Shown: piece after piece, positions 1 to 64,000 of the stretch
Layout of the letters: each line of letters begins with the position of its first letter
Position numbering within the stretch: the stretch's first letter is position 1
Origin: an uncultured Gemmatimonadales bacterium
Lineage (GTDB): Bacteria; Gemmatimonadota; Gemmatimonadetes; Gemmatimonadales; GWC2-71-9
Assembly: GCA_963771275.1 (NCBI GenBank)
Contig: CAVYSW010000003.1
Coordinates: 704,001 to 768,000 of the forward strand
Reading direction: 5' to 3'
DNA: 64,000 bases
Notes under the pieces: generated by a model
Told to the model about the DNA's origin: nothing
Seen by the model: only the letters and a program-made list of their open reading frames with translations
Database searches by the model: none
Made by a program: the position numbers and the translations under genes

Positions 1-284
1 GGCTCGGCTCCGCGAATCGCCTGAGCGACGGAGGGCTCGCGCGCGCGCCAATGAACGGCGTGTACGGCCCCGACGGCAAGTGGTTGATCGAGCAGATCGG
101 CGTGGTGCCCGACATCGAGGTCGACAACCTGCCGCACGCCACGTTCCAGGGCCAGGACGCGCAGCTCGACGCCGCGGTCAAGTACCTGCTCGACAAGATC
201 AAGCAGGACCCGCGCCCGGTGCCGACCGCGCCGCCGTACCCGAATCGGCGGTTCGACTACAAGCCGGATGGATCGCGACACTGA
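1..284 (+). CDS. C-terminus of tricorn-like S41 peptidase (partial, enters from the left edge)
   Basis: Frame open from position 3: LGSANRLSDGGLARAPMNGVYGPDGKWLIEQIGVVPDIEVDNLP...DAQLDAAV, typical of an S41/tricorn C-terminal segment. Confidence 0.8.
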   Translation, partial: LGSANRLSDGGLARAPMNGVYGPDGKWLIEQIGVVPDIEVDNLPHATFQGQDAQLDAAVKYLLDKIKQDPRPVPTAPPYPNRRFDYKPDGSRH

Positions 285-292
285 GCGACTTG

Positions 293-423
293 GGTGAAAA
301 GTGAGCAGTGAAAAGTGAAAAGCGCTGCCGCTGCGGGCTCCTCGGAGCGTGGCCACCGCGAGGATTGGCCGTCGCAGAATGCCGGTTTCCCTTTTCCCGT
401 CCTTCTTTTCACTTTTCACTTTC
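293..423. repeat. Inverted tandem-heptamer element (GTGAAAA)n...(TTTTCAC)n, copy 1
   Basis: gtgaaaa gtgagca gtgaaaa gtgaaaa (294-321) and ttttcac ttttcac (406-419). Confidence 0.85.
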
Positions 424-445
424 TTCCACGTAGCGAGATGACGTC

Positions 446-2143
446 ATGAAACCCCGCTCGCCTCTCCTCCTCGCCGTCGCGCTCCTCGCCGCCGCCTGCG
501 GCCCCGCGCGATCCGGCTCCGCCCCGTACGACATCGTGATCGAGCACGGCCGCATCGTCGACGGAACGGGCTCCCCCTGGTACGCGGGCGATGTCGCGAT
601 CCGCGGCGGCCGGATCGCGGCCATCGGCCGCCTCGCCAACGCGCCCGCGACCGCCCGGATCGACGCGCGCGGCATGGTCGTGGCCCCCGGGTTCATCGAC
701 ATGCTGGGCCAGTCGGATCTCACGATCCTCGTGAACCCGCACCTTCCCTCCAAGATCTTCCAGGGGATCACCACCGAGATCACGGGCGAAGGCGGCTCGG
801 TGGCGCCGCTCAACGACACGATCGTCACGGCGGATCACGTCTACTACGAGCACCTCGGCATCACCCCCGACTGGCGCACGCTCGACCAGTATTTCGCGCG
901 GCTCGAGCGCCAGGGAATCGGCATCAACTTCGCGACCTACGTGGGGGCGACGCAGGTGCGGCGGATGGTGCTGGGGGACGTCGATCGGGCGCCCACCCCC
1001 GAGCAGCTCCAGCAGATGCAGGACTTGGTGCGCGACGGCATGCGGCAGGGCGCCGTCGGGGTCTCGACTTCGCTGCAGTACGCGCCCGCGCCCTACGCCA
1101 GCACCGCGGAGTTGATCGCACTCGCCTCCGCGGCGGCGGAGTTCGGCGGCATCTACGCCACGCACCTGCGCTCGGAGGGCAACGCCGTGCTGCCGGCGCT
1201 CGACGAGGCAATTCGCATCGGCCGCGAGGCGAGCATCCCGGTCGAGATCTGGCACCTCAAGGCGGCCGGCAAGTCCAACTGGGGCCGGATGGGCGAGATC
1301 GTGGCGAAGATCGACAGCGCCAGGCAGAGCGGCGTGGACGTCACCGCCGACACCTACGCCTACACCGCCTGGTTCAACTCGCTGTCGGCGTTCGTGCCCC
1401 CGTGGGCCCACGACGGGGGAGACGCCAAGATGCTGGAGCGGCTCAAGGACCACGAGATGCGCCAGCGCATTCGCCAGGACATGCTCACGCCCAGCGCCGA
1501 ATGGGACAACGAGTGGCAGGAGATCCCGGGGCCGGAGGCGGTACTGATCAGCGCCGTCCACAACCCGGCGCTGCTGCCGCTTCAGGGGAAACGCCTCGAC
1601 GAAGTCGCGCAGCTCCGCGACAAGGACGCGATCGAGACGTTGCTCGACATTCTCGTCGCGGACGACGCGTACACGTCGGCCGCCGTCTCCGGCATGGCGC
1701 AGCCGGACGTCACGCTCGCCCTTGTCCAGCCGTGGACCTCGGTGGACAACGACTCCCAGGGAACGGCGCCGGACGGCGTGCTCGGCAAGGAGCATCCGCA
1801 CCCCCGCGCATACGGCACGTTCCCGCGCATCCTCAGGAAGTACGTGCGCGAGGAGCACGTGCTCACGCTGGAGGACGCGATCCGGAAGTTCAGCGCGCTG
1901 CCGGCCCAACGGATGCGCCTGACGGACCGCGGCGTGCTGAAGCAGGGCATGTGGGCGGACGTCGTCGTATTCGACCCGGAGCGGATCCGCGACCTCGCGA
2001 CCTTCGAGAACCCCAACCAGCTCTCGGTCGGGATGGCGTACGTGCTGGTGAACGGCGTACCCGTGATTGCGGGCGGCAGGGCGACAGACGCGCTGCCGGG
2101 GAAGGTGCTGCGGGGACCGGGGTACCGGGAGAGCGAGCGGTAG
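446..2143 (+). CDS. N-acyl-D-amino-acid deacylase (amidohydrolase family), lipoprotein
   Basis: Lipobox LLAAAC; GRIVDGTGSPW, VVAPGFIDM, HPHPRAYGTFPR, GMWADVVVFDP motifs. Confidence 0.9.
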   Translation: MKPRSPLLLAVALLAAACGPARSGSAPYDIVIEHGRIVDGTGSPWYAGDVAIRGGRIAAIGRLANAPATARIDARGMVVAPGFIDMLGQSDLTILVNPHLPSKIFQGITTEITGEGGSVAPLNDTIVTADHVYYEHLGITPDWRTLDQYFARLERQGIGINFATYVGATQVRRMVLGDVDRAPTPEQLQQMQDLVRDGMRQGAVGVSTSLQYAPAPYASTAELIALASAAAEFGGIYATHLRSEGNAVLPALDEAIRIGREASIPVEIWHLKAAGKSNWGRMGEIVAKIDSARQSGVDVTADTYAYTAWFNSLSAFVPPWAHDGGDAKMLERLKDHEMRQRIRQDMLTPSAEWDNEWQEIPGPEAVLISAVHNPALLPLQGKRLDEVAQLRDKDAIETLLDILVADDAYTSAAVSGMAQPDVTLALVQPWTSVDNDSQGTAPDGVLGKEHPHPRAYGTFPRILRKYVREEHVLTLEDAIRKFSALPAQRMRLTDRGVLKQGMWADVVVFDPERIRDLATFENPNQLSVGMAYVLVNGVPVIAGGRATDALPGKVLRGPGYRESER

Positions 2144-2167
2144 CGCCGATTCATCGGCAGAGTCGAG

Positions 2168-2189
2168 GGGGCGGCCCGCGGGCCGCCCC
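2168..2189. terminator. Perfect 22-bp GC palindrome between convergent genes, probable terminator
   Basis: ggggcggcccgcgggccgcccc; no clear U-tract. Confidence 0.5.
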
Positions 2190-2212
2190 TGTCGCTGCCG
2201 GCTGTCGATCTC

Positions 2213-2500
2213 CTACCGTCTCATCTCCCATGGCACGTTGACGATCTTCCACTCGCCGTTCCACTTCGCGACCTGGAGATAGTCGATCCAGTCGCGTGCG
2301 ACCACCTTCACGACCGCCGCGTTGCGGAACCCGTCGAGAATCGTGACGTCACGCTGCCGCTCGGCATCACCCGTGTACCAGCCCTCGATGTAGTCGAGCG
2401 CGGTGGCCCGAATCGCCGCCGAATCGGCCGCCGCCTGCGCGCGGAGCGTGGAAGGGAGCCCGGTACACGCAACGAGCAGAGCAATCAGGATGGAACGCAT
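2213..2500 (-). pseudogene. Secreted NTF2-like (SnoaL/lumazine-binding-2) protein with apparent in-frame internal deletion
   Basis: ATALDYIEGWYTGDAER is joined directly to QRDVTILD...WIDYLQVAKWNGEWKIVNV; the central part expected for the family is missing. Confidence 0.6.
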
Positions 2501-2596
2501 TGGTGATCTCCGGGAATGGTCGCTACGGACTCAACGGGAGGCCCGGCGCGGAGGTTTCGGATGCGGAGCCGGACCACGGCGGGCCCCGCTCGGGTG

Positions 2597-3439
2597 CTAC
2601 AGCGGAATCGAGAGGTCGAGCCGGATGCTCACCGCGCGGGCGGAGTGGGTGAGGGCGCCGATCGAGATGTAGCGCGCTCCAGCCCGGGCGTAGGCCGCAG
2701 CGGACTCGGGCGTGATGCCGCCCGACGCCTCGATCGCGACGCCGGGACCGACCCGTCGCACCCAGGCGGCCACGCGCTCCGGCGCCTGGTTGTCGACCAG
2801 CACGCGGCGCGCGCCGGCCGCCAGCGCCGCTGCGAGCTGGGCATCGCTCTCCACCTCGACCGTGACGGGCGTGTCGGCGGGCACCGCCGCCAGCACCTCG
2901 CGCAGCTCCCGGCCGCCCCGCGCCAGCAACTGCCAATGGTTGTCCTTCCAGAGCACCGCATCCGCCAGCGAGAGGCGGTGATTGACCCCGCCGCCCGTGC
3001 GGACGGCGTACTTCTCGAGTGCCCGGAGACCGGGCGTCGTCTTGCGCGTGTCGGTGATCTCGGCGCCCGTTCCGGCGACCGCGTCCACCGCCCGCCGGGT
3101 GAGCGTCGCGATCCCGCTCAGCCGCTGCAGGAAGTTGAGCGCCACCCGCTCACCGGCGAGCAGCGCACGGGCGCGCCCGCGCACGATCGCGATGACGCCG
3201 CCCGGAGCGGCGCGCGCGCCGTCCGGGACCTGCTCCGTGAATTCGACGGTGGGATCGATCTGGCGAAACACCCCGCGCGCCACCGGGCAGCCGGCCACGA
3301 CGCAGGACTCTTCGGCAATGAACCGGCCGACGGCGGGGGTGTCCGCAAGCGCTCCGAGCAGCGCGGTGGTGACGTCGCGGGACGCGGCATCCTCCGCGAG
3401 CGCCCGCCGGACTTCGCCTTGGCCGAGGTCGTCAGCCAA
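2597..3439 (-). CDS. nadC: Quinolinate phosphoribosyltransferase (nicotinate-nucleotide diphosphorylase)
   Basis: ERVALNFLQRLSGIAT, DTRKTTPGLR, NHRLSL, KDNH, EASGGIT, ISIGALTHS. Confidence 0.97.
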   Translation of the reverse strand: MADDLGQGEVRRALAEDAASRDVTTALLGALADTPAVGRFIAEESCVVAGCPVARGVFRQIDPTVEFTEQVPDGARAAPGGVIAIVRGRARALLAGERVALNFLQRLSGIATLTRRAVDAVAGTGAEITDTRKTTPGLRALEKYAVRTGGGVNHRLSLADAVLWKDNHWQLLARGGRELREVLAAVPADTPVTVEVESDAQLAAALAAGARRVLVDNQAPERVAAWVRRVGPGVAIEASGGITPESAAAYARAGARYISIGALTHSARAVSIRLDLSIPL

Positions 3440-4397
3440 TCGCGAGCATCCGGCCGATGGCGCGCCGGGCCCGGGCGGCGGTTTCCTCCGGCACCGTCAC
3501 CCGGTGCTTCAGGTCCCGCAACGAGTCGCGGAGCTTCTCCAGCGTGATCAGCTTCATGTAGTGGCACTCGGCTTCTTCGGCCACCGCATAGAACGTCTTC
3601 CGGGGGTTGTCTTTGCGCAGCCGGTGGAGCACCCCGGTCTCGGTCGCGATCACGAAGGTCTTCGCGTCGGACGCGCGCGCGCGCTGCATCATCTGCTCCG
3701 TCGAGCAGACGTGCATCCGGTTGCCGTTGAGTGATCCTTCGTGATTGAGGTAGTAGAGCGCGCTCGAGATGCAGCCGCATTCCGGGTGGATCAGCAGCTC
3801 GGCGTCCGGCATCTCCCGGCGCTTGGCCTCCACCGCGTCCGGCGTGAGCCCCGCGTGCACGTGGCATTCGCCCAGCCAGATGTCGATGTCCCGGCCCGTG
3901 ACTTCCTTGACGTAGTTCCCGAGAAAGAAATCGGGCAAGAACAGCACCGGGACGCCGGGGGGAAGCGACTTGACGATCGCGACCGCATTGCCCGACGTGC
4001 AGCAGTAGTCCGCCTCGGCCTTCACCGCCGCGCTGGTGTTGACGTAGCACACGACGAGGCCGTCCGGGTGCTGATCGCGCCAGCGCCGCACGTCGCGCGC
4101 CTGGATCGTGTCGGCGAGCGAGCAGCCCGCCGCCGGGTCGGGGATGAGCACCGTCTTCCCCGGGTTCGAGATCGCGGCCGTCTCCGCCATGAAGTACACG
4201 CCGCACAGCACGATCAGGTCGCCGTCGACCTGGGTGCCCTGCCGGGCGAGCTTCAGCGAATCGGCGACGACGTCCGCAAGGTCCTGGATCTCCGGGATCT
4301 GATAGTTGTGCGACAGAATCACGGCGCCGCGCTCGGCCTTGAGCGAGCGGATCTCCGCGATGAGGGCGGCGGTATCCGAGGGGGCGACCGTCGTCAT
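3432..4397 (-). CDS. nadA: Quinolinate synthase
   Basis: ILSHNYQ, CGVYFMAETA, AGCSLAD, YVNTSA, CHVH, HPEC, C.YMKLITL. Confidence 0.97.
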   Translation of the reverse strand: MTTVAPSDTAALIAEIRSLKAERGAVILSHNYQIPEIQDLADVVADSLKLARQGTQVDGDLIVLCGVYFMAETAAISNPGKTVLIPDPAAGCSLADTIQARDVRRWRDQHPDGLVVCYVNTSAAVKAEADYCCTSGNAVAIVKSLPPGVPVLFLPDFFLGNYVKEVTGRDIDIWLGECHVHAGLTPDAVEAKRREMPDAELLIHPECGCISSALYYLNHEGSLNGNRMHVCSTEQMMQRARASDAKTFVIATETGVLHRLRKDNPRKTFYAVAEEAECHYMKLITLEKLRDSLRDLKHRVTVPEETAARARRAIGRMLAIG

Positions 4398-4483
4398 AGG
4401 CTGAGAAACGTAGGAGGAGAAGGCATGGAGCGGTACCCTCCGCCGGGGGGGAGGGTTCCGCGCCGTCCGCCGCCCCCCCCCGC

Positions 4484-5044
4484 TCAGGAGGCCAGCGCCT
4501 CGATCTCCTTCGCCGCGCGGTCGAGGATCTCGCCGATCTGCTTGGCGCGCTCGACGTCGTCGCCCAGTCGCCAGGCCGCCTTGTAGGCCTGCGAGACGAC
4601 GCGTCCCACGGCGCGGTTCACCTCCGGCATCGGCTCGCTTACCACACGCTCGATCGTGTCCGCGATCCGCTCGAAGATGTCCTCCACCGTGCTCTTATGC
4701 TCGTCGAGAAACGCGCGGCCGGCGTCGGTGACCTCGTAGACCTTCTTCCCCTCGACGTCCTTCGCCGTGACCAGGCCCTCGTCCTCGAGCCACTGCAGCG
4801 TGGGGTAGACCGTGCCGGGCGAGGGCTTGTAGCAGCCGCGCGTCCGCTCCTCCAGCGCTTTCATCACTTCGTAGCCGTGCATCGGCTTGTCGCGCAGCAG
4901 CTTGAGGATCACGTACTTCATGTCACCGGACTCGAACCACTGCCCGCGCCAGCGATGACCGCGATGGCCGCGGGCCTGGGTCCCCGCGCCAAACCCGAAG
5001 CCGAACGGGAACCCGAAGAAGTCCCAATCAGAGCGCCTCGTCAT
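4484..5044 (-). CDS. PadR family transcriptional regulator
   Basis: ILKLLRDKPMHGYEVMK...PSPGTVYPTLQWLEDEG...KKVYEVTDAG. Confidence 0.93.
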   Translation of the reverse strand: MTRRSDWDFFGFPFGFGFGAGTQARGHRGHRWRGQWFESGDMKYVILKLLRDKPMHGYEVMKALEERTRGCYKPSPGTVYPTLQWLEDEGLVTAKDVEGKKVYEVTDAGRAFLDEHKSTVEDIFERIADTIERVVSEPMPEVNRAVGRVVSQAYKAAWRLGDDVERAKQIGEILDRAAKEIEALAS

Positions 5045-5060
5045 ATATCCTCCGACATTA

Positions 5061-5112
5061 CGTAAGATGTATCGACAAGATACATCTTACGATATATCGC
5101 GGTAGCAGTCAA
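5061..5112 (-). promoter_or_regulatory. sigma70-like promoter of padR overlapped by palindromic operator(s)
   Basis: Minus strand TTGACT (5112-5107), 17 bp, TAAGAT (5089-5084); perfect 13-bp inverted repeat cgtaagatgtatc-N5-gatacatcttacg (5061-5091); palindrome cgatatatcg (5090-5099). Confidence 0.75.
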
Positions 5113-5126
5113 GCGACCCCGTGGCC

Positions 5127-5160
5127 TTGACGGCAGTGTATCATACTGATATCATATAGC
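5127..5160 (+). promoter_or_regulatory. sigma70-like promoter of the SPFH operon with a TGATATCA palindrome over the -10
   Basis: TTGACG (5127-5132), 17 bp, TATCAT (5150-5155); tgatatca at 5147-5154. Confidence 0.7.
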
Positions 5161-5185
5161 TACCAACCCTTGCTGAGGAAACTCC

Positions 5186-6055
5186 ATGATCCGCGAGATC
5201 AAGCACGACGCGCAGTCCGGCCTCGTCTGGCTGCTGGGCCTCATTCTGGCGACGGGGGCCGACATCTTCGCGTTCGTGCGGTCGATCCAGCTGCAGCAGG
5301 TGCCGCTCATCGTCGCGGCGATCGTCGCGTTCGTCGTCCTGATGATCCTGTTCGGCGGCCTGTTCGTCGTGCACCCCAACGAAGCCAAGGTATTGCAGCT
5401 CTTCGGGCGTTACGTCGGCACCGTGCACGAGCCCGGGCTCAGGTTCGCCAATCCGTTCTTCACCAAACGGAAGATCTCCGTGCGGGTCCGCAACTTCGAG
5501 ACGACCAAGCTCAAGGTGAACGACAAGCGCGGCACCCCGATCGAGATCGCGGCGGTCGTGGTCTGGAAGGTCGTCGACAGCGCCGAGGCGTTCTTCGAGG
5601 TGGACAACTTCGAAGACTACATCCACGTCCAGAGCGAATCCGCGGTCCGGGGGATGGCAACCGACTATCCCTACGACACGTACACCGAGGGCGAGGTCTC
5701 GCTCACCGGCCACCTCAGCGAGATCGCGGAGCGCCTGCAGAAGGAGATCCAGGACCGGCTGGAAAAGGCGGGCATCAAGGTGCTCGAGGCCCGGATCACC
5801 CACCTGGCCTACGCACCGGAGATCGCGGGGCCCATGCTCCAGCGCCAGCAGGCGACCGCGATCATCGCGGCCCGGCAGAAGATCGTGGAGGGCGCGGTCG
5901 GCATGGTCGAGATGGCCCTCGAGATGCTCAGCAAGCAGAACATCGTCCGGCTCGACGAGGAGCGAAAGGCTGCGATGGTGAGCAACCTGCTCGTCGTGCT
6001 GTGTTCCGACCGCGCCGCGACGCCGGTGGTGAACGCCGGCTCGCTCTACACGTGA
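5186..6055 (+). CDS. SPFH (band 7) domain membrane protein
   Basis: Two N-terminal TM segments; [49 protein letters not shown]. Confidence 0.93.
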
Positions 6056-6078
6056 CGGGGGCAGGGCGGTGAGGCGAC

Positions 6079-6273
6079 GTGGCTGAGCGGAAGGCGCTGC
6101 TGATTCGGATCGATCCCCGGGTTCACGAGGCACTCGAGCGGTGGGCCCGGGACGAGTTGCGGAGCGTGAACGCGCAGGTCGAGTTCGCGCTGCGGAGCGC
6201 GCTGCAGCGGGCGGGGAAGCTCCCGGCCGAGCGGACGGACGGACGGACGGTAGGCGAGGGATCGCCGGGCTGA
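6079..6273 (+). CDS. Arc/ribbon-helix-helix DNA-binding protein
   Basis: RKALLIRIDPRVHEALERWARDELRSVNAQVEFALR; usual partner downstream of this SPFH type. Confidence 0.85.
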   Translation: MAERKALLIRIDPRVHEALERWARDELRSVNAQVEFALRSALQRAGKLPAERTDGRTVGEGSPG

Positions 6274-6344
6274 TGCCCCGCATCCCGGGAACGAGAGCGG
6301 CCCCGGGGCGGGGCGCGAACGCGGAGTACGACTCGGAGAACGAC

Positions 6345-7250
6345 ATGGAGCACGCCCTCACGCTGGACCGGGTGACCAAGGCCTTCGGGGACCTGCGGGC
6401 GGTGGACGAGATCTCGCTCGCCGTGCCCCGCGGCACGATCTACGGCTTCCTCGGCCCGAACGGCGCCGGGAAGACCACGGCCCTCCGGATGATCATGAGC
6501 ATCCTCTACCCCGACGCGGGGACCATCGAGGTGCTCGGCCACCAGAACCCGGAGGCGGTGAAGGACCGCCTCGGGTACCTGCCCGAGGAAAAGGGCCTGT
6601 ACAAGAAGATGAAGACGGCTGAGCTGGTCACCTACTTCGGCCGGCTGAAGGGCCTGCCCGCCGCCGTGGCCAATCGCCGGGCGCGGGACATGCTCGGCCG
6701 CTTCGGGCTCGGCGACTGGACCGACAAGAAGTGCGAAACACTCTCGAAGGGAATGAGCCAGAAAGTGCAGATCCTCGCCACGCTGATCCACGAGCCCGAG
6801 CTGGTGATCCTCGACGAGCCGTTCTCGGGGCTCGACCCGGTGAACGTGGACGTCGTACGGGACCTGATCCTCGAGATGAAGCGGGACGGCCGCACGGTGA
6901 TCTTCTCCACCCACGTGATGGAGCAGGCCGAGAAGATCTGCGATGCAATCCTGCTCATCGACCGTGGCCGGAAGGTGCTCGACGGCCCGCTCGCCGAGGT
7001 GAAATCAGGTGGTCCCCGGACGATCGTGCTGGATTATGACGGCGACGGGAGCGTGCTGCGCTCGCTGCCTCGGGTGGCCCGTGTCAACGACTCCGGCAAG
7101 CAAGCCGAGCTGACACTCGCGGACGGCGCCGATCCGCAGGAGGTGCTGCGCCTGCTGGTCGGTCGCCTCATCATTCGCCGGTTCGACACCCGCGAGCCGT
7201 CACTCCACGAGATCTTCGTCCGGGCGGTGGGAGGGCACAGCGATGCGTAA
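6345..7250 (+). CDS. ABC-2 type transporter ATP-binding protein
   Basis: GPNGAGKTT, LSKGMSQK, LDEPFSGLDP, FSTH; start taken at MEHAL after GGAG. Confidence 0.95.
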   Translation: MEHALTLDRVTKAFGDLRAVDEISLAVPRGTIYGFLGPNGAGKTTALRMIMSILYPDAGTIEVLGHQNPEAVKDRLGYLPEEKGLYKKMKTAELVTYFGRLKGLPAAVANRRARDMLGRFGLGDWTDKKCETLSKGMSQKVQILATLIHEPELVILDEPFSGLDPVNVDVVRDLILEMKRDGRTVIFSTHVMEQAEKICDAILLIDRGRKVLDGPLAEVKSGGPRTIVLDYDGDGSVLRSLPRVARVNDSGKQAELTLADGADPQEVLRLLVGRLIIRRFDTREPSLHEIFVRAVGGHSDA

Positions 7251-8535
7251 GCTGTGGCTCGTCGCCCAGCGCGAGTTCCTCGAGAACGTGCGCACCAAGA
7301 GCTTCTGGATCGGGATCCTCATCTTCCCGTTGATCCTGACGCTCAGCGTCGTCATGCCGGCCGTGCTGGAGAAGACGCGGAAGGCGCGCCAATTCGCGGT
7401 GCTGGACCGCTCGGGTTGGGTGCTCGACGCCGTCCGGCCGCAGCTCGCCGGGGCGGAGCGGCGGTTCACCCTCGTCGAGACGACGCTCGCTCCCGACGCT
7501 CCCGCCGCCGAGGACAGCCTCAATCGGCGCGTGCGCGACGAGGAGCTCTTCGCCTACTTCATCATCGGCCCGGACCCGGTCGGGGGGAGCGCCGGGTCAC
7601 AGTACCTCTCGCGCAACCTCACCGACAGCGACCTGCGCGAGTGGTTCGGCGGGGCGGTCACGGCCGCGGTCCGGGCGCGACGGCTGGAACGGGAGCACAT
7701 CGACTCGGCGGTGGCCGCGTGGATCCAGGACCCGCTCCGCTTCGCGGTGCGCAAGGTGAGCGGCGCGGGCGAGGCAGAGGAGGTGACGGCGCGGGATCGT
7801 CTGCGGCAATGGGCACCGCTGGTGTTCGTCTACCTCCTCTGGGTGGCGGTATTCTCGATCTCCCAGATGTTGCTCACCAACACCGTAGAGGAGAAGTCCA
7901 ACCGCATCATCGAGGTGCTGCTTTCGTCGGTCTCGCCGGTCCAGCTGATGGCGGGCAAGATCGTGGGCATTGCGCAGACGGGCTTCACTATCATCACCGC
8001 GTGGATCGTGGCCTTCTTCGCGATCACGAAGTTCGTACCCGGATGGCTGGGGGTACCGACCACCATCGATCTCTCCGTGCTGACGAACGACCCGGTCTAC
8101 CTGACGTCATTCGTCGCGTACTTCCTGCTCGGTTATCTCCTGTTCGCCGCGATGCTCGTGGGGATCGGCGCGGTGTGCAACACCCTGAAGGAAGCGCAGA
8201 ATCTGATGGGGCCTATCACGATCCTGCTGGTGCTCCCGCTGCTCGCGATGGTGCCCATCGGGAGGGATCCCAACGGCACCCTGGCGCAGGTGCTGTCGTT
8301 CATCCCGCCGTTCACGCCGTTCGTGATGATGAACCGGGCGGCGGGGCCGCCGGCACTCTGGGAATACGTCGCGACCACCGCGCTGCTGCTGGTGTCGATC
8401 GCGCTCGCCCTGTGGGCGGCGGCCAAGGTGTTCCGCATTGGCGTGCTGCTCACCGGCAAGCCCCCCAAGCTGGGGCAGATCCTGCGGTGGATCCGCGCGC
8501 CGGTGGGGACGGTGGTGGTGCGGCGGGAACGCTAG
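7243..8535 (+). CDS. ABC-2 type transporter permease (NatB-like)
   Basis: EEKSNRIIEVLLSSV...MAGKIVG, multiple TM segments, IPPFTPFVM. Confidence 0.92.
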   Translation: MRKLWLVAQREFLENVRTKSFWIGILIFPLILTLSVVMPAVLEKTRKARQFAVLDRSGWVLDAVRPQLAGAERRFTLVETTLAPDAPAAEDSLNRRVRDEELFAYFIIGPDPVGGSAGSQYLSRNLTDSDLREWFGGAVTAAVRARRLEREHIDSAVAAWIQDPLRFAVRKVSGAGEAEEVTARDRLRQWAPLVFVYLLWVAVFSISQMLLTNTVEEKSNRIIEVLLSSVSPVQLMAGKIVGIAQTGFTIITAWIVAFFAITKFVPGWLGVPTTIDLSVLTNDPVYLTSFVAYFLLGYLLFAAMLVGIGAVCNTLKEAQNLMGPITILLVLPLLAMVPIGRDPNGTLAQVLSFIPPFTPFVMMNRAAGPPALWEYVATTALLLVSIALALWAAAKVFRIGVLLTGKPPKLGQILRWIRAPVGTVVVRRER

Positions 8536-8582
8536 CCCCACGCCGGAGGCTCCGCGGAGCCGCGCCGCGCAGGCCTCCGGCG

Positions 8583-9059
8583 CTAGCCCCCGCGCTGATA
8601 CGTGCCCACCAGCTCCGCCTGGGCGAGGATGTGCCCCCTCATCGCCGCCTCGAGCTTCGGCTTGATGGGCCGCCCGAGATCTCCGAGCGTGACGTCCAGC
8701 GCGTAGAGTTTGTGGAAGTACCGGTGGCGGCCGATCGGGGGGCACGGCCCGCCGTACCCGGTCCGCTTCCAGTCGTTCGTGCCCTCGCGGGTTCCCGCAG
8801 GCAGGTCCCCGGGCTTCACCGCCTCGGCGAGGCCCGTGGCGCCGGGCGGGATGTCGTACAGCAGCCAGTGCACCCACGTCATGCGCGGCGCTTTGGGGTC
8901 CGGCGCGTCGGGGTCATCCACGATGAGGGCGAGGCTCCTCGTGCGGGGCGGCACGCCGCTCCAGGCGAGGGGCGGCGACCGATCGTCGCCGTCGCACGTG
9001 TACTGCCGGGGAATGGCCCCGCCGGGGAAGAACGCGGGTGACGAAATCGTGAGGGACAA
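8583..9059 (-). CDS. YbhB/YbcL family (PEBP) protein
   Basis: SPPLAW, LIVDDPDAP, WVHW, GYGGPCPP.GRHRY; TTG start at 9059 after GGAGG. Confidence 0.93.
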   Translation of the reverse strand: MSLTISSPAFFPGGAIPRQYTCDGDDRSPPLAWSGVPPRTRSLALIVDDPDAPDPKAPRMTWVHWLLYDIPPGATGLAEAVKPGDLPAGTREGTNDWKRTGYGGPCPPIGRHRYFHKLYALDVTLGDLGRPIKPKLEAAMRGHILAQAELVGTYQRGG

Positions 9060-9179
9060 TGGGACCCTCCAGTTGAAACCCGAGGCGGCTACCTTCGTAT
9101 TCAAACTTACGGCCCGTCGGCGCCCGGGCCAGGCACCCCAGGTGGCGGCCAAACCGGAGTTACGCCCAAGGACCAAGCC

Positions 9180-9704
9180 ATGCGACCGATGACGATCGCC
9201 CTCCCCTCGATTGCCCTCGCCCTGTTCGCCGGGGCGGCTCAGGCCCAGGACGCCCCGAAGGGCTGGGCGTTTGGAGCCACCGGCTACGCCGTATACTGGA
9301 CCGACTCCGGCGCGCCGTTCGACGCGTTCGGCGGGCCCGCGCTGCAGGTCAGCCGTCTCACGCCGCGCGGGCTGGGGTTCGATTTCCGGGGTGGCTACAT
9401 CCTGTCAGCCGGGTTCTACGACATGACCGGCGCGTCCGGGACACTCGGCCTGTCCTACGGCGTCCCGGCCGGCGCCCATCTCGTCCAACTCAAGGCTGGA
9501 GCCGCCGGCTTCCTGGGCGGTGACAGTGATGGCAGCGTGCTGGGAGGCGGCGGGCCGTACGCCGGCGCGGCCGCCACACTCAGGATCGCCGGCAGGTTCG
9601 GCATCCAGGTCGAGGGATTGGCACGATACTACAAGACCGGCGATGGCTGGATCTTCGGGCCCAGCGCCGCGGTGGGACTGATGTTCCTCCCGAGAGGGCG
9701 GTGA
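9180..9704 (+). CDS. Secreted protein, probable small outer-membrane beta-barrel
   Basis: Signal peptide ending AQA; Gly/aromatic-rich alternating strands. Confidence 0.6.
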   Translation: MRPMTIALPSIALALFAGAAQAQDAPKGWAFGATGYAVYWTDSGAPFDAFGGPALQVSRLTPRGLGFDFRGGYILSAGFYDMTGASGTLGLSYGVPAGAHLVQLKAGAAGFLGGDSDGSVLGGGGPYAGAAATLRIAGRFGIQVEGLARYYKTGDGWIFGPSAAVGLMFLPRGR

Positions 9705-9832
9705 GCCGGCGACGGGGAAACGGGAAGAACGGCCTCGCGTCTCCCCGTTTCCTTCTTCTTGCTCCCCCCGTCGAACTTCCCCGCCAACGTCCCACCGTGT
9801 ACAATCGCTCGTCTCCTCAACCCGAGTCCCGA

Positions 9833-12571
9833 ATGAGCGCTCCCTCTGTGCGCATCCTCGTCTTGCTGGCGCTTGTCGCCGCGTCCGGCGTCCCCGCCGC
9901 CGCGCAGCAGCCGGCGTTCGACTTCTACGCGCGCGGGCCGTACCGGCCCGAGGTACCGCGGCCCGACAGCCTGCTGGGCTACGCGCCCGGCGCACGGCAG
10001 ACCCAATACGCCCAGCAGCAGGGCGTGCTCGACCGGCTGGTTGCCGCCTCCGCCGGTCGCGCGGCGTTCGAGACGATCGGCACGACCGAGGAAGGCCGCG
10101 TGATGCGGGTCGTGCTGATCTCGTCACCCACGAACCTCACGCGCCGCGACGCGATTCGGGCAGACCTCGCGCGCCTCGCCGATCCGGACAACACCGGCGC
10201 CGCGGAGGCGGGCGCCATCGCGGCGCGGACGCCAGCCGTCGTGTTCCTGTCCTACTCGATTCACGGCAACGAGCCGGGCGGGTTCGAGGCGGCCATGTGG
10301 GTCGCCTACCAGCTGATTGCGTCGGAGGAGCCGGCCACGCGCATGGTGCTCGACAGCGTGCTGGTGATCCTCAACCCATCGGCCAATCCGGACGGTCACG
10401 AGCGGTTCGCCACGTGGTACAACGCGACGGTGACGGGAGACGGCGCGGACGATCCGGCGAGCTACGAGTGGAACGAGCCGTGGAGCATCATGGGGCGCGT
10501 CAACCACTATCGGTTCGACATGAACCGCGACCTGATCGCCGTGTCCCAGGCGCCAACACGGGCGATGCTGGCGGCGATCCAGCGCTGGCATCCCCAGGTG
10601 TTCGTGGATCTCCACAGCACGACCGAGCAGTACTTCTTCCCGCCGTTCGCGGAGCCGGTGAACACGAATATCCCGGCGGCTTCGCTCAAGTGGATCGAGG
10701 TGTTCGGCCGCGGCAATGCCCAGGCGTTCGACCGCTACGGCTGGCAGTACTTCACGCGCGACCGGTTCGACGGGTTCTACGTCGGCTATTTCGACGCGGC
10801 GCCCACCGCCGCGGGCGCCACCGGCATGACGTACGAGACCGACGGCGGCAAGGCGTTCAAGCGCCGCCGGGACGACGGCACGATCATCACGTTCCGCGAC
10901 GGCATTGCGCATCACTTCGTGGCGTCGCTTGCGACCGCGGAGACGGCGGCCCTGCACCGCGGCCCCCGGCTCGCCGACTTCGCCGAGTTCTACCGCAGCG
11001 CCGTCAGCGACGCGCGCGCCGCCCGGATGAAGCGGATCGTCGTGCTGCCCGACGACGATCCCACCAACGCCGCCCGGCTGGCCACCATCCTGCTGCGCTA
11101 CGGCGTCACCGTCCGGCGACTCACCACGCCGTACACCACGGCCGCCGCCCATGCGTACCTCGGCCCTGCCGCGGCGCAGCGCCGGACGTTCCCCGGCGGC
11201 GCGCTGGTGGTGGACCTGGCGCAGCCGCAAGGGCGGATGGCGCGCGCGCTGCTCGAGCCCGACGCGGACGTCCCCGAGGCGTTCCGCCAGCGCGAGCTCG
11301 CGAAGTACCGGCGCAACGTCCGCCGCGGCGACGGCGAGACCGAAGGCTACGATTTCTACGATGTCACGGCGTGGTCGCTGCCGTACGCGATGGGCCTCGA
11401 CGCCTGGTGGACCGAGGACGCGGCGCCGGTGACCGGTGACGTGCTCACCATGGCCGACACCGATCCCGTGCGCGCGCTCGCCCCGGCGGGTGGCGCCAGC
11501 GGGCGGGCGGGATCGGCCTACGTGTTCCGCAACGACCGGCAGGCAGCCGCCGTGCTCGCGCTCGCGCTGCTCAAGGAGGGATTCGTGCTCAACGCGAGCA
11601 CCGAGCCGCTCCGGGCGGACGGCGCGACGTACCCCCGCGGGACCTTCGTGGCGCGGGTCACCCGCAATGCCGCGTCGCTCCACGAGCGGATCGCGGCGCT
11701 GGCGCGCGAGACCGGCGTCCTGGTTACCGCCGTGCAGTCCGCGTTTCCCGATTCGGGCCCGATCGGCGTGGGCTCCGAGGAAGTGCGACCCGTATTCCGC
11801 CCCCGCGTGCTGGTGGCGGCGGGCGACGGCGTGGCGCTATCCGGGTACGGCGAGTCGTGGTACTTCCTCGAGCGCGAGCTCGACTGCCCGTTCGTCCCCG
11901 TGGCGCTCGCGACGATCGGACGGATGCGGACGCTGTCCGACTACAACGTCCTGATCGTCCCGGGCGGGTCCGCGGCGGCAGTTCGCCAACAGCTCGGCAC
12001 GGGCGGCATCGACCGGCTCAAGGCGTGGGTGCGGGACGGCGGCGTGCTGATCACGTGGGGTGGCGCCGCGCTGTTCCTCTCGGCGGAAGGCGTCGACCTC
12101 AGCACCGTGAAGCGGCTCGGCGAGCCCGAGAAGGGCGCGGCGGAAAAGAAGAAAGGGGACACGCTGCCGGCCGACACGACGCTCACGCCCCCCCTGGCCT
12201 CACCGTCGGTGGACACGAGCGCGGTCGAGAGCATCCCCGGCGCGATCTTCCGCGCCGCGCTCGACCAGAGCCACTGGCTCACGTTCGGCTACGAGCGGAA
12301 GGAGCTGCCCGTCCCGATGGCGGGTGGGACGTTCCTCACGCCGTCCAAGTCGGGCGCCAACCCCGTCGCCTTCGTGGCGGACTCGTCCCGCCTCGCAGGC
12401 TTCGTCTGGCCCAACACGCAGCGCCTGCTCAAGGGCACGGTGTGGGCGGCCGTCGAGAGCCAGGGACGCGGGAGCGTCGTGCTGTTCGCGGACGATCCCC
12501 TGTTCCGGGCGTTCTGGCGCGGCACGGCGCGACTGGTGACGAATGCGATGCTGTTCGGGACCGGGAAGTGA
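9833..12571 (+). CDS. M14 family zinc carboxypeptidase with C-terminal glutamine-amidotransferase-like domain
   Basis: Signal peptide; SIHGNE, NPDGHER, NHYRFDMNRD, DLH zinc/substrate motifs. Confidence 0.9.
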   Translation: MSAPSVRILVLLALVAASGVPAAAQQPAFDFYARGPYRPEVPRPDSLLGYAPGARQTQYAQQQGVLDRLVAASAGRAAFETIGTTEEGRVMRVVLISSPTNLTRRDAIRADLARLADPDNTGAAEAGAIAARTPAVVFLSYSIHGNEPGGFEAAMWVAYQLIASEEPATRMVLDSVLVILNPSANPDGHERFATWYNATVTGDGADDPASYEWNEPWSIMGRVNHYRFDMNRDLIAVSQAPTRAMLAAIQRWHPQVFVDLHSTTEQYFFPPFAEPVNTNIPAASLKWIEVFGRGNAQAFDRYGWQYFTRDRFDGFYVGYFDAAPTAAGATGMTYETDGGKAFKRRRDDGTIITFRDGIAHHFVASLATAETAALHRGPRLADFAEFYRSAVSDARAARMKRIVVLPDDDPTNAARLATILLRYGVTVRRLTTPYTTAAAHAYLGPAAAQRRTFPGGALVVDLAQPQGRMARALLEPDADVPEAFRQRELAKYRRNVRRGDGETEGYDFYDVTAWSLPYAMGLDAWWTEDAAPVTGDVLTMADTDPVRALAPAGGASGRAGSAYVFRNDRQAAAVLALALLKEGFVLNASTEPLRADGATYPRGTFVARVTRNAASLHERIAALARETGVLVTAVQSAFPDSGPIGVGSEEVRPVFRPRVLVAAGDGVALSGYGESWYFLERELDCPFVPVALATIGRMRTLSDYNVLIVPGGSAAAVRQQLGTGGIDRLKAWVRDGGVLITWGGAALFLSAEGVDLSTVKRLGEPEKGAAEKKKGDTLPADTTLTPPLASPSVDTSAVESIPGAIFRAALDQSHWLTFGYERKELPVPMAGGTFLTPSKSGANPVAFVADSSRLAGFVWPNTQRLLKGTVWAAVESQGRGSVVLFADDPLFRAFWRGTARLVTNAMLFGTGK

Positions 12572-12582
12572 CGGTGAGCGGG

Positions 12583-12667
12583 GTGGGAAGTGAAGAGTGA
12601 ACAGTGAGAAGTGAAAAGAGGCTCCATGCCGGACCTTCTTTTCACTTTTCACTTTTCACTTTTCACT
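12583..12667. repeat. Inverted tandem-heptamer element, copy 2 (between convergent genes)
   Basis: gtgggaa gtgaaga gtgaaca gtgagaa gtgaaaa ... (ttttcac)x4. Confidence 0.9.
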
Positions 12668-12677
12668 ACCGGTCAGC

Positions 12678-13658
12678 TCACCGCTCTTCCCAGAACGCCC
12701 CCCGCTCGCGCTCCGGCACGGTCGCCGAGACCTCCGTCTTGCGCTTGTTGCGCATGATCTCGATGCGGATCTGGTCGCCCGGCTCGTAGGACCGCAGGAT
12801 CCTGACCGCGTGTGACGAGCTCGTCGGCACCCGGCCGCCGATCCGGAGGATCACGTCGCCGCTCTTGAGACCGAGGAGGGAGTCTTTCGGGGCGCGCACG
12901 ACCAGCAGCCCCTCGGTCGTCCCGAAGTAGCTCCCCAGGTCGGCGTCGAGACTCGTCAGCTCCATGTCCGACCAGCGATCGCCGGAGCCCACGGTGATGA
13001 ACACGCTTCCAAGCGGGCCCTCCTGCATCCTCAGCAGGGACCCGCGCGCCTGAAGCAGGGACCCGCGCGCCTGGTCGAGTGCGACCTTGTACGACCCCGT
13101 CAGCGTGCTGTCCGGCAGGTTGAAGCTGTAGGCGTAGCCGAAGTCGCTCATCTTGCGGGGAACGATCACCGCGTTCCTGGTCTCCTTGCCGCGCCGGTAC
13201 TGCACGCGGATCGAGTCACCCTCCTTTGCCTTGCGGACCAGCTCGAGCAGCCGGTTACCCGGTGCCTGATCGCCTTTCGTGACCGCGAGGCGCTCGTCAT
13301 TCAGCTTGATGATGATGTCTCCCGCCCGCAGTCCGGCGTTGTCGGCCGGGCCGTCGGGGGTCACCGCCTGCAGCGTCGCCCCGATCGAGTCGGTGGCGGG
13401 GCTGCGCTCGGTCTGGAGGATCACGCCCAGGCGTGGCCGGTCACCGCCCGCGAGCGTAAACGCCATCGCCTCCGGCAGGGCCATCCTCAACCGCGTTGCC
13501 TCCGCCACGCCCAGCTTGCGCTGGATGTCGCGCATCTCCACTTCCAGTTGGCGCAGCCGTTGCTGCAGCTCGAGCCGCTGCTGCTCCGTCATCTGTTGCG
13601 CGCTCGCGCTGCCGGTGATCAGCAGCAGGCCGAGCGCGGCCAGCATGAACCGCTTCAT
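12678..13658 (-). CDS. Secreted tandem PDZ-domain protein without protease domain
   Basis: Signal peptide, coiled coil, PRLGV...VTPDGPADNAGLRAGDII and GLKSGDVILRIGG PDZ motifs. Confidence 0.85.
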   Translation of the reverse strand: MKRFMLAALGLLLITGSASAQQMTEQQRLELQQRLRQLEVEMRDIQRKLGVAEATRLRMALPEAMAFTLAGGDRPRLGVILQTERSPATDSIGATLQAVTPDGPADNAGLRAGDIIIKLNDERLAVTKGDQAPGNRLLELVRKAKEGDSIRVQYRRGKETRNAVIVPRKMSDFGYAYSFNLPDSTLTGSYKVALDQARGSLLQARGSLLRMQEGPLGSVFITVGSGDRWSDMELTSLDADLGSYFGTTEGLLVVRAPKDSLLGLKSGDVILRIGGRVPTSSSHAVRILRSYEPGDQIRIEIMRNKRKTEVSATVPERERGAFWEER

Positions 13659-13688
13659 GTGCTCCAGCTCCTTCCGTTTCCAGTCGGG

Positions 13689-14297
13689 CTAAAACCCGAC
13701 GTAAGACACCCTGGTGACGTGCGCGTTCACGAGCGCGTCCATCAGCTCCACTCGATTGCGCCACAGTCCCACGAGATCGCCCGATGTGTCGCCGCGGGTG
13801 TTCTCCTGCACGATCCCGGCGTCCACCAGCGCGATCCGGTCTTCGAGATCCGCGATGACGCCCGCCGCCCGCGCGTTGAGCACCCGGCCATCCGGCCCGT
13901 AGGAGCGGAGCGCGGCCTCCAGCTGCTGCGACTGACTCATCAGGGTCGCGAGCTCGGCCGCCGTGGCGGGCGCGCCCGGCGACGCGCTCCCCGCTCCGGT
14001 AACGAGCGCCCGCCCTCCGACCGCGAGCACGATCCCCGCCGCGACCGCCAACGCGCCCCATACCGCGCGCCGCACGCGCGCGGCGCGGCGCTCGCGCTCG
14101 GCCGCGGCCCGGACCTCCGGCCAGCGGTCCCGCGGCGGCCGCCGCGCCCCCAGCGCCCGCAGCGCCGCGACGCGGCGGTGCAGCAGATCGAGCTCGTGCT
14201 GGCAGCTCGGGCACTCGTCCAAGTGCCCGCGGGCCCACACCGAGCCCTCGCCATCCCGGACGGCGACCAGCTCAGCCATCGTGCAATGTTTGCGCAT
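13689..14297 (-). CDS. Putative anti-sigma factor (zinc-binding HxxxCxxC, single TM)
   Basis: GHLDECPSC motif, one TM segment, directly downstream of an ECF sigma. Confidence 0.8.
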   Translation of the reverse strand: MRKHCTMAELVAVRDGEGSVWARGHLDECPSCQHELDLLHRRVAALRALGARRPPRDRWPEVRAAAERERRAARVRRAVWGALAVAAGIVLAVGGRALVTGAGSASPGAPATAAELATLMSQSQQLEAALRSYGPDGRVLNARAAGVIADLEDRIALVDAGIVQENTRGDTSGDLVGLWRNRVELMDALVNAHVTRVSYVGF

Positions 14298-14301
14298 CTG
14301 C

Positions 14302-14838
14302 CTACTCCCCGCCGAGCCACCCGCGCAGACGCAGGTGCGCCCGCGCGAGCTGCGATTTCGAGAAGCTGACCGTCTTCCCCATCATCTCGGCGATATCCTC
14401 GTGTGTGTACCCCTCCACGTCGTGCAGCCAGACCACCGCCCGTGACGTCTCCGGCAGCCGCGTGAGCGCCGCCTCGAGGTCCAGCTGCAACCCCACATCG
14501 GCCACCGGCGAGCCGGCAACCGCGCCGTCCTCGGGCAGCTCGTCCGCGTCGCGGTAGCGCTCCCGCCGAATCCGCATCAGCGCCTTGCTCGCCGCGATCC
14601 GCTTGACCCATGCCGTGAGACTCCCAGGACCGGTGCCGCGAAACCCCCGGATGCTGCGGCACACCTCCAGGAACGTCTCCTGGAGCACGTCCTCGGCGTC
14701 CTCTTCCGCCCGGCAGATCCGGCGGGCACCTGTGTACACCATGCCTTCGTAGGCCCGGTACACGCGCTCCAAGGCGTCCAGATCGCCGCTCTTCGCCCGC
14801 TCGATTGCGATGTCGTCGAGGACGCCGCTCACCGCCAT
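14302..14838 (-). CDS. ECF RNA polymerase sigma factor
   Basis: DAEDVLQETF, WVKRIA, LHDVEGYTHEDIAEMMG..SKSQLARA. Confidence 0.93.
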   Translation of the reverse strand: MAVSGVLDDIAIERAKSGDLDALERVYRAYEGMVYTGARRICRAEEDAEDVLQETFLEVCRSIRGFRGTGPGSLTAWVKRIAASKALMRIRRERYRDADELPEDGAVAGSPVADVGLQLDLEAALTRLPETSRAVVWLHDVEGYTHEDIAEMMGKTVSFSKSQLARAHLRLRGWLGGE

Positions 14839-14898
14839 GTCCGCTCGCGTGTCACGGTCACAGAGATAGATGCGGGAACGGGGAGGAGGGTCGCAAGG

Positions 14899-14980
14899 GA
14901 GTGAAACGTGAGAAGTGAAAAGCAAGAAAAAAGGGGCCGTCGGCAGACCGGGCCCCAGTTCACTTTTCACGTTTCACTCT
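14899..14980. repeat. Inverted tandem-heptamer element, copy 3, enclosing the leuS terminator
   Basis: gtgaaac gtgagaa gtgaaaa ... agttcac ttttcac gtttcac. Confidence 0.85.
14927..14956 (-). terminator. Rho-independent terminator of leuS
   Basis: Minus strand GGGGCC...GGCCCC stem followed by TTTTTT. Confidence 0.75.
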
Positions 14981-14997
14981 GGCTCCCCGCGGCTCCC

Positions 14998-17445
14998 CTA
15001 CACCACGAGATTCACCAACCGGTCCTTCACGTAGATCGCCTTCAGTATCTGCTTGCCCTCAATGAACTTACGCACGGTCTCGTCGGCCTGCGCTCCGGCG
15101 ATCGCGTCCGCCTCCGCGATCCCGGGGGGCACGCGCAACCGGCCCCGGACCTTGCCGTTGACCTGCACCACCAGCTCCACCTCGTCGTCGGCCGCGAGCG
15201 CCGTGTCGTAGCTCGGCCACCGGGCCGCGAACACCGACTCCGTGTGCCCCAACCGTTCCCAGCATTCCTCGGCGAAGTGCGGCGCGAACGGCGCCAGCAT
15301 GATGACGAGCGGCTCCACCAGCTCCTGCCGCACCTCCCCCCGCTCCCCACCCTCCCGCCCCTGCCCCTCCTTCTTCAGCAGGTTCAGATACTCCATCAGC
15401 TTGGCGATGGCGGTGTTGTAGCGCAGCCCGGCGAGGTCGTCGGTCACGCCACGCACGGTCTGGTGCAGCTTGCGCCGCGCCTCCGCCGGCGCCGCACCCC
15501 CCGGCCCCACCTGGCCCACCAGCTCGAAGATCCGATCGAGGAACCGCCGCTGGCCCACGATGCCCTGGTCCCGGAAGTCCCCGCCCTCCTGGTATGGCCC
15601 GAGGAACATGAGGTAGAGGCGGAGCGTGTCGGCACCCCACTGTGCGATGTACTCGTCCGGCACCACGACGTTGCCCCGCGACTTGGACATCTTCGCTCCG
15701 TCCTTGACGATCGTGCCGTGCGCGCGGAACCGGGGAAACGGCTCGTCGAAGGGGAGGTGCCCGAGGTCGTGGAGCACCATGGTGATGAACCGGGCGTACA
15801 TCAGGTGCAGCACGGCGTGCTCGTTGCCGCCGATGTACGAATCCACCGGCAGCCACTGCTGCGTCAGCGCCGCGTCGAACGCCCGGTCGGCGAACGCGGT
15901 GGACGGATAGCGCAGGAAGTACCACGCGGAGTCGAGGAACGTGTCCGACACGTCGGTTTCCCGCCGCGCCCGCCCGCCGCACTGGGGGCAGGCCACGCGG
16001 TACCACTCCTCGTGGCGCGCGAGGGGCGAAACCCCGCTCTCGTCCGGCCGGTAGTCCTCGATCTCCGGAAGCCGCACCGGCAGGTCCCGTTCGGGCACCG
16101 GCACGATGCCACAGCGCTCGCAGTAGATGATCGGGATCGGCGGGCCCCAGTACCGCTGCCGCGAGATGCACCAGTCGTGCAGCCGGTACTGCACCCGGCC
16201 GGTGGCGAGCCCCTTCTCCGCCAGCCAGCGCGTGATGGCACCGACGGCCTCGACGCAGCCCATGCCGTCGAACCGGCCCGAATGCACGAGGACGCCGTCC
16301 CAGCCCGTGTAGAGCGCCGCGTCATCCCCGCTTGCGGGCCGCACCACCCGGGTGATCGGCAGGCCGAACGCGGTGGCGAACTCGTGATCCCGCTCGTCGT
16401 GCGCCGGCACGGCCATGATGGCCCCGGTGCCGTACTCCATCAGCACGTAGTCGGCGATCCAGATCGGCACCGTCTCGCCGGTCGCCGGATTGCGCGCGTA
16501 GGACCCGGTGAAGACGCCGGTCTTCTCCTTGGAGCCGACGCGGCGCGACACGATGTCCATGCGCTGCACGCGGCGGCGGTACGCGCTCACGTCGGACTGC
16601 CGCTCCGCCGCGGTGAGGCGATCCACCAGCGGATGCTCGGGCGCCAGCACCACGTAGGTCGCGCCGAACACCGTGTCGGGCCGGGTGGTGAATACCGTGA
16701 TCGCATCGCCCACCGGGGTCTGGAACACCAGCTCCGCGCCCTCGGAGCGGCCGATCCAGTTGCGCTGCAGCGTGCGCGTCGAGTCCGACCAGTCGAGGTG
16801 CTCGAGGTCGTCGAGCAGCCGCTCGGCGAACCGCGTGATCGCGAAGAACCACTGCTCCAGCACCCGCTGCGTCACCGCGGTCTCCGGGTGCCGCTCGCAG
16901 AAGCCGTTGATCACCTGCTCGTTGGCGAGCACGGTCTTGCACTCGGGACACCAGTTGACCGGCGCCTTCTTCTTGTACGCGAGGCCCGCCTTGAGCAGCT
17001 GCAGGAAGATCCACTGGGTCCACTTGTAGTACGCCGGGTCCGTCGTCGAGACCGCGTGGCCCCAGTGCACCATCAGGCCGACGCGGGTCAGCTGATCCCG
17101 GAACCGCGCGATGTTGCGCGGGATGAGCTGCGCGGGGTGCGTGTTGACCTTGAGCGCGTAGTTCTCGGAGTGGATCCCGAACGCGTCGAACCCGATGGGC
17201 TCGAACACGTCGTCCCCCGCCAGCCGCCGGTAGCGGCCGAAGATGTCGGCGCCCACGAAGGCGAACACGTTCCCGACGTGCAGGCCCTCGGCGGACGGGT
17301 ACGGGAACATCATGAGGTTGTAGAACGGCCGCGCCGCGCGGGTGACGTCGAGGGCGTTGGTGCCCCGCTCGACCCAGCGGCGCTGCCACTTCGCCTCGAC
17401 GGCGGCGGGATCGTACGACGTCGCGGACCCTCGGGAATCTGCCAT
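14998..17445 (-). CDS. leuS: Leucine--tRNA ligase
   Basis: [14 protein letters not shown] (HIGH), FTTRPDT editing domain, [23 protein letters not shown]. Confidence 0.98.
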
Positions 17446-17508
17446 AGCGCGATAATCTACAGCCGCTTGCCGCCCTTGTGTGCCCGCCGTACCTTACCCC
17501 GCGCCGCC

Positions 17509-19599
17509 ATGCCTACCGCGTCCCGCCTGCGCAATACGATCCTCGGCGTCTCCATTCCGACGACCGTCGTGGCGGTCGCCATCGGCGCCTGGCTCGCGAT
17601 GCAGCTCACGGCGGTCCCGGTGGAGCAGGCTGCGCTCGAGGGCGTCCGCCAGGTGAGCATCCGGGGCGCCGTCGACGTGACCACGTTTCTCGACGCGGCC
17701 CGGCGCGACCTGCGGCGGGTCGCCGCCGCTCCCAGCGTGGTCGCGGCGGCCCGCGAGGCGGGCGTCGAGGCGGTGCGGCGCGGCCTGACGGGTCTGAGCC
17801 CGGAGGTCCTCGAGGATCGCTTCGCCGAAAACCGCGCCCTGCTGCGCGATCCCGTGCTGCAGCGCTACCTCACCACCGTGCGCGACTCCTCCGAATTCGT
17901 GGAGCTGACGCTGACCGACCGCACCGGCCTCACCGCCCTCACGGCCGGCCAGCCGGTGGACTTCGTGCAGTCGGACGAGGAGTGGTGGCAGCAGGCGTTC
18001 GCCACCGGGAGCTACGTGGGACCGCCGCAGTTCGACGAGACGGCCGGCGCTGCGGCGCTCGACCTCGCCGTCCGGGTGGACGATCCCGCGACGGGGCGGC
18101 CGGTGGGCGTGTTGCGCGGCCCGATCCGTCTCGCGCGCCTCGCCGAGCGCCTGTCTGCGGAGTCCGAGGCGACCATCGTCGAGGTCGTGGACTCGGCCGG
18201 ACGGGTCGTGGCGACGCGCGACAGCAGCCGACTGCTCCGCATCTCCTCGCTCGCCGAGTGGTTCAACCGCGACGAGAGCGCCGTGGCGGGCCGCTTCACG
18301 ATCGCCGGGACCGGCCGCTGGGTGGTGGCCGCCGCGCCCACCGCGGGTGGCACCTGGTGGGTGCTGGCCCGAGAGCCGGAGCCCACGACGTTCCGGACCG
18401 CTAACGGCATCCGTCGGGTCATCACGATCTCGGCCGTCGTATTGCTCGTGGCGCTCCTCGGCGTCCTGGGCGTCGTCACCGGCTGGCTCGACCGGCGCGT
18501 CACCGGACCGGTGCGTGGCGCCGTCGAGGTCGCGACCCGGGTGGCGGGCGGCGATCTCACCGTCGAGGTCCCCCAGCTGACCGGGGGCGCGGGCGAAGCG
18601 GACGCGCTGCTCACGTCGTTCCGGACGATGGTCACGGAGCTCCGGGTCCTGGTGTCCGGGATCCGCGCGTCGGCGGAGGAGCTGGCCGCGATGGCGCAGC
18701 AGATCTCCGCGTCCACCGAGCAGATGTCGGCCTCGACCGAGGAGATGGCCGCGACCTCGCAGCGGCTCACCGATCAGGCCACGGAGCAGGCCGGCCAGGT
18801 GCGGAGCGCCGCCGGTGACGCGGAGCGGATCCTCTCGATCGCCACGCAGCTCGCCGCCGGGGCGCAGCTCGCCGCCGAGCGCAGCGGGGCGCTGCGCGAG
18901 ACCGCCGAGGGCAACCGCGTGCGGCTCGTGGCCGGGAGCGAGCAGCTGGCGCAGCTGGCCGCGGAGATCGAAAAGGGGGCGAGCGAGGCGACGCTGCTGG
19001 CCGGCCTCTCGGCCGAGATCCAGCAGTTCGTGACGCAGACGAGAGTCATCGCGACGCGGACCAACATGCTGGCGCTCAATGCGGCGATCGAAGCCGCGCG
19101 GGCCGGCGCCGAGGGCCAGGGCTTCGCGGTCGTCGCGGACGAGGTGCGGAAGCTCGCCAGCCAGGCCGCGCAGGCGGCCCAGACCACGTCGGACACCGTC
19201 GGCCGCGTGGTGCAGGGCATGACCGCCACGCGAGACCGGCTGGCGCGGCTCGCGCGCGAGAGCGTGGTGGTGCGCGGGATCGCGGACGGGGCGGCACGCG
19301 GGCTGGAGGAAGTGACCCAGCAGGCGGTGGAGGGGAACGCCTGGGCCGACGAAATCTCCAGCGCCGCCGGGGAGGCGAAGCTGCTCGTCCAGGAGATCAC
19401 CGAGCGGCTGCAGGGCATCGCGGCGGGGACCGAATCGGCCGTGGCGGCGATCGAGCAGATCGCCGCGGCCGCCGAGGAGCAGAGCGCCTCCACCGAGGAG
19501 GTCGCGAGCTCGGCCGCGCATCTGGCGGAGGCGTCCGAGCGGCTCAACGCCGGCGTGAGCCGGTTCCGACTGCTCGAAGGCTCCGGCTCGGGCGACTAG
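17509..19599 (+). CDS. Methyl-accepting chemotaxis protein (periplasmic Cache-like domain, HAMP, signalling domain)
   Basis: Two TM segments, [48 protein letters not shown]. Confidence 0.92.
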
Positions 19600-20552
19600 C
19601 GTCCGGCGCCGTTCACCGCTCCCCGGACGACCCCCTCGAGCAGCGCGTCGCGCACCGCGCCGCAGATCTCCAGCGCCACCCGTTCCTGCGCCTCTCCCGT
19701 GGATGCCGCCAGATGCGGCGTCAGCACCAGCCGTTCCGACCGGCGGAGCGGCGACTCCGCCGGCAGGGGCTCCGCACCGAACACGTCCAGCGCCGCGCCC
19801 GCGATGGCACCGCTTTCCAGCGCGCGGAGCAGGGCGGTCTCGTCGATCAGCCCGCCACGCGCCGTGTTGATCACCACGGCGGTCGGCTTCATGAGACGCA
19901 GGCGCCGAGCATCGAGCAGGTGCCGGGTCTCCTCGACGAGCGGCAGGTGCAGGGTCACCACGTCGGCGCCGGCGAGCAGCTCGTCGAGCGCCACCAACTC
20001 CACGCCCAGCTCGTGGCCCCGCGCAGCCGGAACGTAGGGGTCGTGGGCCATCAGCCGCATCCCGAACCCCCGGGCGATTCCCGCCACGTGGAGGCCGATC
20101 CGGCCGAGGCCCACGATCCCCAGCAGCTTGCCGTGGAGCTCGGCGCCGCCGAATGCCTTGCGGTCCCAGCCGCCCGACCGCATGCTCTGCGTCGCCCAGG
20201 GCACGCGGCGGACGAGCGCGAGCAGCAGGGCGAAGGTGTGCTCTGCCGCGCTCACCGTATTCGCGCCCGGCGTGTTGAGGACCACGATCCCGCGCCGCCT
20301 GGCCGCGGCGAGATCGATGTTGTCCACCCCCATGCCGGCCCGCGCGATCAGCTTGAGCCGCGCCCCGGCCGCGATCAGATCGGCGGTGACCTGCGTGTCG
20401 GATCGCACGAGCAGCGCGTCCGCCCGGGGCAGCTCCCGTCGGAGCGCCGTCGCGTCGCCGATCGCCGAGACGACCTCGAGCTCCGGCCGGGCCGTCAGCA
20501 GGGCGAGCCCCGCCTCGCCAATCCGGTCGCTCACCAGCACGACGTGGGTCAT
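19596..20552 (-). CDS. serA: D-3-phosphoglycerate dehydrogenase-like 2-hydroxyacid dehydrogenase (short form, no ACT domain)
   Basis: [46 protein letters not shown]. Confidence 0.8.
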
Positions 20553-21640
20553 CGGCACGCCCCCACGATCTGGCCGAGCAGCTCCGTGACCCCCGCGACC
20601 GTGTGGTCGCCCATGTGCCCGATGCGGATCGTGGAGTCCTTGAGCGGTCCGTAGCCCGATCCGATGATCCACCCGTCCGCCTTGAGTCGCTGCACGATCG
20701 GCCGGCTCTGCATGCCCTGCGGCACCGTCAGGCAGGACACCGTCCACGAGCGCCGGCCGCAGCGCGGCAGATAGCCGAAGCCGAGCCGCCCGCCGTCGCC
20801 GCTCACCCAGTCCTCCACCGTGCGGCGCATCGCGTCGTGCCGGTCCCAGCGCGCCACGACCCCGCCCTGCTGCTCGATCCGCGCGCATTGCGCCGCGAGC
20901 GCGTAGAACAGCGAGACCGCCGGCGTGTTGGTCGGCTGGCGCTCGGCAAACGCCTCCGCATAGGCCACGAGATCCAGGTAGGCGCCCCGTCCCGGCAGCT
21001 TGCGCGCCCGCTCGAGCATGCGGTCCGAGGCGACCCCCAGCGCGAGGCCCGGCGGCAAGGCGAGCGCCTTCTGCGAGCCGGTGAACACGAAATCGAGGCC
21101 CAGCAGGTCCGTCTCGACGGGCGAGCCGGCCAGCGACGTCACCGCATCCACCAGCAACAGGACGTCGTCGAACTCGTGCACGGCCGGTGCCAACTCCGCG
21201 AGCGGCGCGAGGGCGCCGGTCGACGTCTCCGAGTGGACGAGCGTGACCGCGTCGACTTCGGTCCGGAGCAGCGCGTCGCGCAGCATGTCCGGCTCCACGG
21301 TCTCGCCGGGGTTCACGTCGAGGCGCACGACGTCCAGCCCGCAGGCTCTGCCGATCGCCGCGAACCGCTCGCCGAAGGCGCCGCCCACCACCGACAGCAC
21401 GCGGTGCCGCACGCCGGAGCGGATCGCCATCTCCATGAACCCCGTCGCCGCGCACGTGCCGACCAGCACGCGCCGGCTCGTGCGGAACATGTCGCGCAGC
21501 GGCGTTTCGATGCCGGCGAGCAGGTCGACCATGGCCGAGCCGCGGTGCGGGATCATCGGCCGCAACATCGCCGCCAGCACGTCGGGATGCACTTCGGTGG
21601 GGCCGGGAAGGAAGAACCGGCCGAACGGGATAGGCGTCAT
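20549..21640 (-). CDS. Class V PLP aminotransferase (serine/alanine-glyoxylate type)
   Basis: PGPTEV, HSETSTG, VDAVTS, GSQKALALPPG, RIGHMG. Confidence 0.92.
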   Translation of the reverse strand: MTPIPFGRFFLPGPTEVHPDVLAAMLRPMIPHRGSAMVDLLAGIETPLRDMFRTSRRVLVGTCAATGFMEMAIRSGVRHRVLSVVGGAFGERFAAIGRACGLDVVRLDVNPGETVEPDMLRDALLRTEVDAVTLVHSETSTGALAPLAELAPAVHEFDDVLLLVDAVTSLAGSPVETDLLGLDFVFTGSQKALALPPGLALGVASDRMLERARKLPGRGAYLDLVAYAEAFAERQPTNTPAVSLFYALAAQCARIEQQGGVVARWDRHDAMRRTVEDWVSGDGGRLGFGYLPRCGRRSWTVSCLTVPQGMQSRPIVQRLKADGWIIGSGYGPLKDSTIRIGHMGDHTVAGVTELLGQIVGACR

Positions 21641-21660
21641 GGATGGCATGGGGGCATTTG

Positions 21661-21747
21661 GGAGAGTGAAAAGTGAGAAGTGAGAAGTGAAAAGAGAAGC
21701 CCCCAACGCAAACGGCTCTTCACTCTTCGCTTTTCACCCTTCACTCC
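21661..21747. repeat. Inverted tandem-heptamer element, copy 4
   Basis: gtgaaaa gtgagaa gtgagaa gtgaaaa ... tcttcac tcttcgc ttttcac ccttcac; overlaps the stop codon at 21741. Confidence 0.9.
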
Positions 21748-22799
21748 ACGCGCTCCAGCCGCGGGTTCGGGCGGTACTGCCGTCCTGCCTTGCCGCACGG
21801 ACGGCCGTCGACCAGCACGACGTCCGCGGTGAAGTCGTAACGCCCCGCAAACAGCGACGAGCCGACGCCGTAGGCGTCCACCGGCACGCCGAGCGATTCG
21901 AACTGCCGGATCTTCTCCGCCGTGAACCCGCCCGACACGACGATCTTCACCTCGCGGAATCCCTCGGCGTCGAGCGCCCGGCGCACGTTCCACACGAGCT
22001 GCGGGTTCACGCCGGTGGGATCGAACGAGCCCATCTGGGGCACGACCGACTTGTCCACCATGGTGTGCGAGGTGTCGAGCCGCACGCCGTAGAGCTGGGG
22101 GCCCAGCGCCCGCGCCACGGCGAGGGCCGTGGTGACGCTGTCGTTGTCGAAATCCACGAGGCTGATCAGCCGTACGTCGTCCGGCATGTACTCGGCGAAC
22201 TTGCGGGTCGCGAGCACCGTGTCGCCCCCGAACGCCGCGATCATGGCGTGCGGCACGGTCCCGATGCCGCGGCTGCCCCACCACGAGGCCTGGGCGTCGG
22301 TCGACACACCGATCGCGCCCGCGATGTGCGCCGCGTAGCCATCGCCCGTCTGGACCAGCCAGTGGTCGTGTCGGGCCGGGAAGAACATGACCTCCTTGGG
22401 CTTCGCCGCGTCCACGACGCGGCGCGTATTCGTGCCGACGCGCGTGCGCCGCGCCAGCACCCCGAGGTAGAGGGTCTCGAGGTGCGCGAACACGTCGTAC
22501 GGTCCCTCGATCGTCAGCACCGTTTCCCACGGCGCGATCGCGTCGCCGTCATACAGGGCGTGCACCACGAGATCCGGCCATTCGACGGCGCAGAGCTTGA
22601 GGATCGCGATCGCCTCGTCCACGCCGCCCAAATAGGCCTGCGCCTTGCCGAACACCTGCATCAGGACGTGCGGGCGATGGCGATCGGCGAGCAGGATCTC
22701 GCGCGTGCGGACGAAGTACTTGTCAGAGTAATAGCCCTCGCGCATCCGCTCCACCGGCAGGTGGAAGATGGCGGGATCCAGTCGCGGGCGTCGTGGCAT
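21741..22799 (-). CDS. Nicotinate/quinolinate phosphoribosyltransferase family protein (NAPRTase-like)
   Basis: GYYSDKYF, LETLYLG, GTVPHA, GVRLDT, KIVVSGGF, GVGSS, DFTAD. Confidence 0.85.
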   Translation of the reverse strand: MPRRPRLDPAIFHLPVERMREGYYSDKYFVRTREILLADRHRPHVLMQVFGKAQAYLGGVDEAIAILKLCAVEWPDLVVHALYDGDAIAPWETVLTIEGPYDVFAHLETLYLGVLARRTRVGTNTRRVVDAAKPKEVMFFPARHDHWLVQTGDGYAAHIAGAIGVSTDAQASWWGSRGIGTVPHAMIAAFGGDTVLATRKFAEYMPDDVRLISLVDFDNDSVTTALAVARALGPQLYGVRLDTSHTMVDKSVVPQMGSFDPTGVNPQLVWNVRRALDAEGFREVKIVVSGGFTAEKIRQFESLGVPVDAYGVGSSLFAGRYDFTADVVLVDGRPCGKAGRQYRPNPRLERVE

Positions 22800-22800
22800 G

Positions 22801-23529
22801 TCAGTCGCGGACCTCGGTGACCTCGAACCGCAGGCGGCGGCGCGCGAGCCAGCGCACCCCCAGCGCGTCGCGCAGGCCGCGCAGGGTGCGGTTCCCTGCG
22901 CCGTACTTGGTGCGCCCGTAGCGCCGGCGCCGGTGGGCCACCGGCAGCTCCTCGAACCGGCCGCCGCGCAGCGCGATCAACGTCGGCAGGAACCGGTGCA
23001 TGCCGTCGAACCGCGGCAGCCCGGCGAGCGCGGCCCGGCGCATCACCTTGAGACCGCAGCCCGTGTCCTGCACCCGATGGCCGGTGATCCAGTTCCGAAA
23101 GCTATTCGCGACCCGACTCTGCACCAGCTTCCAGACGGAGTCGCGTCGGCGCGCCCGGGCGCCGACGACCGCCGCGAGGTCGGGACGCGCCATCAGGCGC
23201 GCGAGCAGCCGCGGGATATCCGCCGGATCGTTCTGGCCGTCGGCGTCGAGCGTCACCACGATGTCGCCGCGCGCAAGGTCCCATCCCGCCGCCAGGGCCG
23301 CGCTCTGGCCCGCGGGCGCGCCAAGTCGCAGAATCCGCAGCTCCGGCATCGTCCGGGCAAGCCCGCGCAGCGCCTCCAGCGACCCATCCGTCGACCCGTC
23401 GTCCACCGCGAGAATCTCGTAGCGGCTCCCGTCCAGCGCGGCCCGAACCTCGGCGAGCAGCGGGGCGAGATTTTCCCGCTCGTCGCGCACGGGCAGGACC
23501 ACCGACAGCTCGGGAGCGTCCGCCGTCAT
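22801..23529 (-). CDS. Glycosyltransferase family 2 (polyprenol-phosphate glycosyltransferase-like)
   Basis: VDDGSTD, GQSAA, DADGQNDP.DIP, DTGCGLK, MHRFLP. Confidence 0.92.
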   Translation of the reverse strand: MTADAPELSVVLPVRDERENLAPLLAEVRAALDGSRYEILAVDDGSTDGSLEALRGLARTMPELRILRLGAPAGQSAALAAGWDLARGDIVVTLDADGQNDPADIPRLLARLMARPDLAAVVGARARRRDSVWKLVQSRVANSFRNWITGHRVQDTGCGLKVMRRAALAGLPRFDGMHRFLPTLIALRGGRFEELPVAHRRRRYGRTKYGAGNRTLRGLRDALGVRWLARRRLRFEVTEVRD

Positions 23530-24164
23530 GCGCCGTCTTCCACGGTTCGCTGGGCGAGGAGCCGGCTCAGCTCGGCCCGGGCACCGACAACGAGCGGCGA
23601 GTCCGGGTGTGTGTCGATCAGCCGCCGGAGCTCGACAATCGCCCGGCCGCGGTCGTGCAGGCGGTCGCGGTAGATGTCCACCAGCCGCAGCGCCAGCGCG
23701 ATCGCGCGCCGCTCGTCGGTCACCCGACTCCTGGCCTCGGCATAGAGCGCCGCGGCCCGGGCCGGATCGTCGAGCCGCCGGAGCGACAGCTCCGCCAGGC
23801 GCACGCGCGCTTCCCAGTCCCCGGGGCAGCGCGCGATCTCCGCGCCGTAGGCCGCCGCCGCATCGGCGTAGGCGCCGCGGGCCTCGAGCGCCTCGATGGC
23901 CGAGTACCCTTTCGCGGGCGGCGTCGACGACCCGTCGGGGGCGTACAGGCTCCCGACCAGGCGGCTCAGTCCCTCACCCGCCGTGCGCGTAACCGCCCAC
24001 ACGCCGCCGGCCACGAGCAGCAGGAGCAGTCCGCCGGGGAGGAACATCGCCAGAATCCCTCCGACCCCGGGAATCAGCTGGCCCACCAGGCCGATCGCGA
24101 CGAACAGGCCGCCCACCAGCAGCAGGTACCGGATGGCGACGCGGTCGGGCAGGTCGGAGGACAC
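23526..24164 (-). CDS. Membrane-anchored TPR-like protein
   Basis: Two N-terminal TM segments, then helical repeats (AAAAY, AAALY, AIVELRRLIDTHPDS). Confidence 0.65.
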   Translation of the reverse strand: MSSDLPDRVAIRYLLLVGGLFVAIGLVGQLIPGVGGILAMFLPGGLLLLLVAGGVWAVTRTAGEGLSRLVGSLYAPDGSSTPPAKGYSAIEALEARGAYADAAAAYGAEIARCPGDWEARVRLAELSLRRLDDPARAAALYAEARSRVTDERRAIALALRLVDIYRDRLHDRGRAIVELRRLIDTHPDSPLVVGARAELSRLLAQRTVEDGA

Positions 24165-24233
24165 GAGGCGGGTTGATGGGGATCGGGGGATGGGGTAGGC
24201 GGGAACGTACGGGCCGCGGCGTCGCGAATCAAG

Positions 24234-24263
24234 TTGACACTGACCGGGACGCGCGGGGATAAT
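24234..24263 (+). promoter_or_regulatory. sigma70-like promoter upstream of the asparaginase gene
   Basis: TTGACA, 18 bp, GATAAT. Confidence 0.5.
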
Positions 24264-24314
24264 TCGCGCAGCCGACACCCATCCAGCGGAACCTCGCTCC
24301 AGGGGGAAACCACC

Positions 24315-25355
24315 GTGTCAGATACGCTTTCGCGCCGGGATTTCGTCGGGGCGGCCTCGGGTCTCGCCGCCGGGGCCGTTCTCGGAGTTCCGCGCGGCGG
24401 GCCGCGCGCCCCCGCCGTGCACGTGCCGCCGCCCGCCCGACCGGTGGCGGTCGCCTCGGCGAACGGCCTCCGCGGAGTCGAGGTCGCCGGCAGGCTCCTG
24501 GCGGAGGGCATGGACACCCTCGACGCCGCGATCGAGGGCGTGAAGATCCAGGAGCTCGACCCGAACGACATGTCGGTGGGCTACGGCGGGCTCCCCAACG
24601 AGGAGGGCGTCGTGCAGCTCGACGCCTCGTGCATGCACGGGCCGACCAAGCGCGCCGGCGCCGTGGGCGCGCTCGAGGGGATCAAGACACCGAGCGTGGT
24701 CGCCAAGTACGTGCTGCTCTACACCGACCACATCATGCTGGTGGGCGACGGCGCCAAACGGTTCGCGCTCTCCTACGGGTTCAAGGAGGAAGATCTCCTC
24801 ACCGAGAAGAGCCGCGAGGCCTGGCTCCACTGGCGCGCGAACCGCGGGCACGACGACGCCTGGCTGGACGTGCCGGACGACCAGCGCCTGCTCGTGGGCA
24901 CCACCGGCACGATCAACATGAACGTGGTGAACCCGAAAGGCGAGCTGTCGTCGGTCACGACGACCAGCGGGCTGTCGTGGAAGATCCCCGGGCGGGTCGG
25001 CGACTCCCCGATCATCGGCGCCGGGCAGTACTGCGACAACGACATCGGCGCGGCGGGGTCGACTGGGCGCGGCGAGTCGAACATCAAGATCTGCGGCGCG
25101 TTCCTCACGGTCGAGCACATGCGGCGCGGCATGAAGCCCGTCGATGCCTGCCTCGAGACCCTGCGCCGCGTCGTGGCCGCGGCCGAGCCCCGGCTGCTCG
25201 ACGCCCAGGGCCGCCCGAGCTTCCAGCTCAACTACTACGCGGTGAACAAGACCGGCGAGCTCGGCGCCGCCTCGCTCTTCCCATCACGCTTCGCGGTGTT
25301 CGACGGCCAGACGGCCGCTCTGCACGACTGCGCCTACCTGTACGAGCGCCGGTGA
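24315..25355 (+). CDS. N(4)-(beta-N-acetylglucosaminyl)-L-asparaginase (Ntn hydrolase), Tat-exported
   Basis: SRRDF Tat motif; SVGYGGLPN, LDASCM, TTTSG, GRVGDSPIIGAG. Confidence 0.92.
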   Translation: MSDTLSRRDFVGAASGLAAGAVLGVPRGGPRAPAVHVPPPARPVAVASANGLRGVEVAGRLLAEGMDTLDAAIEGVKIQELDPNDMSVGYGGLPNEEGVVQLDASCMHGPTKRAGAVGALEGIKTPSVVAKYVLLYTDHIMLVGDGAKRFALSYGFKEEDLLTEKSREAWLHWRANRGHDDAWLDVPDDQRLLVGTTGTINMNVVNPKGELSSVTTTSGLSWKIPGRVGDSPIIGAGQYCDNDIGAAGSTGRGESNIKICGAFLTVEHMRRGMKPVDACLETLRRVVAAAEPRLLDAQGRPSFQLNYYAVNKTGELGAASLFPSRFAVFDGQTAALHDCAYLYERR

Positions 25356-26533
25356 CCCGCCGCTTCCTCGCCCTTTCAGTCCTGCTCGCCGCGGCCGCTC
25401 CACCGGCGGCGGCGCAGCTGCCCAACATCTTTCCGCCCGGCTCCGACTGGCGTGACCTGTGGTATCCCAAGCTGTTCTGGGTCCCGCGCGAGGGCGTCAC
25501 GGTGGGCGGCTACTATGCCATCGCGCGCCCGACCCGCTACTCGGACCGCACGGCGGCGCCCCACCGGCTCCTCACGGCGCTCGACGGCCAGATCTCGGCC
25601 TCGGGGTCCCGCTACGTCCAGCTCGACGCCTGGGCGCCGGCGCTGGTCAAGGGCTGGCGGTTCCGCCTCACGCTCGCCGCCAAGCACTGGAACCGCGAAC
25701 CGTACTTCGGGATCGGCAACGCCACGACCGTGGACTCGGGCGACATCGCGGGCCGGGACCTCTACTACCGGATCACGCACGTGCGGAACTTCGTGCGCGG
25801 CGAGGTGCAGCGCGACATCGTGGGGCCGGTCCGCGTGCTCGCCGGCTGGCATGCCGAGCACTGGTTTCTCGACACGATCCAGACCAACTCCCAGCTCGCC
25901 GCCGATCTCGCCGGCGGCGCCGACCCGCGGATCGGGATCGGAACGAGCGACGTCAGCCTGCGTTTCGGCATCGTCGTGGATACGCGTGACCGCGAGGCGG
26001 CCCCACGGCGCGGCATGCTGCTGGAGGCGTTGGAGAGCATCGCCGACTCGAATCTCGCCGGAGACCTGAGTTACACGCGCACGACGATCAGCGCGCGCGG
26101 ATACCTCCCGCTCGGCGAGCACTGGAGCGTCGCGGCGCGGGTGGCGGGCGAGTCCATGGGCGGCGGCCCGACGCTCGGGACCTTCTTCACCTTCGAAGCG
26201 AGCGACCGGCCGTTCGGCGTGCTCGGCGGCCCCGAGTCGCATCGGGCGATCTACCGGTACCGCTTCGTCGACGCCGACAAGCTGCTGGGCAACTTCGAGG
26301 TGCGCTACGACGTGCTGCCGGTGCCGAGCCTCGTGCGCGCCACCGTGGTGGCGTTCGTGGACGCCGGCCGGGTGTTCCCGCAGGGGGCGTTCCGCCTCAC
26401 GACCGACGGACTCAAGATCGGCGGCGGCGCGGGGGTCCTCACCCAGTTCGGGGAGACCGCCGTGCTGGGCTTCACGACGGCGTACGGGCCGGACGGCCTG
26501 ACGCTGTACGCGCACTGGAAGTGGCCGTTCTAG
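25352..26533 (+). CDS. Omp85/BamA-TamA family outer-membrane beta-barrel (no POTRA domains)
   Basis: Signal peptide; YFGIGN, DTRD, NFEVRY, FVDAGRVF, terminal F; GTG start overlaps the upstream stop. Confidence 0.8.
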   Translation: MTRRFLALSVLLAAAAPPAAAQLPNIFPPGSDWRDLWYPKLFWVPREGVTVGGYYAIARPTRYSDRTAAPHRLLTALDGQISASGSRYVQLDAWAPALVKGWRFRLTLAAKHWNREPYFGIGNATTVDSGDIAGRDLYYRITHVRNFVRGEVQRDIVGPVRVLAGWHAEHWFLDTIQTNSQLAADLAGGADPRIGIGTSDVSLRFGIVVDTRDREAAPRRGMLLEALESIADSNLAGDLSYTRTTISARGYLPLGEHWSVAARVAGESMGGGPTLGTFFTFEASDRPFGVLGGPESHRAIYRYRFVDADKLLGNFEVRYDVLPVPSLVRATVVAFVDAGRVFPQGAFRLTTDGLKIGGGAGVLTQFGETAVLGFTTAYGPDGLTLYAHWKWPF

Positions 26534-26563
26534 TCCCCGCGCGCCGCGGGGGCCACCGGCGTC

Positions 26564-27706
26564 CTAGCGGCTTTCCGTGATCACGATCCCGCGCTTGGCC
26601 AGCGCCTTCACGTAGGGCTCGTACGGCATGCCCTCGTAAGCCGCCGTCACGCCGAACCGCTCGACCCGCCCGCCGACCTGCATCTGCGCCGTGATGGACA
26701 GCGAGAAGCCGGTGGTGCGCATCATCGACGTCACGTCGTGCTCGGCGTCGTAGAAGTCGAGCAGCTCGAACGTCTCCGTCCGGGCTTCGCCGTCCCTGGT
26801 CCCGGCGACGATCACCTTGAGCGCCACCAGGTCCCGGGCATCGTCCTTCCGGAGCTTCGGCGCCGCGAGGGCCACGAACACGTCGCGGGGACGGACGCTT
26901 GCCCCATCCACCACGATCGGATCGAGATCGAGCAGGCCGAGATCGCGGATCGCCCGGACGATCGTCGCGTGGCCGGGATAGCGCAGCGTCTTGTACTCCA
27001 TCGTGTGGATCTTGCCCTCGAAGTCCCAGGGCATGATCGAGATCCCGCCTCCCGTATGAAACGCCTCGAGCGTCCCCACGGGCGCGGCGAACTCCACGGC
27101 CTCGATCTCGGAGAGCGCTTCCACGCGGACCGGCTTGCCGTTCCGCAGCACCCAGGAAGGCGCCGTGTAGTAGTCGAGCACGCCCTCGATCGAGTAGACG
27201 ATGTGGTAGTTGAGCGGCGGCTCCGGGTTCTGCGGCAGGCCCCCGACGTAGAGCCGCACGCTGTCGACCTCGTCCAATCGCCTGATGCCCTCGGCCGCGA
27301 GGATGTTCACCATGCCGGGAGCCAACCCGCAGTCGGGCATGATCGAGATCTTCTTCTCCCGCGCCACGCCATCGAGCTTCTGCTGCTCGCGCACGATCTC
27401 GGTGTTGCCGCCGAGGTCCGAGAAGTGCACGCCAACCTCAACCGCGATGCGCGCGAGGTCGCCGTTCAGGTAGTATGGCAGCGCGCTCATCACCACGTCG
27501 TGCCCGGTCATCACGGTCGCGACGGCCCGGGCGTCGCGGGCGTCGAGCTTGACGACCTTGAGCCGCTTGCCCTTGTGGCCCCTGAGAAACGCCGGCAGGG
27601 GATCGGGGTCGAGGTCGGCGAGCGTGACGTGTGCGTCCGATGTATTGAGCAGGTCCCAGGCGCAGGCCGATCCCTGCAGGCCTGACCCTAACACTAGCAT
27701 TCTCAT
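26564..27706 (-). CDS. Saccharopine dehydrogenase / lysine 6-dehydrogenase family protein
   Basis: GSGLQG, DLGG, DCGLAPG, VGGLP, YKTLRYPGH, MRTTG. Confidence 0.9.
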   Translation of the reverse strand: MRMLVLGSGLQGSACAWDLLNTSDAHVTLADLDPDPLPAFLRGHKGKRLKVVKLDARDARAVATVMTGHDVVMSALPYYLNGDLARIAVEVGVHFSDLGGNTEIVREQQKLDGVAREKKISIMPDCGLAPGMVNILAAEGIRRLDEVDSVRLYVGGLPQNPEPPLNYHIVYSIEGVLDYYTAPSWVLRNGKPVRVEALSEIEAVEFAAPVGTLEAFHTGGGISIMPWDFEGKIHTMEYKTLRYPGHATIVRAIRDLGLLDLDPIVVDGASVRPRDVFVALAAPKLRKDDARDLVALKVIVAGTRDGEARTETFELLDFYDAEHDVTSMMRTTGFSLSITAQMQVGGRVERFGVTAAYEGMPYEPYVKALAKRGIVITESR

Positions 27707-27781
27707 GGAGTTACTCCATTGTCAGCCGGCTCCAGCCGGGCCGGAAAGATAGGCGGGGGGCCGGGCGCGGGCGAGGGCCGC

Positions 27782-27810
27782 TTGAGGCCGCGGGTAACGG
27801 GCTGTATCGT
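27782..27810 (+). promoter_or_regulatory. sigma70-like promoter, probably giving a leaderless tetR mRNA
   Basis: TTGAGG, 17 bp, TATCGT, then 8 nt to the TTG start. Confidence 0.55.
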
Positions 27811-27818
27811 GCAGCGCG

Positions 27819-28457
27819 TTGACGCACCCCACACCCCCACCCGACGTCTCCTCCCGGAGACGGAATCCGCGACAGACGCGGGACCGCCTCGTGCGTGCGG
27901 CCCTCGAGCTGTTCACCACACGGGGGTATCACGAGACCACCACGCCGCTGATCGCCGCCCGCGCCGGCATCGCCGAAGGAACGATCTACCGGCACTTCGC
28001 GAGCAAGGACGAGCTGCTCAACGAGATCTACCGGGCGGGTATTCGCCTGTTCATCGCGGTCGTCCGGGAGTCCGATCCCAGGGAGCGCTGCCGGGAGCGC
28101 CTGCAGCAGGTTGCCCGGCGCTGGCGCGACCTGGCCGGTCGGGAGCCCGCGCTCCTGCGCCTCGTATTCAGCGACCTGGCGGCACAGCTCGTGGACGAGA
28201 AGAGCCGCCTGAACGCGCGGGAGCTGCACGCCGAGCTCGAGAAGGTCGTCGCCGCCGGCAAGGCGGCGGGTGAGGTCAGGGCCGGTGCGGCCGAGTTGTG
28301 GGCGGAAGTGTGGCTGCGGTGCGTGCTGCTGGCGCTGGAGCGGGTGTCACGCGGCGTATGGAAGCCCGACGAGGCCGCGCTCCAGCAGGTGTTCGACGCG
28401 GCGTGGGACGCGATTCGGGCTGGAGGAGCCGCTCTACCGGAGGGTGCAAGCTCCTAG
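27819..28457 (+). CDS. TetR/AcrR family transcriptional regulator
   Basis: AALELF..GY..TT..IA.RAGIAEGTIYRHF.SKDEL. Confidence 0.93.
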   Translation: MTHPTPPPDVSSRRRNPRQTRDRLVRAALELFTTRGYHETTTPLIAARAGIAEGTIYRHFASKDELLNEIYRAGIRLFIAVVRESDPRERCRERLQQVARRWRDLAGREPALLRLVFSDLAAQLVDEKSRLNARELHAELEKVVAAGKAAGEVRAGAAELWAEVWLRCVLLALERVSRGVWKPDEAALQQVFDAAWDAIRAGGAALPEGASS

Positions 28458-28484
28458 TGCCGGCGGGCCAGAACAACACCAGGT

Positions 28485-28567
28485 GACCGCGGAGACCGCA
28501 GAGAACACAGAAACCGCAAAGCCCTTGTTCCGAACAAGCCTCTGCGAGCTCTGCGTGCTCTGCGGTG
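28485..28567. repeat. Inverted tandem-nonamer element (ACCGCAGAG)n...(CTCTGCGGT)n
   Basis: accgcggag accgcagag aacacagaa accgcaaag ... ctctgcgag ctctgcgtg ctctgcggt, with inner hairpin cttgttc/gaacaag. Confidence 0.85.
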
Positions 28568-28627
28568 CACTCGCGCAGTGACGACCCCTCCTCGCTCAGG
28601 CCGGACCGCGCTGCTCCTCCCCCGCCG

Positions 28628-29398
28628 TCACTTCCCGACGGATTGCCGCAAAAACACGAGGATGTCCCGCCACGCGCCGTCCGCCGCCGCCGCCGGCTCA
28701 TGCGTCCGCAGGAACCCGTGGCCCGCGCCCGGATACACGGTCTTCGTGTACTGCCGGCCCGCCGCCTGCATGGCGCGCTCCACATCGGGCACCGACGCCG
28801 TGATGCGCGCGTCGTTCTCCCCGTAGACGCCGAAGACCGGCGCGCGAATCCGGTGCATGGCCGTCGTATCCGGGCCCGGGCCGTAGCACACCACGGCGCC
28901 CTTGAGCGCGGCGTTGTTGGTCGCGTAGCGGAAGCTCTGGCCTCCGCCCCAGCAGAACCCGACCACGCCGATCGCGTCCCGCCGCACGGCCTTGAGCGAC
29001 TGGAGGTACGCGAACGTGGCGTCGAGATCCGCCGTGATCGAGTCGGGCGGGAGCCCGCTGATGGCCCGGCGCACGTCGGTGAGCTGGGCGGTCGTACCGC
29101 GCCGGGTCAGCAGGTCGGGGGCGATCGCGACGAACCCCGCGGCGGCCAGGCTGTCCACCACCGAGCGGACCCAGTCGCTCATCCCGAAGATCTCGTGGAT
29201 CACGATGATGCCCGGCCCGGGATCGGGCCGCTCGGGGTAGGCCACGTATGCGAGCACCGAGTCGCCGCCGCGACCCGTGTACGTGACCCATTCGCCGTGG
29301 ATGTCGGCGGCGGACGGGCGGAAGGCGGCGACCACTGCGGCGCCGGTGACGAGCAGCGCCGCCGCCACGAGCGGCCGGACGAGCGTGGTGATCCTCAC
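28628..29398 (-). CDS. Dienelactone hydrolase family protein (secreted)
   Basis: IHEIFG, GFCWGG nucleophile motif, YPGAGHGF. Confidence 0.93.
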   Translation of the reverse strand: MRITTLVRPLVAAALLVTGAAVVAAFRPSAADIHGEWVTYTGRGGDSVLAYVAYPERPDPGPGIIVIHEIFGMSDWVRSVVDSLAAAGFVAIAPDLLTRRGTTAQLTDVRRAISGLPPDSITADLDATFAYLQSLKAVRRDAIGVVGFCWGGGQSFRYATNNAALKGAVVCYGPGPDTTAMHRIRAPVFGVYGENDARITASVPDVERAMQAAGRQYTKTVYPGAGHGFLRTHEPAAAADGAWRDILVFLRQSVGK

Positions 29399-29632
29399 TC
29401 AGCTCTCCTTTTCGTCCGCATGCCCCTCCGTCCCTCCCCGGCCTATCCAACCGCGCGCGAAGGCCAGCATGACCAGTCCGAACACGAGCAGCACCAGGCC
29501 CCACCACAGATTGACGTTGACGCCAAGCGACCTGGCGTAGATCGCGCGGTCGGCCACGATGCCGTAGACCACCAGCAGCAGGCCGACCACCGCGAACATC
29601 AGCCCGATCGGGATTCGCACGTCCAGCTTCAT
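29399..29632 (-). CDS. Small membrane protein accompanying the SSS transporter
   Basis: LDVRIPIGLMF...NVNLWWG, two TM segments. Confidence 0.75.
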   Translation of the reverse strand: MKLDVRIPIGLMFAVVGLLLVVYGIVADRAIYARSLGVNVNLWWGLVLLVFGLVMLAFARGWIGRGGTEGHADEKES

Positions 29633-29666
29633 ACGCTTCGCCGCCTTTCGCGTTCCCTCACCAGGG

Positions 29667-31379
<1,713 letters not shown>

Positions 31380-31415
31380 GAGCGATGCCTCCTTCTGTGT
31401 GAGCGGCCGGAGTCG

Positions 31416-32618
31416 CTACTCCCCGCCGCCGTACCACACGCGGAAGATCTTCCCGCCTGCGTCGTCCGAGATCAGCAGGCTCCCGTCCGGCGCCACGACC
31501 GGATCCACCGGCCGTCCCCACCAGCTCCGCCCTACCTGCCACCCGCTGACGAAGTCGGTCCACGGCCCGGCGGGCTTGCCGTCCTTCACCGGTACCCGCA
31601 CGACCTTGTAGCCAACCGGAACGCTGCGGTCCCATGAGCCGTGCAACGCGACGAACAGGTCACCGCGGTACTCGGCGGGGAACTGCGTCCCCGTGTAGAA
31701 CGCGAGGCCCAGGGGCGCCGCGTGGGCCGGCAGCGTCACCGCCGGACCGATCGCGTTGGCGCACGTGGGCGCGCTGTCGGCGTACTCCGGGTTCGGCGTG
31801 TTCGGGAGATAGCAGTCGGGCCAGCCGTACCAGCCGCCCTGCCTGAGGATGTTCACGCGATCGGGCGGCGTGTCGTCGCCCAGGCGGTCGCGATCGTTGT
31901 TCGTGGCCCAGATCGCGCCGGTCGCCGGCTCGAGCGCGAGCCCGACCGAGTTCCTGAGGCCCGTCGCGAACGGCGTCTCACCGCTCCCGTCGAGGTCGTA
32001 CCGCACCACCGCGGCCCGGCGCGGGTCACTCTCCCGGCACAGGTTGCAGCTCGATCCGATCGATACGTACAGGTGGTCGTCGCGGAACAGGATCGTCCGG
32101 GTGAAGTGGTTGCCGCCCGTGGGGAGACCGTCGACCACGACCTCGACCCGCCGGCCGGGCGGCACGAGCCGGATCACCCGATGCTCCTCGGCGATATACA
32201 GCGTGTCGCCCCGGAACGCGAGCCCGTGCGGACCGCGCAGGCCCTCGATCACGACCGTCGGCGCCTCGGCCCGGCCGTCCCCGTCGGTGTCCGTCAGGCG
32301 CACCACCTTCCCCGGCCGCCGCAGCGACGCGTAGATCGCCCCGTCGGGACCCGCGGCCATGAACCGCACGTTGTCCAGATCCTCGGCGAACACCCCCACA
32401 CGGAAGCCGCGCGGCACCGTCAGCGCGTGGCCACCCACCTGCTGGGTGACAGACGCCGAATCCGGTGCAGCGCGCTGTTGGGACCTGGCGTCGCCGCCGG
32501 GACCACACGCGGGGAACGCCAAGAGCAGGAGCGGCAGGAGGGGGAGGGCAGAGAACACCGTCGGCCTCAATCCCTGCCCCTCTCCCCCTCTGCCCCCTCT
32601 CCCCCGGTCAGTCAGCAT
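31416..32618 (-). CDS. PQQ-dependent sugar/sorbosone dehydrogenase family lipoprotein
   Basis: SIGSSCN, GLRNSVG, YGWP, AHAAPLG, HGSW, GRPVD, DGSLLISDD. Confidence 0.9.
   Translation of the reverse strand: MLTDRGRGGRGGEGQGLRPTVFSALPLLPLLLLAFPACGPGGDARSQQRAAPDSASVTQQVGGHALTVPRGFRVGVFAEDLDNVRFMAAGPDGAIYASLRRPGKVVRLTDTDGDGRAEAPTVVIEGLRGPHGLAFRGDTLYIAEEHRVIRLVPPGRRVEVVVDGLPTGGNHFTRTILFRDDHLYVSIGSSCNLCRESDPRRAAVVRYDLDGSGETPFATGLRNSVGLALEPATGAIWATNNDRDRLGDDTPPDRVNILRQGGWYGWPDCYLPNTPNPEYADSAPTCANAIGPAVTLPAHAAPLGLAFYTGTQFPAEYRGDLFVALHGSWDRSVPVGYKVVRVPVKDGKPAGPWTDFVSGWQVGRSWWGRPVDPVVAPDGSLLISDDAGGKIFRVWYGGGE
32523..32605. repeat. Inverted nonamer element (GAGCGGCAG family) inside the 5' end of the dehydrogenase CDS
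   Basis: gagcag gagcggcag gagggggag ggcagag - spacer - ccctgcccc tctccccc tctgcccc; same layout as 49593-49687. Confidence 0.7.
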
Positions 32619-33696
32619 AGATCCCCTCCACCGCACTCTCCGGCGCGGGCATTCTCGTGCGGCGGCTCTCGAGCGCCTGCTCGACCGCGTGATCCACCTC
32701 CTCGCTCACCCGCCGCTCCACCTGCTCGATCCGTGTGGCGGCGATCCCCCGGCCCTTGAGCCACTCCTCGTACACGCCGATCGGGTCGCGCTTCCCCCAG
32801 TAAACGAACAGGTCGGGCGGCAGCACGACCCGCGCTTCCTGCTCGTCGTGCGTGGCGTGCCCGCCCATGCGGAACGTCTCCGCATCGAGCAGCACCGGTC
32901 CGTCTCCGGCCCGACAGCGCTCCGCGGCCATCCGGGTCGCGGCGTACGCATCCACCACGTTGTTGCCGTCGAACGACCACCCGGCGCAGCCGTACGCCGT
33001 GTGCAGCGCGCGGAAGGTCTCGGGCCGGTGATGGGCGGCCACCGGGGTGCCCAGCGCGACCTGGTTGTTCTGGATGATGAAGATCACCGGGAGCTGCTGC
33101 ACGGCGGCCAGGTTCACCGCCTCGTGGGTCGGCCCGGCGTTGACCGAGCCGTCGCCGATCCACGTCAGCACGACCCTGGCCTCGCGGCGGATCTTCGCGG
33201 CGAGGGCGATGCCGACCGCGACGGGTGGCATGTTGCCGATGTTGGAGATCGGCTGGAGCACGCGGTGCGCTAGGTCGCCGACGTGGCCGTCGCGGCCGCG
33301 CGAGGGCGTTTCCGCGGTGCCGAGGTAGCCGCACAGCATCGTGCTGACCGCCATGCCCATCTCGCAGCAGGCGCCGGCGTTGCGGATCATCGGCGCCACG
33401 ATGTCCAGCGCGCGGTCGAGCGCGTGCACCGGCCCGACGGTGGTCGCCTCCTCGCCGGTCCCCAGCCAAGCTTTGGAGATCACGCCCTGCCGCACCCAGC
33501 GCTTGAGCGCGATGTCGTGCAGCCGGGTCCGCACCATCCCCGCATAGAGGTCGAGCAGCTGCGGCTCGCCGAGCGCATCGACTACCGCGCGGCGCGCGGC
33601 ATCCGCCACCCAGGCGCGGCCGAACTGCTCGACCAGCACGGGGTCGGGAACCCAGTTCACGTATTCCGGGGGGTCGAACGCGGGGAAGCGTTGCAT
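32608..33696 (-). CDS. TPP-dependent 2-oxoacid dehydrogenase E1 alpha subunit
   Basis: GDGS...HEAVN...QNNQ TPP motif, RMGGHATHD. Confidence 0.9.
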   Translation of the reverse strand: MQRFPAFDPPEYVNWVPDPVLVEQFGRAWVADAARRAVVDALGEPQLLDLYAGMVRTRLHDIALKRWVRQGVISKAWLGTGEEATTVGPVHALDRALDIVAPMIRNAGACCEMGMAVSTMLCGYLGTAETPSRGRDGHVGDLAHRVLQPISNIGNMPPVAVGIALAAKIRREARVVLTWIGDGSVNAGPTHEAVNLAAVQQLPVIFIIQNNQVALGTPVAAHHRPETFRALHTAYGCAGWSFDGNNVVDAYAATRMAAERCRAGDGPVLLDAETFRMGGHATHDEQEARVVLPPDLFVYWGKRDPIGVYEEWLKGRGIAATRIEQVERRVSEEVDHAVEQALESRRTRMPAPESAVEGIYAD

Positions 33697-33775
33697 GGGA
33701 TGGGACAATATTCCCGACCGCAAGCCGGGCGGCAAGTGAAGGTCTGGCGTCAAGCCTTCTCACGTCCCAGTTTGA

Positions 33776-36160
33776 ATGGCAATGCCGCTGAGCGAGTCCG
33801 ACACCCGAGCCAAGCTCATCGACCCCGCGCTCCATGCACGAGGCTGGACGGAGGACCTCATCCGCCGTGAAGAGACGGCGGGCCCCGTAGAGATCGTGAG
33901 CGGGCTGCCGCGGCGCCGGTCCCGAGGCAGGGTGGACTACACACTGCGGATCCGAGTCGGCGCAGAAACGCAGCCGCTCGCGGTCGCCCTGATCGAAGCC
34001 AAGGCCGAGGACCTCCCAGCCAACCACGGGCTCGAGCAGGGGAAGTTGTACGCGTCGGCCCGCCGGCTCAACGTGCCGTTCGTGTTCGCGTCCAACGGGC
34101 ACCAGTTCGTCGAGTACGACCACTTCACGGGACTCACGACTGCGCCGCGCAGCATCGTCGAGTTCCCGACGCCGGCGGACCTGCGGGCACGGTACGAGGG
34201 GGGCATGGGCTTCAGCCTCGAGGCGCCCGTCGCGCGGCCCCTCTTGATGCGCTACCCGGGCGGCGAGGCGATGCGCCGGTACTATCAGGATGCGGCGATC
34301 CGTGCCACACTGGAAAAACTGGCTCGCGGCGAGAAGCGAATCCTGCTCTCGCTCGCCACCGGCTCGGGCAAGACGTTCATCGCCGTACATCTCCTGAAAC
34401 GGATCGCCGATGCGGGGCAGCTCCGGCGGGCGCTGTTCGTGTGCGACCGGGACGAGTTGCGCGGCCAGGGGCTTCAGGCGTTCCAGAACGTGTTCGGGGC
34501 GGATGCGGCCCCGGTGTCCGGTGACAACCCGCAGAAGAACGCCCGCATCCTCATCGCCACCTATCAGACGCTCGACGTGGACAGCGACGGCGCGGACGCG
34601 AGCTTCCTGGTATCTCACTACCCCGAGAACTACTTCAGCCACATCGTGATCGACGAGTGCCACCGCTCAGCGTGGGGCAAGTGGTCGCTCGTGCTCACCC
34701 GGAACCCGCAGGCCGTGCAGATCGGCCTCACGGCCACGCCACGAACGCTCGAGATCACGGAGTACTCGCGGGAGGCCGAGACCGATCGTCGCTTGACGGC
34801 CGACAACCTGCGCCACTTTGGTGATCCCACGTACGAATACGACATGGCGCAGGGGATCGAAGACGGGTACCTCGCCGCCTGCGAGATCGTGCGACGGGAC
34901 ATCTTCCTCGATCGGAAACCCATGTCGGAGCGGGAGAGCGGAGTCGAGAAAGCCGATCTGTCGGGCAAGACCGTGGCGGACGCGCTGACCGGTGAGGTGG
35001 TGCCGGCCAAGCAAATCAGAGACCGCTACGATGCGCCCAGCTTCGAGGACAAGCTGCTCCTACCCGAGCGGGTGGGCGCGATGTGCCGGGACTTGTTCGA
35101 CCAGCTCCTGGCGACCGGCGGTCCCGAGCAGAAGACCATCGTGTTCTGCGCGCGGGACCGGCACGCCGATGACGTGGCAGCGGCACTCAACAACCTGTAT
35201 GCCGCGTGGTGTGAGCGGGAGGGGCGGCCCCGGGTCGAGCCGTACGCGTTCAAGTGCACGGCGGCCTCCGGCGGGGGTGACTTCCTGCCGGACCTGCGCG
35301 GCGCCACGCGGCGCTACTTCGTGGCGACTACCGTGGAGCTGCTGACCACGGGCGTGGACGTCCCCGCGGTACGGAACATCGTGTTCTTCAAGTACGTGGC
35401 GTCGCCGATCGCGTTCTATCAGATGGTGGGGCGCGGGACCCGGCTCCACCCGCCCACCGGGAAGCTGATGTTCCGGGTGTACGACTATACAGACGCGACC
35501 CGGCTGTTCGGCGAGGAGTTCCGCACCCGGTGGTCCCCGCCCCGGCCCGGGCCGGAGCCCCCGCCCCCGCCGCCGCCTGAGCGGGCCATCGTGGTGGAGG
35601 GATTCGACGTCCGGGTGAGCGCAGCCGGTGTGTACCTCGTGACCAGCGTGGACGGCCGCGCGGTGCCAGTGACGCTGGAGGAGTACAAGGAGCGTCTTGC
35701 CGCGCGGCTGGTGGCCGAGGCGGCGACCCTCGAGGAGTTCCGCACGCGGTGGATTGCGCCCGCCGAGCGGCGTGACCTGCTAGGGCGGCTACCGGACGGC
35801 GGGCGCTCGGCCGAGCTGGTGCGTCAGGTGGAGGACATGGCGGATTACGATCTCTACGACGTGCTGGCCGAGCTGGGCTACGGGTTGAACGCGCTCACCC
35901 GGCCACGGCGGGTCGAGGCGTTCGGGTACAAGCACGCCGCGTGGCTGCGCTCTCTGCCCGGCCCTGCCGCGAAGACGCTGCGTGCCCTGGCGTCGCAGTT
36001 CGCCGGCGGAAGTAGCGATCCTCCGGTACGTGGCACAGACCTACCTGTCGCTCACGGCCAAGGACCTGTGCGACGACGTGGTGTATCAGACTCCTCCCAT
36101 GAAACGTGCCAAGGTCGGGGAACGACTGGACATGGACAAGATGAAGCCGCGCAAGCCTGA
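33776..36160 (+). CDS. hsdR: Type I restriction enzyme R subunit (EcoEI/EcoAI-like), natural C-terminus apparently lost near 36010
   Basis: SESDTRAKLIDP, VDY..IEAK nuclease motif, LATGSGKT, DECHRS, GLTATP, TTGVD, QMVGRGTR; non-protein-like tail after ASQFAGG. Confidence 0.9.
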   Translation: MAMPLSESDTRAKLIDPALHARGWTEDLIRREETAGPVEIVSGLPRRRSRGRVDYTLRIRVGAETQPLAVALIEAKAEDLPANHGLEQGKLYASARRLNVPFVFASNGHQFVEYDHFTGLTTAPRSIVEFPTPADLRARYEGGMGFSLEAPVARPLLMRYPGGEAMRRYYQDAAIRATLEKLARGEKRILLSLATGSGKTFIAVHLLKRIADAGQLRRALFVCDRDELRGQGLQAFQNVFGADAAPVSGDNPQKNARILIATYQTLDVDSDGADASFLVSHYPENYFSHIVIDECHRSAWGKWSLVLTRNPQAVQIGLTATPRTLEITEYSREAETDRRLTADNLRHFGDPTYEYDMAQGIEDGYLAACEIVRRDIFLDRKPMSERESGVEKADLSGKTVADALTGEVVPAKQIRDRYDAPSFEDKLLLPERVGAMCRDLFDQLLATGGPEQKTIVFCARDRHADDVAAALNNLYAAWCEREGRPRVEPYAFKCTAASGGGDFLPDLRGATRRYFVATTVELLTTGVDVPAVRNIVFFKYVASPIAFYQMVGRGTRLHPPTGKLMFRVYDYTDATRLFGEEFRTRWSPPRPGPEPPPPPPPERAIVVEGFDVRVSAAGVYLVTSVDGRAVPVTLEEYKERLAARLVAEAATLEEFRTRWIAPAERRDLLGRLPDGGRSAELVRQVEDMADYDLYDVLAELGYGLNALTRPRRVEAFGYKHAAWLRSLPGPAAKTLRALASQFAGGSSDPPVRGTDLPVAHGQGPVRRRGVSDSSHETCQGRGTTGHGQDEAAQA

Positions 36161-36275
36161 CCCCTTGGGGTTCAATCTCGAGCGCATGCTCGCCGGCGAG
36201 GCCTCCGCGGAGGCGGGCCGCTATCAGCCATTGCGCGAGGCAATGGATGAGCTACGAGCTCGCCTTAACGCCTGA
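36000..36275 (+). pseudogene. 5'-truncated antitoxin (DUF4065/Panacea-like C-terminal half plus short tail)
   Basis: EVAILRYVAQTYLSLTAKDLCDDVVYQTPPMKRAKVGERLDM...EASAEAGRY; no credible start; overlaps the toxin start. Confidence 0.5.
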
Positions 36276-36531
36276 GGCGCGCGAGGACATTCACCAGCTC
36301 GTATCCTCCCTGCCTCCGCGCGTCCGCGAGGACGCGTTGCATGCCATCGAAACCGAGCTCGAGAAGCTCGCCCTGAACCCGGGGCTCGCGGTCCGGTCCA
36401 CGCTCGGCCGCCCGACCTTGCGATTTCGCTTCATCGTGGGCGGCGCCACCTACCACTGGGCCGCCACATTCGGCTACTCCCAGGATGAGCGGACGATCGT
36501 GATCACCCATGTCTTCCGGACTGCGCTCTGA
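36247..36531 (+). CDS. RelE/ParE superfamily toxin-like protein
   Basis: 94 aa; MSYELALTPEAREDI...LEKLALNP...ERTIVITHVF fits the RelE/ParE pattern. Confidence 0.7.
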   Translation: MSYELALTPEAREDIHQLVSSLPPRVREDALHAIETELEKLALNPGLAVRSTLGRPTLRFRFIVGGATYHWAATFGYSQDERTIVITHVFRTAL

Positions 36532-36564
36532 ACATGAGCCAACCACCCGACGCCGAAGGCGACC

Positions 36565-38097
36565 ATGACGGGTAAGGGTCGGCGCAAGGCCGGGAACCGG
36601 AAGCTCGTCACCCCCCAGTCCGTCAACGCGACCGTCAAGACGATCTGCGATATCATGCGCCGCTCAAACTGCGCCGGCGCGCTCCAGTACGTCCCGGAGC
36701 TGACGTGGATCCTGTTCCTCCGCATCCTGGACGAGCGTGAGGCGGCAGAGGCCGATCAGGCGCGCGCCGTCCGTGCCGAATTCCGGCCGTCCCTCGAAGC
36801 ACCCTACCGCTGGCGCGACTGGGCGGCCCCGGACGGCGCCAAGCGCCGGCAGTTGGCCGAGGGGGCGCTCGGAGGGTTGTACCGGTTCGTGAACGAAGAC
36901 CTCCTGCCGCACCTTCGGGGCCTGCGCGACCGACCCGGTGCCGGCCCGCGCCAGAAGATCATCGGCGAGATGATGTCGGGCGTGGAGCGGACACGGGTGG
37001 ACACCGAGCGGAACTTCTTGGACATCCTCGACAAGGTGAACGAGATCAGCGCCGAGGACGTGGACCCGACCCACGTCTTCGCGCTGTCTCAGGTGTACGA
37101 GGGCCTGCTGCTCAAGATGGGAGAGAAGAACAACGACGGGGGTCAGTTCTTCACGCCGCGTGAAGTGATCCGGGCCATGGTGCGGGTCGTGGACCCGAAG
37201 ACCGGCGAGACCGTCTACGACCCCGGGTGCGGCACGGGCGGCTTCCTCGCCCAGGCGTTCGAGCACATGGCGGGGCCGGACGGCGCGCGCATCACGTCAC
37301 CCGACGATCTCGAGACGCTGAAGCACCACACCTTCTACGGCCGCGAAAAGGACAACGCCGTCTATCCCATCGCGCTCGCCAATCTCGTCCTGCACGGCAT
37401 TGACGAGCCGCACGTCTGGCATGGCAACACGCTCACCGGCCAGGAGACCTACGGCGGTCTGTTCGAGGGGGCGCCACCGCTCTACGACGTGGTACTCATG
37501 AACCCGCCGTTCGGCGGCAAGGAGGGGAAGGATGCGCAGACGCGGTTTGCGTACAAGACGGGCGCCACCCAGGTGCTCTTCCTCCAGCACGTGATGGACA
37601 GTCTCAAGCCGGGCGGCCGCTGCGGGATCGTGCTGGACGAGGGCGTGCTGTTTCGCACCAACGAGATCGCTTTCGTCCAGACCAAGCGCAAGCTGCTCGA
37701 CGAGTTCGACCTCTGGTGCCTCGTCAGTCTCCCGGCCGGCGCGTTCGTGAACGCCGGCGCGGGCGTGAAGACCAACCTGCTGTTCTTCACCAGGGGTGGC
37801 CCAACGGAGCGGATCTGGTACTACGACCTGTCGGGCGTGAAAGTGGGGAAGAAGTCCCCCCTCACGCTGGCGCACTTTGAGGAGTTCTTCCGGCTGCTGC
37901 CGGAGCGGGGAGCAAGCGAGCGCAGCTGGACCGTCTCGCGCACCGAGGTGGAGGCCCGCGGCTACGACATCAAGGCCGTGAACCCCAACGCCCGGCCTGA
38001 CGCGGACACACGGACTCCGGAGGAACTACTCCAGATCATCGAGGACAAGGGGCGCGAGATCCAGCAGGCGCTCGCGGACCTTAGGCGAACCTTGTAG
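36565..38097 (+). CDS. hsdM: Type I R-M N6-adenine methyltransferase M subunit
   Basis: LTWILFLRILD, GQFFTPR, YDPGCGTGGFL (motif I), NPPF (motif IV), GVKTNLLFF. Confidence 0.95.
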   Translation: MTGKGRRKAGNRKLVTPQSVNATVKTICDIMRRSNCAGALQYVPELTWILFLRILDEREAAEADQARAVRAEFRPSLEAPYRWRDWAAPDGAKRRQLAEGALGGLYRFVNEDLLPHLRGLRDRPGAGPRQKIIGEMMSGVERTRVDTERNFLDILDKVNEISAEDVDPTHVFALSQVYEGLLLKMGEKNNDGGQFFTPREVIRAMVRVVDPKTGETVYDPGCGTGGFLAQAFEHMAGPDGARITSPDDLETLKHHTFYGREKDNAVYPIALANLVLHGIDEPHVWHGNTLTGQETYGGLFEGAPPLYDVVLMNPPFGGKEGKDAQTRFAYKTGATQVLFLQHVMDSLKPGGRCGIVLDEGVLFRTNEIAFVQTKRKLLDEFDLWCLVSLPAGAFVNAGAGVKTNLLFFTRGGPTERIWYYDLSGVKVGKKSPLTLAHFEEFFRLLPERGASERSWTVSRTEVEARGYDIKAVNPNARPDADTRTPEELLQIIEDKGREIQQALADLRRTL

Positions 38098-38108
38098 CTG
38101 CCCTCCCC

Positions 38109-40166
38109 TCAGCCGACCGTCGGGAACTCGGCGATGCGGATCTTGGTGCAGCCGTAGGGCACCAGCGTGACGTCCTCGTCCGGCGCGCTGGACGACGCCG
38201 GGCTCCACGGCAGCGGACCGGTGGCCGGGCCGTACGGCTGCCACTCGGCGATGCGCCGCGCGCGGGCGCGCAGCACGACCGGAGCCGCGTCCGCCATCCA
38301 GGGCTGGTCGCCGACCGGCAGGCGCTCGAGCCCGAACGCGGTCTCGCCCGCCTCGAGGTCCTTTTCCAGCAGGCCGTAGTTCCACGGCTCGTCCGTCGTG
38401 ATCTCGTAGTCGGAGTACGGCGCTGTCCCGCCGACCGCCGTCCACCGCTCGCGCCGCCTGAGCGCGAACACCAGCGGGCCCCGCTCGATGCCGGCCGCCT
38501 GCTCGTGCCAGCGGGACACCCTGAGCGGCATCGGCAGGGTGAGCTCCACGCGGTCACCCGCGCGCCAGGCTCGCTCGAGGCGAAGCATGGTCCCGGGTGT
38601 CGGCGCCGCAAGCGGCTGGCCGTTCACGGCGACGGAGGCTCCAACGGCCCACGTGGGGACGCGCAGCTCGAGCGGGAAGGTCGTCTCGGCCGGACCGTCG
38701 TACACGAGCCGCACCGTCTCTTCGAACGGGTAGGTGGTCTCCTCGGTGAACCGCACCTCCACGCCGGGGCCCACGCGCGCCCGCACCGCGCACGGCCCGT
38801 AGACCAGCGCGGCGAGGCCGCCGTCGAGGGTCGCCATCCAGAGGTGCGCCACGAGCTTCGGCCAGCCCTGGTGGAGGTTGGCGGTGCAGCAGGGATACCC
38901 CGTGCGGAGCCCGACCATCGTGGCGTCGGCGTACGGGGTCGAGAAGCTGCGGTAGCCGCGGCTGCAGGCGATCTCGTTGGGCGACTGGTAGTAGTGCCGT
39001 CCCGCGAAGTGCGGGCTCAAGGCCGCCGGCAGGGCGTTGTACGCCACGCGCTCGATGCGATCGGCGTGGTCGACGCGCCCGGTGATGGGGAGCAACGTCT
39101 CCAGGCTGTGGAGGTACTCGACCACGGCGCAGGTCTCGATCCCGTGGGTCGGGTCGGTCCCATGGAGCATCTCGTCACCGGAGAACGTGCCCTGGACCTG
39201 CCCGTGGACGGTCATGAGGTGGCGGAGGCCGGCCTCGACCGCGTCGAGGTAGCGCGTCTCGCCCGACTGCGCGTACCACACGCCGGGCTGCTTCACCCCC
39301 ATGGCCGTGTTGACGCCGTGCCACGCGTCGTAGTTCCCCGTGAAGCGGCCGGTCCAGTCGACCGTCTGCCGGAACACCAGCTCGCCCAGGTCCAGCAGCC
39401 AGGCGTCACCGGTCCGGTTGTAGAGCCAGTGAATGGCGGCGAGGTTCTCGCCGCCCCGCTCGGCGCCCCAGAACGTGTAGTGGCCGAGCGGCTTCCCGGG
39501 CAGCTCGCGCAGCTGGAAGCGGAAGTAGTCGCGCAGCAGCTCGAGGACCCGGCTGTCACCGGTCACGTCGTGGTGCTGCGTGAGGACCTTGAGCATCACC
39601 ATACGGGGCCACCAGTCGGCGCCGGGCATCGGCCGCCGGCCGCCGCCCTGCGGCCGGTCCACGTCCGGCCCGAAGAACCCATCCGGCCGCCGACTGCCCA
39701 GCGCGGCCTCCGCCCAGCGGGTGCTCTTGGCCATCAGCTGCTCGTCCTCGACCAGCCAGGCAAGCGGCAGCAGCCCGTCCGCCCAGTACGGCCCGCGCTC
39801 CCACGCGTCGCCACCCCCACCGAGCCAACCATTTTCCGGGCCGACGTCGGCCCAGAGCGTGTCGAGCTGCCCGCTCATCCCGCGCGCCCAACCCTCGAGC
39901 TGTGCCCGCAGCCACCCGCCTGGCTTCACCGCACCCAGCGGCAGGGACGTGAAGCGCTGCGGCACGAGCGGACCGCGGTTGGTGACGTAGTGGCGAATGC
40001 GCGGCGGACCGGGTCGAGACGCCGGGGACGTCGACATGACGGAACGTGCCTCGCTGTTGGTTGGGAGTCCGGCGAGCGTGATCACGGCGCACGCCGTTCC
40101 TTCCACGAAGCGGCGGCGGGTAACGCGGGCCCGGGCGCGATCGGACCAGGCGGCTGGGGTGTCCAT
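38109..40166 (-). CDS. GH127/GH146-like glycoside hydrolase (beta-L-arabinofuranosidase family), Tat signal
   Basis: TRRRF Tat motif; WERGPYWADG, HGVN, ETCAVVE, YNALP, PCCTAN, LVPYGCT. Confidence 0.88.
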   Translation of the reverse strand: MDTPAAWSDRARARVTRRRFVEGTACAVITLAGLPTNSEARSVMSTSPASRPGPPRIRHYVTNRGPLVPQRFTSLPLGAVKPGGWLRAQLEGWARGMSGQLDTLWADVGPENGWLGGGGDAWERGPYWADGLLPLAWLVEDEQLMAKSTRWAEAALGSRRPDGFFGPDVDRPQGGGRRPMPGADWWPRMVMLKVLTQHHDVTGDSRVLELLRDYFRFQLRELPGKPLGHYTFWGAERGGENLAAIHWLYNRTGDAWLLDLGELVFRQTVDWTGRFTGNYDAWHGVNTAMGVKQPGVWYAQSGETRYLDAVEAGLRHLMTVHGQVQGTFSGDEMLHGTDPTHGIETCAVVEYLHSLETLLPITGRVDHADRIERVAYNALPAALSPHFAGRHYYQSPNEIACSRGYRSFSTPYADATMVGLRTGYPCCTANLHQGWPKLVAHLWMATLDGGLAALVYGPCAVRARVGPGVEVRFTEETTYPFEETVRLVYDGPAETTFPLELRVPTWAVGASVAVNGQPLAAPTPGTMLRLERAWRAGDRVELTLPMPLRVSRWHEQAAGIERGPLVFALRRRERWTAVGGTAPYSDYEITTDEPWNYGLLEKDLEAGETAFGLERLPVGDQPWMADAAPVVLRARARRIAEWQPYGPATGPLPWSPASSSAPDEDVTLVPYGCTKIRIAEFPTVG

Positions 40167-40212
40167 CGCGGCTCCTCTGAGGGGACGCCGGTCTCGTGCT
40201 GTGGCGCGGCGG

Positions 40213-41249
<1,037 letters not shown>

Positions 41250-41253
<4 letters not shown>

Positions 41254-42734
41254 GTTTCCACCTGGTTCCGTCCGCTGCCTTTCGCACGGTACATGGCCGC
41301 GTCCGCGCCCGCGATCAGCGCGTCCACGGTTTCGATGCCCGGGGCGGGCAGCGTCGCGACGCCGATCGACGCCGTAACGTACAGCGGCTCATCCGTTTGC
41401 GCGAAGTTGTGCTGCGCGATCCGCTGACGGATCCGGTCGGCGACGACGACCGCGCCGTCGGACGCCGTCTCGGGCAGCGCGAGCACGAACTCGTCGCCCC
41501 CGTAGCGGGCCACGACGTCCACCGACCGTGCCTCGCGGCGCAACAACTCCCCGATCTGGCGCAGCACCGCGTCCCCCGCGAGGTGGCCACACCGATCGTT
41601 CACCGTCTTGAACGCGTCGAGGTCGACCAGCAGCACCGCCAGCGTCTGCTGGTACCGCTTCACCCGCTCGACTTCCCGCTCCAGCCAGTCGAACAGCGCC
41701 CGACGATTGAAGCAGGCGGTGAGCGGGTCGGTCCGCGCCAGCTCCTGAAACCGCTCGCGATCGGAGATCGCCGACTCGAGGTCGTAGGCCCGGTCGATCG
41801 CGTTGACGGCGGCGCCGATCACCGTGCCGGCGAACGCGACATCCGCTTCCTGGAGCGGCTGGTCGTCCTGGCTCGTCCGCAGGAAAAAGACGCCGCGCTG
41901 CTCCCGGCGCAACGAGAACGGAATCGCGATGGCGGAGCGGGTGACGATCTCCACGCCCTCACGATCCCATTCCGGGCGCACCTCGTCGTACAGCGGGTCG
42001 GTGAGCACGTCCCGGACCAGCACCGGCTGACCCGTTTCCAGGGCGCGACGGACCTCCGGGTACCGGCGCAGCTCGATCCGGAGATTGCGCAGCATCGGGT
42101 TGTCGAAGGCCGCCACGACCAGCCCGTACAGGTCACCGGCGTGGGCGATGATCATCGAGCATTTCGACAGGCCGAGCACCTTGGCCACGCGCCGCGCCAG
42201 GATGTGGTAGATCTCGTCGGGCTTGAGCGAGTCGGTGATCTCGTGCAGGATGTCGAGCATCTCGGCGCGCACGCGCGCCTCGCTCGTGCGCATCTCGGCT
42301 TCCTGCGCGTTGCGCCGGGCGTCGGCCCGCGCCGCCCGCAGCGTCCGGCTCGCCCGCAGCCGGGCATCCACGCGGGCGAGCAGCTCCCGGACGCGGAACG
42401 GCTTGGCGACGAAATCGTCGGCGCCGAGCCCGAGGGAGCGCTGCGTCGCCTCCTCCGGAGGCATCGACGAGATCATCAGCACCGGCAGCCCTTCCCAGGC
42501 CGGATCCGACCGGATCCGCTCGAGCAGCTCCAGTCCGTCCACCTTGGGCATCATGATGTCGAGCATCAGCAGGTCGGGGTGCTCGGCTTCGAGCACCTCG
42601 AGCAGACGCTCGCCACCTTCAACGGGGATGACCTCGTGGCCCTGCGCTCGCAGGATGTAGACCAGCGTCTTGAGCAGGGTCTGGTCGTCGTCCGCGACGA
42701 CGATCCTGGCTCCTTCCGGCGCGGCCGCCGTCAC
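41250..42734 (-). CDS. Diguanylate cyclase (REC-GAF-GGDEF)
   Basis: VADDD, LDIMMP receiver; GAF-like middle; RSVD I-site and RYGGDEF. Confidence 0.93.
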
Positions 42735-43717
42735 CGACCAGCCCGTTCCTCGAGCTGCGCGACGAACGCGGGGTCCACGTTCCCGCCGCTCACCACCAGC
42801 ACCGTGGGCCCGCGCGGCGTGAACGCCCGCGCGCGCAGCGCGGCGGTGGTGGCGGCGCCGGACGGCTCGACCAGCAGATCGAGTGCCCGCTTGAGCCACA
42901 CGGTGGCCTCGATGATCGCGTCATCGGACACCGTCACGGCCTCCACTTGGTCACGCACGTGGGCGAACGGAATCGGCCCGACGGACACCGGAAGCAGGCC
43001 GTCGGCGATGCTTTGCGTGCTCGCGAGGCGCACCACATGACCGGCCCGGAGCGCGGCCCCCATCGCCGCCGAGCCCTCCGGCTCCACCGCGATCACCCGA
43101 GCCGTCGGTACCAGCGCCTTGATGGCGATGGTGATGCCGGCAAGCAGCCCGCCACCTCCCACCTGCACCGCCACGTCGGCCACGCCCGGCAGGTCCTCCG
43201 CGATCTCCAGGCCGACCGTGCCCTGCCCCGCGATCACGTCCGGATGGTCGAACGGCGGGACCATGACGAGCCGCTGGGCGGTGATGATCTCCTCGGCCTT
43301 CGCCTTGCGCTGCTCGGAGGTGGTGCCCGCGAACACCACCTCGCCGCCCCACTTCCTCACGCCCTCGACCTTCTTGACCGGGGCATTCTCGGGCATGACG
43401 ACCACCGCCCGGAGCCCCAGGCGTCGGGCGGCATAGGCCAGCGCCTGACCGTGGTTTCCCGAGGAATAGGTGATGACGCCCCGGCGGCGGACCTCGAGCG
43501 GCAGCCGCCGCACGGCGGTCCACGCGCCGCGCAGCTTGAACGCCCCGGTGGGCTGCCGGCTCTCCAGCTTGAGATAGACCGGCGCGCCCGCCAGAGCCTC
43601 GAGCGCCTCGACGCGAACGAGTGGCGTGCGTTCCGCCACGCCCACGAGCCCGGCTGCGGCCTCGCGAATGGCGTCGAGCGTCACGCGGGCGGGTACGGCG
43701 GTCGCGCCAGCGGTCAT
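42731..43717 (-). CDS. Threonine/serine dehydratase (PLP, no regulatory domain)
   Basis: GAFKLRGA, SSGNHGQ, VGGGGL, EPSGA, SGGN. Confidence 0.92.
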   Translation of the reverse strand: MTAGATAVPARVTLDAIREAAAGLVGVAERTPLVRVEALEALAGAPVYLKLESRQPTGAFKLRGAWTAVRRLPLEVRRRGVITYSSGNHGQALAYAARRLGLRAVVVMPENAPVKKVEGVRKWGGEVVFAGTTSEQRKAKAEEIITAQRLVMVPPFDHPDVIAGQGTVGLEIAEDLPGVADVAVQVGGGGLLAGITIAIKALVPTARVIAVEPEGSAAMGAALRAGHVVRLASTQSIADGLLPVSVGPIPFAHVRDQVEAVTVSDDAIIEATVWLKRALDLLVEPSGAATTAALRARAFTPRGPTVLVVSGGNVDPAFVAQLEERAGR

Positions 43718-43752
43718 CAGCTCGCCAATCTACCGATCATCCGGAGCCGCCG

Positions 43753-46287
<2,535 letters not shown>

Positions 46288-46506
46288 GCGTGTTCCTTCG
46301 CGATGCGGAAGAAGGGGCCCGGCGGACCCCTTGGAGGAGTCTACGAAACGTAGTCGGTGACGCCCTGTTTTTCAATGGCTTGCAGCCGACTACAAGCTCG
46401 TTGTTCGACAAGCAGCTTACAGTCTCTGATCGGGCAGCCGTTTAATTCAGGCATGGAAGTGTGCCACATTAACGTTGAATCATATTTGGCCGCTCATCGA
46501 GAGTCA

Positions 46507-46812
46507 GTGACATGCCACGCAGATCCGCCGCGCCGGGTGCGGGAACCGATCCAGGTCTATCTCGACGTCGACGAGCGCGCCCTGCTCGATCGGGTCGCGG
46601 CGGAGACCGGTCTGTCCCGTGCGGAGATCCTGCGGCGCGGGCTGCGGCAGTTCGCCGCCGAGCAGGCTGGGGCCAAGAGTCCGATGCTCGAGTTCATGGA
46701 GTCGCTGGGCGATCTCGACCTCCCGTCCGATCTGTCCGAGCGGCACGACGACTACCTGGCCGAGATCTATGAGGCGGAGGCAAACAGGCGCGACCTCGAG
46801 AAGCCGCGGTGA
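46507..46812 (+). CDS. CopG/RHH antitoxin (VapB-like); start uncertain
   Basis: EPIQVYLDVDERALLDRVAAETGLSRAEILRRGL...DLSERHDDYLAE; overlaps the PIN gene start. Confidence 0.78.
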   Translation: MTCHADPPRRVREPIQVYLDVDERALLDRVAAETGLSRAEILRRGLRQFAAEQAGAKSPMLEFMESLGDLDLPSDLSERHDDYLAEIYEAEANRRDLEKPR

Positions 46813-47237
46813 CTCAGCGCATCCTGCTCGACACGTCGGGCTGGGTTGCGGCGCTCAATCCGCGCGACCAGCACCACGTCATCGCCAGAGACTACTACCG
46901 GCGCGCCCTCGCCGAGCGCCAGACCTTCGTCACAACCAATCTCCTGCTCGCAGAGACGCATGCGCTGGTGGCCCGGCGGGTGGGGGAGGCCGCCGCGCTC
47001 GCCCTGCTGGATCACCTCCCGCGCGATCCGCTCCATGAGGTGGTCTGGAGCACCCCGGATCTCGAACGGGACGCCATCGACCGCTGGCTGCGCCCCCGTA
47101 TCGGTCAGGGTATCAGCTTGGCGGACGCAGTGAGCTTCGAGGTGATGCGCCGCGAAGGACTGCGCACTGCCTTCACGCTCGACCGGGACTTCGAGGTCGC
47201 GGGGTTCGAATGCATGCCGCGGGCGGGAGGAGCGTGA
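46809..47237 (+). CDS. PIN-domain toxin (VapC-like)
   Basis: ILLDTSGW, AET, SLADAVSF, FTLDRDF acidic PIN motifs. Confidence 0.92.
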   Translation: MTQRILLDTSGWVAALNPRDQHHVIARDYYRRALAERQTFVTTNLLLAETHALVARRVGEAAALALLDHLPRDPLHEVVWSTPDLERDAIDRWLRPRIGQGISLADAVSFEVMRREGLRTAFTLDRDFEVAGFECMPRAGGA

Positions 47238-47379
47238 GGGGACGGGCCCGCCTTGGCCGACCACCCTCCGAGGGCGCCGAGCCCGAGCGTGTGGCTGCGC
47301 CGGTGGGGTCCTAGGAAGCCGCTGAGAGCGGCCACTCGGCAACGGACTGCCCGATGAGACGGGCGGCAAGATCCCGAGG

Positions 47380-48603
47380 TCAGCGGTTCCGGATCCTCCC
47401 CCGCACCACGGACGGCAGGTCCAGGGAGTCGAGCGCCAGCGCGTAGAGATGATCGCCGCGTACCACCATCACTCCCGAGATCGCGAAGTCGGTACGCGCC
47501 ATGCCGAGGTAGCGTCCCTCGGGATCGAACACGTCGAACGTCACACCCGCGGGGTTCCTCGCGCCCGCGGGCAGCGTCGGACGCACCCAGAGGTAGTCTC
47601 CGTCATCCACGTACAGCTGATTGACCGCCGGCTGCGTCTTGCCGAACCGGGACTCGTTGACATCCCCTCCCCACTCGCGAAACGGCTTCAGGCGATCGAC
47701 CTCGCGCGCGCGATCGGCGTCGGTGACGGGCACCGACTGGTACTTACGCTCCACGATCCGCACGGTATCCCCGTCGAACGCCTGGAACACGATGCGGTAC
47801 CGATCGGTGATTGCCGAGACCAGAAAGCTCCGCGGATCGATAGTCCACAGCAGGCGGGGGGCGAACGGCACGGCCATGCGAATGATGCTGGTTTCGATGC
47901 CCGAACGCCGGGTGGCTGCAAAGGTCGGGGTCTCGAACTCGGGAATCCGGACCGAGTCCATCACCTCCGCCGAGTCGCCCAGCTCGAGCAGGATCTCATG
48001 CCGGCCCTGGAAGACCCTGCGCTCAGGGCTCTCCACCGCCACGTCGAACACGGCGCCGACGTCGTAAAGGTGACCTTGGTGATCGAAGCCACCCCGCCAT
48101 CTGCCGGACGTCGCTGCTCCGGGTCTCCGGCGGATGGCGAGAAACGTCCCGGCCGTGTCCCACACGGAGTAGCGCGCGGCTTGCGGGTCGACCACCCAGA
48201 GGTGCCCGTCGGGAGCGAAGGCGATCCCGGTCGCGGCGAGTAGCTCTCCCGGCCCTCCACCCTTCCTCCCGAGGGTCCGGACATAGCGACCCAGGGTATC
48301 GAAGACCCGGATGTCCTGAGCCTGGCCATCCAAGACGTATATCCGTCCCGCGGCGTCGACCGCGAGGTCCCGCACCTGTCCGAACGTGTCCGGGCCCTCG
48401 CCGTCGGCGGCGCCGATCGAGAGGTCCCGCTCGATCCGCCAGGCCTGGTCCGGACGCCACCCGCCGGCCGCGGGATTTCGGACCACCACCACGCCGCTGG
48501 CCAGTGTATCCACGCTCCCCCGCCAAGTGCCGTCAGGAGCCCGCTCGCCCGAGCAGGCGGCCAGGAGCCCGGCGAATGCGAGGGCGGCAACGCTACGCGA
48601 CAC
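47380..48603 (-). CDS. 6-bladed beta-propeller lipoprotein 1
   Basis: Lipobox [42 protein letters not shown]. Confidence 0.85.
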
Positions 48604-49039
48604 GGATCGACGTGACGACGTCGTTCTTCCTGATCGCGTTTACCACGTCCTGACCCTTGGTGACCTGGCCGAAGATGGTGTGCTTGCCGTCGAGGTGCGG
48701 CTGCGGCGAGTGGCAGATGAAGAACTGGCTCCCGCCGGTGTCCTTCCCCGCGTGGGCCATCGAGAGCGTCCCCGCCACGTGCTTGTGCGTGTTGAGGTGG
48801 GTCTCGCACTTGATCTTGTAGCCCGGGCCGCCCGAGCCGGCGCGGCGGTCGTTCGGGTCCTTCGAATACGGGTCGCCCCCCTGGATCATGAAATTGTCGA
48901 TCACGCGGTGGAACCGGGTGCCGTCGTAGAACTCCGAGTTGGCGAGCTTCGCGAAGTTGGCGACGGTGCTGGGCACTTCCTTGTCGAACAGCTCGGCGAC
49001 GATGGTCCCGCGGCTGGTCTCGATCGTGGCGGTCTTCAT
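48593..49039 (-). CDS. Cyclophilin-type peptidyl-prolyl isomerase
   Basis: [42 protein letters not shown]. Confidence 0.96.
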
Positions 49040-49151
49040 CAGGCGGCTTCCGGTTGGCGGTTGCTGCAAAGTAACCCGTCAAGGGACTTGCGGTTCCCCT
49101 GTCGCGCCGGCACTCTCCATCCCCTGCGTCCATCCCAGGAGACGTTACTCC

Positions 49152-49592
49152 ATGCCCGCTCGCCCGCTTCTGCTAACCACGATCCTCGCCGCCGCCTGCG
49201 CGACGACAGCTCCGCCGTCAGCCCGAGACCTGACCCCGGTGATCCAGACCATGCTCGACAGCTCGGCGGTCGCGTGGAACGCCGGGAACCTCGACGGGTT
49301 CATGTTCACCTACGCCCACGACTCGGCGACGGCGTTCATGACCCCGGGCGGCCCGGTCTATGGCTATGACGCGATCCGGGCGCGCTACGCGCCGCGGTTC
49401 GAGCCGGGCGGCGTGCGCGACTCCCTCACCTTCACCGACCTCGTCGTACGACCGCTCGACGCCGACTACGCGATCGCCACCGCGCGCTACGTGCTCAGCC
49501 GCGGCGACTCCGTGACGGCGACCGGGCCGTTCACCGTGGTGCTGCGGCGGCAGCGCGAGGGGTGGCGGATGATTCACGACCATACCACGTAG
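49152..49592 (+). CDS. NTF2-like (DUF4440-type) lipoprotein
   Basis: LAAAC lipobox; AWNAGNLDGFM..Y, G.FTVVL, WRMIHDHT. Confidence 0.85.
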   Translation: MPARPLLLTTILAAACATTAPPSARDLTPVIQTMLDSSAVAWNAGNLDGFMFTYAHDSATAFMTPGGPVYGYDAIRARYAPRFEPGGVRDSLTFTDLVVRPLDADYAIATARYVLSRGDSVTATGPFTVVLRRQREGWRMIHDHTT

Positions 49593-49687
49593 GAGCGGCA
49601 GGGGGGGCAGGAGCGGCAGGAGGGGCGGGGGCAGAGATAAGGTATGGAACCGGGCACTAACCCCTGCCCCTCCCCCCTTCTGCCCCC
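49593..49687. repeat. Inverted nonamer element (GAGCGGCAG family), intergenic
   Basis: gagcggcag ggggggcag gagcggcag gaggggcgg gggcagag - spacer - cccctgcccc tcccccc ttctgcccc. Confidence 0.8.
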
Positions 49688-49688
49688 G

Positions 49689-50060
49689 TCACCGGCCGCG
49701 AATCGGCACGAGGGTGCGGCATCCGTACGCATCCGTCGCCGCCACAAGGGACACGCTCACACCCGCCGCCGCCGTGTCGTTGACCGGGAAGACTCGGCAC
49801 GTCTGGATCGGATACAAGGGCCCTCGCCATTCGGTACCGGTGAGCACCAGCAGCCCACCCGACCCGTCGGGGCGGGCATCGCGCACCACCGGATCGGAGC
49901 TGTCCGGCATCAGACCGGCGAGCGTGACGCGCGGGAACACCTCGCCGGTATCGCTGAACCACTGGAGCAGCGGGCGGCCGGGCCAGTCAAAGGGATCGCC
50001 CGGGGTAAGCACCAGCACGGCGTCCCGCCGAGGATCGAACCGGAAAATGCGCTCAAGTCT
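49689..50060 (-). pseudogene. Gene fragment of unknown family (C-terminal ~120 aa only)
   Basis: Protein-like open frame RLERIFRFDPRRDAVLVL...TLVPIRGR preceded by an in-frame stop, without a clear start or RBS. Confidence 0.35.
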
Positions 50061-50081
50061 TCATGAACTACGGATGAAGTC

Positions 50082-51419
50082 CTACTCATGGCCCGCTCTA
50101 ATCTCTGCGCCTCTCCCCTGCGCCCCCGTTGCCCCCTCACCCCCCTTGAGGATCCTCGCCCGCACCACGAACGGCACCTCCAGCTCGTCCTGCGTCACGC
50201 CGTAGATCATCCCATTGCGGAAGACAGGTGTGGGATACTCGCTCAGCCGGAACGGCAGCCGCACACGGCCGAGGTAGCGGCCCTCGGGGTCCAGCACGTC
50301 GAACAGGCGGTCGCGGTCCTTCCGATCGCGCGTGGTAAGCTGCACCCAGAGGTGGCCGTCGTCGGCCAGGTAGAGCGAGCTGAGCGCCGGCTTGGTGCTC
50401 GGTATCCGCGAGCGATCTACCTTTCCGCCCTGGCTGGTGAACCACTTCAGGCCGGCAACCGCGCTGTCCACATCTTCGCTCGTCACGGGAATCGGCTCGA
50501 ACGCCATCTTCACCACCCGCAGCGTGTCGCCCGCGCGACCGAGCCGCAGCAGCTCGTAGGGACCGGTGAGCGCGGCCCAGAAGTCGCCCGCGCTGGTGAG
50601 CCGCCACTCCAGCGCCGGGCTGAAGGGGACTCCGCTGCGCATCCGGCCACCCTGCGCGGTGCGCAACTCGAAGAAGTTCTCGGCACCGGGGTAGCGAGGT
50701 GTGCGGATCGAGTCGATCGGCTTCAAGGTCGAGTCGTAGCGGACCAGCAGTAACTGGAAGTCGCTGGCCTGGAGGTCGGGCGTGTAATTGTAGAACACGC
50801 CGGCCGTGTCGAATCCGCCGGGCCAGGGCATGAACACGAACCCACCCAGCATGTAGTGGCTGCGGACGAACGTCCCGGCCGTGTCGATCACGGAGATGCG
50901 GTTATTCTGGGGATCGATCACCCGGAGGTTCCCGTCCGGCCCCCACGTCATCCCGATCGCCTCAGCGAACTCGCCCGGGCCGCCGCCCTTCCGCCCGATC
51001 GTCCGGACGTACCGTCCGTCGCGGTCGAAGACCCGCAGCTCCTGAGCCTGGCCCTCGAGCACCCAGATCCGCCCGTCGCGATCCACCTCAAGCGCATCGA
51101 CTTGGCCGAACAGGTCGGGGCCGGTGCCTTCGAGCGTACCGATGTGGAGATCCTCGCTGACCCGCCAGCTCGATGCCGAGTCCCAGACTCCCTGAGGCGG
51201 GTTGGTGACGACGATGGTGCCGCTGGGGAGCGTGTCGATGGTGCCCTGCCAGCGTCCCGTGGCCATGTGGGCGTCGGCGCAGGCGAGGAGCGCCAGGAGC
51301 GGCACAGGCAGCAGAGGCGGCAGATGGTGGTCGAGATTGGCAATCCAGCCGCGGACGATCGCTACCAGGTGCAGTATTCTGATGCCGCGATCGATCAGGC
51401 CTCGGTTATTCTCGGGCAT
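50082..51419 (-). CDS. 6-bladed beta-propeller lipoprotein 2 (atypical N-terminus)
   Basis: LLALLAC lipobox; [32 protein letters not shown]; paralog of 47380-48603. Confidence 0.85.
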   Translation of the reverse strand: MPENNRGLIDRGIRILHLVAIVRGWIANLDHHLPPLLPVPLLALLACADAHMATGRWQGTIDTLPSGTIVVTNPPQGVWDSASSWRVSEDLHIGTLEGTGPDLFGQVDALEVDRDGRIWVLEGQAQELRVFDRDGRYVRTIGRKGGGPGEFAEAIGMTWGPDGNLRVIDPQNNRISVIDTAGTFVRSHYMLGGFVFMPWPGGFDTAGVFYNYTPDLQASDFQLLLVRYDSTLKPIDSIRTPRYPGAENFFELRTAQGGRMRSGVPFSPALEWRLTSAGDFWAALTGPYELLRLGRAGDTLRVVKMAFEPIPVTSEDVDSAVAGLKWFTSQGGKVDRSRIPSTKPALSSLYLADDGHLWVQLTTRDRKDRDRLFDVLDPEGRYLGRVRLPFRLSEYPTPVFRNGMIYGVTQDELEVPFVVRARILKGGEGATGAQGRGAEIRAGHE

Positions 51420-51513
51420 GCATGGTCACCGTCGACTGGTGGTTTGGCGGCAGTCGCAGACCCTGGTGCAGCGTAACAACTACTACACAGATCAGGCAAC
51501 CGCGCCCCACTTC

Positions 51514-52820
51514 TTACCGTGACCCCCGCAGGAGTGCAGTCGGCAATGGCGGTATCATCGTGGCGAGGAACACCGGGATCCCCAAAGTGTCCGGGACCAC
51601 GAACCACGCGATGGAATCGCGAACGATGTCGGGCAGGCGGGCGTGGGGCACGCTCAAGGAGCCGCGATACCCCGTGCGGGCGTGATACAGATATCGGCGA
51701 TCGCACTGTCCCCTCCCCAGCGCAACGCCCAGGCAGTCGAATCCGACCCCAGCACGACATCGATGTACCGAGGCATGTACGTGGCCCACTTGCCCTCGAA
51801 CAGTTGGCGCTGGGACACCCCGAGAAACGGCAGTTTCTCGTCCGGGTCCAGGGTATGTCGCCGCAACTCGCGCTCGCGTTCTGCGCGGTCGACCTTCCTC
51901 GGCGCGAGCTTGACGGCAAAAGACGAGTAGAGTGCAGCCGACTCACCGAAGAACCACACTCCATATCGGTCGTAGGAGATGGCGACCAGGAGCCCGCCGT
52001 TCCCATCCCAAGTTCTGCCGTGACTGTTGAGGTAGGGGCGCTGTGCCGGGTACCCCCTCATGTCCAGTCCCGCGAACTGTACCCAGCTGTTCCGTAGAGC
52101 CAGAACGGTCGTCCAGGTGCTAGAGTCATCCGGGACCACGCCTTCGACCGACAGCATGGTGCGGACATGGGGATCAGATGAGTTGACGTCCCCCTTCCCG
52201 CTCCGGCTCGCGAGCAATCTGTCGTACGCGCGCGCTAGATGCACGTCGTAGGTAGCGACAAGCGGTGTCCTATAGGTCTGGAGCGTCGCTAGGTACTTGC
52301 CGTTTCGAGCGTACCACTGGATTCCACGACTATCGGCTAGCGCGAAGCCCTCGGGGAATGCGGCCAGGCGATTCCTCGCAGTTCCCCTCATCGCAAGACC
52401 GACGAAGTTCAACTCACCGGGACCAGGACCCTCTCGACCGAACGTGAGCCGGGTGACGCCCAGCGTATCCATTACGATCACCCGGCTGAGCATCATGTCG
52501 AGAACCGCCAGCAATTCCTCCTCTGGATGCCAGTCGATCCCGCCGATGAGGCTGAGAGGCTCGGATGACCTGACGTGCCAACGAATGCGCAATGGCGCTG
52601 CCAAAGGCACGACATGCTCACCATCCTGCGCCAGCAGGCTCCGCTCGCACATCACCTGCTCATCGGCTGATCGAGGGTCGGTTACTCGCTGGGCGCGCCG
52701 CCCCTCCGCTTCGCTCCTGCAACCAGCCAGCGAGACGCCGAGGAGGGTGCATAGGGCCAGAAGCAACACGGCCCCATGTCCGATGGTTGCGCACGATCCG
52801 GCACATCGGGAGCTTGTCAC
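51514..52820 (-). pseudogene. Divergent 6-bladed beta-propeller lipoprotein 3 with frameshift near the 3' end, lower GC
   Basis: SLAGC lipobox, FGREGPGPGEL; family-like C-terminus (LYHARTGYRGSL...PDTLGIPVF) continues in another frame to 51514. Confidence 0.7.
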
Positions 52821-53010
52821 TAGCTCACGCTCCCAGCGTGCATCGGCGACGACGGGTCGATACGGCGCAGCCCCGACATAGTTCAAGGTGTTCTTGGTGC
52901 CGAACGACCATCACTATTGATCGATCCTTCGACAGTTGTCCCACGTCGAGCAGCCGAGTTGGAGGTGATCTGCCCATCGACAAGGGGGCGAAGTCGCCGC
53001 GTAGAGAAAT

Positions 53011-53250
53011 CGGGACTTGCAGTGCGTGGCGCAACCCGCGACTCATCTATCGTCTGACCAAACAGCTTCCGCCGGGCCGAGTTGCGTCGCTTCCTCGATA
53101 GCTCCATTGGCAGCCTGGCCGAGATCGACGCCATGATGGACACGCTCGGCACGCTCTACGATCTCGACGCGTCGCTATGCACTGAGATCGAGTCCACTCG
53201 CCGCACCGTCAACGCTGGCCTATTCGCGCTCCTGCGCGGCCGGGGGCGCG
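53011..53250 (+). pseudogene. Four-helix-bundle (23S rRNA IVS protein/Avd-like) gene remnant with internal deletion
   Basis: LIYRLTKQLPP joined out of frame to RAELRRFLDSSIGSLAEIDAMM; the central QLRRAA.S...NIAEG segment is absent. Confidence 0.7.
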
Positions 53251-53251
53251 G

Positions 53252-56200
53252 TCACGCGGGAGCGCCTGCCGCTCCGGCCGCGTCTGCCGCCCCTGCCGCT
53301 TCTGCCGCTCCGGCCGCTCCCGCCACCACCCCCGCGGCCACCCGCTCCCGCTCCGGCCCCCGCTCCAGCAGCGAGTAGATCGCCGGCGTCACGGTGAGCA
53401 CCAGCAGGGTCGAGCTCGACAGCCCGCCGATCAGCGACAGGCCCAGCGCATTCCAGATGTTCGAGTCCGCGTAGTCGCTGAAGAACACCAGCGGCAGCAG
53501 CCCGAAGATGGTGGTGAAGCTGGTCATCAGGATGGGTCGCACCCGTTCGATGGTTCCGCGAATGGTCGCCTCGCGGAGCGGGAGGCCGTACGAGCGGCGC
53601 AGCAGATTGATGTGGTCCACGAGGAGGATCGCGTTGTTCACCACGATGCCGCCCATCATGATCACGCCGATCACGGCTTCGCGGGTGAAGCTCGCGTCGG
53701 TGAAGTAGAAGATCAGGAACACGCCGATCAGCGCCATCGGGACGGTGAGCAGCACGCAGAGCGGCTGCCGCAGCGACTCGAACAGCGCCGCGGTCACCAT
53801 GAACACCAGCACGAGCGAGATGGCCAGCACGCCGTAGAGCTGCTTGGCTTCCTCCGTCGACCAGCGCCATTCCTGCTCGCCCTCGATGGTGTAGCCCTCG
53901 GGGAGCTGGGTCGCCGCGACCACCGCGTCGCGCACCCGGTCGCCCAGCTTGGTGGGGCCGCGGAACTCGTAGCTCACATAGCGCTGATACTGCTGGTTCT
54001 CCCGCTCGATGCGGCTCAGCACCTCCCGGTCGCCCACGGTCGCGACGTCGCCCAGGCGGACCCCCTGGCCGTCCGGCGTCTGGAGCAGCAGCTCGGGCAG
54101 CTCGTGGATGTCCATGTTCTCGTTGTTGGCGAGCTTGACGTCGAAGCGCAGCTCGTCGCCCGCGACCCGCACGTACCCCCGCCGTACGGTGCCCTGCACC
54201 GCCGAGGCGACCTGATAGACCACGTCTTCCGCGGTGAGCCCGTGCAGGCCCAGCCGCTGGCGGTCGATGGCCAGCACGAACTCGCTGGCCTTGTCGCTGG
54301 TGTACCAGCCCCCGGCCGAGTTTACGTCCACGTCCCGAATCCGCGAGAAGCGCTTGAGCCGTTGTCCCAGATCTTCGGCGATGTCCCGGACCGTCTCGTA
54401 GTTGTAGCCCAGGATCTTGATCGAGTAGTTGGGCGGACTGGCGCCGCCCCCGTAGAACGACGGCCCGTAGCCGTACACCCGCACCTCGGCCCCGCCGAAC
54501 AGGTTGCTGTAGGCCACCATCTGCTCCTTGATGGCCACCGGGATCTGGGTGTTTTCGAGGGAATCGGGGAACGTCACGCGGATGAAGGCGTACTGCGGCG
54601 CCACCTGGGTCACGTAGCGTTCGACCTCGGGGGTCTGTGCCAGCTTCTGCTCGAAGAAGCGGGCGAGCTCGTCGGTGCGCTCCAGCTCCTCGCCGCGCGG
54701 CAGATTGATCTGGATGCTGATGTAGGTATCCTGCCCGAACCACGACCGCCACAGCACCCCGCGCGTCACGTACTTGTTGAACACGTAGTACGACCCGCCG
54801 AGCCCCGCGAGCGCCAGGAGGATCGTGACCCACGGCCAGCGGAGGGTGAACCTGATCATCGTGGAGTAGACGCGGACGTAGATGGGGCGGGCGGGCGGGC
54901 CACCGGCGGCAGGAACGCTGGCCGCGGGAATGGTGCCACCGCCAGTCCGCCGTCCCGCACTTGCGCCGAGCGCCTTGGCCGCCAGCGCCGGAATGAACGT
55001 GAACGCCACGAACAGGCTCGCGAGCAGGCTCATCCCGACCACGATCGCGAGCGGGATGTAGTAGGCCCTGAGCTCACCCTGGAGGTACACGAACGGGATG
55101 AACACGATCACCGTGGTGAGCGTGGAAGCGAGCACCGCGAGCACGACCTCCTTGGCGCCTTCCTCGGCGGCGCCCACGACCCCGGTCGCCGTGCCCGCTC
55201 CGCGCTGGCCCGTCTGCCATTTTCGGTAGATGTTCTCCAGAACGACGATGGCGTTGTCGACGATCAAGCCGAATCCCATCGCCAGGCCCATCAGGGTCAG
55301 CACGTTGAGCGAGTAGCCGCCGAAGTAGATCAGGTTGAGCGTGATGAGGATCGAGAACGCGACCGTGGCGAACACGATGGCGGCGGAGCGGAACGACCGG
55401 AGGAACGCCAGCAGGATCACGAACACGACGGCCGCCGAGATGATGGCCCGCACGCGCAGGTCCTGAAGCTGCGTCTTGATGGCGTCGCTCTCGTCGGCAT
55501 CGAGCAGCACGCGCACGCCGGCCGGGTGGGTGGTCGAAAGCTCGGCCATCCTGCCCTTCACCCGGTCGGCGACGGCCACCGTGTTGACCCCCACCTCCTT
55601 GTGGATGGTGAACGCCACCGCCGGCATGCCGTCGATGCGGTAGAGGCTCTGGGGCTCCTCGTAGGTGTCATGCACGGTGGCCACGTCGCTCACGCGGACG
55701 ATGCGGCCGCGGTTGGTGAGCAGCGGCGCGCGCCGCACCTCATCCGGGGAGTCGGTGCGCTGCCGGATGGCCAGGGTCCGTTGGATGCCGTCCACCTCCA
55801 CCACGCCGGCGTCGGTCACGTACTCCAACTGCATGATCCGCTGCCAGATGACCCGGGGGAGGAGCCCCAGCGCGTTCACCTTGTCTTCGTCGAGCACGAT
55901 CTCGAGCACGCGCTCGCGGCCGCCGTACGCGTCGATGCCCGCGACGCCGTCGACTTGGAGCACTTCCGGGGTGACCTGCTCGTCGAGGTAGGCGCGCAGC
56001 GCTTCGAGCGTATAGGGACCGGTGAGGGTGTAGCGCAGGAATGGGCGCTGCTGCTGGCGGAACTCCTCGGGAACGTAGGGCGTGATGGTCGGCCCGATAA
56101 CGCCCTCGGGCAGATCCTCCTCGATCGCCGCGAGCCGCTCCGACAGCTCCAGGCGTGCGAAGTCCATGTCGGTGCCGCGCGCGAACTTGACCGTGATCTG

Positions 56201-56473
56201 CGCGCGGCCTGAACCCCGGACTTCGCTCGAGACGGACGAGATCTCGTCCACGCCTCGCACTTGCTGCACTGCGGCCTCGAGCGGCGCCGTGACGAACGCT
56301 TCCATCGTCTCGGGCGACGCCCGGCTCCAGTCGGCGGTCAGCGAAAGCTGGGGGAGCTCGGTGTTGGGCAACAGCTCGATGGGGATGCCGCGCCACGCCG
56401 CTACCCCCAGGAGGGCGACGGCGAAGTACGCCATCGAAACGGCGACGGGCCGGCGGATCGCGAGCCGGATCAC
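53252..56473 (-). CDS. RND efflux permease subunit 2 (AcrB/AcrD/AcrF family)
   Basis: AIRRPVA, GLIVDNAIVVLENI, GIVVNNAILLVD, RVRPILMTS. Confidence 0.95.
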   Translation of the reverse strand: MIRLAIRRPVAVSMAYFAVALLGVAAWRGIPIELLPNTELPQLSLTADWSRASPETMEAFVTAPLEAAVQQVRGVDEISSVSSEVRGSGRAQITVKFARGTDMDFARLELSERLAAIEEDLPEGVIGPTITPYVPEEFRQQQRPFLRYTLTGPYTLEALRAYLDEQVTPEVLQVDGVAGIDAYGGRERVLEIVLDEDKVNALGLLPRVIWQRIMQLEYVTDAGVVEVDGIQRTLAIRQRTDSPDEVRRAPLLTNRGRIVRVSDVATVHDTYEEPQSLYRIDGMPAVAFTIHKEVGVNTVAVADRVKGRMAELSTTHPAGVRVLLDADESDAIKTQLQDLRVRAIISAAVVFVILLAFLRSFRSAAIVFATVAFSILITLNLIYFGGYSLNVLTLMGLAMGFGLIVDNAIVVLENIYRKWQTGQRGAGTATGVVGAAEEGAKEVVLAVLASTLTTVIVFIPFVYLQGELRAYYIPLAIVVGMSLLASLFVAFTFIPALAAKALGASAGRRTGGGTIPAASVPAAGGPPARPIYVRVYSTMIRFTLRWPWVTILLALAGLGGSYYVFNKYVTRGVLWRSWFGQDTYISIQINLPRGEELERTDELARFFEQKLAQTPEVERYVTQVAPQYAFIRVTFPDSLENTQIPVAIKEQMVAYSNLFGGAEVRVYGYGPSFYGGGASPPNYSIKILGYNYETVRDIAEDLGQRLKRFSRIRDVDVNSAGGWYTSDKASEFVLAIDRQRLGLHGLTAEDVVYQVASAVQGTVRRGYVRVAGDELRFDVKLANNENMDIHELPELLLQTPDGQGVRLGDVATVGDREVLSRIERENQQYQRYVSYEFRGPTKLGDRVRDAVVAATQLPEGYTIEGEQEWRWSTEEAKQLYGVLAISLVLVFMVTAALFESLRQPLCVLLTVPMALIGVFLIFYFTDASFTREAVIGVIMMGGIVVNNAILLVDHINLLRRSYGLPLREATIRGTIERVRPILMTSFTTIFGLLPLVFFSDYADSNIWNALGLSLIGGLSSSTLLVLTVTPAIYSLLERGPERERVAAGVVAGAAGAAEAAGAADAAGAAGAPA
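53265..53327. repeat. Seven tandem nonamers (CCTGCCGCT family) in the RND C-terminal tail, 3' of the four-helix remnant
   Basis: cctgccgct ccggccgcg tctgccgcc cctgccgct tctgccgct ccggccgct cccgccacc. Confidence 0.85.
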
Positions 56474-56500
56474 CGACGGCCGCTCCTGCCGCTCCTGCCG

Positions 56501-57757
56501 CTACTGCCGCCGCAATGCATACAGCCTCACATGCTCGACATCGAGCTCGTCGCGCCAGGTCCCGATGACGTAGTCACGGCCGATCTCCCGGACCGACAGG
56601 CCGGGCGGCGTCTCGACGGGGCCGAGCGCCAGCCCGTCCGGTCCGAACACGACCCAGTGGCGCCGCTCGTCACCCGGCCGGGCGACACCGCGCACCCAGA
56701 GGTCCCCCAGCGGGTCCGTCTTGAGGTCGTCGAACGCGGGGAACGTGCTGGGGAACGGAATGTCCTGGTACAGCCGCTCGGTGCTTTGGCGGGAGCCGGC
56801 ATCCGCACGCGCGAGCCGGTCCGCCTTGTGCCGCGCGATGTCGCCGCCGGTGACGGCGACCGGGGTCCACGCCAGGCGGATGATCTCCTCCGGCACGCCA
56901 CTCGCCGCGTACCGGGTGATCTCGTAGCGTGCGCTGTGTCCCGCGTAGAACCGGTGGCCCGCGATCACCACCAAGGTGTTCGTGCCGAACGGCAGGCTGC
57001 TGGCCATGGCGGAGTTGGTCCGACTCACGACGTACCACTCGGGTCCCGGGAACCGGCCAATCGAATCGCGCAGCGCGCCGGTCGAGTCGAACACGAGGAG
57101 CGGCATCGAGTCGCGCACGACCCGGGTCCCTTCGCCGCTTGGTCGAAACACGAAGCCGCGGTTGCACAGCCACGAGCCATCGGCAAAACGGCCAATGAGA
57201 AACGGCATCCCGGCCGGGAACTCCAGGGTGAAGGACCGGACGAACCGCCCCTCGGCGTCGAAGAGGGACACACGGCGGACGCTCCAGTCGTACGCGGCTA
57301 CCGTGTCGCCCGAGAGCGCGAGCACGCTTCCCAGTTGTTCGAACTCGCCCGGCCCGCCGCCCTTTCGACCGGCGGTCGTGAGATGCTCGCCCGTTGCGTC
57401 GAAGAACCGCAGCTCCTGGGAGCCGCCGTTCGCCACCACGATCCGGCCATCCGACAGGCGCACCGCGCCCCCGACCTGCGACAGCTGGTATGCCTCGTCG
57501 CCCTCGAGCACGCCGATGTCCACCCTCGGCTCGGCCTCCACGGTCCAGAGCGGCGGCGCGTTCGGGGCGAGCGCCGGATTCTCTACAATGCGAATCCCCG
57601 CCGAGTCCCGGATGACTGCCGCGGCCCCGCCCGCCTCCCCACCACAGCCGGATGCGAGAGAACAGAGAAGAGACGAGACGAGCAGGGCAGCGCTCACTCG
57701 CCGGTTCACTCGCTCCGTCTCTGCGCCACCTGCCGCTCCTGCGGTTGCGCTCATCAC
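56501..57757 (-). CDS. 6-bladed beta-propeller lipoprotein 4, between the two RND permease genes
   Basis: LASGC lipobox; [33 protein letters not shown]. Confidence 0.85.
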   Translation of the reverse strand: MMSATAGAAGGAETERVNRRVSAALLVSSLLCSLASGCGGEAGGAAAVIRDSAGIRIVENPALAPNAPPLWTVEAEPRVDIGVLEGDEAYQLSQVGGAVRLSDGRIVVANGGSQELRFFDATGEHLTTAGRKGGGPGEFEQLGSVLALSGDTVAAYDWSVRRVSLFDAEGRFVRSFTLEFPAGMPFLIGRFADGSWLCNRGFVFRPSGEGTRVVRDSMPLLVFDSTGALRDSIGRFPGPEWYVVSRTNSAMASSLPFGTNTLVVIAGHRFYAGHSARYEITRYAASGVPEEIIRLAWTPVAVTGGDIARHKADRLARADAGSRQSTERLYQDIPFPSTFPAFDDLKTDPLGDLWVRGVARPGDERRHWVVFGPDGLALGPVETPPGLSVREIGRDYVIGTWRDELDVEHVRLYALRRQ

Positions 57758-60700
57758 GCACCCTCCGTCTTCGGCGCCATCCCCACGAGCCGGCGCAGTT
57801 TCTCCCGTCCCTGCTCGATCACCTCGTACGCCACCGGCACGACGATCAACGTCAGCGCGGTGGAGCTGCTGAGCCCACCGATCACGGCGAGCGCGAGCGG
57901 GGCGCGGAGATCGGCGCCGCGGCCGATGCCGAGCGCCATGGGCAGCAGGCCGAGCACCGTGGTGATCGTCGTCATCAGGATCGGACGCAGGCGCTGGCCC
58001 GCCGCCTCCTCGATCGCCGGCCGCAACGCGAGCCCCTCCGCGCGCCGGCGATTGATGTAGTCCACCATCACGATCGCGTTGTTCACGACGATGCCGACCA
58101 GGATCACGATGCCGATCAGGCTCATGGTGTTGAGCCCCCCCCCGCCGATCAGCAGCGCGGCCGAGGCGCCGACCGTGACCAGGGGCACGGACAGCATGAT
58201 GGTGAACGGGTGCACGAACGACTCGAACTGGGCTGCGAGGATCATGTAGACGAGCAGCAGCGCCATGCCGAACGCGAACGCGAGATCCCGGAAGCTCCGC
58301 GCGCGCTCCTCGCTGGCGCCCCCGATCTCGTAGCGCACGCCGTGCGGCGCCTGCTCGCCAGCCAGCGCCCGGCGGATATCGGTCACCGCCTGGTCCAGCC
58401 CGCCGTGCGCGACGTCCGCGAACACCTCCACGACGCGGCCCTGATCGCGGCGGCGCACCTCGGCGGGCCCCAGCACCTCATGGGTCACCACCAGCTCGCG
58501 CAGTGGCACGCCGTTGATCGACAGCGTCTGGAGCGTCTCCAGCGAGCGCCGCTCGCTCTCGGGCAGGCGGACCAGCACGGGCACCTTCTCGTCGAAATCC
58601 ACGTACTGGGTCGCGACCGCGCCGCGCATGTACTGCTCCACCGTCTGCGCGATGAGCGCCGGCTCGATCCCGTAGGCGGCCGCCTTGTCACGTGCGATCT
58701 CTACCCGGATCTCGGGCTGGCCTTCTTCGGCGCGGAGCCGCACGTTGCGCAGCGTCGACACACCCTGGAGCCGCCGCTCCACCTGGCGGGCGTAGCCCCA
58801 GATCGCGTCGAGATCCTCCCCGCGCACCCGCACGGAGATGTCCGCCTCCTCGCCGCCCAGCAGGCGGCCCAGCGCGGTCGCGGTCCCGGTTTCCACCGTG
58901 ATCGTCCCCGGCGGGAACTCGGCGAGGCTGGATGCAAGCCGGTCGAGCACGGGTGCCGTCTTGGCGCCTGCGGCGAGCGTCACCTCGATGCGCGCCGTGT
59001 TGAGCCCGCTCTCCTCTTCCTCCACTCCGGCCACGGCGCTCTGGCGGCCGACGCGGGTGAACACGGTCGCCACGTCCGGGTCGCCCCGCGCCGCCTGCTC
59101 GAGCCGGGTCGCGGCCGTGGTGGTCTCCTCGATCGGCGTCCCGCGCGCCAGCTCCAGCGCGATGGTGAACTCGCCCTGGTCCACCTTGGGGAGCACGGCC
59201 CGATCGAGCCGGAGCCCCAGCGCGAGCCCTACCAGCAGCAGCACGCCGGCGGCCGCCATCACGCGGCCGGGGACGCGCAGCGCGCCCGCAATCACCCCCG
59301 CGTACCACGCGGTGAACCGCGCGTAGTGGCGGTCGAACCACTGGAAGAGCGGGCTCGTGACGACGCGGTACACGGTGGGCACCCACCCGAACAGCGCGCC
59401 CGTCACCGCCCGCAGCACGCGCACCGGCAGCGTGGCGGGCCGCCGCTGGTCGCCCGCGGCCGACCAGCGCGCCGCCATCGCCGGCAGCGCGGTCACCGCC
59501 ACCAGGAGGCTCGCGAGCAGCGCGAACGTGACGGCGAGCGACAGGTCGCGGAACAGCTCGCCGGCCACGCCCTCGACGTAGATGATCGGTCCGAACACCG
59601 CGATCGTCGTGAGCGTCGACGCGGTGATCGCGTTGAGGACTTCATCCGTCCCACGGGCCGCGGCGTCCGGCTGCGACAGCCCCTTGCCGCGCAGGCGGAA
59701 GATGTTCTCCAGCACGACGATCGAGTTGTCCACCAGCATGCCCACGCCGAGCGCGAGCCCGCCCAGGCTCATGATGTTGAGCGAGACCTTGGCCAGGTCC
59801 ATCAGGGCGAACGTGGCGACCACCGAGACCGGAATCGAGAGCGAGATCGCCACCGGATAGCGGGCGTCGTGCAGGAACAGAAACAGCACGAGGAACGCGA
59901 GCAGCCCTCCGAAGATGAGCGACGAAACGACGTTGCCGATCGCCTCGCTGATGAACCCGGCCTGCGCGGTGGCGACGTCGAGGTGGGTGTCGGGGTACTG
60001 GGCCCGCACCTGGCGCAGCACCTTCTCGACCTCCTGGGTCACCCGCACGGTGTTGGCCCCGGCCTCCTTGAACAGCAGCAGGCCGACCGACTCCTGTCCG
60101 TTGTAGCGCGCCACCGACTCGCGCTCCTTGAAGCCGTCGTCCACGGCGGCGACGTCCTTGAGCAACACCAGCCCGCCGGCGCCGGTGCGTCGCTGTCCGA
60201 GCGGCACGGCGCCGATCTCGTCGACCGACTGGAACTCCCCCAGGGTGCGGAGCGCGTAGCGATAGCGGCCCCGCCGGATCGTGCCCCCCGGCGCGCTCTG
60301 GTTGGCGGCGTCGAGCGCCCGCACCACGTCGTCCACCGTGAAGCCGTAGGTGTCGAGCAGCCGGGGATTCACCTCGACGTGGATCTCGCGCTCCAGGCCG
60401 CCGGCCAGCGCCGCCTCGGCAATGCCGTCGATCTGCTCGAGCCGCCGCTTGAAGACGTTCTCCGCGAGATCCTTGAGCGCGGCCAGGTCCGTCGTGCCGG
60501 ACACTGAGAGCGCCATGATCGGATCGGCGGTGGGATCGGTGCGCAGCACGACGGGGCGGGTCGCGAGCTCGGGCAGCCCGTCGCGGATGTTGTCCAGCTG
60601 CTCGCGCACGTTGAGCGCCGCGAAGTCCATGTCGGTGCCCCACGTAAAGCGAATCGTGACCAGCGACACGCCCTCGCGCGACACGCTCTCGACGCGCTCG

Positions 60701-60930
60701 ACGCCCGGCACCCGGCCCGCCACCTGCTCGATCCGCTCCGTGACGAACCGCTCGACCTCCGCCGGCCCCACGTCCGGATAGCGGGTGTAGACGACGAGCC
60801 GCGGGTAGGCGATGGAGGGAAGCAGGTCGATCGGCAGCCGCACGTAAGACAGCACGCCAAGAAAGCCGACCGCGGCGACCAGCATCGCCACGGCCACCGG
60901 CCGGGCGACGGAGATGCGCGCGACGCTCAC
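57754..60930 (-). CDS. RND efflux permease subunit 1 (AcrB/AcrD/AcrF family)
   Basis: SVARPVA, GMLVDNSIVVLENI, AAQFES, GIVVNNAIVMVD, RLRPILMT. Confidence 0.95.
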   Translation of the reverse strand: MSVARISVARPVAVAMLVAAVGFLGVLSYVRLPIDLLPSIAYPRLVVYTRYPDVGPAEVERFVTERIEQVAGRVPGVERVESVSREGVSLVTIRFTWGTDMDFAALNVREQLDNIRDGLPELATRPVVLRTDPTADPIMALSVSGTTDLAALKDLAENVFKRRLEQIDGIAEAALAGGLEREIHVEVNPRLLDTYGFTVDDVVRALDAANQSAPGGTIRRGRYRYALRTLGEFQSVDEIGAVPLGQRRTGAGGLVLLKDVAAVDDGFKERESVARYNGQESVGLLLFKEAGANTVRVTQEVEKVLRQVRAQYPDTHLDVATAQAGFISEAIGNVVSSLIFGGLLAFLVLFLFLHDARYPVAISLSIPVSVVATFALMDLAKVSLNIMSLGGLALGVGMLVDNSIVVLENIFRLRGKGLSQPDAAARGTDEVLNAITASTLTTIAVFGPIIYVEGVAGELFRDLSLAVTFALLASLLVAVTALPAMAARWSAAGDQRRPATLPVRVLRAVTGALFGWVPTVYRVVTSPLFQWFDRHYARFTAWYAGVIAGALRVPGRVMAAAGVLLLVGLALGLRLDRAVLPKVDQGEFTIALELARGTPIEETTTAATRLEQAARGDPDVATVFTRVGRQSAVAGVEEEESGLNTARIEVTLAAGAKTAPVLDRLASSLAEFPPGTITVETGTATALGRLLGGEEADISVRVRGEDLDAIWGYARQVERRLQGVSTLRNVRLRAEEGQPEIRVEIARDKAAAYGIEPALIAQTVEQYMRGAVATQYVDFDEKVPVLVRLPESERRSLETLQTLSINGVPLRELVVTHEVLGPAEVRRRDQGRVVEVFADVAHGGLDQAVTDIRRALAGEQAPHGVRYEIGGASEERARSFRDLAFAFGMALLLVYMILAAQFESFVHPFTIMLSVPLVTVGASAALLIGGGGLNTMSLIGIVILVGIVVNNAIVMVDYINRRRAEGLALRPAIEEAAGQRLRPILMTTITTVLGLLPMALGIGRGADLRAPLALAVIGGLSSSTALTLIVVPVAYEVIEQGREKLRRLVGMAPKTEGA

Positions 60931-62297
60931 GGCCGCACGGGCCGGCCGGCCCGCTCCTCCAGCGCCACGACGGCTTCCGCGAACGCGTAGCGCGCGTTGG
61001 TGAGCTGGCGTTCCTCCTGCGAAGCGCGGTCGATCAGGATCTGGAGGTTGGCGAACGAGATCGCGCCGATGGCGTAGCGCTCGCGCGCCAGCCGCAACCG
61101 CTCGGAGCTGTAGCCCGAGGCGCGCTGCGCCAGGCTCAAGGCCTGGTAGGCGTTCTGCACGTCGATCACCGCCGAGCGGATGTCCTGCTCCAGCCCCAGC
61201 TGCCCAGCGCGGAGCGACTCATCCGCGTTCCGCGCGTCGGCGTCGGCCGCGGCCACCTGGGCCGAGGTCTGAAACCCTGTGAACAGGGGGAGGTTCACGC
61301 TCAGGCTGAAGCTGAAGGACCGGTCCCGCGGGTTGAGCTTGAAGAACGCGCTGTAGGCGTCGTCGTTCGTGAAGCGCTGGAACGACGCGCCGAGCTGGAC
61401 CGTCGGCCAGCGCCCGCCGCTGGCAACGGACGCCCGGAGGTGCGCCGCGTCGGCCGACGCCGCGAGGCGCTGAATCTGGGGGTGGTCCGTGAGCGCGAGC
61501 GCGACGAGCGAATCCGGGCGCAGCGCCGCCGGGTCCCACGCGGGCGGCAGCTCCCCCACGACCGCGAACTCGATCGGCTCCGTAAGGCCCAGCTGCTCAC
61601 GCAGCGAGACGACCGCCTTCTGGGCGTCGCCTCGCGTCCGGGCGAGCTGCAGCTCCGCGTTGGCGACGTCCGCCTCGGCGCCGAGCACATCTTCCCGGTT
61701 GGCTGCCGCCACGCGAAACAGGCGCTCGGTATTGTCACGCTGTTCCTGGGACGATGCGAGCAGGCGCTCTTCCAGCACGATCAGCTGGCTGGTACGCAGG
61801 GCTTCGTAGAAGCGGCGCGTCGTCTCTGCATCCACCTGGCTCCGCGTCGCCCAGCGGGTCGCGTCAGCCGCATCCTGGTTGGCGCGGGCGGCCCGCAGCG
61901 TCTTGAAGTTGCGCAGGCCGTCGAACAGAGTGAGCCCAGCCGAGAGGCTCTGGCTGGCGCTGCTACCCTTGTAGCTGATTACCGTGTCCCGGCCGAGGGG
62001 TTGGCCGAAGATGTCCAGCGCGGTCACACGCCGCGAGTCGTTGCCGGAAAATGACATCCGCGCGTCGAGCGACGGCATGAACGCGCCCCAGCCGGCGCGC
62101 ACCTGCGCCCCTTGGGCCCGGTAGGTGTTCACGGCCTGCAGGTACTGCGGGTTCCGCTCCCGCGCGATCGCGATCGCGTCGTCCAGGGTGAGGCGCGCCG
62201 GAACGGCCGTGCGCGCCTGGGCCGCCACTGGCGGCGCGAACCCTGCCGCCCCTGCCGCCCCTGCCACCACTGCCACCACTGCCGCCGCGATCCTCAT
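60927..62297 (-). CDS. TolC family outer-membrane efflux protein
   Basis: LTLDDAIAIARERNP, LTLFDG, LPLFTG, ARERYAIG. Confidence 0.92.
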   Translation of the reverse strand: MRIAAAVVAVVAGAAGAAGFAPPVAAQARTAVPARLTLDDAIAIARERNPQYLQAVNTYRAQGAQVRAGWGAFMPSLDARMSFSGNDSRRVTALDIFGQPLGRDTVISYKGSSASQSLSAGLTLFDGLRNFKTLRAARANQDAADATRWATRSQVDAETTRRFYEALRTSQLIVLEERLLASSQEQRDNTERLFRVAAANREDVLGAEADVANAELQLARTRGDAQKAVVSLREQLGLTEPIEFAVVGELPPAWDPAALRPDSLVALALTDHPQIQRLAASADAAHLRASVASGGRWPTVQLGASFQRFTNDDAYSAFFKLNPRDRSFSFSLSVNLPLFTGFQTSAQVAAADADARNADESLRAGQLGLEQDIRSAVIDVQNAYQALSLAQRASGYSSERLRLARERYAIGAISFANLQILIDRASQEERQLTNARYAFAEAVVALEERAGRPVRP

Positions 62298-63484
62298 CTC
62301 GGCCTCCCGCCGGCGGCCTGGACGTTCTCGACCAGCCGGACCCGGGCATCGTGGATCAGCGTGTAGTGTCCGTCGGTGAGCACGATCTCGCCGGGCTGGA
62401 CCATCTCGGTCTCCGGGTTCGCGACGATCTCGACCAGCGAGTCGTTGGCGAGCCCGGTCGTCACGTAGCGCCACTTGGCGAGTCCGGTGGTCGCCCCCTC
62501 ACCGTCGCCCTGGAACACGAACAACATCGTCCGCCGGTCGCGCTCCAACACCGCGGCGCGCGGCACGAGAATTCGGTTGGGGAACTTCCGGGCTTCGAGC
62601 GCCACCCGCGCGTACATGCCCGGCAGGATGCGGCTCTCCGAGTTGGGAATGGTGACGGTCACGTTCGCGGTGCGGGTGTCCTGCGCCACCACGGGGTTGA
62701 TGGTCTCGATGCGCCCGGCGAACTCCTCGCCGGGGAACGCGGCAAACGAGACGAACGCACGCCGTCCGGCCGCGAGCAATCCGACTTCGCTCTCAAGCAC
62801 CTGCACCACGACCCGAATGGGGTTCAGATCCACCACGGTCGCCAGCTCGTCCCCCACCCGCACCGTCTGGCCCGGCATCACCTTGACCGACGCGGCGCGG
62901 CCCGCAAACGGCGCCGTCACCCGGGTGCGCTGCAGCTGGAGGTCGGCCTCGCGCACGCTGACTTCGGCTTCGGCGAGGCCGCTCTTGGCCCGCGCCACCC
63001 GCGCCCGCTCGACGCGCACCGCCGAGTCGGCGATCTGGTCGTCGAACAAGGTGAGCTCACGGAACGAGGCCTGCGTCCGGGCGAGGTTCGCCTCCGCCCG
63101 CGCGAGCCCCAGCGCGTACTCCGTCGTGTCGATCACGACGAGCAGCTGCCCCGCCACCACCCGGTCGTTGTCGCGCACCGTCACGTCCATCACCCGGCCG
63201 GCGACCTGGGCCAGGATGCGCGAGTCGCGCTGAGCGGCCGCCTGGGCCGCCGCTGACACGGAGATGACCAGCGTGTCCCGCTCGACCTTGGCCCCCTCCA
63301 CCGGGATCGCGACATCCGTCGAGAAGGTCTCGGTCGCCGAGACATCCGGACGGCGGGACGTGCTGTCGGTGGTGGAGCCGTCGCCGGACGCCTTGCCGGC
63401 GAACAGCCAGAAGTAGGCGCCCGTGCCGGCGGCGAGCACGACGAGGCCGCCGGCGGCGGAGAGCAGGAGTCGAGTACGTGTCAT
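62294..63484 (-). CDS. RND periplasmic adaptor (membrane fusion protein)
   Basis: N-terminal TM, lipoyl-like motifs (VAGRV..V.V.D, TAPFAG), INPVV...TRT, ILPGMYA. Confidence 0.93.
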   Translation of the reverse strand: MTRTRLLLSAAGGLVVLAAGTGAYFWLFAGKASGDGSTTDSTSRRPDVSATETFSTDVAIPVEGAKVERDTLVISVSAAAQAAAQRDSRILAQVAGRVMDVTVRDNDRVVAGQLLVVIDTTEYALGLARAEANLARTQASFRELTLFDDQIADSAVRVERARVARAKSGLAEAEVSVREADLQLQRTRVTAPFAGRAASVKVMPGQTVRVGDELATVVDLNPIRVVVQVLESEVGLLAAGRRAFVSFAAFPGEEFAGRIETINPVVAQDTRTANVTVTIPNSESRILPGMYARVALEARKFPNRILVPRAAVLERDRRTMLFVFQGDGEGATTGLAKWRYVTTGLANDSLVEIVANPETEMVQPGEIVLTDGHYTLIHDARVRLVENVQAAGGRPR

Positions 63485-63630
63485 GGTCAACGCCGCGTGG
63501 GAGCCCAGGTCGGAGCAACGGGAAAGCAACGAATCGATGTAATGTGCCCGGCCGCCCCGCGAATGTCACGCCTGCGGAGCGGCTGGGCTACAGATGCACG
63601 ATGTGCCCTAACGGGTTGCAGGGCGGCGCG

Positions 63631-64000
63631 TCACCGCGCCGAGCGGCCTGGCTCGAGCCGGAAGACCCTGATCCCGTCCATGGTGAGCCGGTAGAACCGC
63701 CCGCGGTGAATCACGCCGCGGCCCCCAGCCAGTTGGGGGTCGGTCCCGGACGCCCAACGCAGCGACCGACTGTGATAGGTCCTGGCGTCCACCAACAGGC
63801 CGAACACGCCGTCTATCGCGGGAAAGAGCAGGAGCAAGCGGTCGTCGTCCGTCGCGGAGAACGACGTGATCTTCGGGAGCGCGTTTCGTCCGGAGCCGCC
63901 AAAATCGCGCTCGACCAGCGCGGCGCGCTTAGTCAGTCCCTCGAGCACCGCGTCCGGCAGGCGCCGGGCCGTGAGCCGTCGGCCGTCGGGGCTGAACTTC
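63631..64000 (-). CDS. C-terminus of a hypothetical protein, possibly another beta-propeller (partial, right edge)
   Basis: Open frame to the edge: PKITSFSATDDDRLLL...GRFYRLTMDGIRVFRL. Confidence 0.5.
   Translation of the reverse strand, partial: KFSPDGRRLTARRLPDAVLEGLTKRAALVERDFGGSGRNALPKITSFSATDDDRLLLLFPAIDGVFGLLVDARTYHSRSLRWASGTDPQLAGGRGVIHRGRFYRLTMDGIRVFRLEPGRSAR

Follow-up and report, generated by a model that had tools for sequence, protein, structure and literature searches.

Paired inverted heptamer arrays at gene ends in a Gemmatimonadales genome and their association with PF05635 four-helix-bundle genes

Results

Four hairpins with heptamer arms lie between genes

The window, a stretch of 64,000 nt from the genome of an uncultured Gemmatimonadales bacterium (G000; other G numbers denote related genomes), contains four hairpins whose arms consist of tandem copies of a heptamer that we call unit A. 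A direct re-check of the sequence found all four copies reported in a preliminary description, with the following parts:

294..321, plus strand: copy 1, left, purine-rich arm; 4 copies of unit A, beginning 9 nt past the stop codon of the upstream gene
322..384, no strand: copy 1, GC-rich loop that shares nothing with the other loops of the window
385..426, plus strand: copy 1, right, pyrimidine-rich arm; 2 perfect units (406-419) and approximately 4 degenerate ones
12583..12617, plus strand: copy 2, left arm; 5 units, 11 nt past the stop of an M14 peptidase gene
12618..12638, no strand: copy 2, loop of 21 nt
12639..12666, plus strand: copy 2, right arm; 4 perfect units; the convergent gene of a PDZ protein has its stop 11 nt away
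14901..14928, plus strand: copy 3, arm on the side of an ECF sigma gene; 3 units and 1 degenerate unit
14929..14956, minus strand: copy 3, loop; GC stem and then six U on the leuS strand
14957..14977, plus strand: copy 3, arm on the leuS side; 3 units, 20 nt past the leuS stop
21666..21700, plus strand: copy 4, arm on the side of an aminotransferase start; 4 units and 1 degenerate unit
21701..21716, no strand: copy 4, loop of 16 nt
21717..21744, plus strand: copy 4, second arm; 4 units

The right arm of copy 1 stops approximately 20 nt ahead of an amidohydrolase start at 446, the copy 3 arm at 14901..14928 is the right arm when read along leuS, and the stop codon of a nicotinate phosphoribosyltransferase gene (21741-21743, minus strand) lies in the outermost unit of a copy 4 arm. 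Both co-oriented and convergent settings are thus represented, as originally noted: the neighbours of copy 1 are both on the plus strand, those of copy 2 converge, and those of copies 3 and 4 are on the minus strand. In all five folds run, z ranged from -2.4 to -8.5 and none of 200 shuffles was equally stable. Each copy has just two arms and one loop and no Rfam family matched positions 1-23000 of the window, which excludes a CRISPR-type repeat-spacer array, in agreement with the first reading. The spacers are also unconserved, as described, since the loops are unrelated except for one pair. The copy 3 loop looks terminator-like by eye; a consensus terminator scan gave no call there, or for any of copies 2-4. 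This loop resembles weakly the arm-free spacer of the congener G001 (18 of 2000 shuffles equalled the score), a likeness that, being one among 6 comparisons, is suggestive only.

The hairpins belong to a polar, multi-family set of arm pairs

A search pattern derived from the noted hairpins themselves, and hence post hoc, occurred 4 times in the window against a maximum of 1 (mean 0.005) in 200 block shuffles, so that the expected enrichment over shuffled sequence was found. Genome-wide, it matched 19 times, against 0, 0, 0, 1, and 0 times in 5 shuffles. An unbiased periodicity scan of G000 detected 181 period-7 arrays, 150 of them intergenic, and 19, 26, 3, and 7 arrays at periods 5, 8, 10, and 11, respectively. 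The proposed dispersed family is therefore real, unit A being one among five heptamer families of this genome. Each element comprises a left purine-rich run of approximately 4 units of 7 (or 8) bases and an inverted copy downstream, and the two arms are separated by 5 to approximately 175 nt in gene-less pairs and by 450-550 nt when a PF05635 gene lies inside.

The purine arm comes first, as the preliminary description had it: polarity was identical in 53/53 same-family pairs of G000, the pattern with reversed arm order had 0 matches there, left-right order also held at 15 mixed-family sites of this genome, and right-left neighbours less than 200 nt apart did not occur. However, this order had also been given as the cause of a stem on both strands, which does not hold. 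Both strands would form a stem whichever arm came first, and the constant order must therefore be explained separately.

Arms sit close to gene ends. A stop codon lies 15 nt or less from the arm in 81/88 cases and inside the arm in 35, convergent junctions are over-represented (24/68 sites versus 150/1382, p=2e-7) and divergent junctions under-represented (4/68 sites versus 379/1382, p=2e-5). Arm pairs are also found within the rarA, rsmA, pdxA, and alaS reading frames. An in-frame stop is removed by one change in 3/3 translated unit-A arms, and that position is changed in 2/31 others. The longest word common to the flanks of 68 sites was not above that of 2000 random controls, so no target-site duplication was apparent.

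This placement fits an explanation that requires no protein, in which arrays grow by slippage, acquire a partner by template switching, and are kept by the host because they stabilise 3' ends as REPs do, act as roadblocks in both directions, or modulate translation, the bundle gene described below being a passenger that exploits such hairpins. The 15-nt limit equals the ribosome-stalling distance given for E. coli REPs in the available part of PMC12306157, convergent junctions are enriched and divergent ones depleted, the stems are stable, and heptamer pairs of Xanthomonas hold their sites between species according to the accessible text of PMC4692102. Nevertheless, we consider this explanation unlikely. 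It leaves unexplained the fixed polarity in every family, the small number of units per genome, the match of these units to those of cassettes, and the link between period and protein clade (see below); moreover, sites are bare in some congeners and, contrary to what is expected of selected RNA stems, no G·U bias was found.

Filled copies enclose PF05635/TIGR02436 genes

The preliminary description had supposed that similar arms elsewhere enclose small genes such as those of four-helix-bundle proteins. Such a filled version exists: unit-A arms flank a four-helix-bundle gene at C4:9091-9589 of G000, whereas the four window copies hold no gene. The cassette protein belongs to the PF05635/TIGR02436 family (PF05635 E 4e-27) and has an Avd-like fold, with matches to Xcc0516 (2GSC) and BT_0352 (2RLD) and, more weakly, to Avd (4DWL, TM 0.76); net charge is positive in 124/134 proteins. 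In G000, all 4 TIGR02436 genes above the cutoff are armed, every one with a different unit, and these units account for 4 of the 5 heptamer families present. The association extends to kin, where 80/129 TIGR02436-type genes with full flanks are armed compared with 6/536 short control genes, and across phyla (34/73 loci versus 0/48 control windows). At the threshold used, no arm pair was detected at 49/129 kin genes and 39/73 cross-phylum genes.

Five left-right neighbours in G000 are separated by 200-2500 nt. Four-helix-bundle genes lie within the 3 that share a family, and the two mixed-family ones contain no notable ORF or an ordinary thioesterase-like gene. The fourth filled copy is missing from this set because a gene-less pair abuts it. 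The 22 right-left neighbours at the same distances are merely adjacent elements flanking host genes. On the protein tree, 23/24 cassettes with 8-nt units fall on a single branch (3 changes; shuffled mean 20), and the Mantel rho overall is just 0.17. Plain physical linkage can produce this tracking of unit and period on the tree.

Gene-less pairs frequently share units with cassettes but not interiors

The four hairpins had been described as possible empty versions of such cassettes. This holds in part, because 2 junctions that are filled in kin carry gene-less pairs in G000 (several others are bare there), but the loops do not look like interiors: compared with the four G000 cassette interiors, their best scores were 23 and shuffled means 23-24, without remnant similarity. 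The gene-less unit is identical to a cassette unit of its own genome in 11/43 pairs (one genome contributes 11 of the 43, and duplicates may be among them); the same comparison with units drawn from other genomes (2000 draws) gave means of 0.5 and 1.0 and maxima of 5 and 6. Among congeners only, 3/18 units match exactly, and 24/43 pairs have no cassette unit within one mismatch.

Orthologous junctions bear different units or none. At the copy 3 junction in 6 congeners, inspected by eye, 4/6 have arms of other units, 2/6 are bare, and 0/6 have unit A. One junction is filled in both genomes compared, the two cassettes differing in their unit and in the direction of the gene. A DNA search of the C4 region across 5 congeners yielded few syntenic junctions.

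One explanation of these patterns is that arm-gene-arm cassettes were inserted at junctions by some mobiliser and later lost their interiors, hot spots being re-hit by cassettes with other units and the split pairs described below being outer arms of two neighbours whose inner arms disappeared. Filled, gene-less, and bare alleles of one junction do occur among kin, the 15 mixed-family sites and the whole small hairpins in a rarA linker (see below) agree with it, and by eye copy 4 in G003 encloses a longer loop, part of which looks like a promoter. We judge this explanation improbable, since it has to accommodate loops that resemble interiors no better than shuffled loops do, flanks without target duplication, and four window junctions for which no filled allele was found among the kin compared. 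Gene-less copies are thus not simply emptied cassettes.

Arms flank conserved host codons in rarA and rsmA

In rarA and rsmA, the two arms occupy separate linkers and conserved host codons form the loop between them. Such split pairs are present at 8/30 rarA loci and 6/30 rsmA loci; the unit differs genome by genome and is often the cassette unit of that genome. The linker-1 segment of rarA is 41 amino acids long in 19/20 arm-free loci and has the same length with an arm in G004, G016, G020, G025, and G056, which argues for substitution in place. In rsmA, however, the arms are mostly net insertions, and linker 1 of rarA is longer in G003 and G017; length conservation may therefore reflect selection on the protein. 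Emptied cassettes would have to reach the split state by repeated double insertion and symmetric loss, and same-length substitution in rarA also speaks against them. Linker 2 of rarA contains a complete small hairpin in G033, G050, and G056, and pdxA a local hairpin at 2/30 loci and a split pair at 0.

On the C-terminal tree, the hypothesis that the 8 split-pair rarA genes form a single clade was rejected (AU p=0.017). The middle parts of three intruding rarA rows, however, resemble the other rarA type, so the split pairs may have had one or several origins.

The order appears largely to lack RNase III

The stems had also been proposed as RNase III-type processing sites, which would split the transcript or excise the loop as in rRNA intervening sequences (IVS). 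The stems are long enough, and the available portion of PMC4990558 describes a Coxiella 23S IVS that codes for a member of this protein family and whose 5' stem, made of tandem heptamers, is cleaved by RNase III. Our analysis did not support this role for the arm pairs. RNase III (PF14622) was detected in 1/61 genomes of the order, in that case on a short contig, with a search that recovered it in 8/14 known genomes, and searches of G000 with TIGR02191 and PF00636 found none. Sense-strand G·U pairs are not in excess, either in 31 co-oriented gene-less pairs (22 versus 26 A·C) or in the stems of 69 cassettes (G·U 40 versus A·C 59). The apparent rarity of the enzyme and the lack of G·U bias make RNase III processing unlikely here. 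The pairs within the rarA, rsmA, pdxA, and alaS reading frames count against it too, as does the 23S gene found in G000, which has no large insert and no room for one (2977 nt versus 2925 model positions). We regard this as by far the least probable explanation.

Comparison with known repeat systems

One close parallel is the rRNA IVS. In helix 45 of the Coxiella burnetii 23S, an S23p/PF05635 gene lies within terminal inverted repeats (PMC4990558, accessible text). Insofar as that text goes, the two systems share a PF05635 gene within long-stem inverted repeats, the IVS 5' arm having a variable number of tandem heptamers. In contrast to the IVS, the pairs described here lie at mRNA junctions or inside reading frames and outside rRNA, their loops can be host DNA, dozens of them are gene-less in one genome, several unit families coexist, and RNase III was detected in 1/61 genomes of the lineage.

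Heptameric simple repeats are a descriptive class without a defined mechanism, and the STRRs of cyanobacteria are intergenic tandem heptamers. The available parts of the respective papers describe G-rich heptamers in Xanthomonas and Nostoc, with 70 and 75 inverted pairs in Xanthomonas genomes (PMC4692102), and intergenic tandem heptamers in Beggiatoaceae (PMC4679880). There, as here, dispersed intergenic tandem heptamers often form inverted pairs and lie beside gene ends. Those parts interpret them as quadruplexes or regulatory sites and connect them to no cognate protein. Unit A is incapable of forming a quadruplex, and the units described here swap among congeners at one site.

The Avd protein of diversity-generating retroelements (DGR), described in the accessible text of its reports as a basic pentameric barrel that contacts structured RNA (bioRxiv 10.1101/2023.10.23.563531, PMC10053308), shares its fold (4DWL) with the cassette protein. 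Unlike in DGRs, the cassette gene has no adjoining reverse transcriptase and apparently no template or variable repeat beside it, and reverse transcriptase PF00078 had no match in G000 (96.7% complete).

REP elements are linked to RAYT (Y1) transposases whose genes are flanked by repeats. In G000, 0/3 PF01797 (Y1) loci have an array within 500 nt, so the RAYT-type arrangement is absent. Like REPs, BIMEs, and REPINs, at least as the available part of PMC12306157 presents them, the pairs are short multi-copy palindromes near stop codons that are enriched between convergent genes, but they have tandem 7-8-mer arms, no consensus of the loop or the whole element, and coexisting unrelated unit families. 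The palindromic elements of Rickettsia, according to the accessible portion of PMC10969869, are repeats able to sit in frame within proteins. They share this and their palindromic nature, as do MITEs, with our pairs, which differ in lacking a conserved interior or peptide and target duplication and in that conserved host codons can split the arms.

Discussion

The element is the arm pair rather than a fixed insert. Its architecture, polarity, link to a gene family, unit turnover, host-derived loops, and frequent unit identity are directly supported by the observations. With about even confidence, we propose that the arm pairs are DNA-level features that are written and refreshed in place, with specificity provided by a cognate protein ring. 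The cassette protein would form an Avd-like basic ring, made from its own leaderless promoter, that would bind its cognate tandem unit on single-stranded nucleic acid with approximately one unit per subunit. At the DNA level, binding would bias slipped-strand synthesis together with fold-back template switching, or else array-to-array conversion. Arms would thereby arise and renew around resident DNA, both changing together, and an old site could be captured by a new cassette. Selection would retain the survivors at stop codons and flexible protein linkers, and the four hairpins of the window may be gene-less sites of the unit-A protein (C4:9190-9546 of G000). A benefit to the host, through protection of 3' ends or blocking of read-through or translation, is possible and would be secondary.

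Counting against writing in place, one of the heptamer families of G000 lacks a corresponding cassette, and the tight link of arms to stop codons may instead indicate a process at the level of RNA or translation. As to DNA-writing enzyme candidates, RVT_1 had no match in G000, and no array lies within 500 nt of any of its 3 Y1 transposase genes. The apparent lack of RNase III in the order removes the only processing role recorded for such stems and thereby shifts attention to DNA-level writing.

More tentatively, and clearly short of even confidence, PF05635 rings may be the specificity factors of a repeat-writing system without reverse transcriptase. Each variant would read one 7- or 8-base unit, steer the polymerases of the host so that they place matching inverted arrays on either side of resident DNA, even over codons of essential genes, and overwrite the arrays of rivals. 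If so, the system would be a selfish one, multiplying the sites that it binds and altering protein linkers; it would explain much of the excess of heptamer repeats in bacteria, and the rRNA IVS would be one particular instance of it. Should the proteins read tandem units by a programmable code, they would be a new class of modular nucleic-acid binders and a source of protein-linker evolution. With four proteins, four units, and dozens of gene-less sites, G000 is a ready specificity matrix.

The proposed reading would join three loose ends: PF05635, a family with a solved structure, no assigned function, and Avd as kin; the unexplained bacterial abundance of tandem heptamers; and how ORF-bearing rRNA IVS arose. 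A literature search, largely outside subscription journals, found nothing that links non-rRNA PF05635 genes to heptamer arm pairs. The supplements of PMC4692102 list the neighbours of repeats and may bear on this link.

Heptamer hairpins of the window belong to genome-wide families

All four hairpins that the preliminary description had reported, with arms of inverted tandem heptamers (unit A), are present in the window (C3:704001-768000 of the source genome). Folding gives long stems (z -2.4 to -8.5; 0 of 200 shuffles equally stable in each of 5 folds), and an Rfam search with them matched no family. The window holds 4 occurrences of the arm pattern taken from that description, whereas none of 200 shuffles gave more than 1, and the proposed genome scan returned 19 occurrences, with zero in the reversed arm order. 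The dispersed family also holds: heptamer arrays are spread across the genome in five unit families, unit A being that of the window's hairpins. An unbiased periodicity scan detected 181 arrays of period 7, 150 of them intergenic, and 19, 26, 3 and 7 arrays of periods 5, 8, 10 and 11, respectively; a looser scan found 248 arrays outside gene interiors, and it is these that fall into the five families. G-rich 8-nt arrays form a further, smaller family, for which no filled cassette was found in this genome.

The pairs have a fixed polarity. Within each family, polarity is uniform across all same-family inverted pairs with arms at most 200 nt apart (53 in total). At 15 further sites the left arm of one family is combined with the right arm of another, and right-left neighbours do not occur within 200 nt in the source genome. 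Left arms are purine-rich in 54 of 69 cassettes (arm pairs enclosing a four-helix-bundle gene) and, in kin genomes of the same order, in 39 of 43 gene-less pairs. The commonest unit number per arm is 4 (85/237 arms). Relative to junctions of at least 80 nt, paired sites are enriched at convergent junctions (24/68 versus 150/1382) and depleted at divergent ones (4/68 versus 379/1382). With genes called by a simple purpose-made caller, 81 of 88 arms start at most 15 nt from a stop codon, and 35 contain that codon.

Filled copies encode a four-helix-bundle protein

Filled versions of the element had been suggested, and one with unit-A arms was found:

C4:9091-9589, filled unit-A copy; arms enclose a 118-aa protein (PF05635/TIGR02436)

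The structure model of this protein (pLDDT 96.8) matches Xcc0516 and BT_0352, each of five chains, and more weakly Avd. Each of the four above-cutoff TIGR02436 genes of the source genome is armed, that is, flanked by a matching inverted arm pair, with a different unit each; a fifth match is weak and unarmed. The protein family is present in 51 of 61 genomes of the order. Among loci with full flanks, from 130 of approximately 206 kin matches (best scores favoured) plus the 4 of the source genome, 80 of 129 genes are armed, versus 6 of 536 short control genes. In other collections (80 loci, 7 excluded for short flanks) the figures are 34 of 73 versus 0 of 48 control windows, and 33 of 72 outside Gemmatimonadota. 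We found no published link between PF05635/TIGR02436 proteins and genome-wide arm pairs. Upstream of the cassette genes, A is found at -11 in 47 of 90 and T at -7 and -6 in 43 and 41 of 90, and a Shine-Dalgarno signal is absent. Judged from these sequences the genes look leaderless and are therefore probably driven by their own promoter.

Two sites stand out by size or density. The right arm of one filled cassette, at C3:424512-424669, has grown to approximately 23 units versus the usual 4, and unit-A sites are densely clustered at C4:7083-16673, no more than 10 kb from the unit-A cassette, which may point to local spread.

Arm units partly follow the cassettes

A tree was built from the 69 proteins whose arms agree to within one mismatch, leaving out 65 of 134. 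Nearly all of its cassettes with 8-nt units (23 of 24) fall on one branch (SH-aLRT 95), and the period changes 3 times versus a shuffled mean of 20. Linkage alone could be enough for this tracking, and unit distance correlates weakly with protein distance overall (rho 0.17). We then compared units in the 14 kin genomes having both cassettes and gene-less pairs. This sample consists mostly of incomplete genomes, its members, being kin, are not independent, and 11 of the 43 gene-less pairs come from one genome. Exact matches to the own genome's cassettes numbered 11 of 43, versus means of 0.5 and 1.0 (2000 draws, maxima 5 and 6) for other genomes' cassettes; allowing one mismatch raised the number to 19, versus means of 4.1 and 7.5 (maxima 16 and 21, 2000 draws). 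The remaining 24 had no such match, and congeners gave exact matches in only 3 of 18. These counts show a partial match of gene-less arms to the cassette units of their own genome. Repeats of REP type that arise independently of the protein would not explain the own-genome matches and are in our judgement unlikely.

Units turn over at conserved junctions

We compared the window's four junctions among kin, judging alignments by eye. At the leuS-sigma junction, flanks are conserved in 6 congeners, of which 4 carry arms of three other units and 2 none. The nicotinate phosphoribosyltransferase/aminotransferase junction has A-like arms with a drifted unit in 5 of 6 congeners and another family in one; in the kin genome G031 it is bare (13 nt). 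Between the convergent M14 peptidase and PDZ-protein genes, all 3 congeners sharing the same neighbour carry other units; at this junction, the arms of locus L072 of kin genome G005 repeat a unit of approximately 15 nt, which may be a 7+8 fusion. Before the amidohydrolase gene, G005 has A-like arms; in G003 the upstream gene is the same but is followed by arms of another family; and G004, G001 and G002, where gene order differs, have no such arms. None of the kin compared showed a filled allele at any of the four junctions.

Conversely, 34 kin cassettes were mapped onto source-genome junctions, some mappings being paralogues: 2 lie opposite gene-less pairs, 2 opposite filled copies (of which one differs in unit and has the gene in the opposite orientation), and the remainder mostly opposite bare junctions or other genes. 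The suggestion that gene-less hairpins are empty cassettes thus survives in part: filled and gene-less alleles of the same junction exist (the 2 kin-filled sites), but the loops are unlike cassette interiors. Loops of at least 25 nt match the four cassette interiors of the source genome no better than shuffles, and no target duplication was found in the flanks. The loops are not cassette remnants, those in rarA and rsmA are host-derived, and a mobile cassette that has been emptied is an improbable origin despite the paired alleles. Spacers had rightly been called unconserved: a single pair of loops among gene-less sites is homologous (C4:11670 and C10:830069), probably a duplicated junction.

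Three source-genome junctions are filled in several kin. C10:686339 and C10:797468 are bare (20-40 nt), with kin cassettes of different units. The third, C3:1170353, upstream of a gidA/mnmG-like gene (named from a by-eye reading of the translation start), is a long-lived hot spot; it lacks the four-helix-bundle gene in the source genome, and ten kin loci have it, in both orientations:

L118, L125, L127, L129, L130, L132, L158, L161, L171, L178

Arm pairs inside host genes, rewritten together in rarA

Thirteen arrays lie deep within called genes of the source genome. In rarA, 8 of 30 loci carry a left arm in one linker and a right arm in the next (the left arm of kin genome G016 read by eye), each genome with its own unit, around approximately 40 conserved host codons. 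In arm-free loci the linker-1 segment is almost always 41 aa long (19 of 20). The same length recurs in 5 loci that carry an arm in this segment, and three others measure 42, 54 and 59 aa. Whether their origin is single or multiple, both arms of the rarA pairs are rewritten together. In rsmA, a split pair surrounds a conserved motif in 6 of 30 loci, mostly as net insertions, and a single arm is found in 2. All 3 translated unit-A arms carry a change removing an in-frame stop, versus 2 of 31 other arms changed there (p=0.002, post hoc choice). A one-base frame shift, either a sequencing error or a real break, interrupts the source-genome rarA (C4:6451-7865; L226:1452-2865, minus strand) a few codons past the left arm and outside the arm itself.

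Proposed formation at the DNA level and relation to known systems

The hairpins had been proposed as RNase III-type processing sites. The sequence evidence speaks against this: only one of the 61 genomes of the order yielded the enzyme, none of three models found it in the source genome, where a divergent enzyme is possible, and the sense strand shows no G·U excess among stem mismatches (22 G·U versus 26 A·C in 31 co-oriented gene-less pairs; 40 versus 59 in 69 cassettes). Tandem heptamers do occur in the stem of the Coxiella 23S IVS, which is cut by RNase III (PMC4990558), yet we consider such sites highly improbable here. The missing G·U excess is easier to reconcile with strand-symmetric formation at the DNA level than with an RNA stem under selection. 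The source genome yielded no reverse transcriptase, and no arrays lie beside its three Y1 transposases.

Ring-shaped proteins such as TRAP can recognise tandem repeats with each subunit taking one unit, and quasi-palindromes can be corrected by template switching. We give an even chance to a mechanism in which a basic, Avd-like ring of the cassette protein would bind its cognate tandem unit and bias slippage, template switching or conversion towards writing and refreshing arm pairs in place. Avd itself is a basic pentamer contacting RNA (bioRxiv 10.1101/2023.10.23.563531).

The element behaves as an ORF-bearing IVS outside rRNA would, and the Coxiella 23S IVS is a published relative; Xanthomonas heptamer pairs (PMC4692102) and Beggiatoaceae heptamers (PMC4679880) are similar. 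By their defining tests, it is none of IVS, REP, MITE/RPE, DGR or CRISPR. New here are four units with four proteins in one genome, the match between cassette and site units, the tracking of unit period with protein clade, and the lack of RNase III and of G·U bias.

Other genes in the window

Two further gene groups were noted:

33776-38097, plus strand, restriction-enzyme res subunit (PF04851) adjoining an N-6 DNA methylase (PF02384), together making up a conventional restriction-modification pair
53252-60930, minus strand, RND transporter genes of the AcrB/AcrD/AcrF family, two in tandem

What the first reader, a model, noticed from the sequence alone, without database searches (positions are those of the whole stretch)
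51288..53327. A ~2 kb lower-GC cassette bracketed by inverted nonamer arrays and containing a four-helix-bundle remnant
Seen: a purine-arm array (gagcgccag gagcggcac aggcagcag aggcggcag, 51288-51323) and a pyrimidine-arm array of seven CCTGCCGCT-like units (53265-53327). They face each other as the arms of the empty elements at 49593 and 32523 do. Between them lie visibly AT-richer DNA, a divergent propeller lipoprotein gene and a decayed four-helix-bundle gene abutting the right arm. Established: that protein family includes 23S rRNA intervening-sequence proteins and is structurally related to DGR Avd. Inference: this is a filled repeat-hairpin element that has captured cargo, i.e. a candidate integrase-free system for inserting or swapping genes at gene junctions. 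This is the best candidate here for an undescribed system.
Basis: partly seen in the sequence, partly recalled or inferred. Interest (0 to 1): 0.85.

Follow-up and report, generated by a model that had tools for sequence, protein, structure and literature searches.

The report
Interrupted IVS-like four-helix-bundle hairpin element
Two mirror-image repeat arrays 2 kb apart are the arms of an old selfish stem-loop element, of the kind known from ribosomal RNA genes, lodged here between two ordinary genes; its own small gene decayed with a foreign lipoprotein gene sitting inside it, and nothing shows that it captures genes.

Summary
The arrays at 51288-51323 and 53265-53327 exist and are 84% complementary over 38 nt. 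Only 1 of 2000 random window pairs scored as high. The DNA between them is GC-poorer: 62% against 68-69%. It holds a lipoprotein gene and a decayed four-helix-bundle (4HB, PF05635) gene.

Two same-genus genomes (G004, G005) carry an intact 4HB gene between complementary 8-mer arrays at the same junction, between the RND pump gene and propeller-1, with no propeller-2. So the arrays are the arms of an inherited element. Propeller-2 (about 1.67 kb, atypical GC3, no homolog in 40 relatives) is most likely a later insertion. The 4HB gene lost its start codon and its conserved core.

This architecture is general. Inverted arrays flank 4HB genes in 23 of 30 loci of the order, 4 of 5 in this genome and 34 of 63 metagenome loci. 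The published Coxiella 23S rRNA intervening sequence has the same layout: heptamer repeats, a stem cut by RNase III, and an S23p ORF.

The "integrase-free gene-capture system" reading is not supported. This is the only element seen with gene-sized cargo, and any insertion into this spacer would land inside the element.

Verdict: a broken member of an IVS-like element family in a non-rRNA setting.

The parts
51288..51323 (.). Left (purine/G-rich) arm: four 9-mer-like units. On the minus strand it is also translated as LPPLLPVPLLAL of the propeller-1 signal peptide.
   Evidence: G004 and G005 have a left arm at the same position relative to the propeller-1 lipobox.
53265..53327 (.). Right (pyrimidine/C-rich) arm: CCTGCCGCT x6.7. 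On the minus strand it is also translated as the AAGAAEAAGAADAAGAAG tail of the RND pump.
   Evidence: G004 and G005 have a right arm at the same position, between the 4HB stop and the conserved end of RND.
52994..53249 (+). Four-helix-bundle (PF05635/TIGR02436) pseudogene. An N-terminal fragment (52994-53098) and a C-terminal half (53070-53249) lie in different frames. The start codon is lost and about 30 codons holding the conserved R..S...N..E core are deleted.
   Evidence: The C-half is 58% identical to residues 59-117 of the intact G004 ortholog, E 3e-22. The N-fragment matches residues 13-28, E 0.003. Pfam gives only 12.4 bits, E 0.19. Frames are shown.
51324..52990 (.). About 1.67 kb of lower-GC DNA with no counterpart in G004 or G005. 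It holds the new 5' extension and start of propeller-1, propeller-2 and its upstream region.
   Evidence: blastn finds homology to G004/G005 only at 51000-51252, 53074-53150 and from 53330 on. GC is 62.4%.
51514..52886 (-). Propeller-2: a lipoprotein of a rare family distantly related to propeller-1. It is frameshifted at about 51691 in this assembly and in run X1, and in frame in contigs of runs X2 and X3.
   Evidence: A 2-nt difference at 51691 appears in X2/X3. GC3 is 0.74 against 0.88-0.93 in the neighbours. No homolog at E<=1e-5 in 40 relatives.
50082..51419 (-). Propeller-1: a DUF5128-type 6-bladed beta-propeller lipoprotein, the left neighbour of the element.
   Evidence: Pfam PF17170, E 6.9e-10. 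Orthologs at 53-73% identity in G004, G005, G007 and G014.
53252..56473 (-). RND (AcrB-type) efflux permease, the right neighbour of the element.
   Evidence: PF00873, E 1.6e-184, with the model ending at residue 1036 of 1073. Orthologs at 72-78% identity.
49591..49690 (.). Empty hairpin of the same GGCAG/GGGGC type, directly after the stop of the upstream gene. G004 and G005 lack it: their gaps there are 15 and 67 nt.
   Evidence: -72 kcal/mol.

Best explanation
The two arrays are the left and right arms of a stem-loop element of the S23p / four-helix-bundle (PF05635, TIGR02436) kind. Its architecture matches the 23S rRNA intervening sequences: inverted arms made of short tandem units, with a roughly 120-codon 4HB gene in the loop. 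This copy sits between an RND pump gene and a lipoprotein gene instead of in rRNA. It was already there in the common ancestor of this genome and two congeners (shown). The flanking reading frames run into the arms, so the arms now encode the pump's C-terminal tail and part of the lipoprotein's signal peptide (shown). In this lineage about 1.67 kb of compositionally foreign DNA carrying a second lipoprotein gene (propeller-2) came to lie between the left arm and the 4HB gene. The 4HB gene lost its start codon and its conserved core (shown that these differ from the relatives; the direction, insertion here rather than loss there, is inferred). The arms remain 84% complementary. This is either because the split is recent or because they are now held by coding constraint (inferred). 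By analogy with rRNA IVSs, the intact elements probably work at the RNA level: a transcript crossing both arms folds into a long stem that RNase III can cut (inferred, not tested here). The present copy is a dead element. The 'cargo' is an insertion into it, not something it captured.
For: In G004 and G005 the order is RND - right arm - intact 4HB - about 90-110 nt - left arm - propeller-1, and the two genomes are colinear at 72% over 1091 nt. The G004 gene matches PF05635 at 1.4e-22 and TIGR02436 at 1e-19. The window remnant is its ortholog. Arm units differ between genomes (8-mers GGCAGCGT and GGCAGNGC against 9-mers here), yet the two arms are complementary within each genome. G014 and G007 have RND followed directly by propeller-1, with no arrays and ordinary signal peptides. 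The arm match is rare by chance: 1 of 2000. Propeller-2 has no homolog in 40 relatives, GC3 of 0.74 against 0.88-0.93, and homologs only in 5 scattered metagenome/NCBI proteins. Family context: inverted flank matches scoring 16 or more occur in 23 of 30 order-level 4HB loci (22 of 29 without the unpublished G020), against a maximum of 15 in 150 random controls. They occur in 4 of 5 own-genome 4HB genes, 4 of 8 plasmid loci fetched out of 27 hits, and 34 of 63 metagenome loci, 27 of those 34 with period 7. In PMC4990558 (passages) the Coxiella IVS has a 28-bp terminal stem, tandem GACAGAT heptamers, an S23p ORF in the loop and excision by RNase III.
Against: The direction of change is not proven. 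No outgroup carries the element, and the RND genes of G001 and G002 are closer to this genome's (78% identity) than those of G004 and G005 (74-75%), yet G001 and G002 lack both 4HB and propeller-1 here. Both arrays are low-complexity coding sequence of a type common in this genome (18+18 TRF arrays of the two related 9-mer units, mostly solitary), so part of the complementarity could be compositional. No RNA data exist, so folding and RNase III cleavage are untested. Mismatches in the arms show no consistent G-U bias: 37 against 20 in one set and 37 against 46 in another. That result gives no support to selection on an RNA stem.
Confidence: 0.7

Rival explanations
1. Propeller-2 was already inside the element in the common ancestor. 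G004 and G005 lost it by deletion, so the long-loop form is the older one.
For: The direction cannot be polarised with the genomes at hand. The junction is very fluid: at least five different gene contents downstream of RND occur in 8 relatives. Propeller-2 is in frame in sibling strains, so it is a maintained gene rather than junk.
Against: Propeller-2 has no homolog in any of 40 relatives and has atypical GC and GC3. G004 and G005 are colinear with each other and have typical arm-to-gene spacings. Other 4HB elements have their arms within about 30-190 nt of the gene.
Confidence: 0.12
2. One reading: the arms plus the 4HB gene form an active, integrase-free cassette system that takes up or swaps genes at gene junctions, and propeller-2 is captured cargo.
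For: Gene content at this junction varies among relatives. Arrays of these families sit at many gene boundaries, and one gene just outside the window (C3:769318-770496) is bracketed by composite arrays. In cyanobacterial plasmids 4HB genes sit inside cas operons. The genome's most abundant array families are the arm types of its four intact 4HB elements.
Against: This is the only element seen with gene-sized extra DNA between its arms, out of the 35 other 4HB genes tested and the metagenome set. No recombinase, transposase or reverse transcriptase lies in the segment or, for RT, in the genome. Propeller-2 carries no arm-like ends. The 4HB gene was destroyed, not preserved. No contig laid joins the two arms (51288-51323 and 53265-53327) directly, though contigs cannot show absence. 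The one joint seen (49621 to 53283) has a 27-nt side in a repeat.
Confidence: 0.07
3. Chance: the two arrays are unrelated low-complexity coding stretches (Leu/Pro-rich signal peptide and Ala/Gly-rich tail, GC-rich codons) that happen to be complementary.
For: Both lie in open reading frames. Similar arrays encode a TolC-like signal peptide at 62241-62286 and lie in the short spacer before the RND start at 56479-56510. The array at 49591 also matches the right arm with score 18.
Against: G004 and G005 have arms of intact elements at the same positions on both sides. The 4HB remnant abuts the right arm at the usual distance. The match is seen in 1 of 2000 random pairs. Orthologous genes in genomes without the element have no arrays.
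Confidence: 0.05

Closest known systems
23S rRNA intervening sequences carrying an S23p ORF (Coxiella burnetii helix-45 IVS; also Leptospira and others)
   Same: Both have terminal inverted repeats forming a long stem, tandem heptamer repeats in the 5' arm with copy number varying between strains, a four-helix-bundle S23p ORF in the loop, and an ORF that tends to decay. The Coxiella element is called a selfish element (PMC4990558, passages read). The G004 ortholog belongs to the same Pfam family.
   Different: The element here lies between protein-coding genes, not in rRNA. Its arms overlap the coding ends of the neighbours. The 4HB gene is antisense to the flanking genes. The loop carries an extra 1.67 kb. 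RNase III cutting is untested here.
Avd, the accessory protein of diversity-generating retroelements, and Xcc0516 (PDB 2GSC)
   Same: Same fold family. The G004 ortholog hits 2GSC at E 1.7e-14 and the Avd model weakly at E 0.023. PMC10053308 (passages) relates PF05635 to Avd and cites the Xcc0516 structure as assembled from five four-helix bundles.
   Different: No reverse transcriptase was found in this genome and no template or variable repeat pair. This is not a DGR.
STRR heptamer repeats of heterocystous cyanobacteria (recalled from Mazel et al. 1990; not read here)
   Same: Both are tandem heptamers in intergenic DNA. In cyanobacterial plasmids fetched here, 4HB genes are flanked by such arrays: Anabaena sp. 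90 GGTGACA/CTGTCAC, Picosynechococcus GGAGATA, Pseudanabaena AAAAGCT.
   Different: To my recollection STRRs have not been tied to a gene. The units here are 9-mers and partly coding.
REP/BIME and MITE-type palindromic repeats
   Same: Both form abundant intergenic hairpins in families. 'Empty' copies share arms with a gene-bearing copy: in G031 the 56-69-nt hairpin arms are 80-88% identical to the arms around its 4HB gene.
   Different: No transposase of the RAYT or IS type is associated. The arms are tandem 7-9-mers whose unit differs from family to family. No target-site duplication was seen.

Membership tests
PF05635 / TIGR02436 four-helix-bundle (23S rRNA IVS, S23p) protein | Profile match above the curated cut-off | tested here: not met
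   The window remnant scores 12.4 bits, E 0.19, against a cut-off of 33.8, and was not found in the whole-genome scan at E<=10. Its intact ortholog in G004 scores 80.4 bits and TIGR02436 70.8 bits. The window copy is therefore a pseudogene of this family, shown through the ortholog.
PF05635 / TIGR02436 four-helix-bundle (23S rRNA IVS, S23p) protein | Conserved core motif GxxRxxxSxxxNxxE (as given in PMC3936711, passage read) | tested here: not met
   Residues 29-58 of the G004 ortholog, which hold this motif, have no counterpart in the window. The two surviving fragments lie in different frames.
IVS-like 4HB stem-loop element (inverted tandem arrays around a PF05635 gene) | Two arms complementary to each other beyond chance | tested here: met
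   38 nt at 84%, score 20. Random pairs reach 20 or more in 1 of 2000.
IVS-like 4HB stem-loop element (inverted tandem arrays around a PF05635 gene) | Arms made of tandem 7-9-nt units, with the G-rich arm at the 5' side | tested here: met
   Period 9, with 6.7 and 2.6 copies. The left arm is purine-rich. The same polarity holds in 27 of 33 and 40 of 40 other elements. This polarity reads the same on both strands, so it is a property of the inverted repeat, not of gene orientation.
IVS-like 4HB stem-loop element (inverted tandem arrays around a PF05635 gene) | Arms within roughly 20-200 nt of the 4HB gene | tested here: not met
   The right arm begins about 15 nt after the 4HB-homologous region. 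The left arm is about 1.67 kb upstream. In other elements the distances are 29-188 nt upstream and 23-185 nt downstream.
23S rRNA intervening sequence in the strict sense | Inserted in helix 25 or 45 of a 23S rRNA gene | tested here: not met
   The neighbours are an RND permease gene and a lipoprotein gene. No rRNA match appears in the Rfam scan of 48500-54500.
23S rRNA intervening sequence in the strict sense | Stem cut by RNase III | not testable with these tools
   No RNA run holds the stretch.
Diversity-generating retroelement | A reverse transcriptase accompanying the Avd-like protein | tested here: not met
   PF00078 gives 0 matches at E<=0.001 in the 96.7%-complete genome.
Integron cassette, transposon or MITE | An associated recombinase or transposase, or target-site duplications | tested here: not met
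   No such family was found among the six ORFs of 50082-56473 that were scanned, which omit the shorter overlapping ORFs. No duplication is visible at the arm ends. Duplications were checked by eye only.

The most novel reading that the evidence does not exclude
PF05635 four-helix-bundle genes are the gene-bearing cores of a cross-phylum family of IVS-like stem-loop elements whose arms are tandem heptamers (sometimes 8- or 9-mers). The abundant 'empty' tandem-arm hairpins of these genomes, and possibly the cyanobacterial STRR repeats, are their gene-less derivatives. The Avd-like pentamer would recognise its own arm repeats and promote their spread or upkeep without any encoded recombinase or reverse transcriptase. 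Gene junctions occupied by such elements, like this one, would become hot spots where neighbouring genes are extended, replaced or inserted.
Probability: 0.25. Interest if true: 0.8.

Novelty: new variant of a known kind. Interest (0 to 1): 0.5.

Why it matters
For this locus little is at stake: it is a dead selfish element with a later insertion. The family behind it matters more. What the S23p/4HB proteins do outside diversity-generating retroelements is unknown. So is how intervening sequences arose and spread (both are stated as open in PMC4990558). As far as I recall, the origin of tandem-heptamer repeats in bacterial intergenic DNA is also unexplained.

Here 4HB genes outside rRNA show the same stem-plus-heptamer architecture in most cases, in one order of Gemmatimonadota-like genomes, in cyanobacterial and alphaproteobacterial plasmids, and in diverse metagenomes. 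A genome's commonest hairpin families tend to be the arm types of its own 4HB elements. That makes the autonomous/non-autonomous idea testable in cultured organisms.

The arms can also be absorbed into neighbouring genes, as a signal peptide or a C-terminal tail. That is a concrete way for such elements to reshape proteins.

In five literature searches I found only the Coxiella IVS paper describing heptamers beside an S23p ORF. I found none describing the general, non-rRNA pattern. Subscription journals are outside that library.

Tried and rejected
- RNA evidence: no RNA holder is listed for the stretch.
- Laid contigs: X2 and X3 have no cover at 52942-53249 or 49554-49861. Holes in contigs prove nothing. 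The only long joint (49621 to 53283, side 27 nt, one contig) looks like a repeat-induced assembly join.
- G-U bias test on arm mismatches, to tell RNA-level from DNA-level pairing: 37 G:T against 20 A:C in 33 elements, but 37 against 46 in 40 metagenome elements. Inconclusive.
- Test of whether the empty AGTGAAA hairpins are deletion derivatives of the AGTGAAA-armed 4HB element: some loops resemble each other, but none resembles the inner flanks of the filled element.
- Search for other long-loop pairs in this genome: confounded by clusters of same-family hairpins. The three candidates examined are ordinary genes between separate arrays.
- Rfam: only sub-threshold microRNA-like matches to the 49.6-kb hairpin.
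- Pfam and NCBIfam on propeller-2: nothing.
- Hairpin density against 4HB gene count in 7 genomes. Genomes with 0 genes had 0-2 tandem-arm hairpins per 210-304 kb. Genomes with 5-13 genes had 10-60 per Mb. G031 had 2.7 per Mb plus six copies of its own non-tandem family. The trend is suggestive only: samples are small and the genomes are kin.
- AGTGAAA x3 pattern across 41 genomes: hits in 9 genomes, all 7 of the genus plus G013 and one hit in G019. The tool's control pattern is nearly the same repeat, so it is not a valid control.
- Technical failures: the first hairpin scan timed out and was rewritten. The earlier-findings tool was not open.


Full report
What is at the coordinates.

The window is G000:C3:704001-768000, in a 3.86-Mb genome of about 70% GC. 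TRF reports CCTGCCGCT x6.7 at 53265-53324 and a 9-mer x2.6 at 51302-51324. The repeat finder pairs 51287-51324 with 53283-53320: 38 nt, 84% complementary, 1958 nt apart. On an ungapped +1/-2 scale this match scores 20. In 2000 random pairs of 400-nt windows about 1.5 kb apart in the same genome, the median was 10, three pairs reached 18 or more, and one reached 20. The predicted duplex is -83 kcal/mol, z = -5.9 against shuffles. The DNA between the arrays (51324-52990) is 62.4% GC, against 67.9% and 67.7% in the two flanking genes and 69.4% for the window.

Both arrays also lie in reading frames.

The left array lies in the minus-strand ORF 50082-51419. This is a DUF5128-type beta-propeller lipoprotein ('propeller-1'). 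The array encodes LPPLLPVPLLAL, just before the lipobox LLAC. The right array lies in the last 30 codons of the minus-strand RND permease 53252-56473, whose Pfam match ends at residue 1036 of 1073. There it encodes AAGAAEAAGAADAAGAAG.

Related GGCAG-type 9-mer arrays are common in this genome: TRF finds 18 + 18 of the two units. Most are solitary. Of the two others in this window that I translated, the one at 62241-62286 encodes a TolC-like signal peptide. The one at 56479-56510 lies in the short spacer between the upstream gene's stop and the RND start. Taken alone, this would favour a chance explanation.

Comparative genomics decides against chance.

RND orthologs at 72-78% identity were found in relatives, and their downstream regions were fetched. 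In two same-genus genomes, G004 and G005, the order is RND, right arm, an intact 4HB gene on the opposite strand, about 90-110 nt, left arm, propeller-1. There is no propeller-2. The G004 gene matches PF05635 at 1.4e-22 and TIGR02436 at 1e-19.

Their arms are 8-mers: GGCAGCGT x4 against CACGCTGC x3 in G004, and GGCAGNGC against GCTGCCRC in G005. They differ from the 9-mers here, yet the two arms are complementary within each genome. In all three genomes the left arm is translated as the N-terminal part of the propeller-1 signal peptide, and the right arm as the RND tail.

G014 and G007, from other genera, have RND followed directly by propeller-1, with no arrays and ordinary signal peptides. 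G001 and G002 have a small membrane ORF instead. G003 has a different propeller gene, and G019 has unrelated DNA. So the element is inherited at this junction, the window arrays are its arms by position, and the junction is unusually fluid.

The interior.

The 4HB remnant's C-terminal half (53070-53249) is 58% identical to residues 59-117 of the G004 protein, E 3e-22. A fragment in another frame (52994-53098) matches residues 13-28, E 0.003. Residues 29-58 are missing. They hold the family's conserved motif, given as GxxRxxxSxxxNxxE in PMC3936711 (passage). No start codon remains. Pfam gives the remnant only 12.4 bits.

Propeller-2 has a lipobox and five homologs at 39-58% identity in the large protein collection. 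It has a profile-level link to propeller-1: hhalign 85%, E 6e-6 over the last 73 columns. It has no homolog at E<=1e-5 in 40 relatives. Its GC3 is 0.74, against 0.88 and 0.93 in its neighbours.

In this assembly it is frameshifted: its last 50 or so residues continue in ORF 51514-51789. Contigs of two runs from another study (X2, X3) lack 2 nt at 51691, which restores the frame. Run X1 agrees with the window. blastn finds homology to G004/G005 only at 51000-51252, 53074-53150 and from 53330 on. So about 1.67 kb (51324-52990) is new relative to those genomes.

The family behind it.

This genome has five PF05635 genes. Four are bracketed by inverted tandem heptamers: AGTGAAA, GCCGATA, GCGTGTA and CAATGTT. 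These are also its four most abundant array families. They mostly occur as 'empty' hairpins with loops of 10-120 nt.

PF05635 genes occur in 36 of 41 genomes of the order. For the best locus of each of 30 genomes, I scored the best inverted match between the 400 nt upstream and the 400 nt downstream.
- It scored 16 or more in 23 loci (22 of 29 without the unpublished G020).
- It scored 14-15 in four more.
- It scored below 14 in three. One of these is cut by a contig end. Another has arms at 43 and 459 nt.
- 16 of the 23 have arm self-periodicity of 0.7 or more at period 7-9.
- 150 random positions in G000 gave a median of 10 and a maximum of 15.

4HB proteins 78% or more identical share the arm unit. 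Those at 62% or less do not.

Outside the order, 27 plasmid records hold a relative, mostly from cyanobacteria. Of the 8 I fetched:
- 4 have inverted arrays scoring 16 or more (Gemmatirosa, Azospirillum, Anabaena sp. 90, Pseudanabaena).
- Picosynechococcus scores 14, with clear GGAGATA heptamers.
- Nostoc punctiforme has a heptamer array upstream only.
- Nostoc 7120 has arrays on both sides that are not complementary, and Calothrix has none.

Several of these genes sit between cas genes, as noted in PMC3936711.

Of 80 metagenome loci, 63 had 300 nt or more of flank on both sides. 34 of these scored 16 or more and 42 scored 14 or more. A control with the downstream flank reversed gave 7. 30 of the 34 had periodic arms, 27 with period 7. 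That sample was drawn with a six-protein alignment and is biased toward one subfamily.

The 5' arm is the G-rich one in 27 of 33 and 40 of 40 elements. This polarity reads the same on both strands, so it is a property of the inverted repeat. The window's arms obey it.

Comparison with what is known.

PMC4990558 (passages read) describes the Coxiella 23S rRNA IVS as a 428-nt selfish element. It has a 28-bp terminal stem, tandem GACAGAT heptamers upstream of an S23p ORF with copy number varying between strains, excision by RNase III, and an ORF under reductive evolution. It cites the older ideas that IVSs are transposition remnants, or mobile elements whose ORF once served mobility. PMC10053308 (passages) relates PF05635 to Avd and cites the Xcc0516 structure as built from five four-helix bundles. 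The G004 ortholog hits that chain, 2GSC, at 1.7e-14.

So the architecture is a known kind. Four things differ here: the non-rRNA setting, the absorption of the arms into neighbouring genes, the families of empty hairpins, and the extra gene in this copy.

Why I do not accept 'cargo capture'.
- This is the only element seen with gene-sized extra DNA.
- No recombinase is present, and the genome has no reverse transcriptase.
- Propeller-2 has no arm-like ends.
- The 4HB gene was destroyed.
- The element fills nearly the whole spacer, so any insertion there would land in it.

What remains open is whether such elements make junctions fragile. The variety of gene contents here, and the second hairpin plus a repeated 354-nt fragment between the upstream gene and propeller-1, hint at that.

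How it most likely works.

Shown: an inherited 4HB stem-loop element, arms translated by the neighbours, extra foreign-looking DNA in this lineage, and a dead 4HB gene.

Inferred: the extra DNA is an insertion (0.7 against 0.12 for loss in the relatives). Intact elements act as RNA stems open to RNase III, by analogy with rRNA IVSs. The arm-mismatch spectra give no support for RNA-level selection, and there is no RNA data.

The bolder reading is that the 4HB protein partners with its own arm repeats and that the empty hairpins are its dependents. Three results are consistent with it: the match between arm types and dominant hairpin families in G000 and G031, the lineage-restricted array families, and the higher hairpin density in 4HB-rich genomes. 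Those data are few and the genomes are not independent.

Noticed in passing
window 294-426, 12588-12667, 14900-14977, 21665-21746: Four hairpins whose arms are tandem AGTGAAA / TTTCACT heptamers. They belong to a family of about 20 such hairpins in the genome, one of which (C4:9090-9589) holds an intact four-helix-bundle gene.
   Followed up: partly
window 28485-28564: A hairpin with 9-mer arms, GACCGCAGA x3.8 facing CTCTGCGAG x2.8. This CGCAGAG family has about 15 arrays in the genome and no 4HB gene with matching arms was found.
   Followed up: no
window 32520-32612: In this 'empty' hairpin the purine arm is at the same time the coding sequence of a lipoprotein signal peptide on the minus strand (GTG start, MFSALPLLPLLLLAFPAC). 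The pyrimidine arm forms the gene's purine-rich 5' leader. This is a second case of an arm absorbed into a gene start.
   Followed up: partly
window 49690-50044: A 354-nt segment next to the 49.6-kb hairpin has two further copies in the genome at 89% identity (C3:1446523-1446876 and C3:1453874-1454227). In the laid contigs it shows raised depth and many variant letters. It is absent from this junction in G004 and G005.
   Followed up: partly
window 56479-56510: A solitary GCCGCTCCT x3.6 array lies in the short gap between the stop of the upstream membrane-fusion-protein-like gene and the GTG start of the RND gene. On the coding strand it reads as repeated GGAG-containing units just before the start codon.
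   Followed up: no
window 62241-62286: A CCCTGCCGC x5.1 array encodes AAVVAVVAGAAGAAG in the signal peptide of a TolC-like outer-membrane protein gene on the minus strand. It shows that arrays of this type can be purely coding.
   Followed up: partly
G000:C3:769250-770570 (1.3 kb beyond the window's end): A 393-codon secreted-protein gene is bracketed on both sides by composite arrays: a GCCGATA/GCCGTTA-type array followed by TTTCACT, in the same orientation on both sides.
   Followed up: partly
L034 and L142, L146, L156-L158 (genome G031): In this genome the 4HB gene is flanked by a 75-nt non-tandem inverted repeat. Six gene-less hairpins with the same arms (80-88% identity, loops of 53-63 nt) occur in 376 kb sampled, a MITE-like pairing.
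   Followed up: partly
L094, L097, L098 (cyanobacterial plasmids): Four-helix-bundle genes with flanking heptamer arrays sit inside CRISPR-Cas operons, between cas6 and cas4 and between cas10 and cmr3, in the same orientation as the cas genes.
   Followed up: no
G000:C4 7-17 kb, C6 12-17 kb, C10 827-833 kb, C9 229-242 kb: Tandem-arm hairpins of one family cluster in neighbourhoods of a few kb, several near contig ends. Adjacent arrays of different families also occur, for example C3:1279189-1279356.
   Followed up: no
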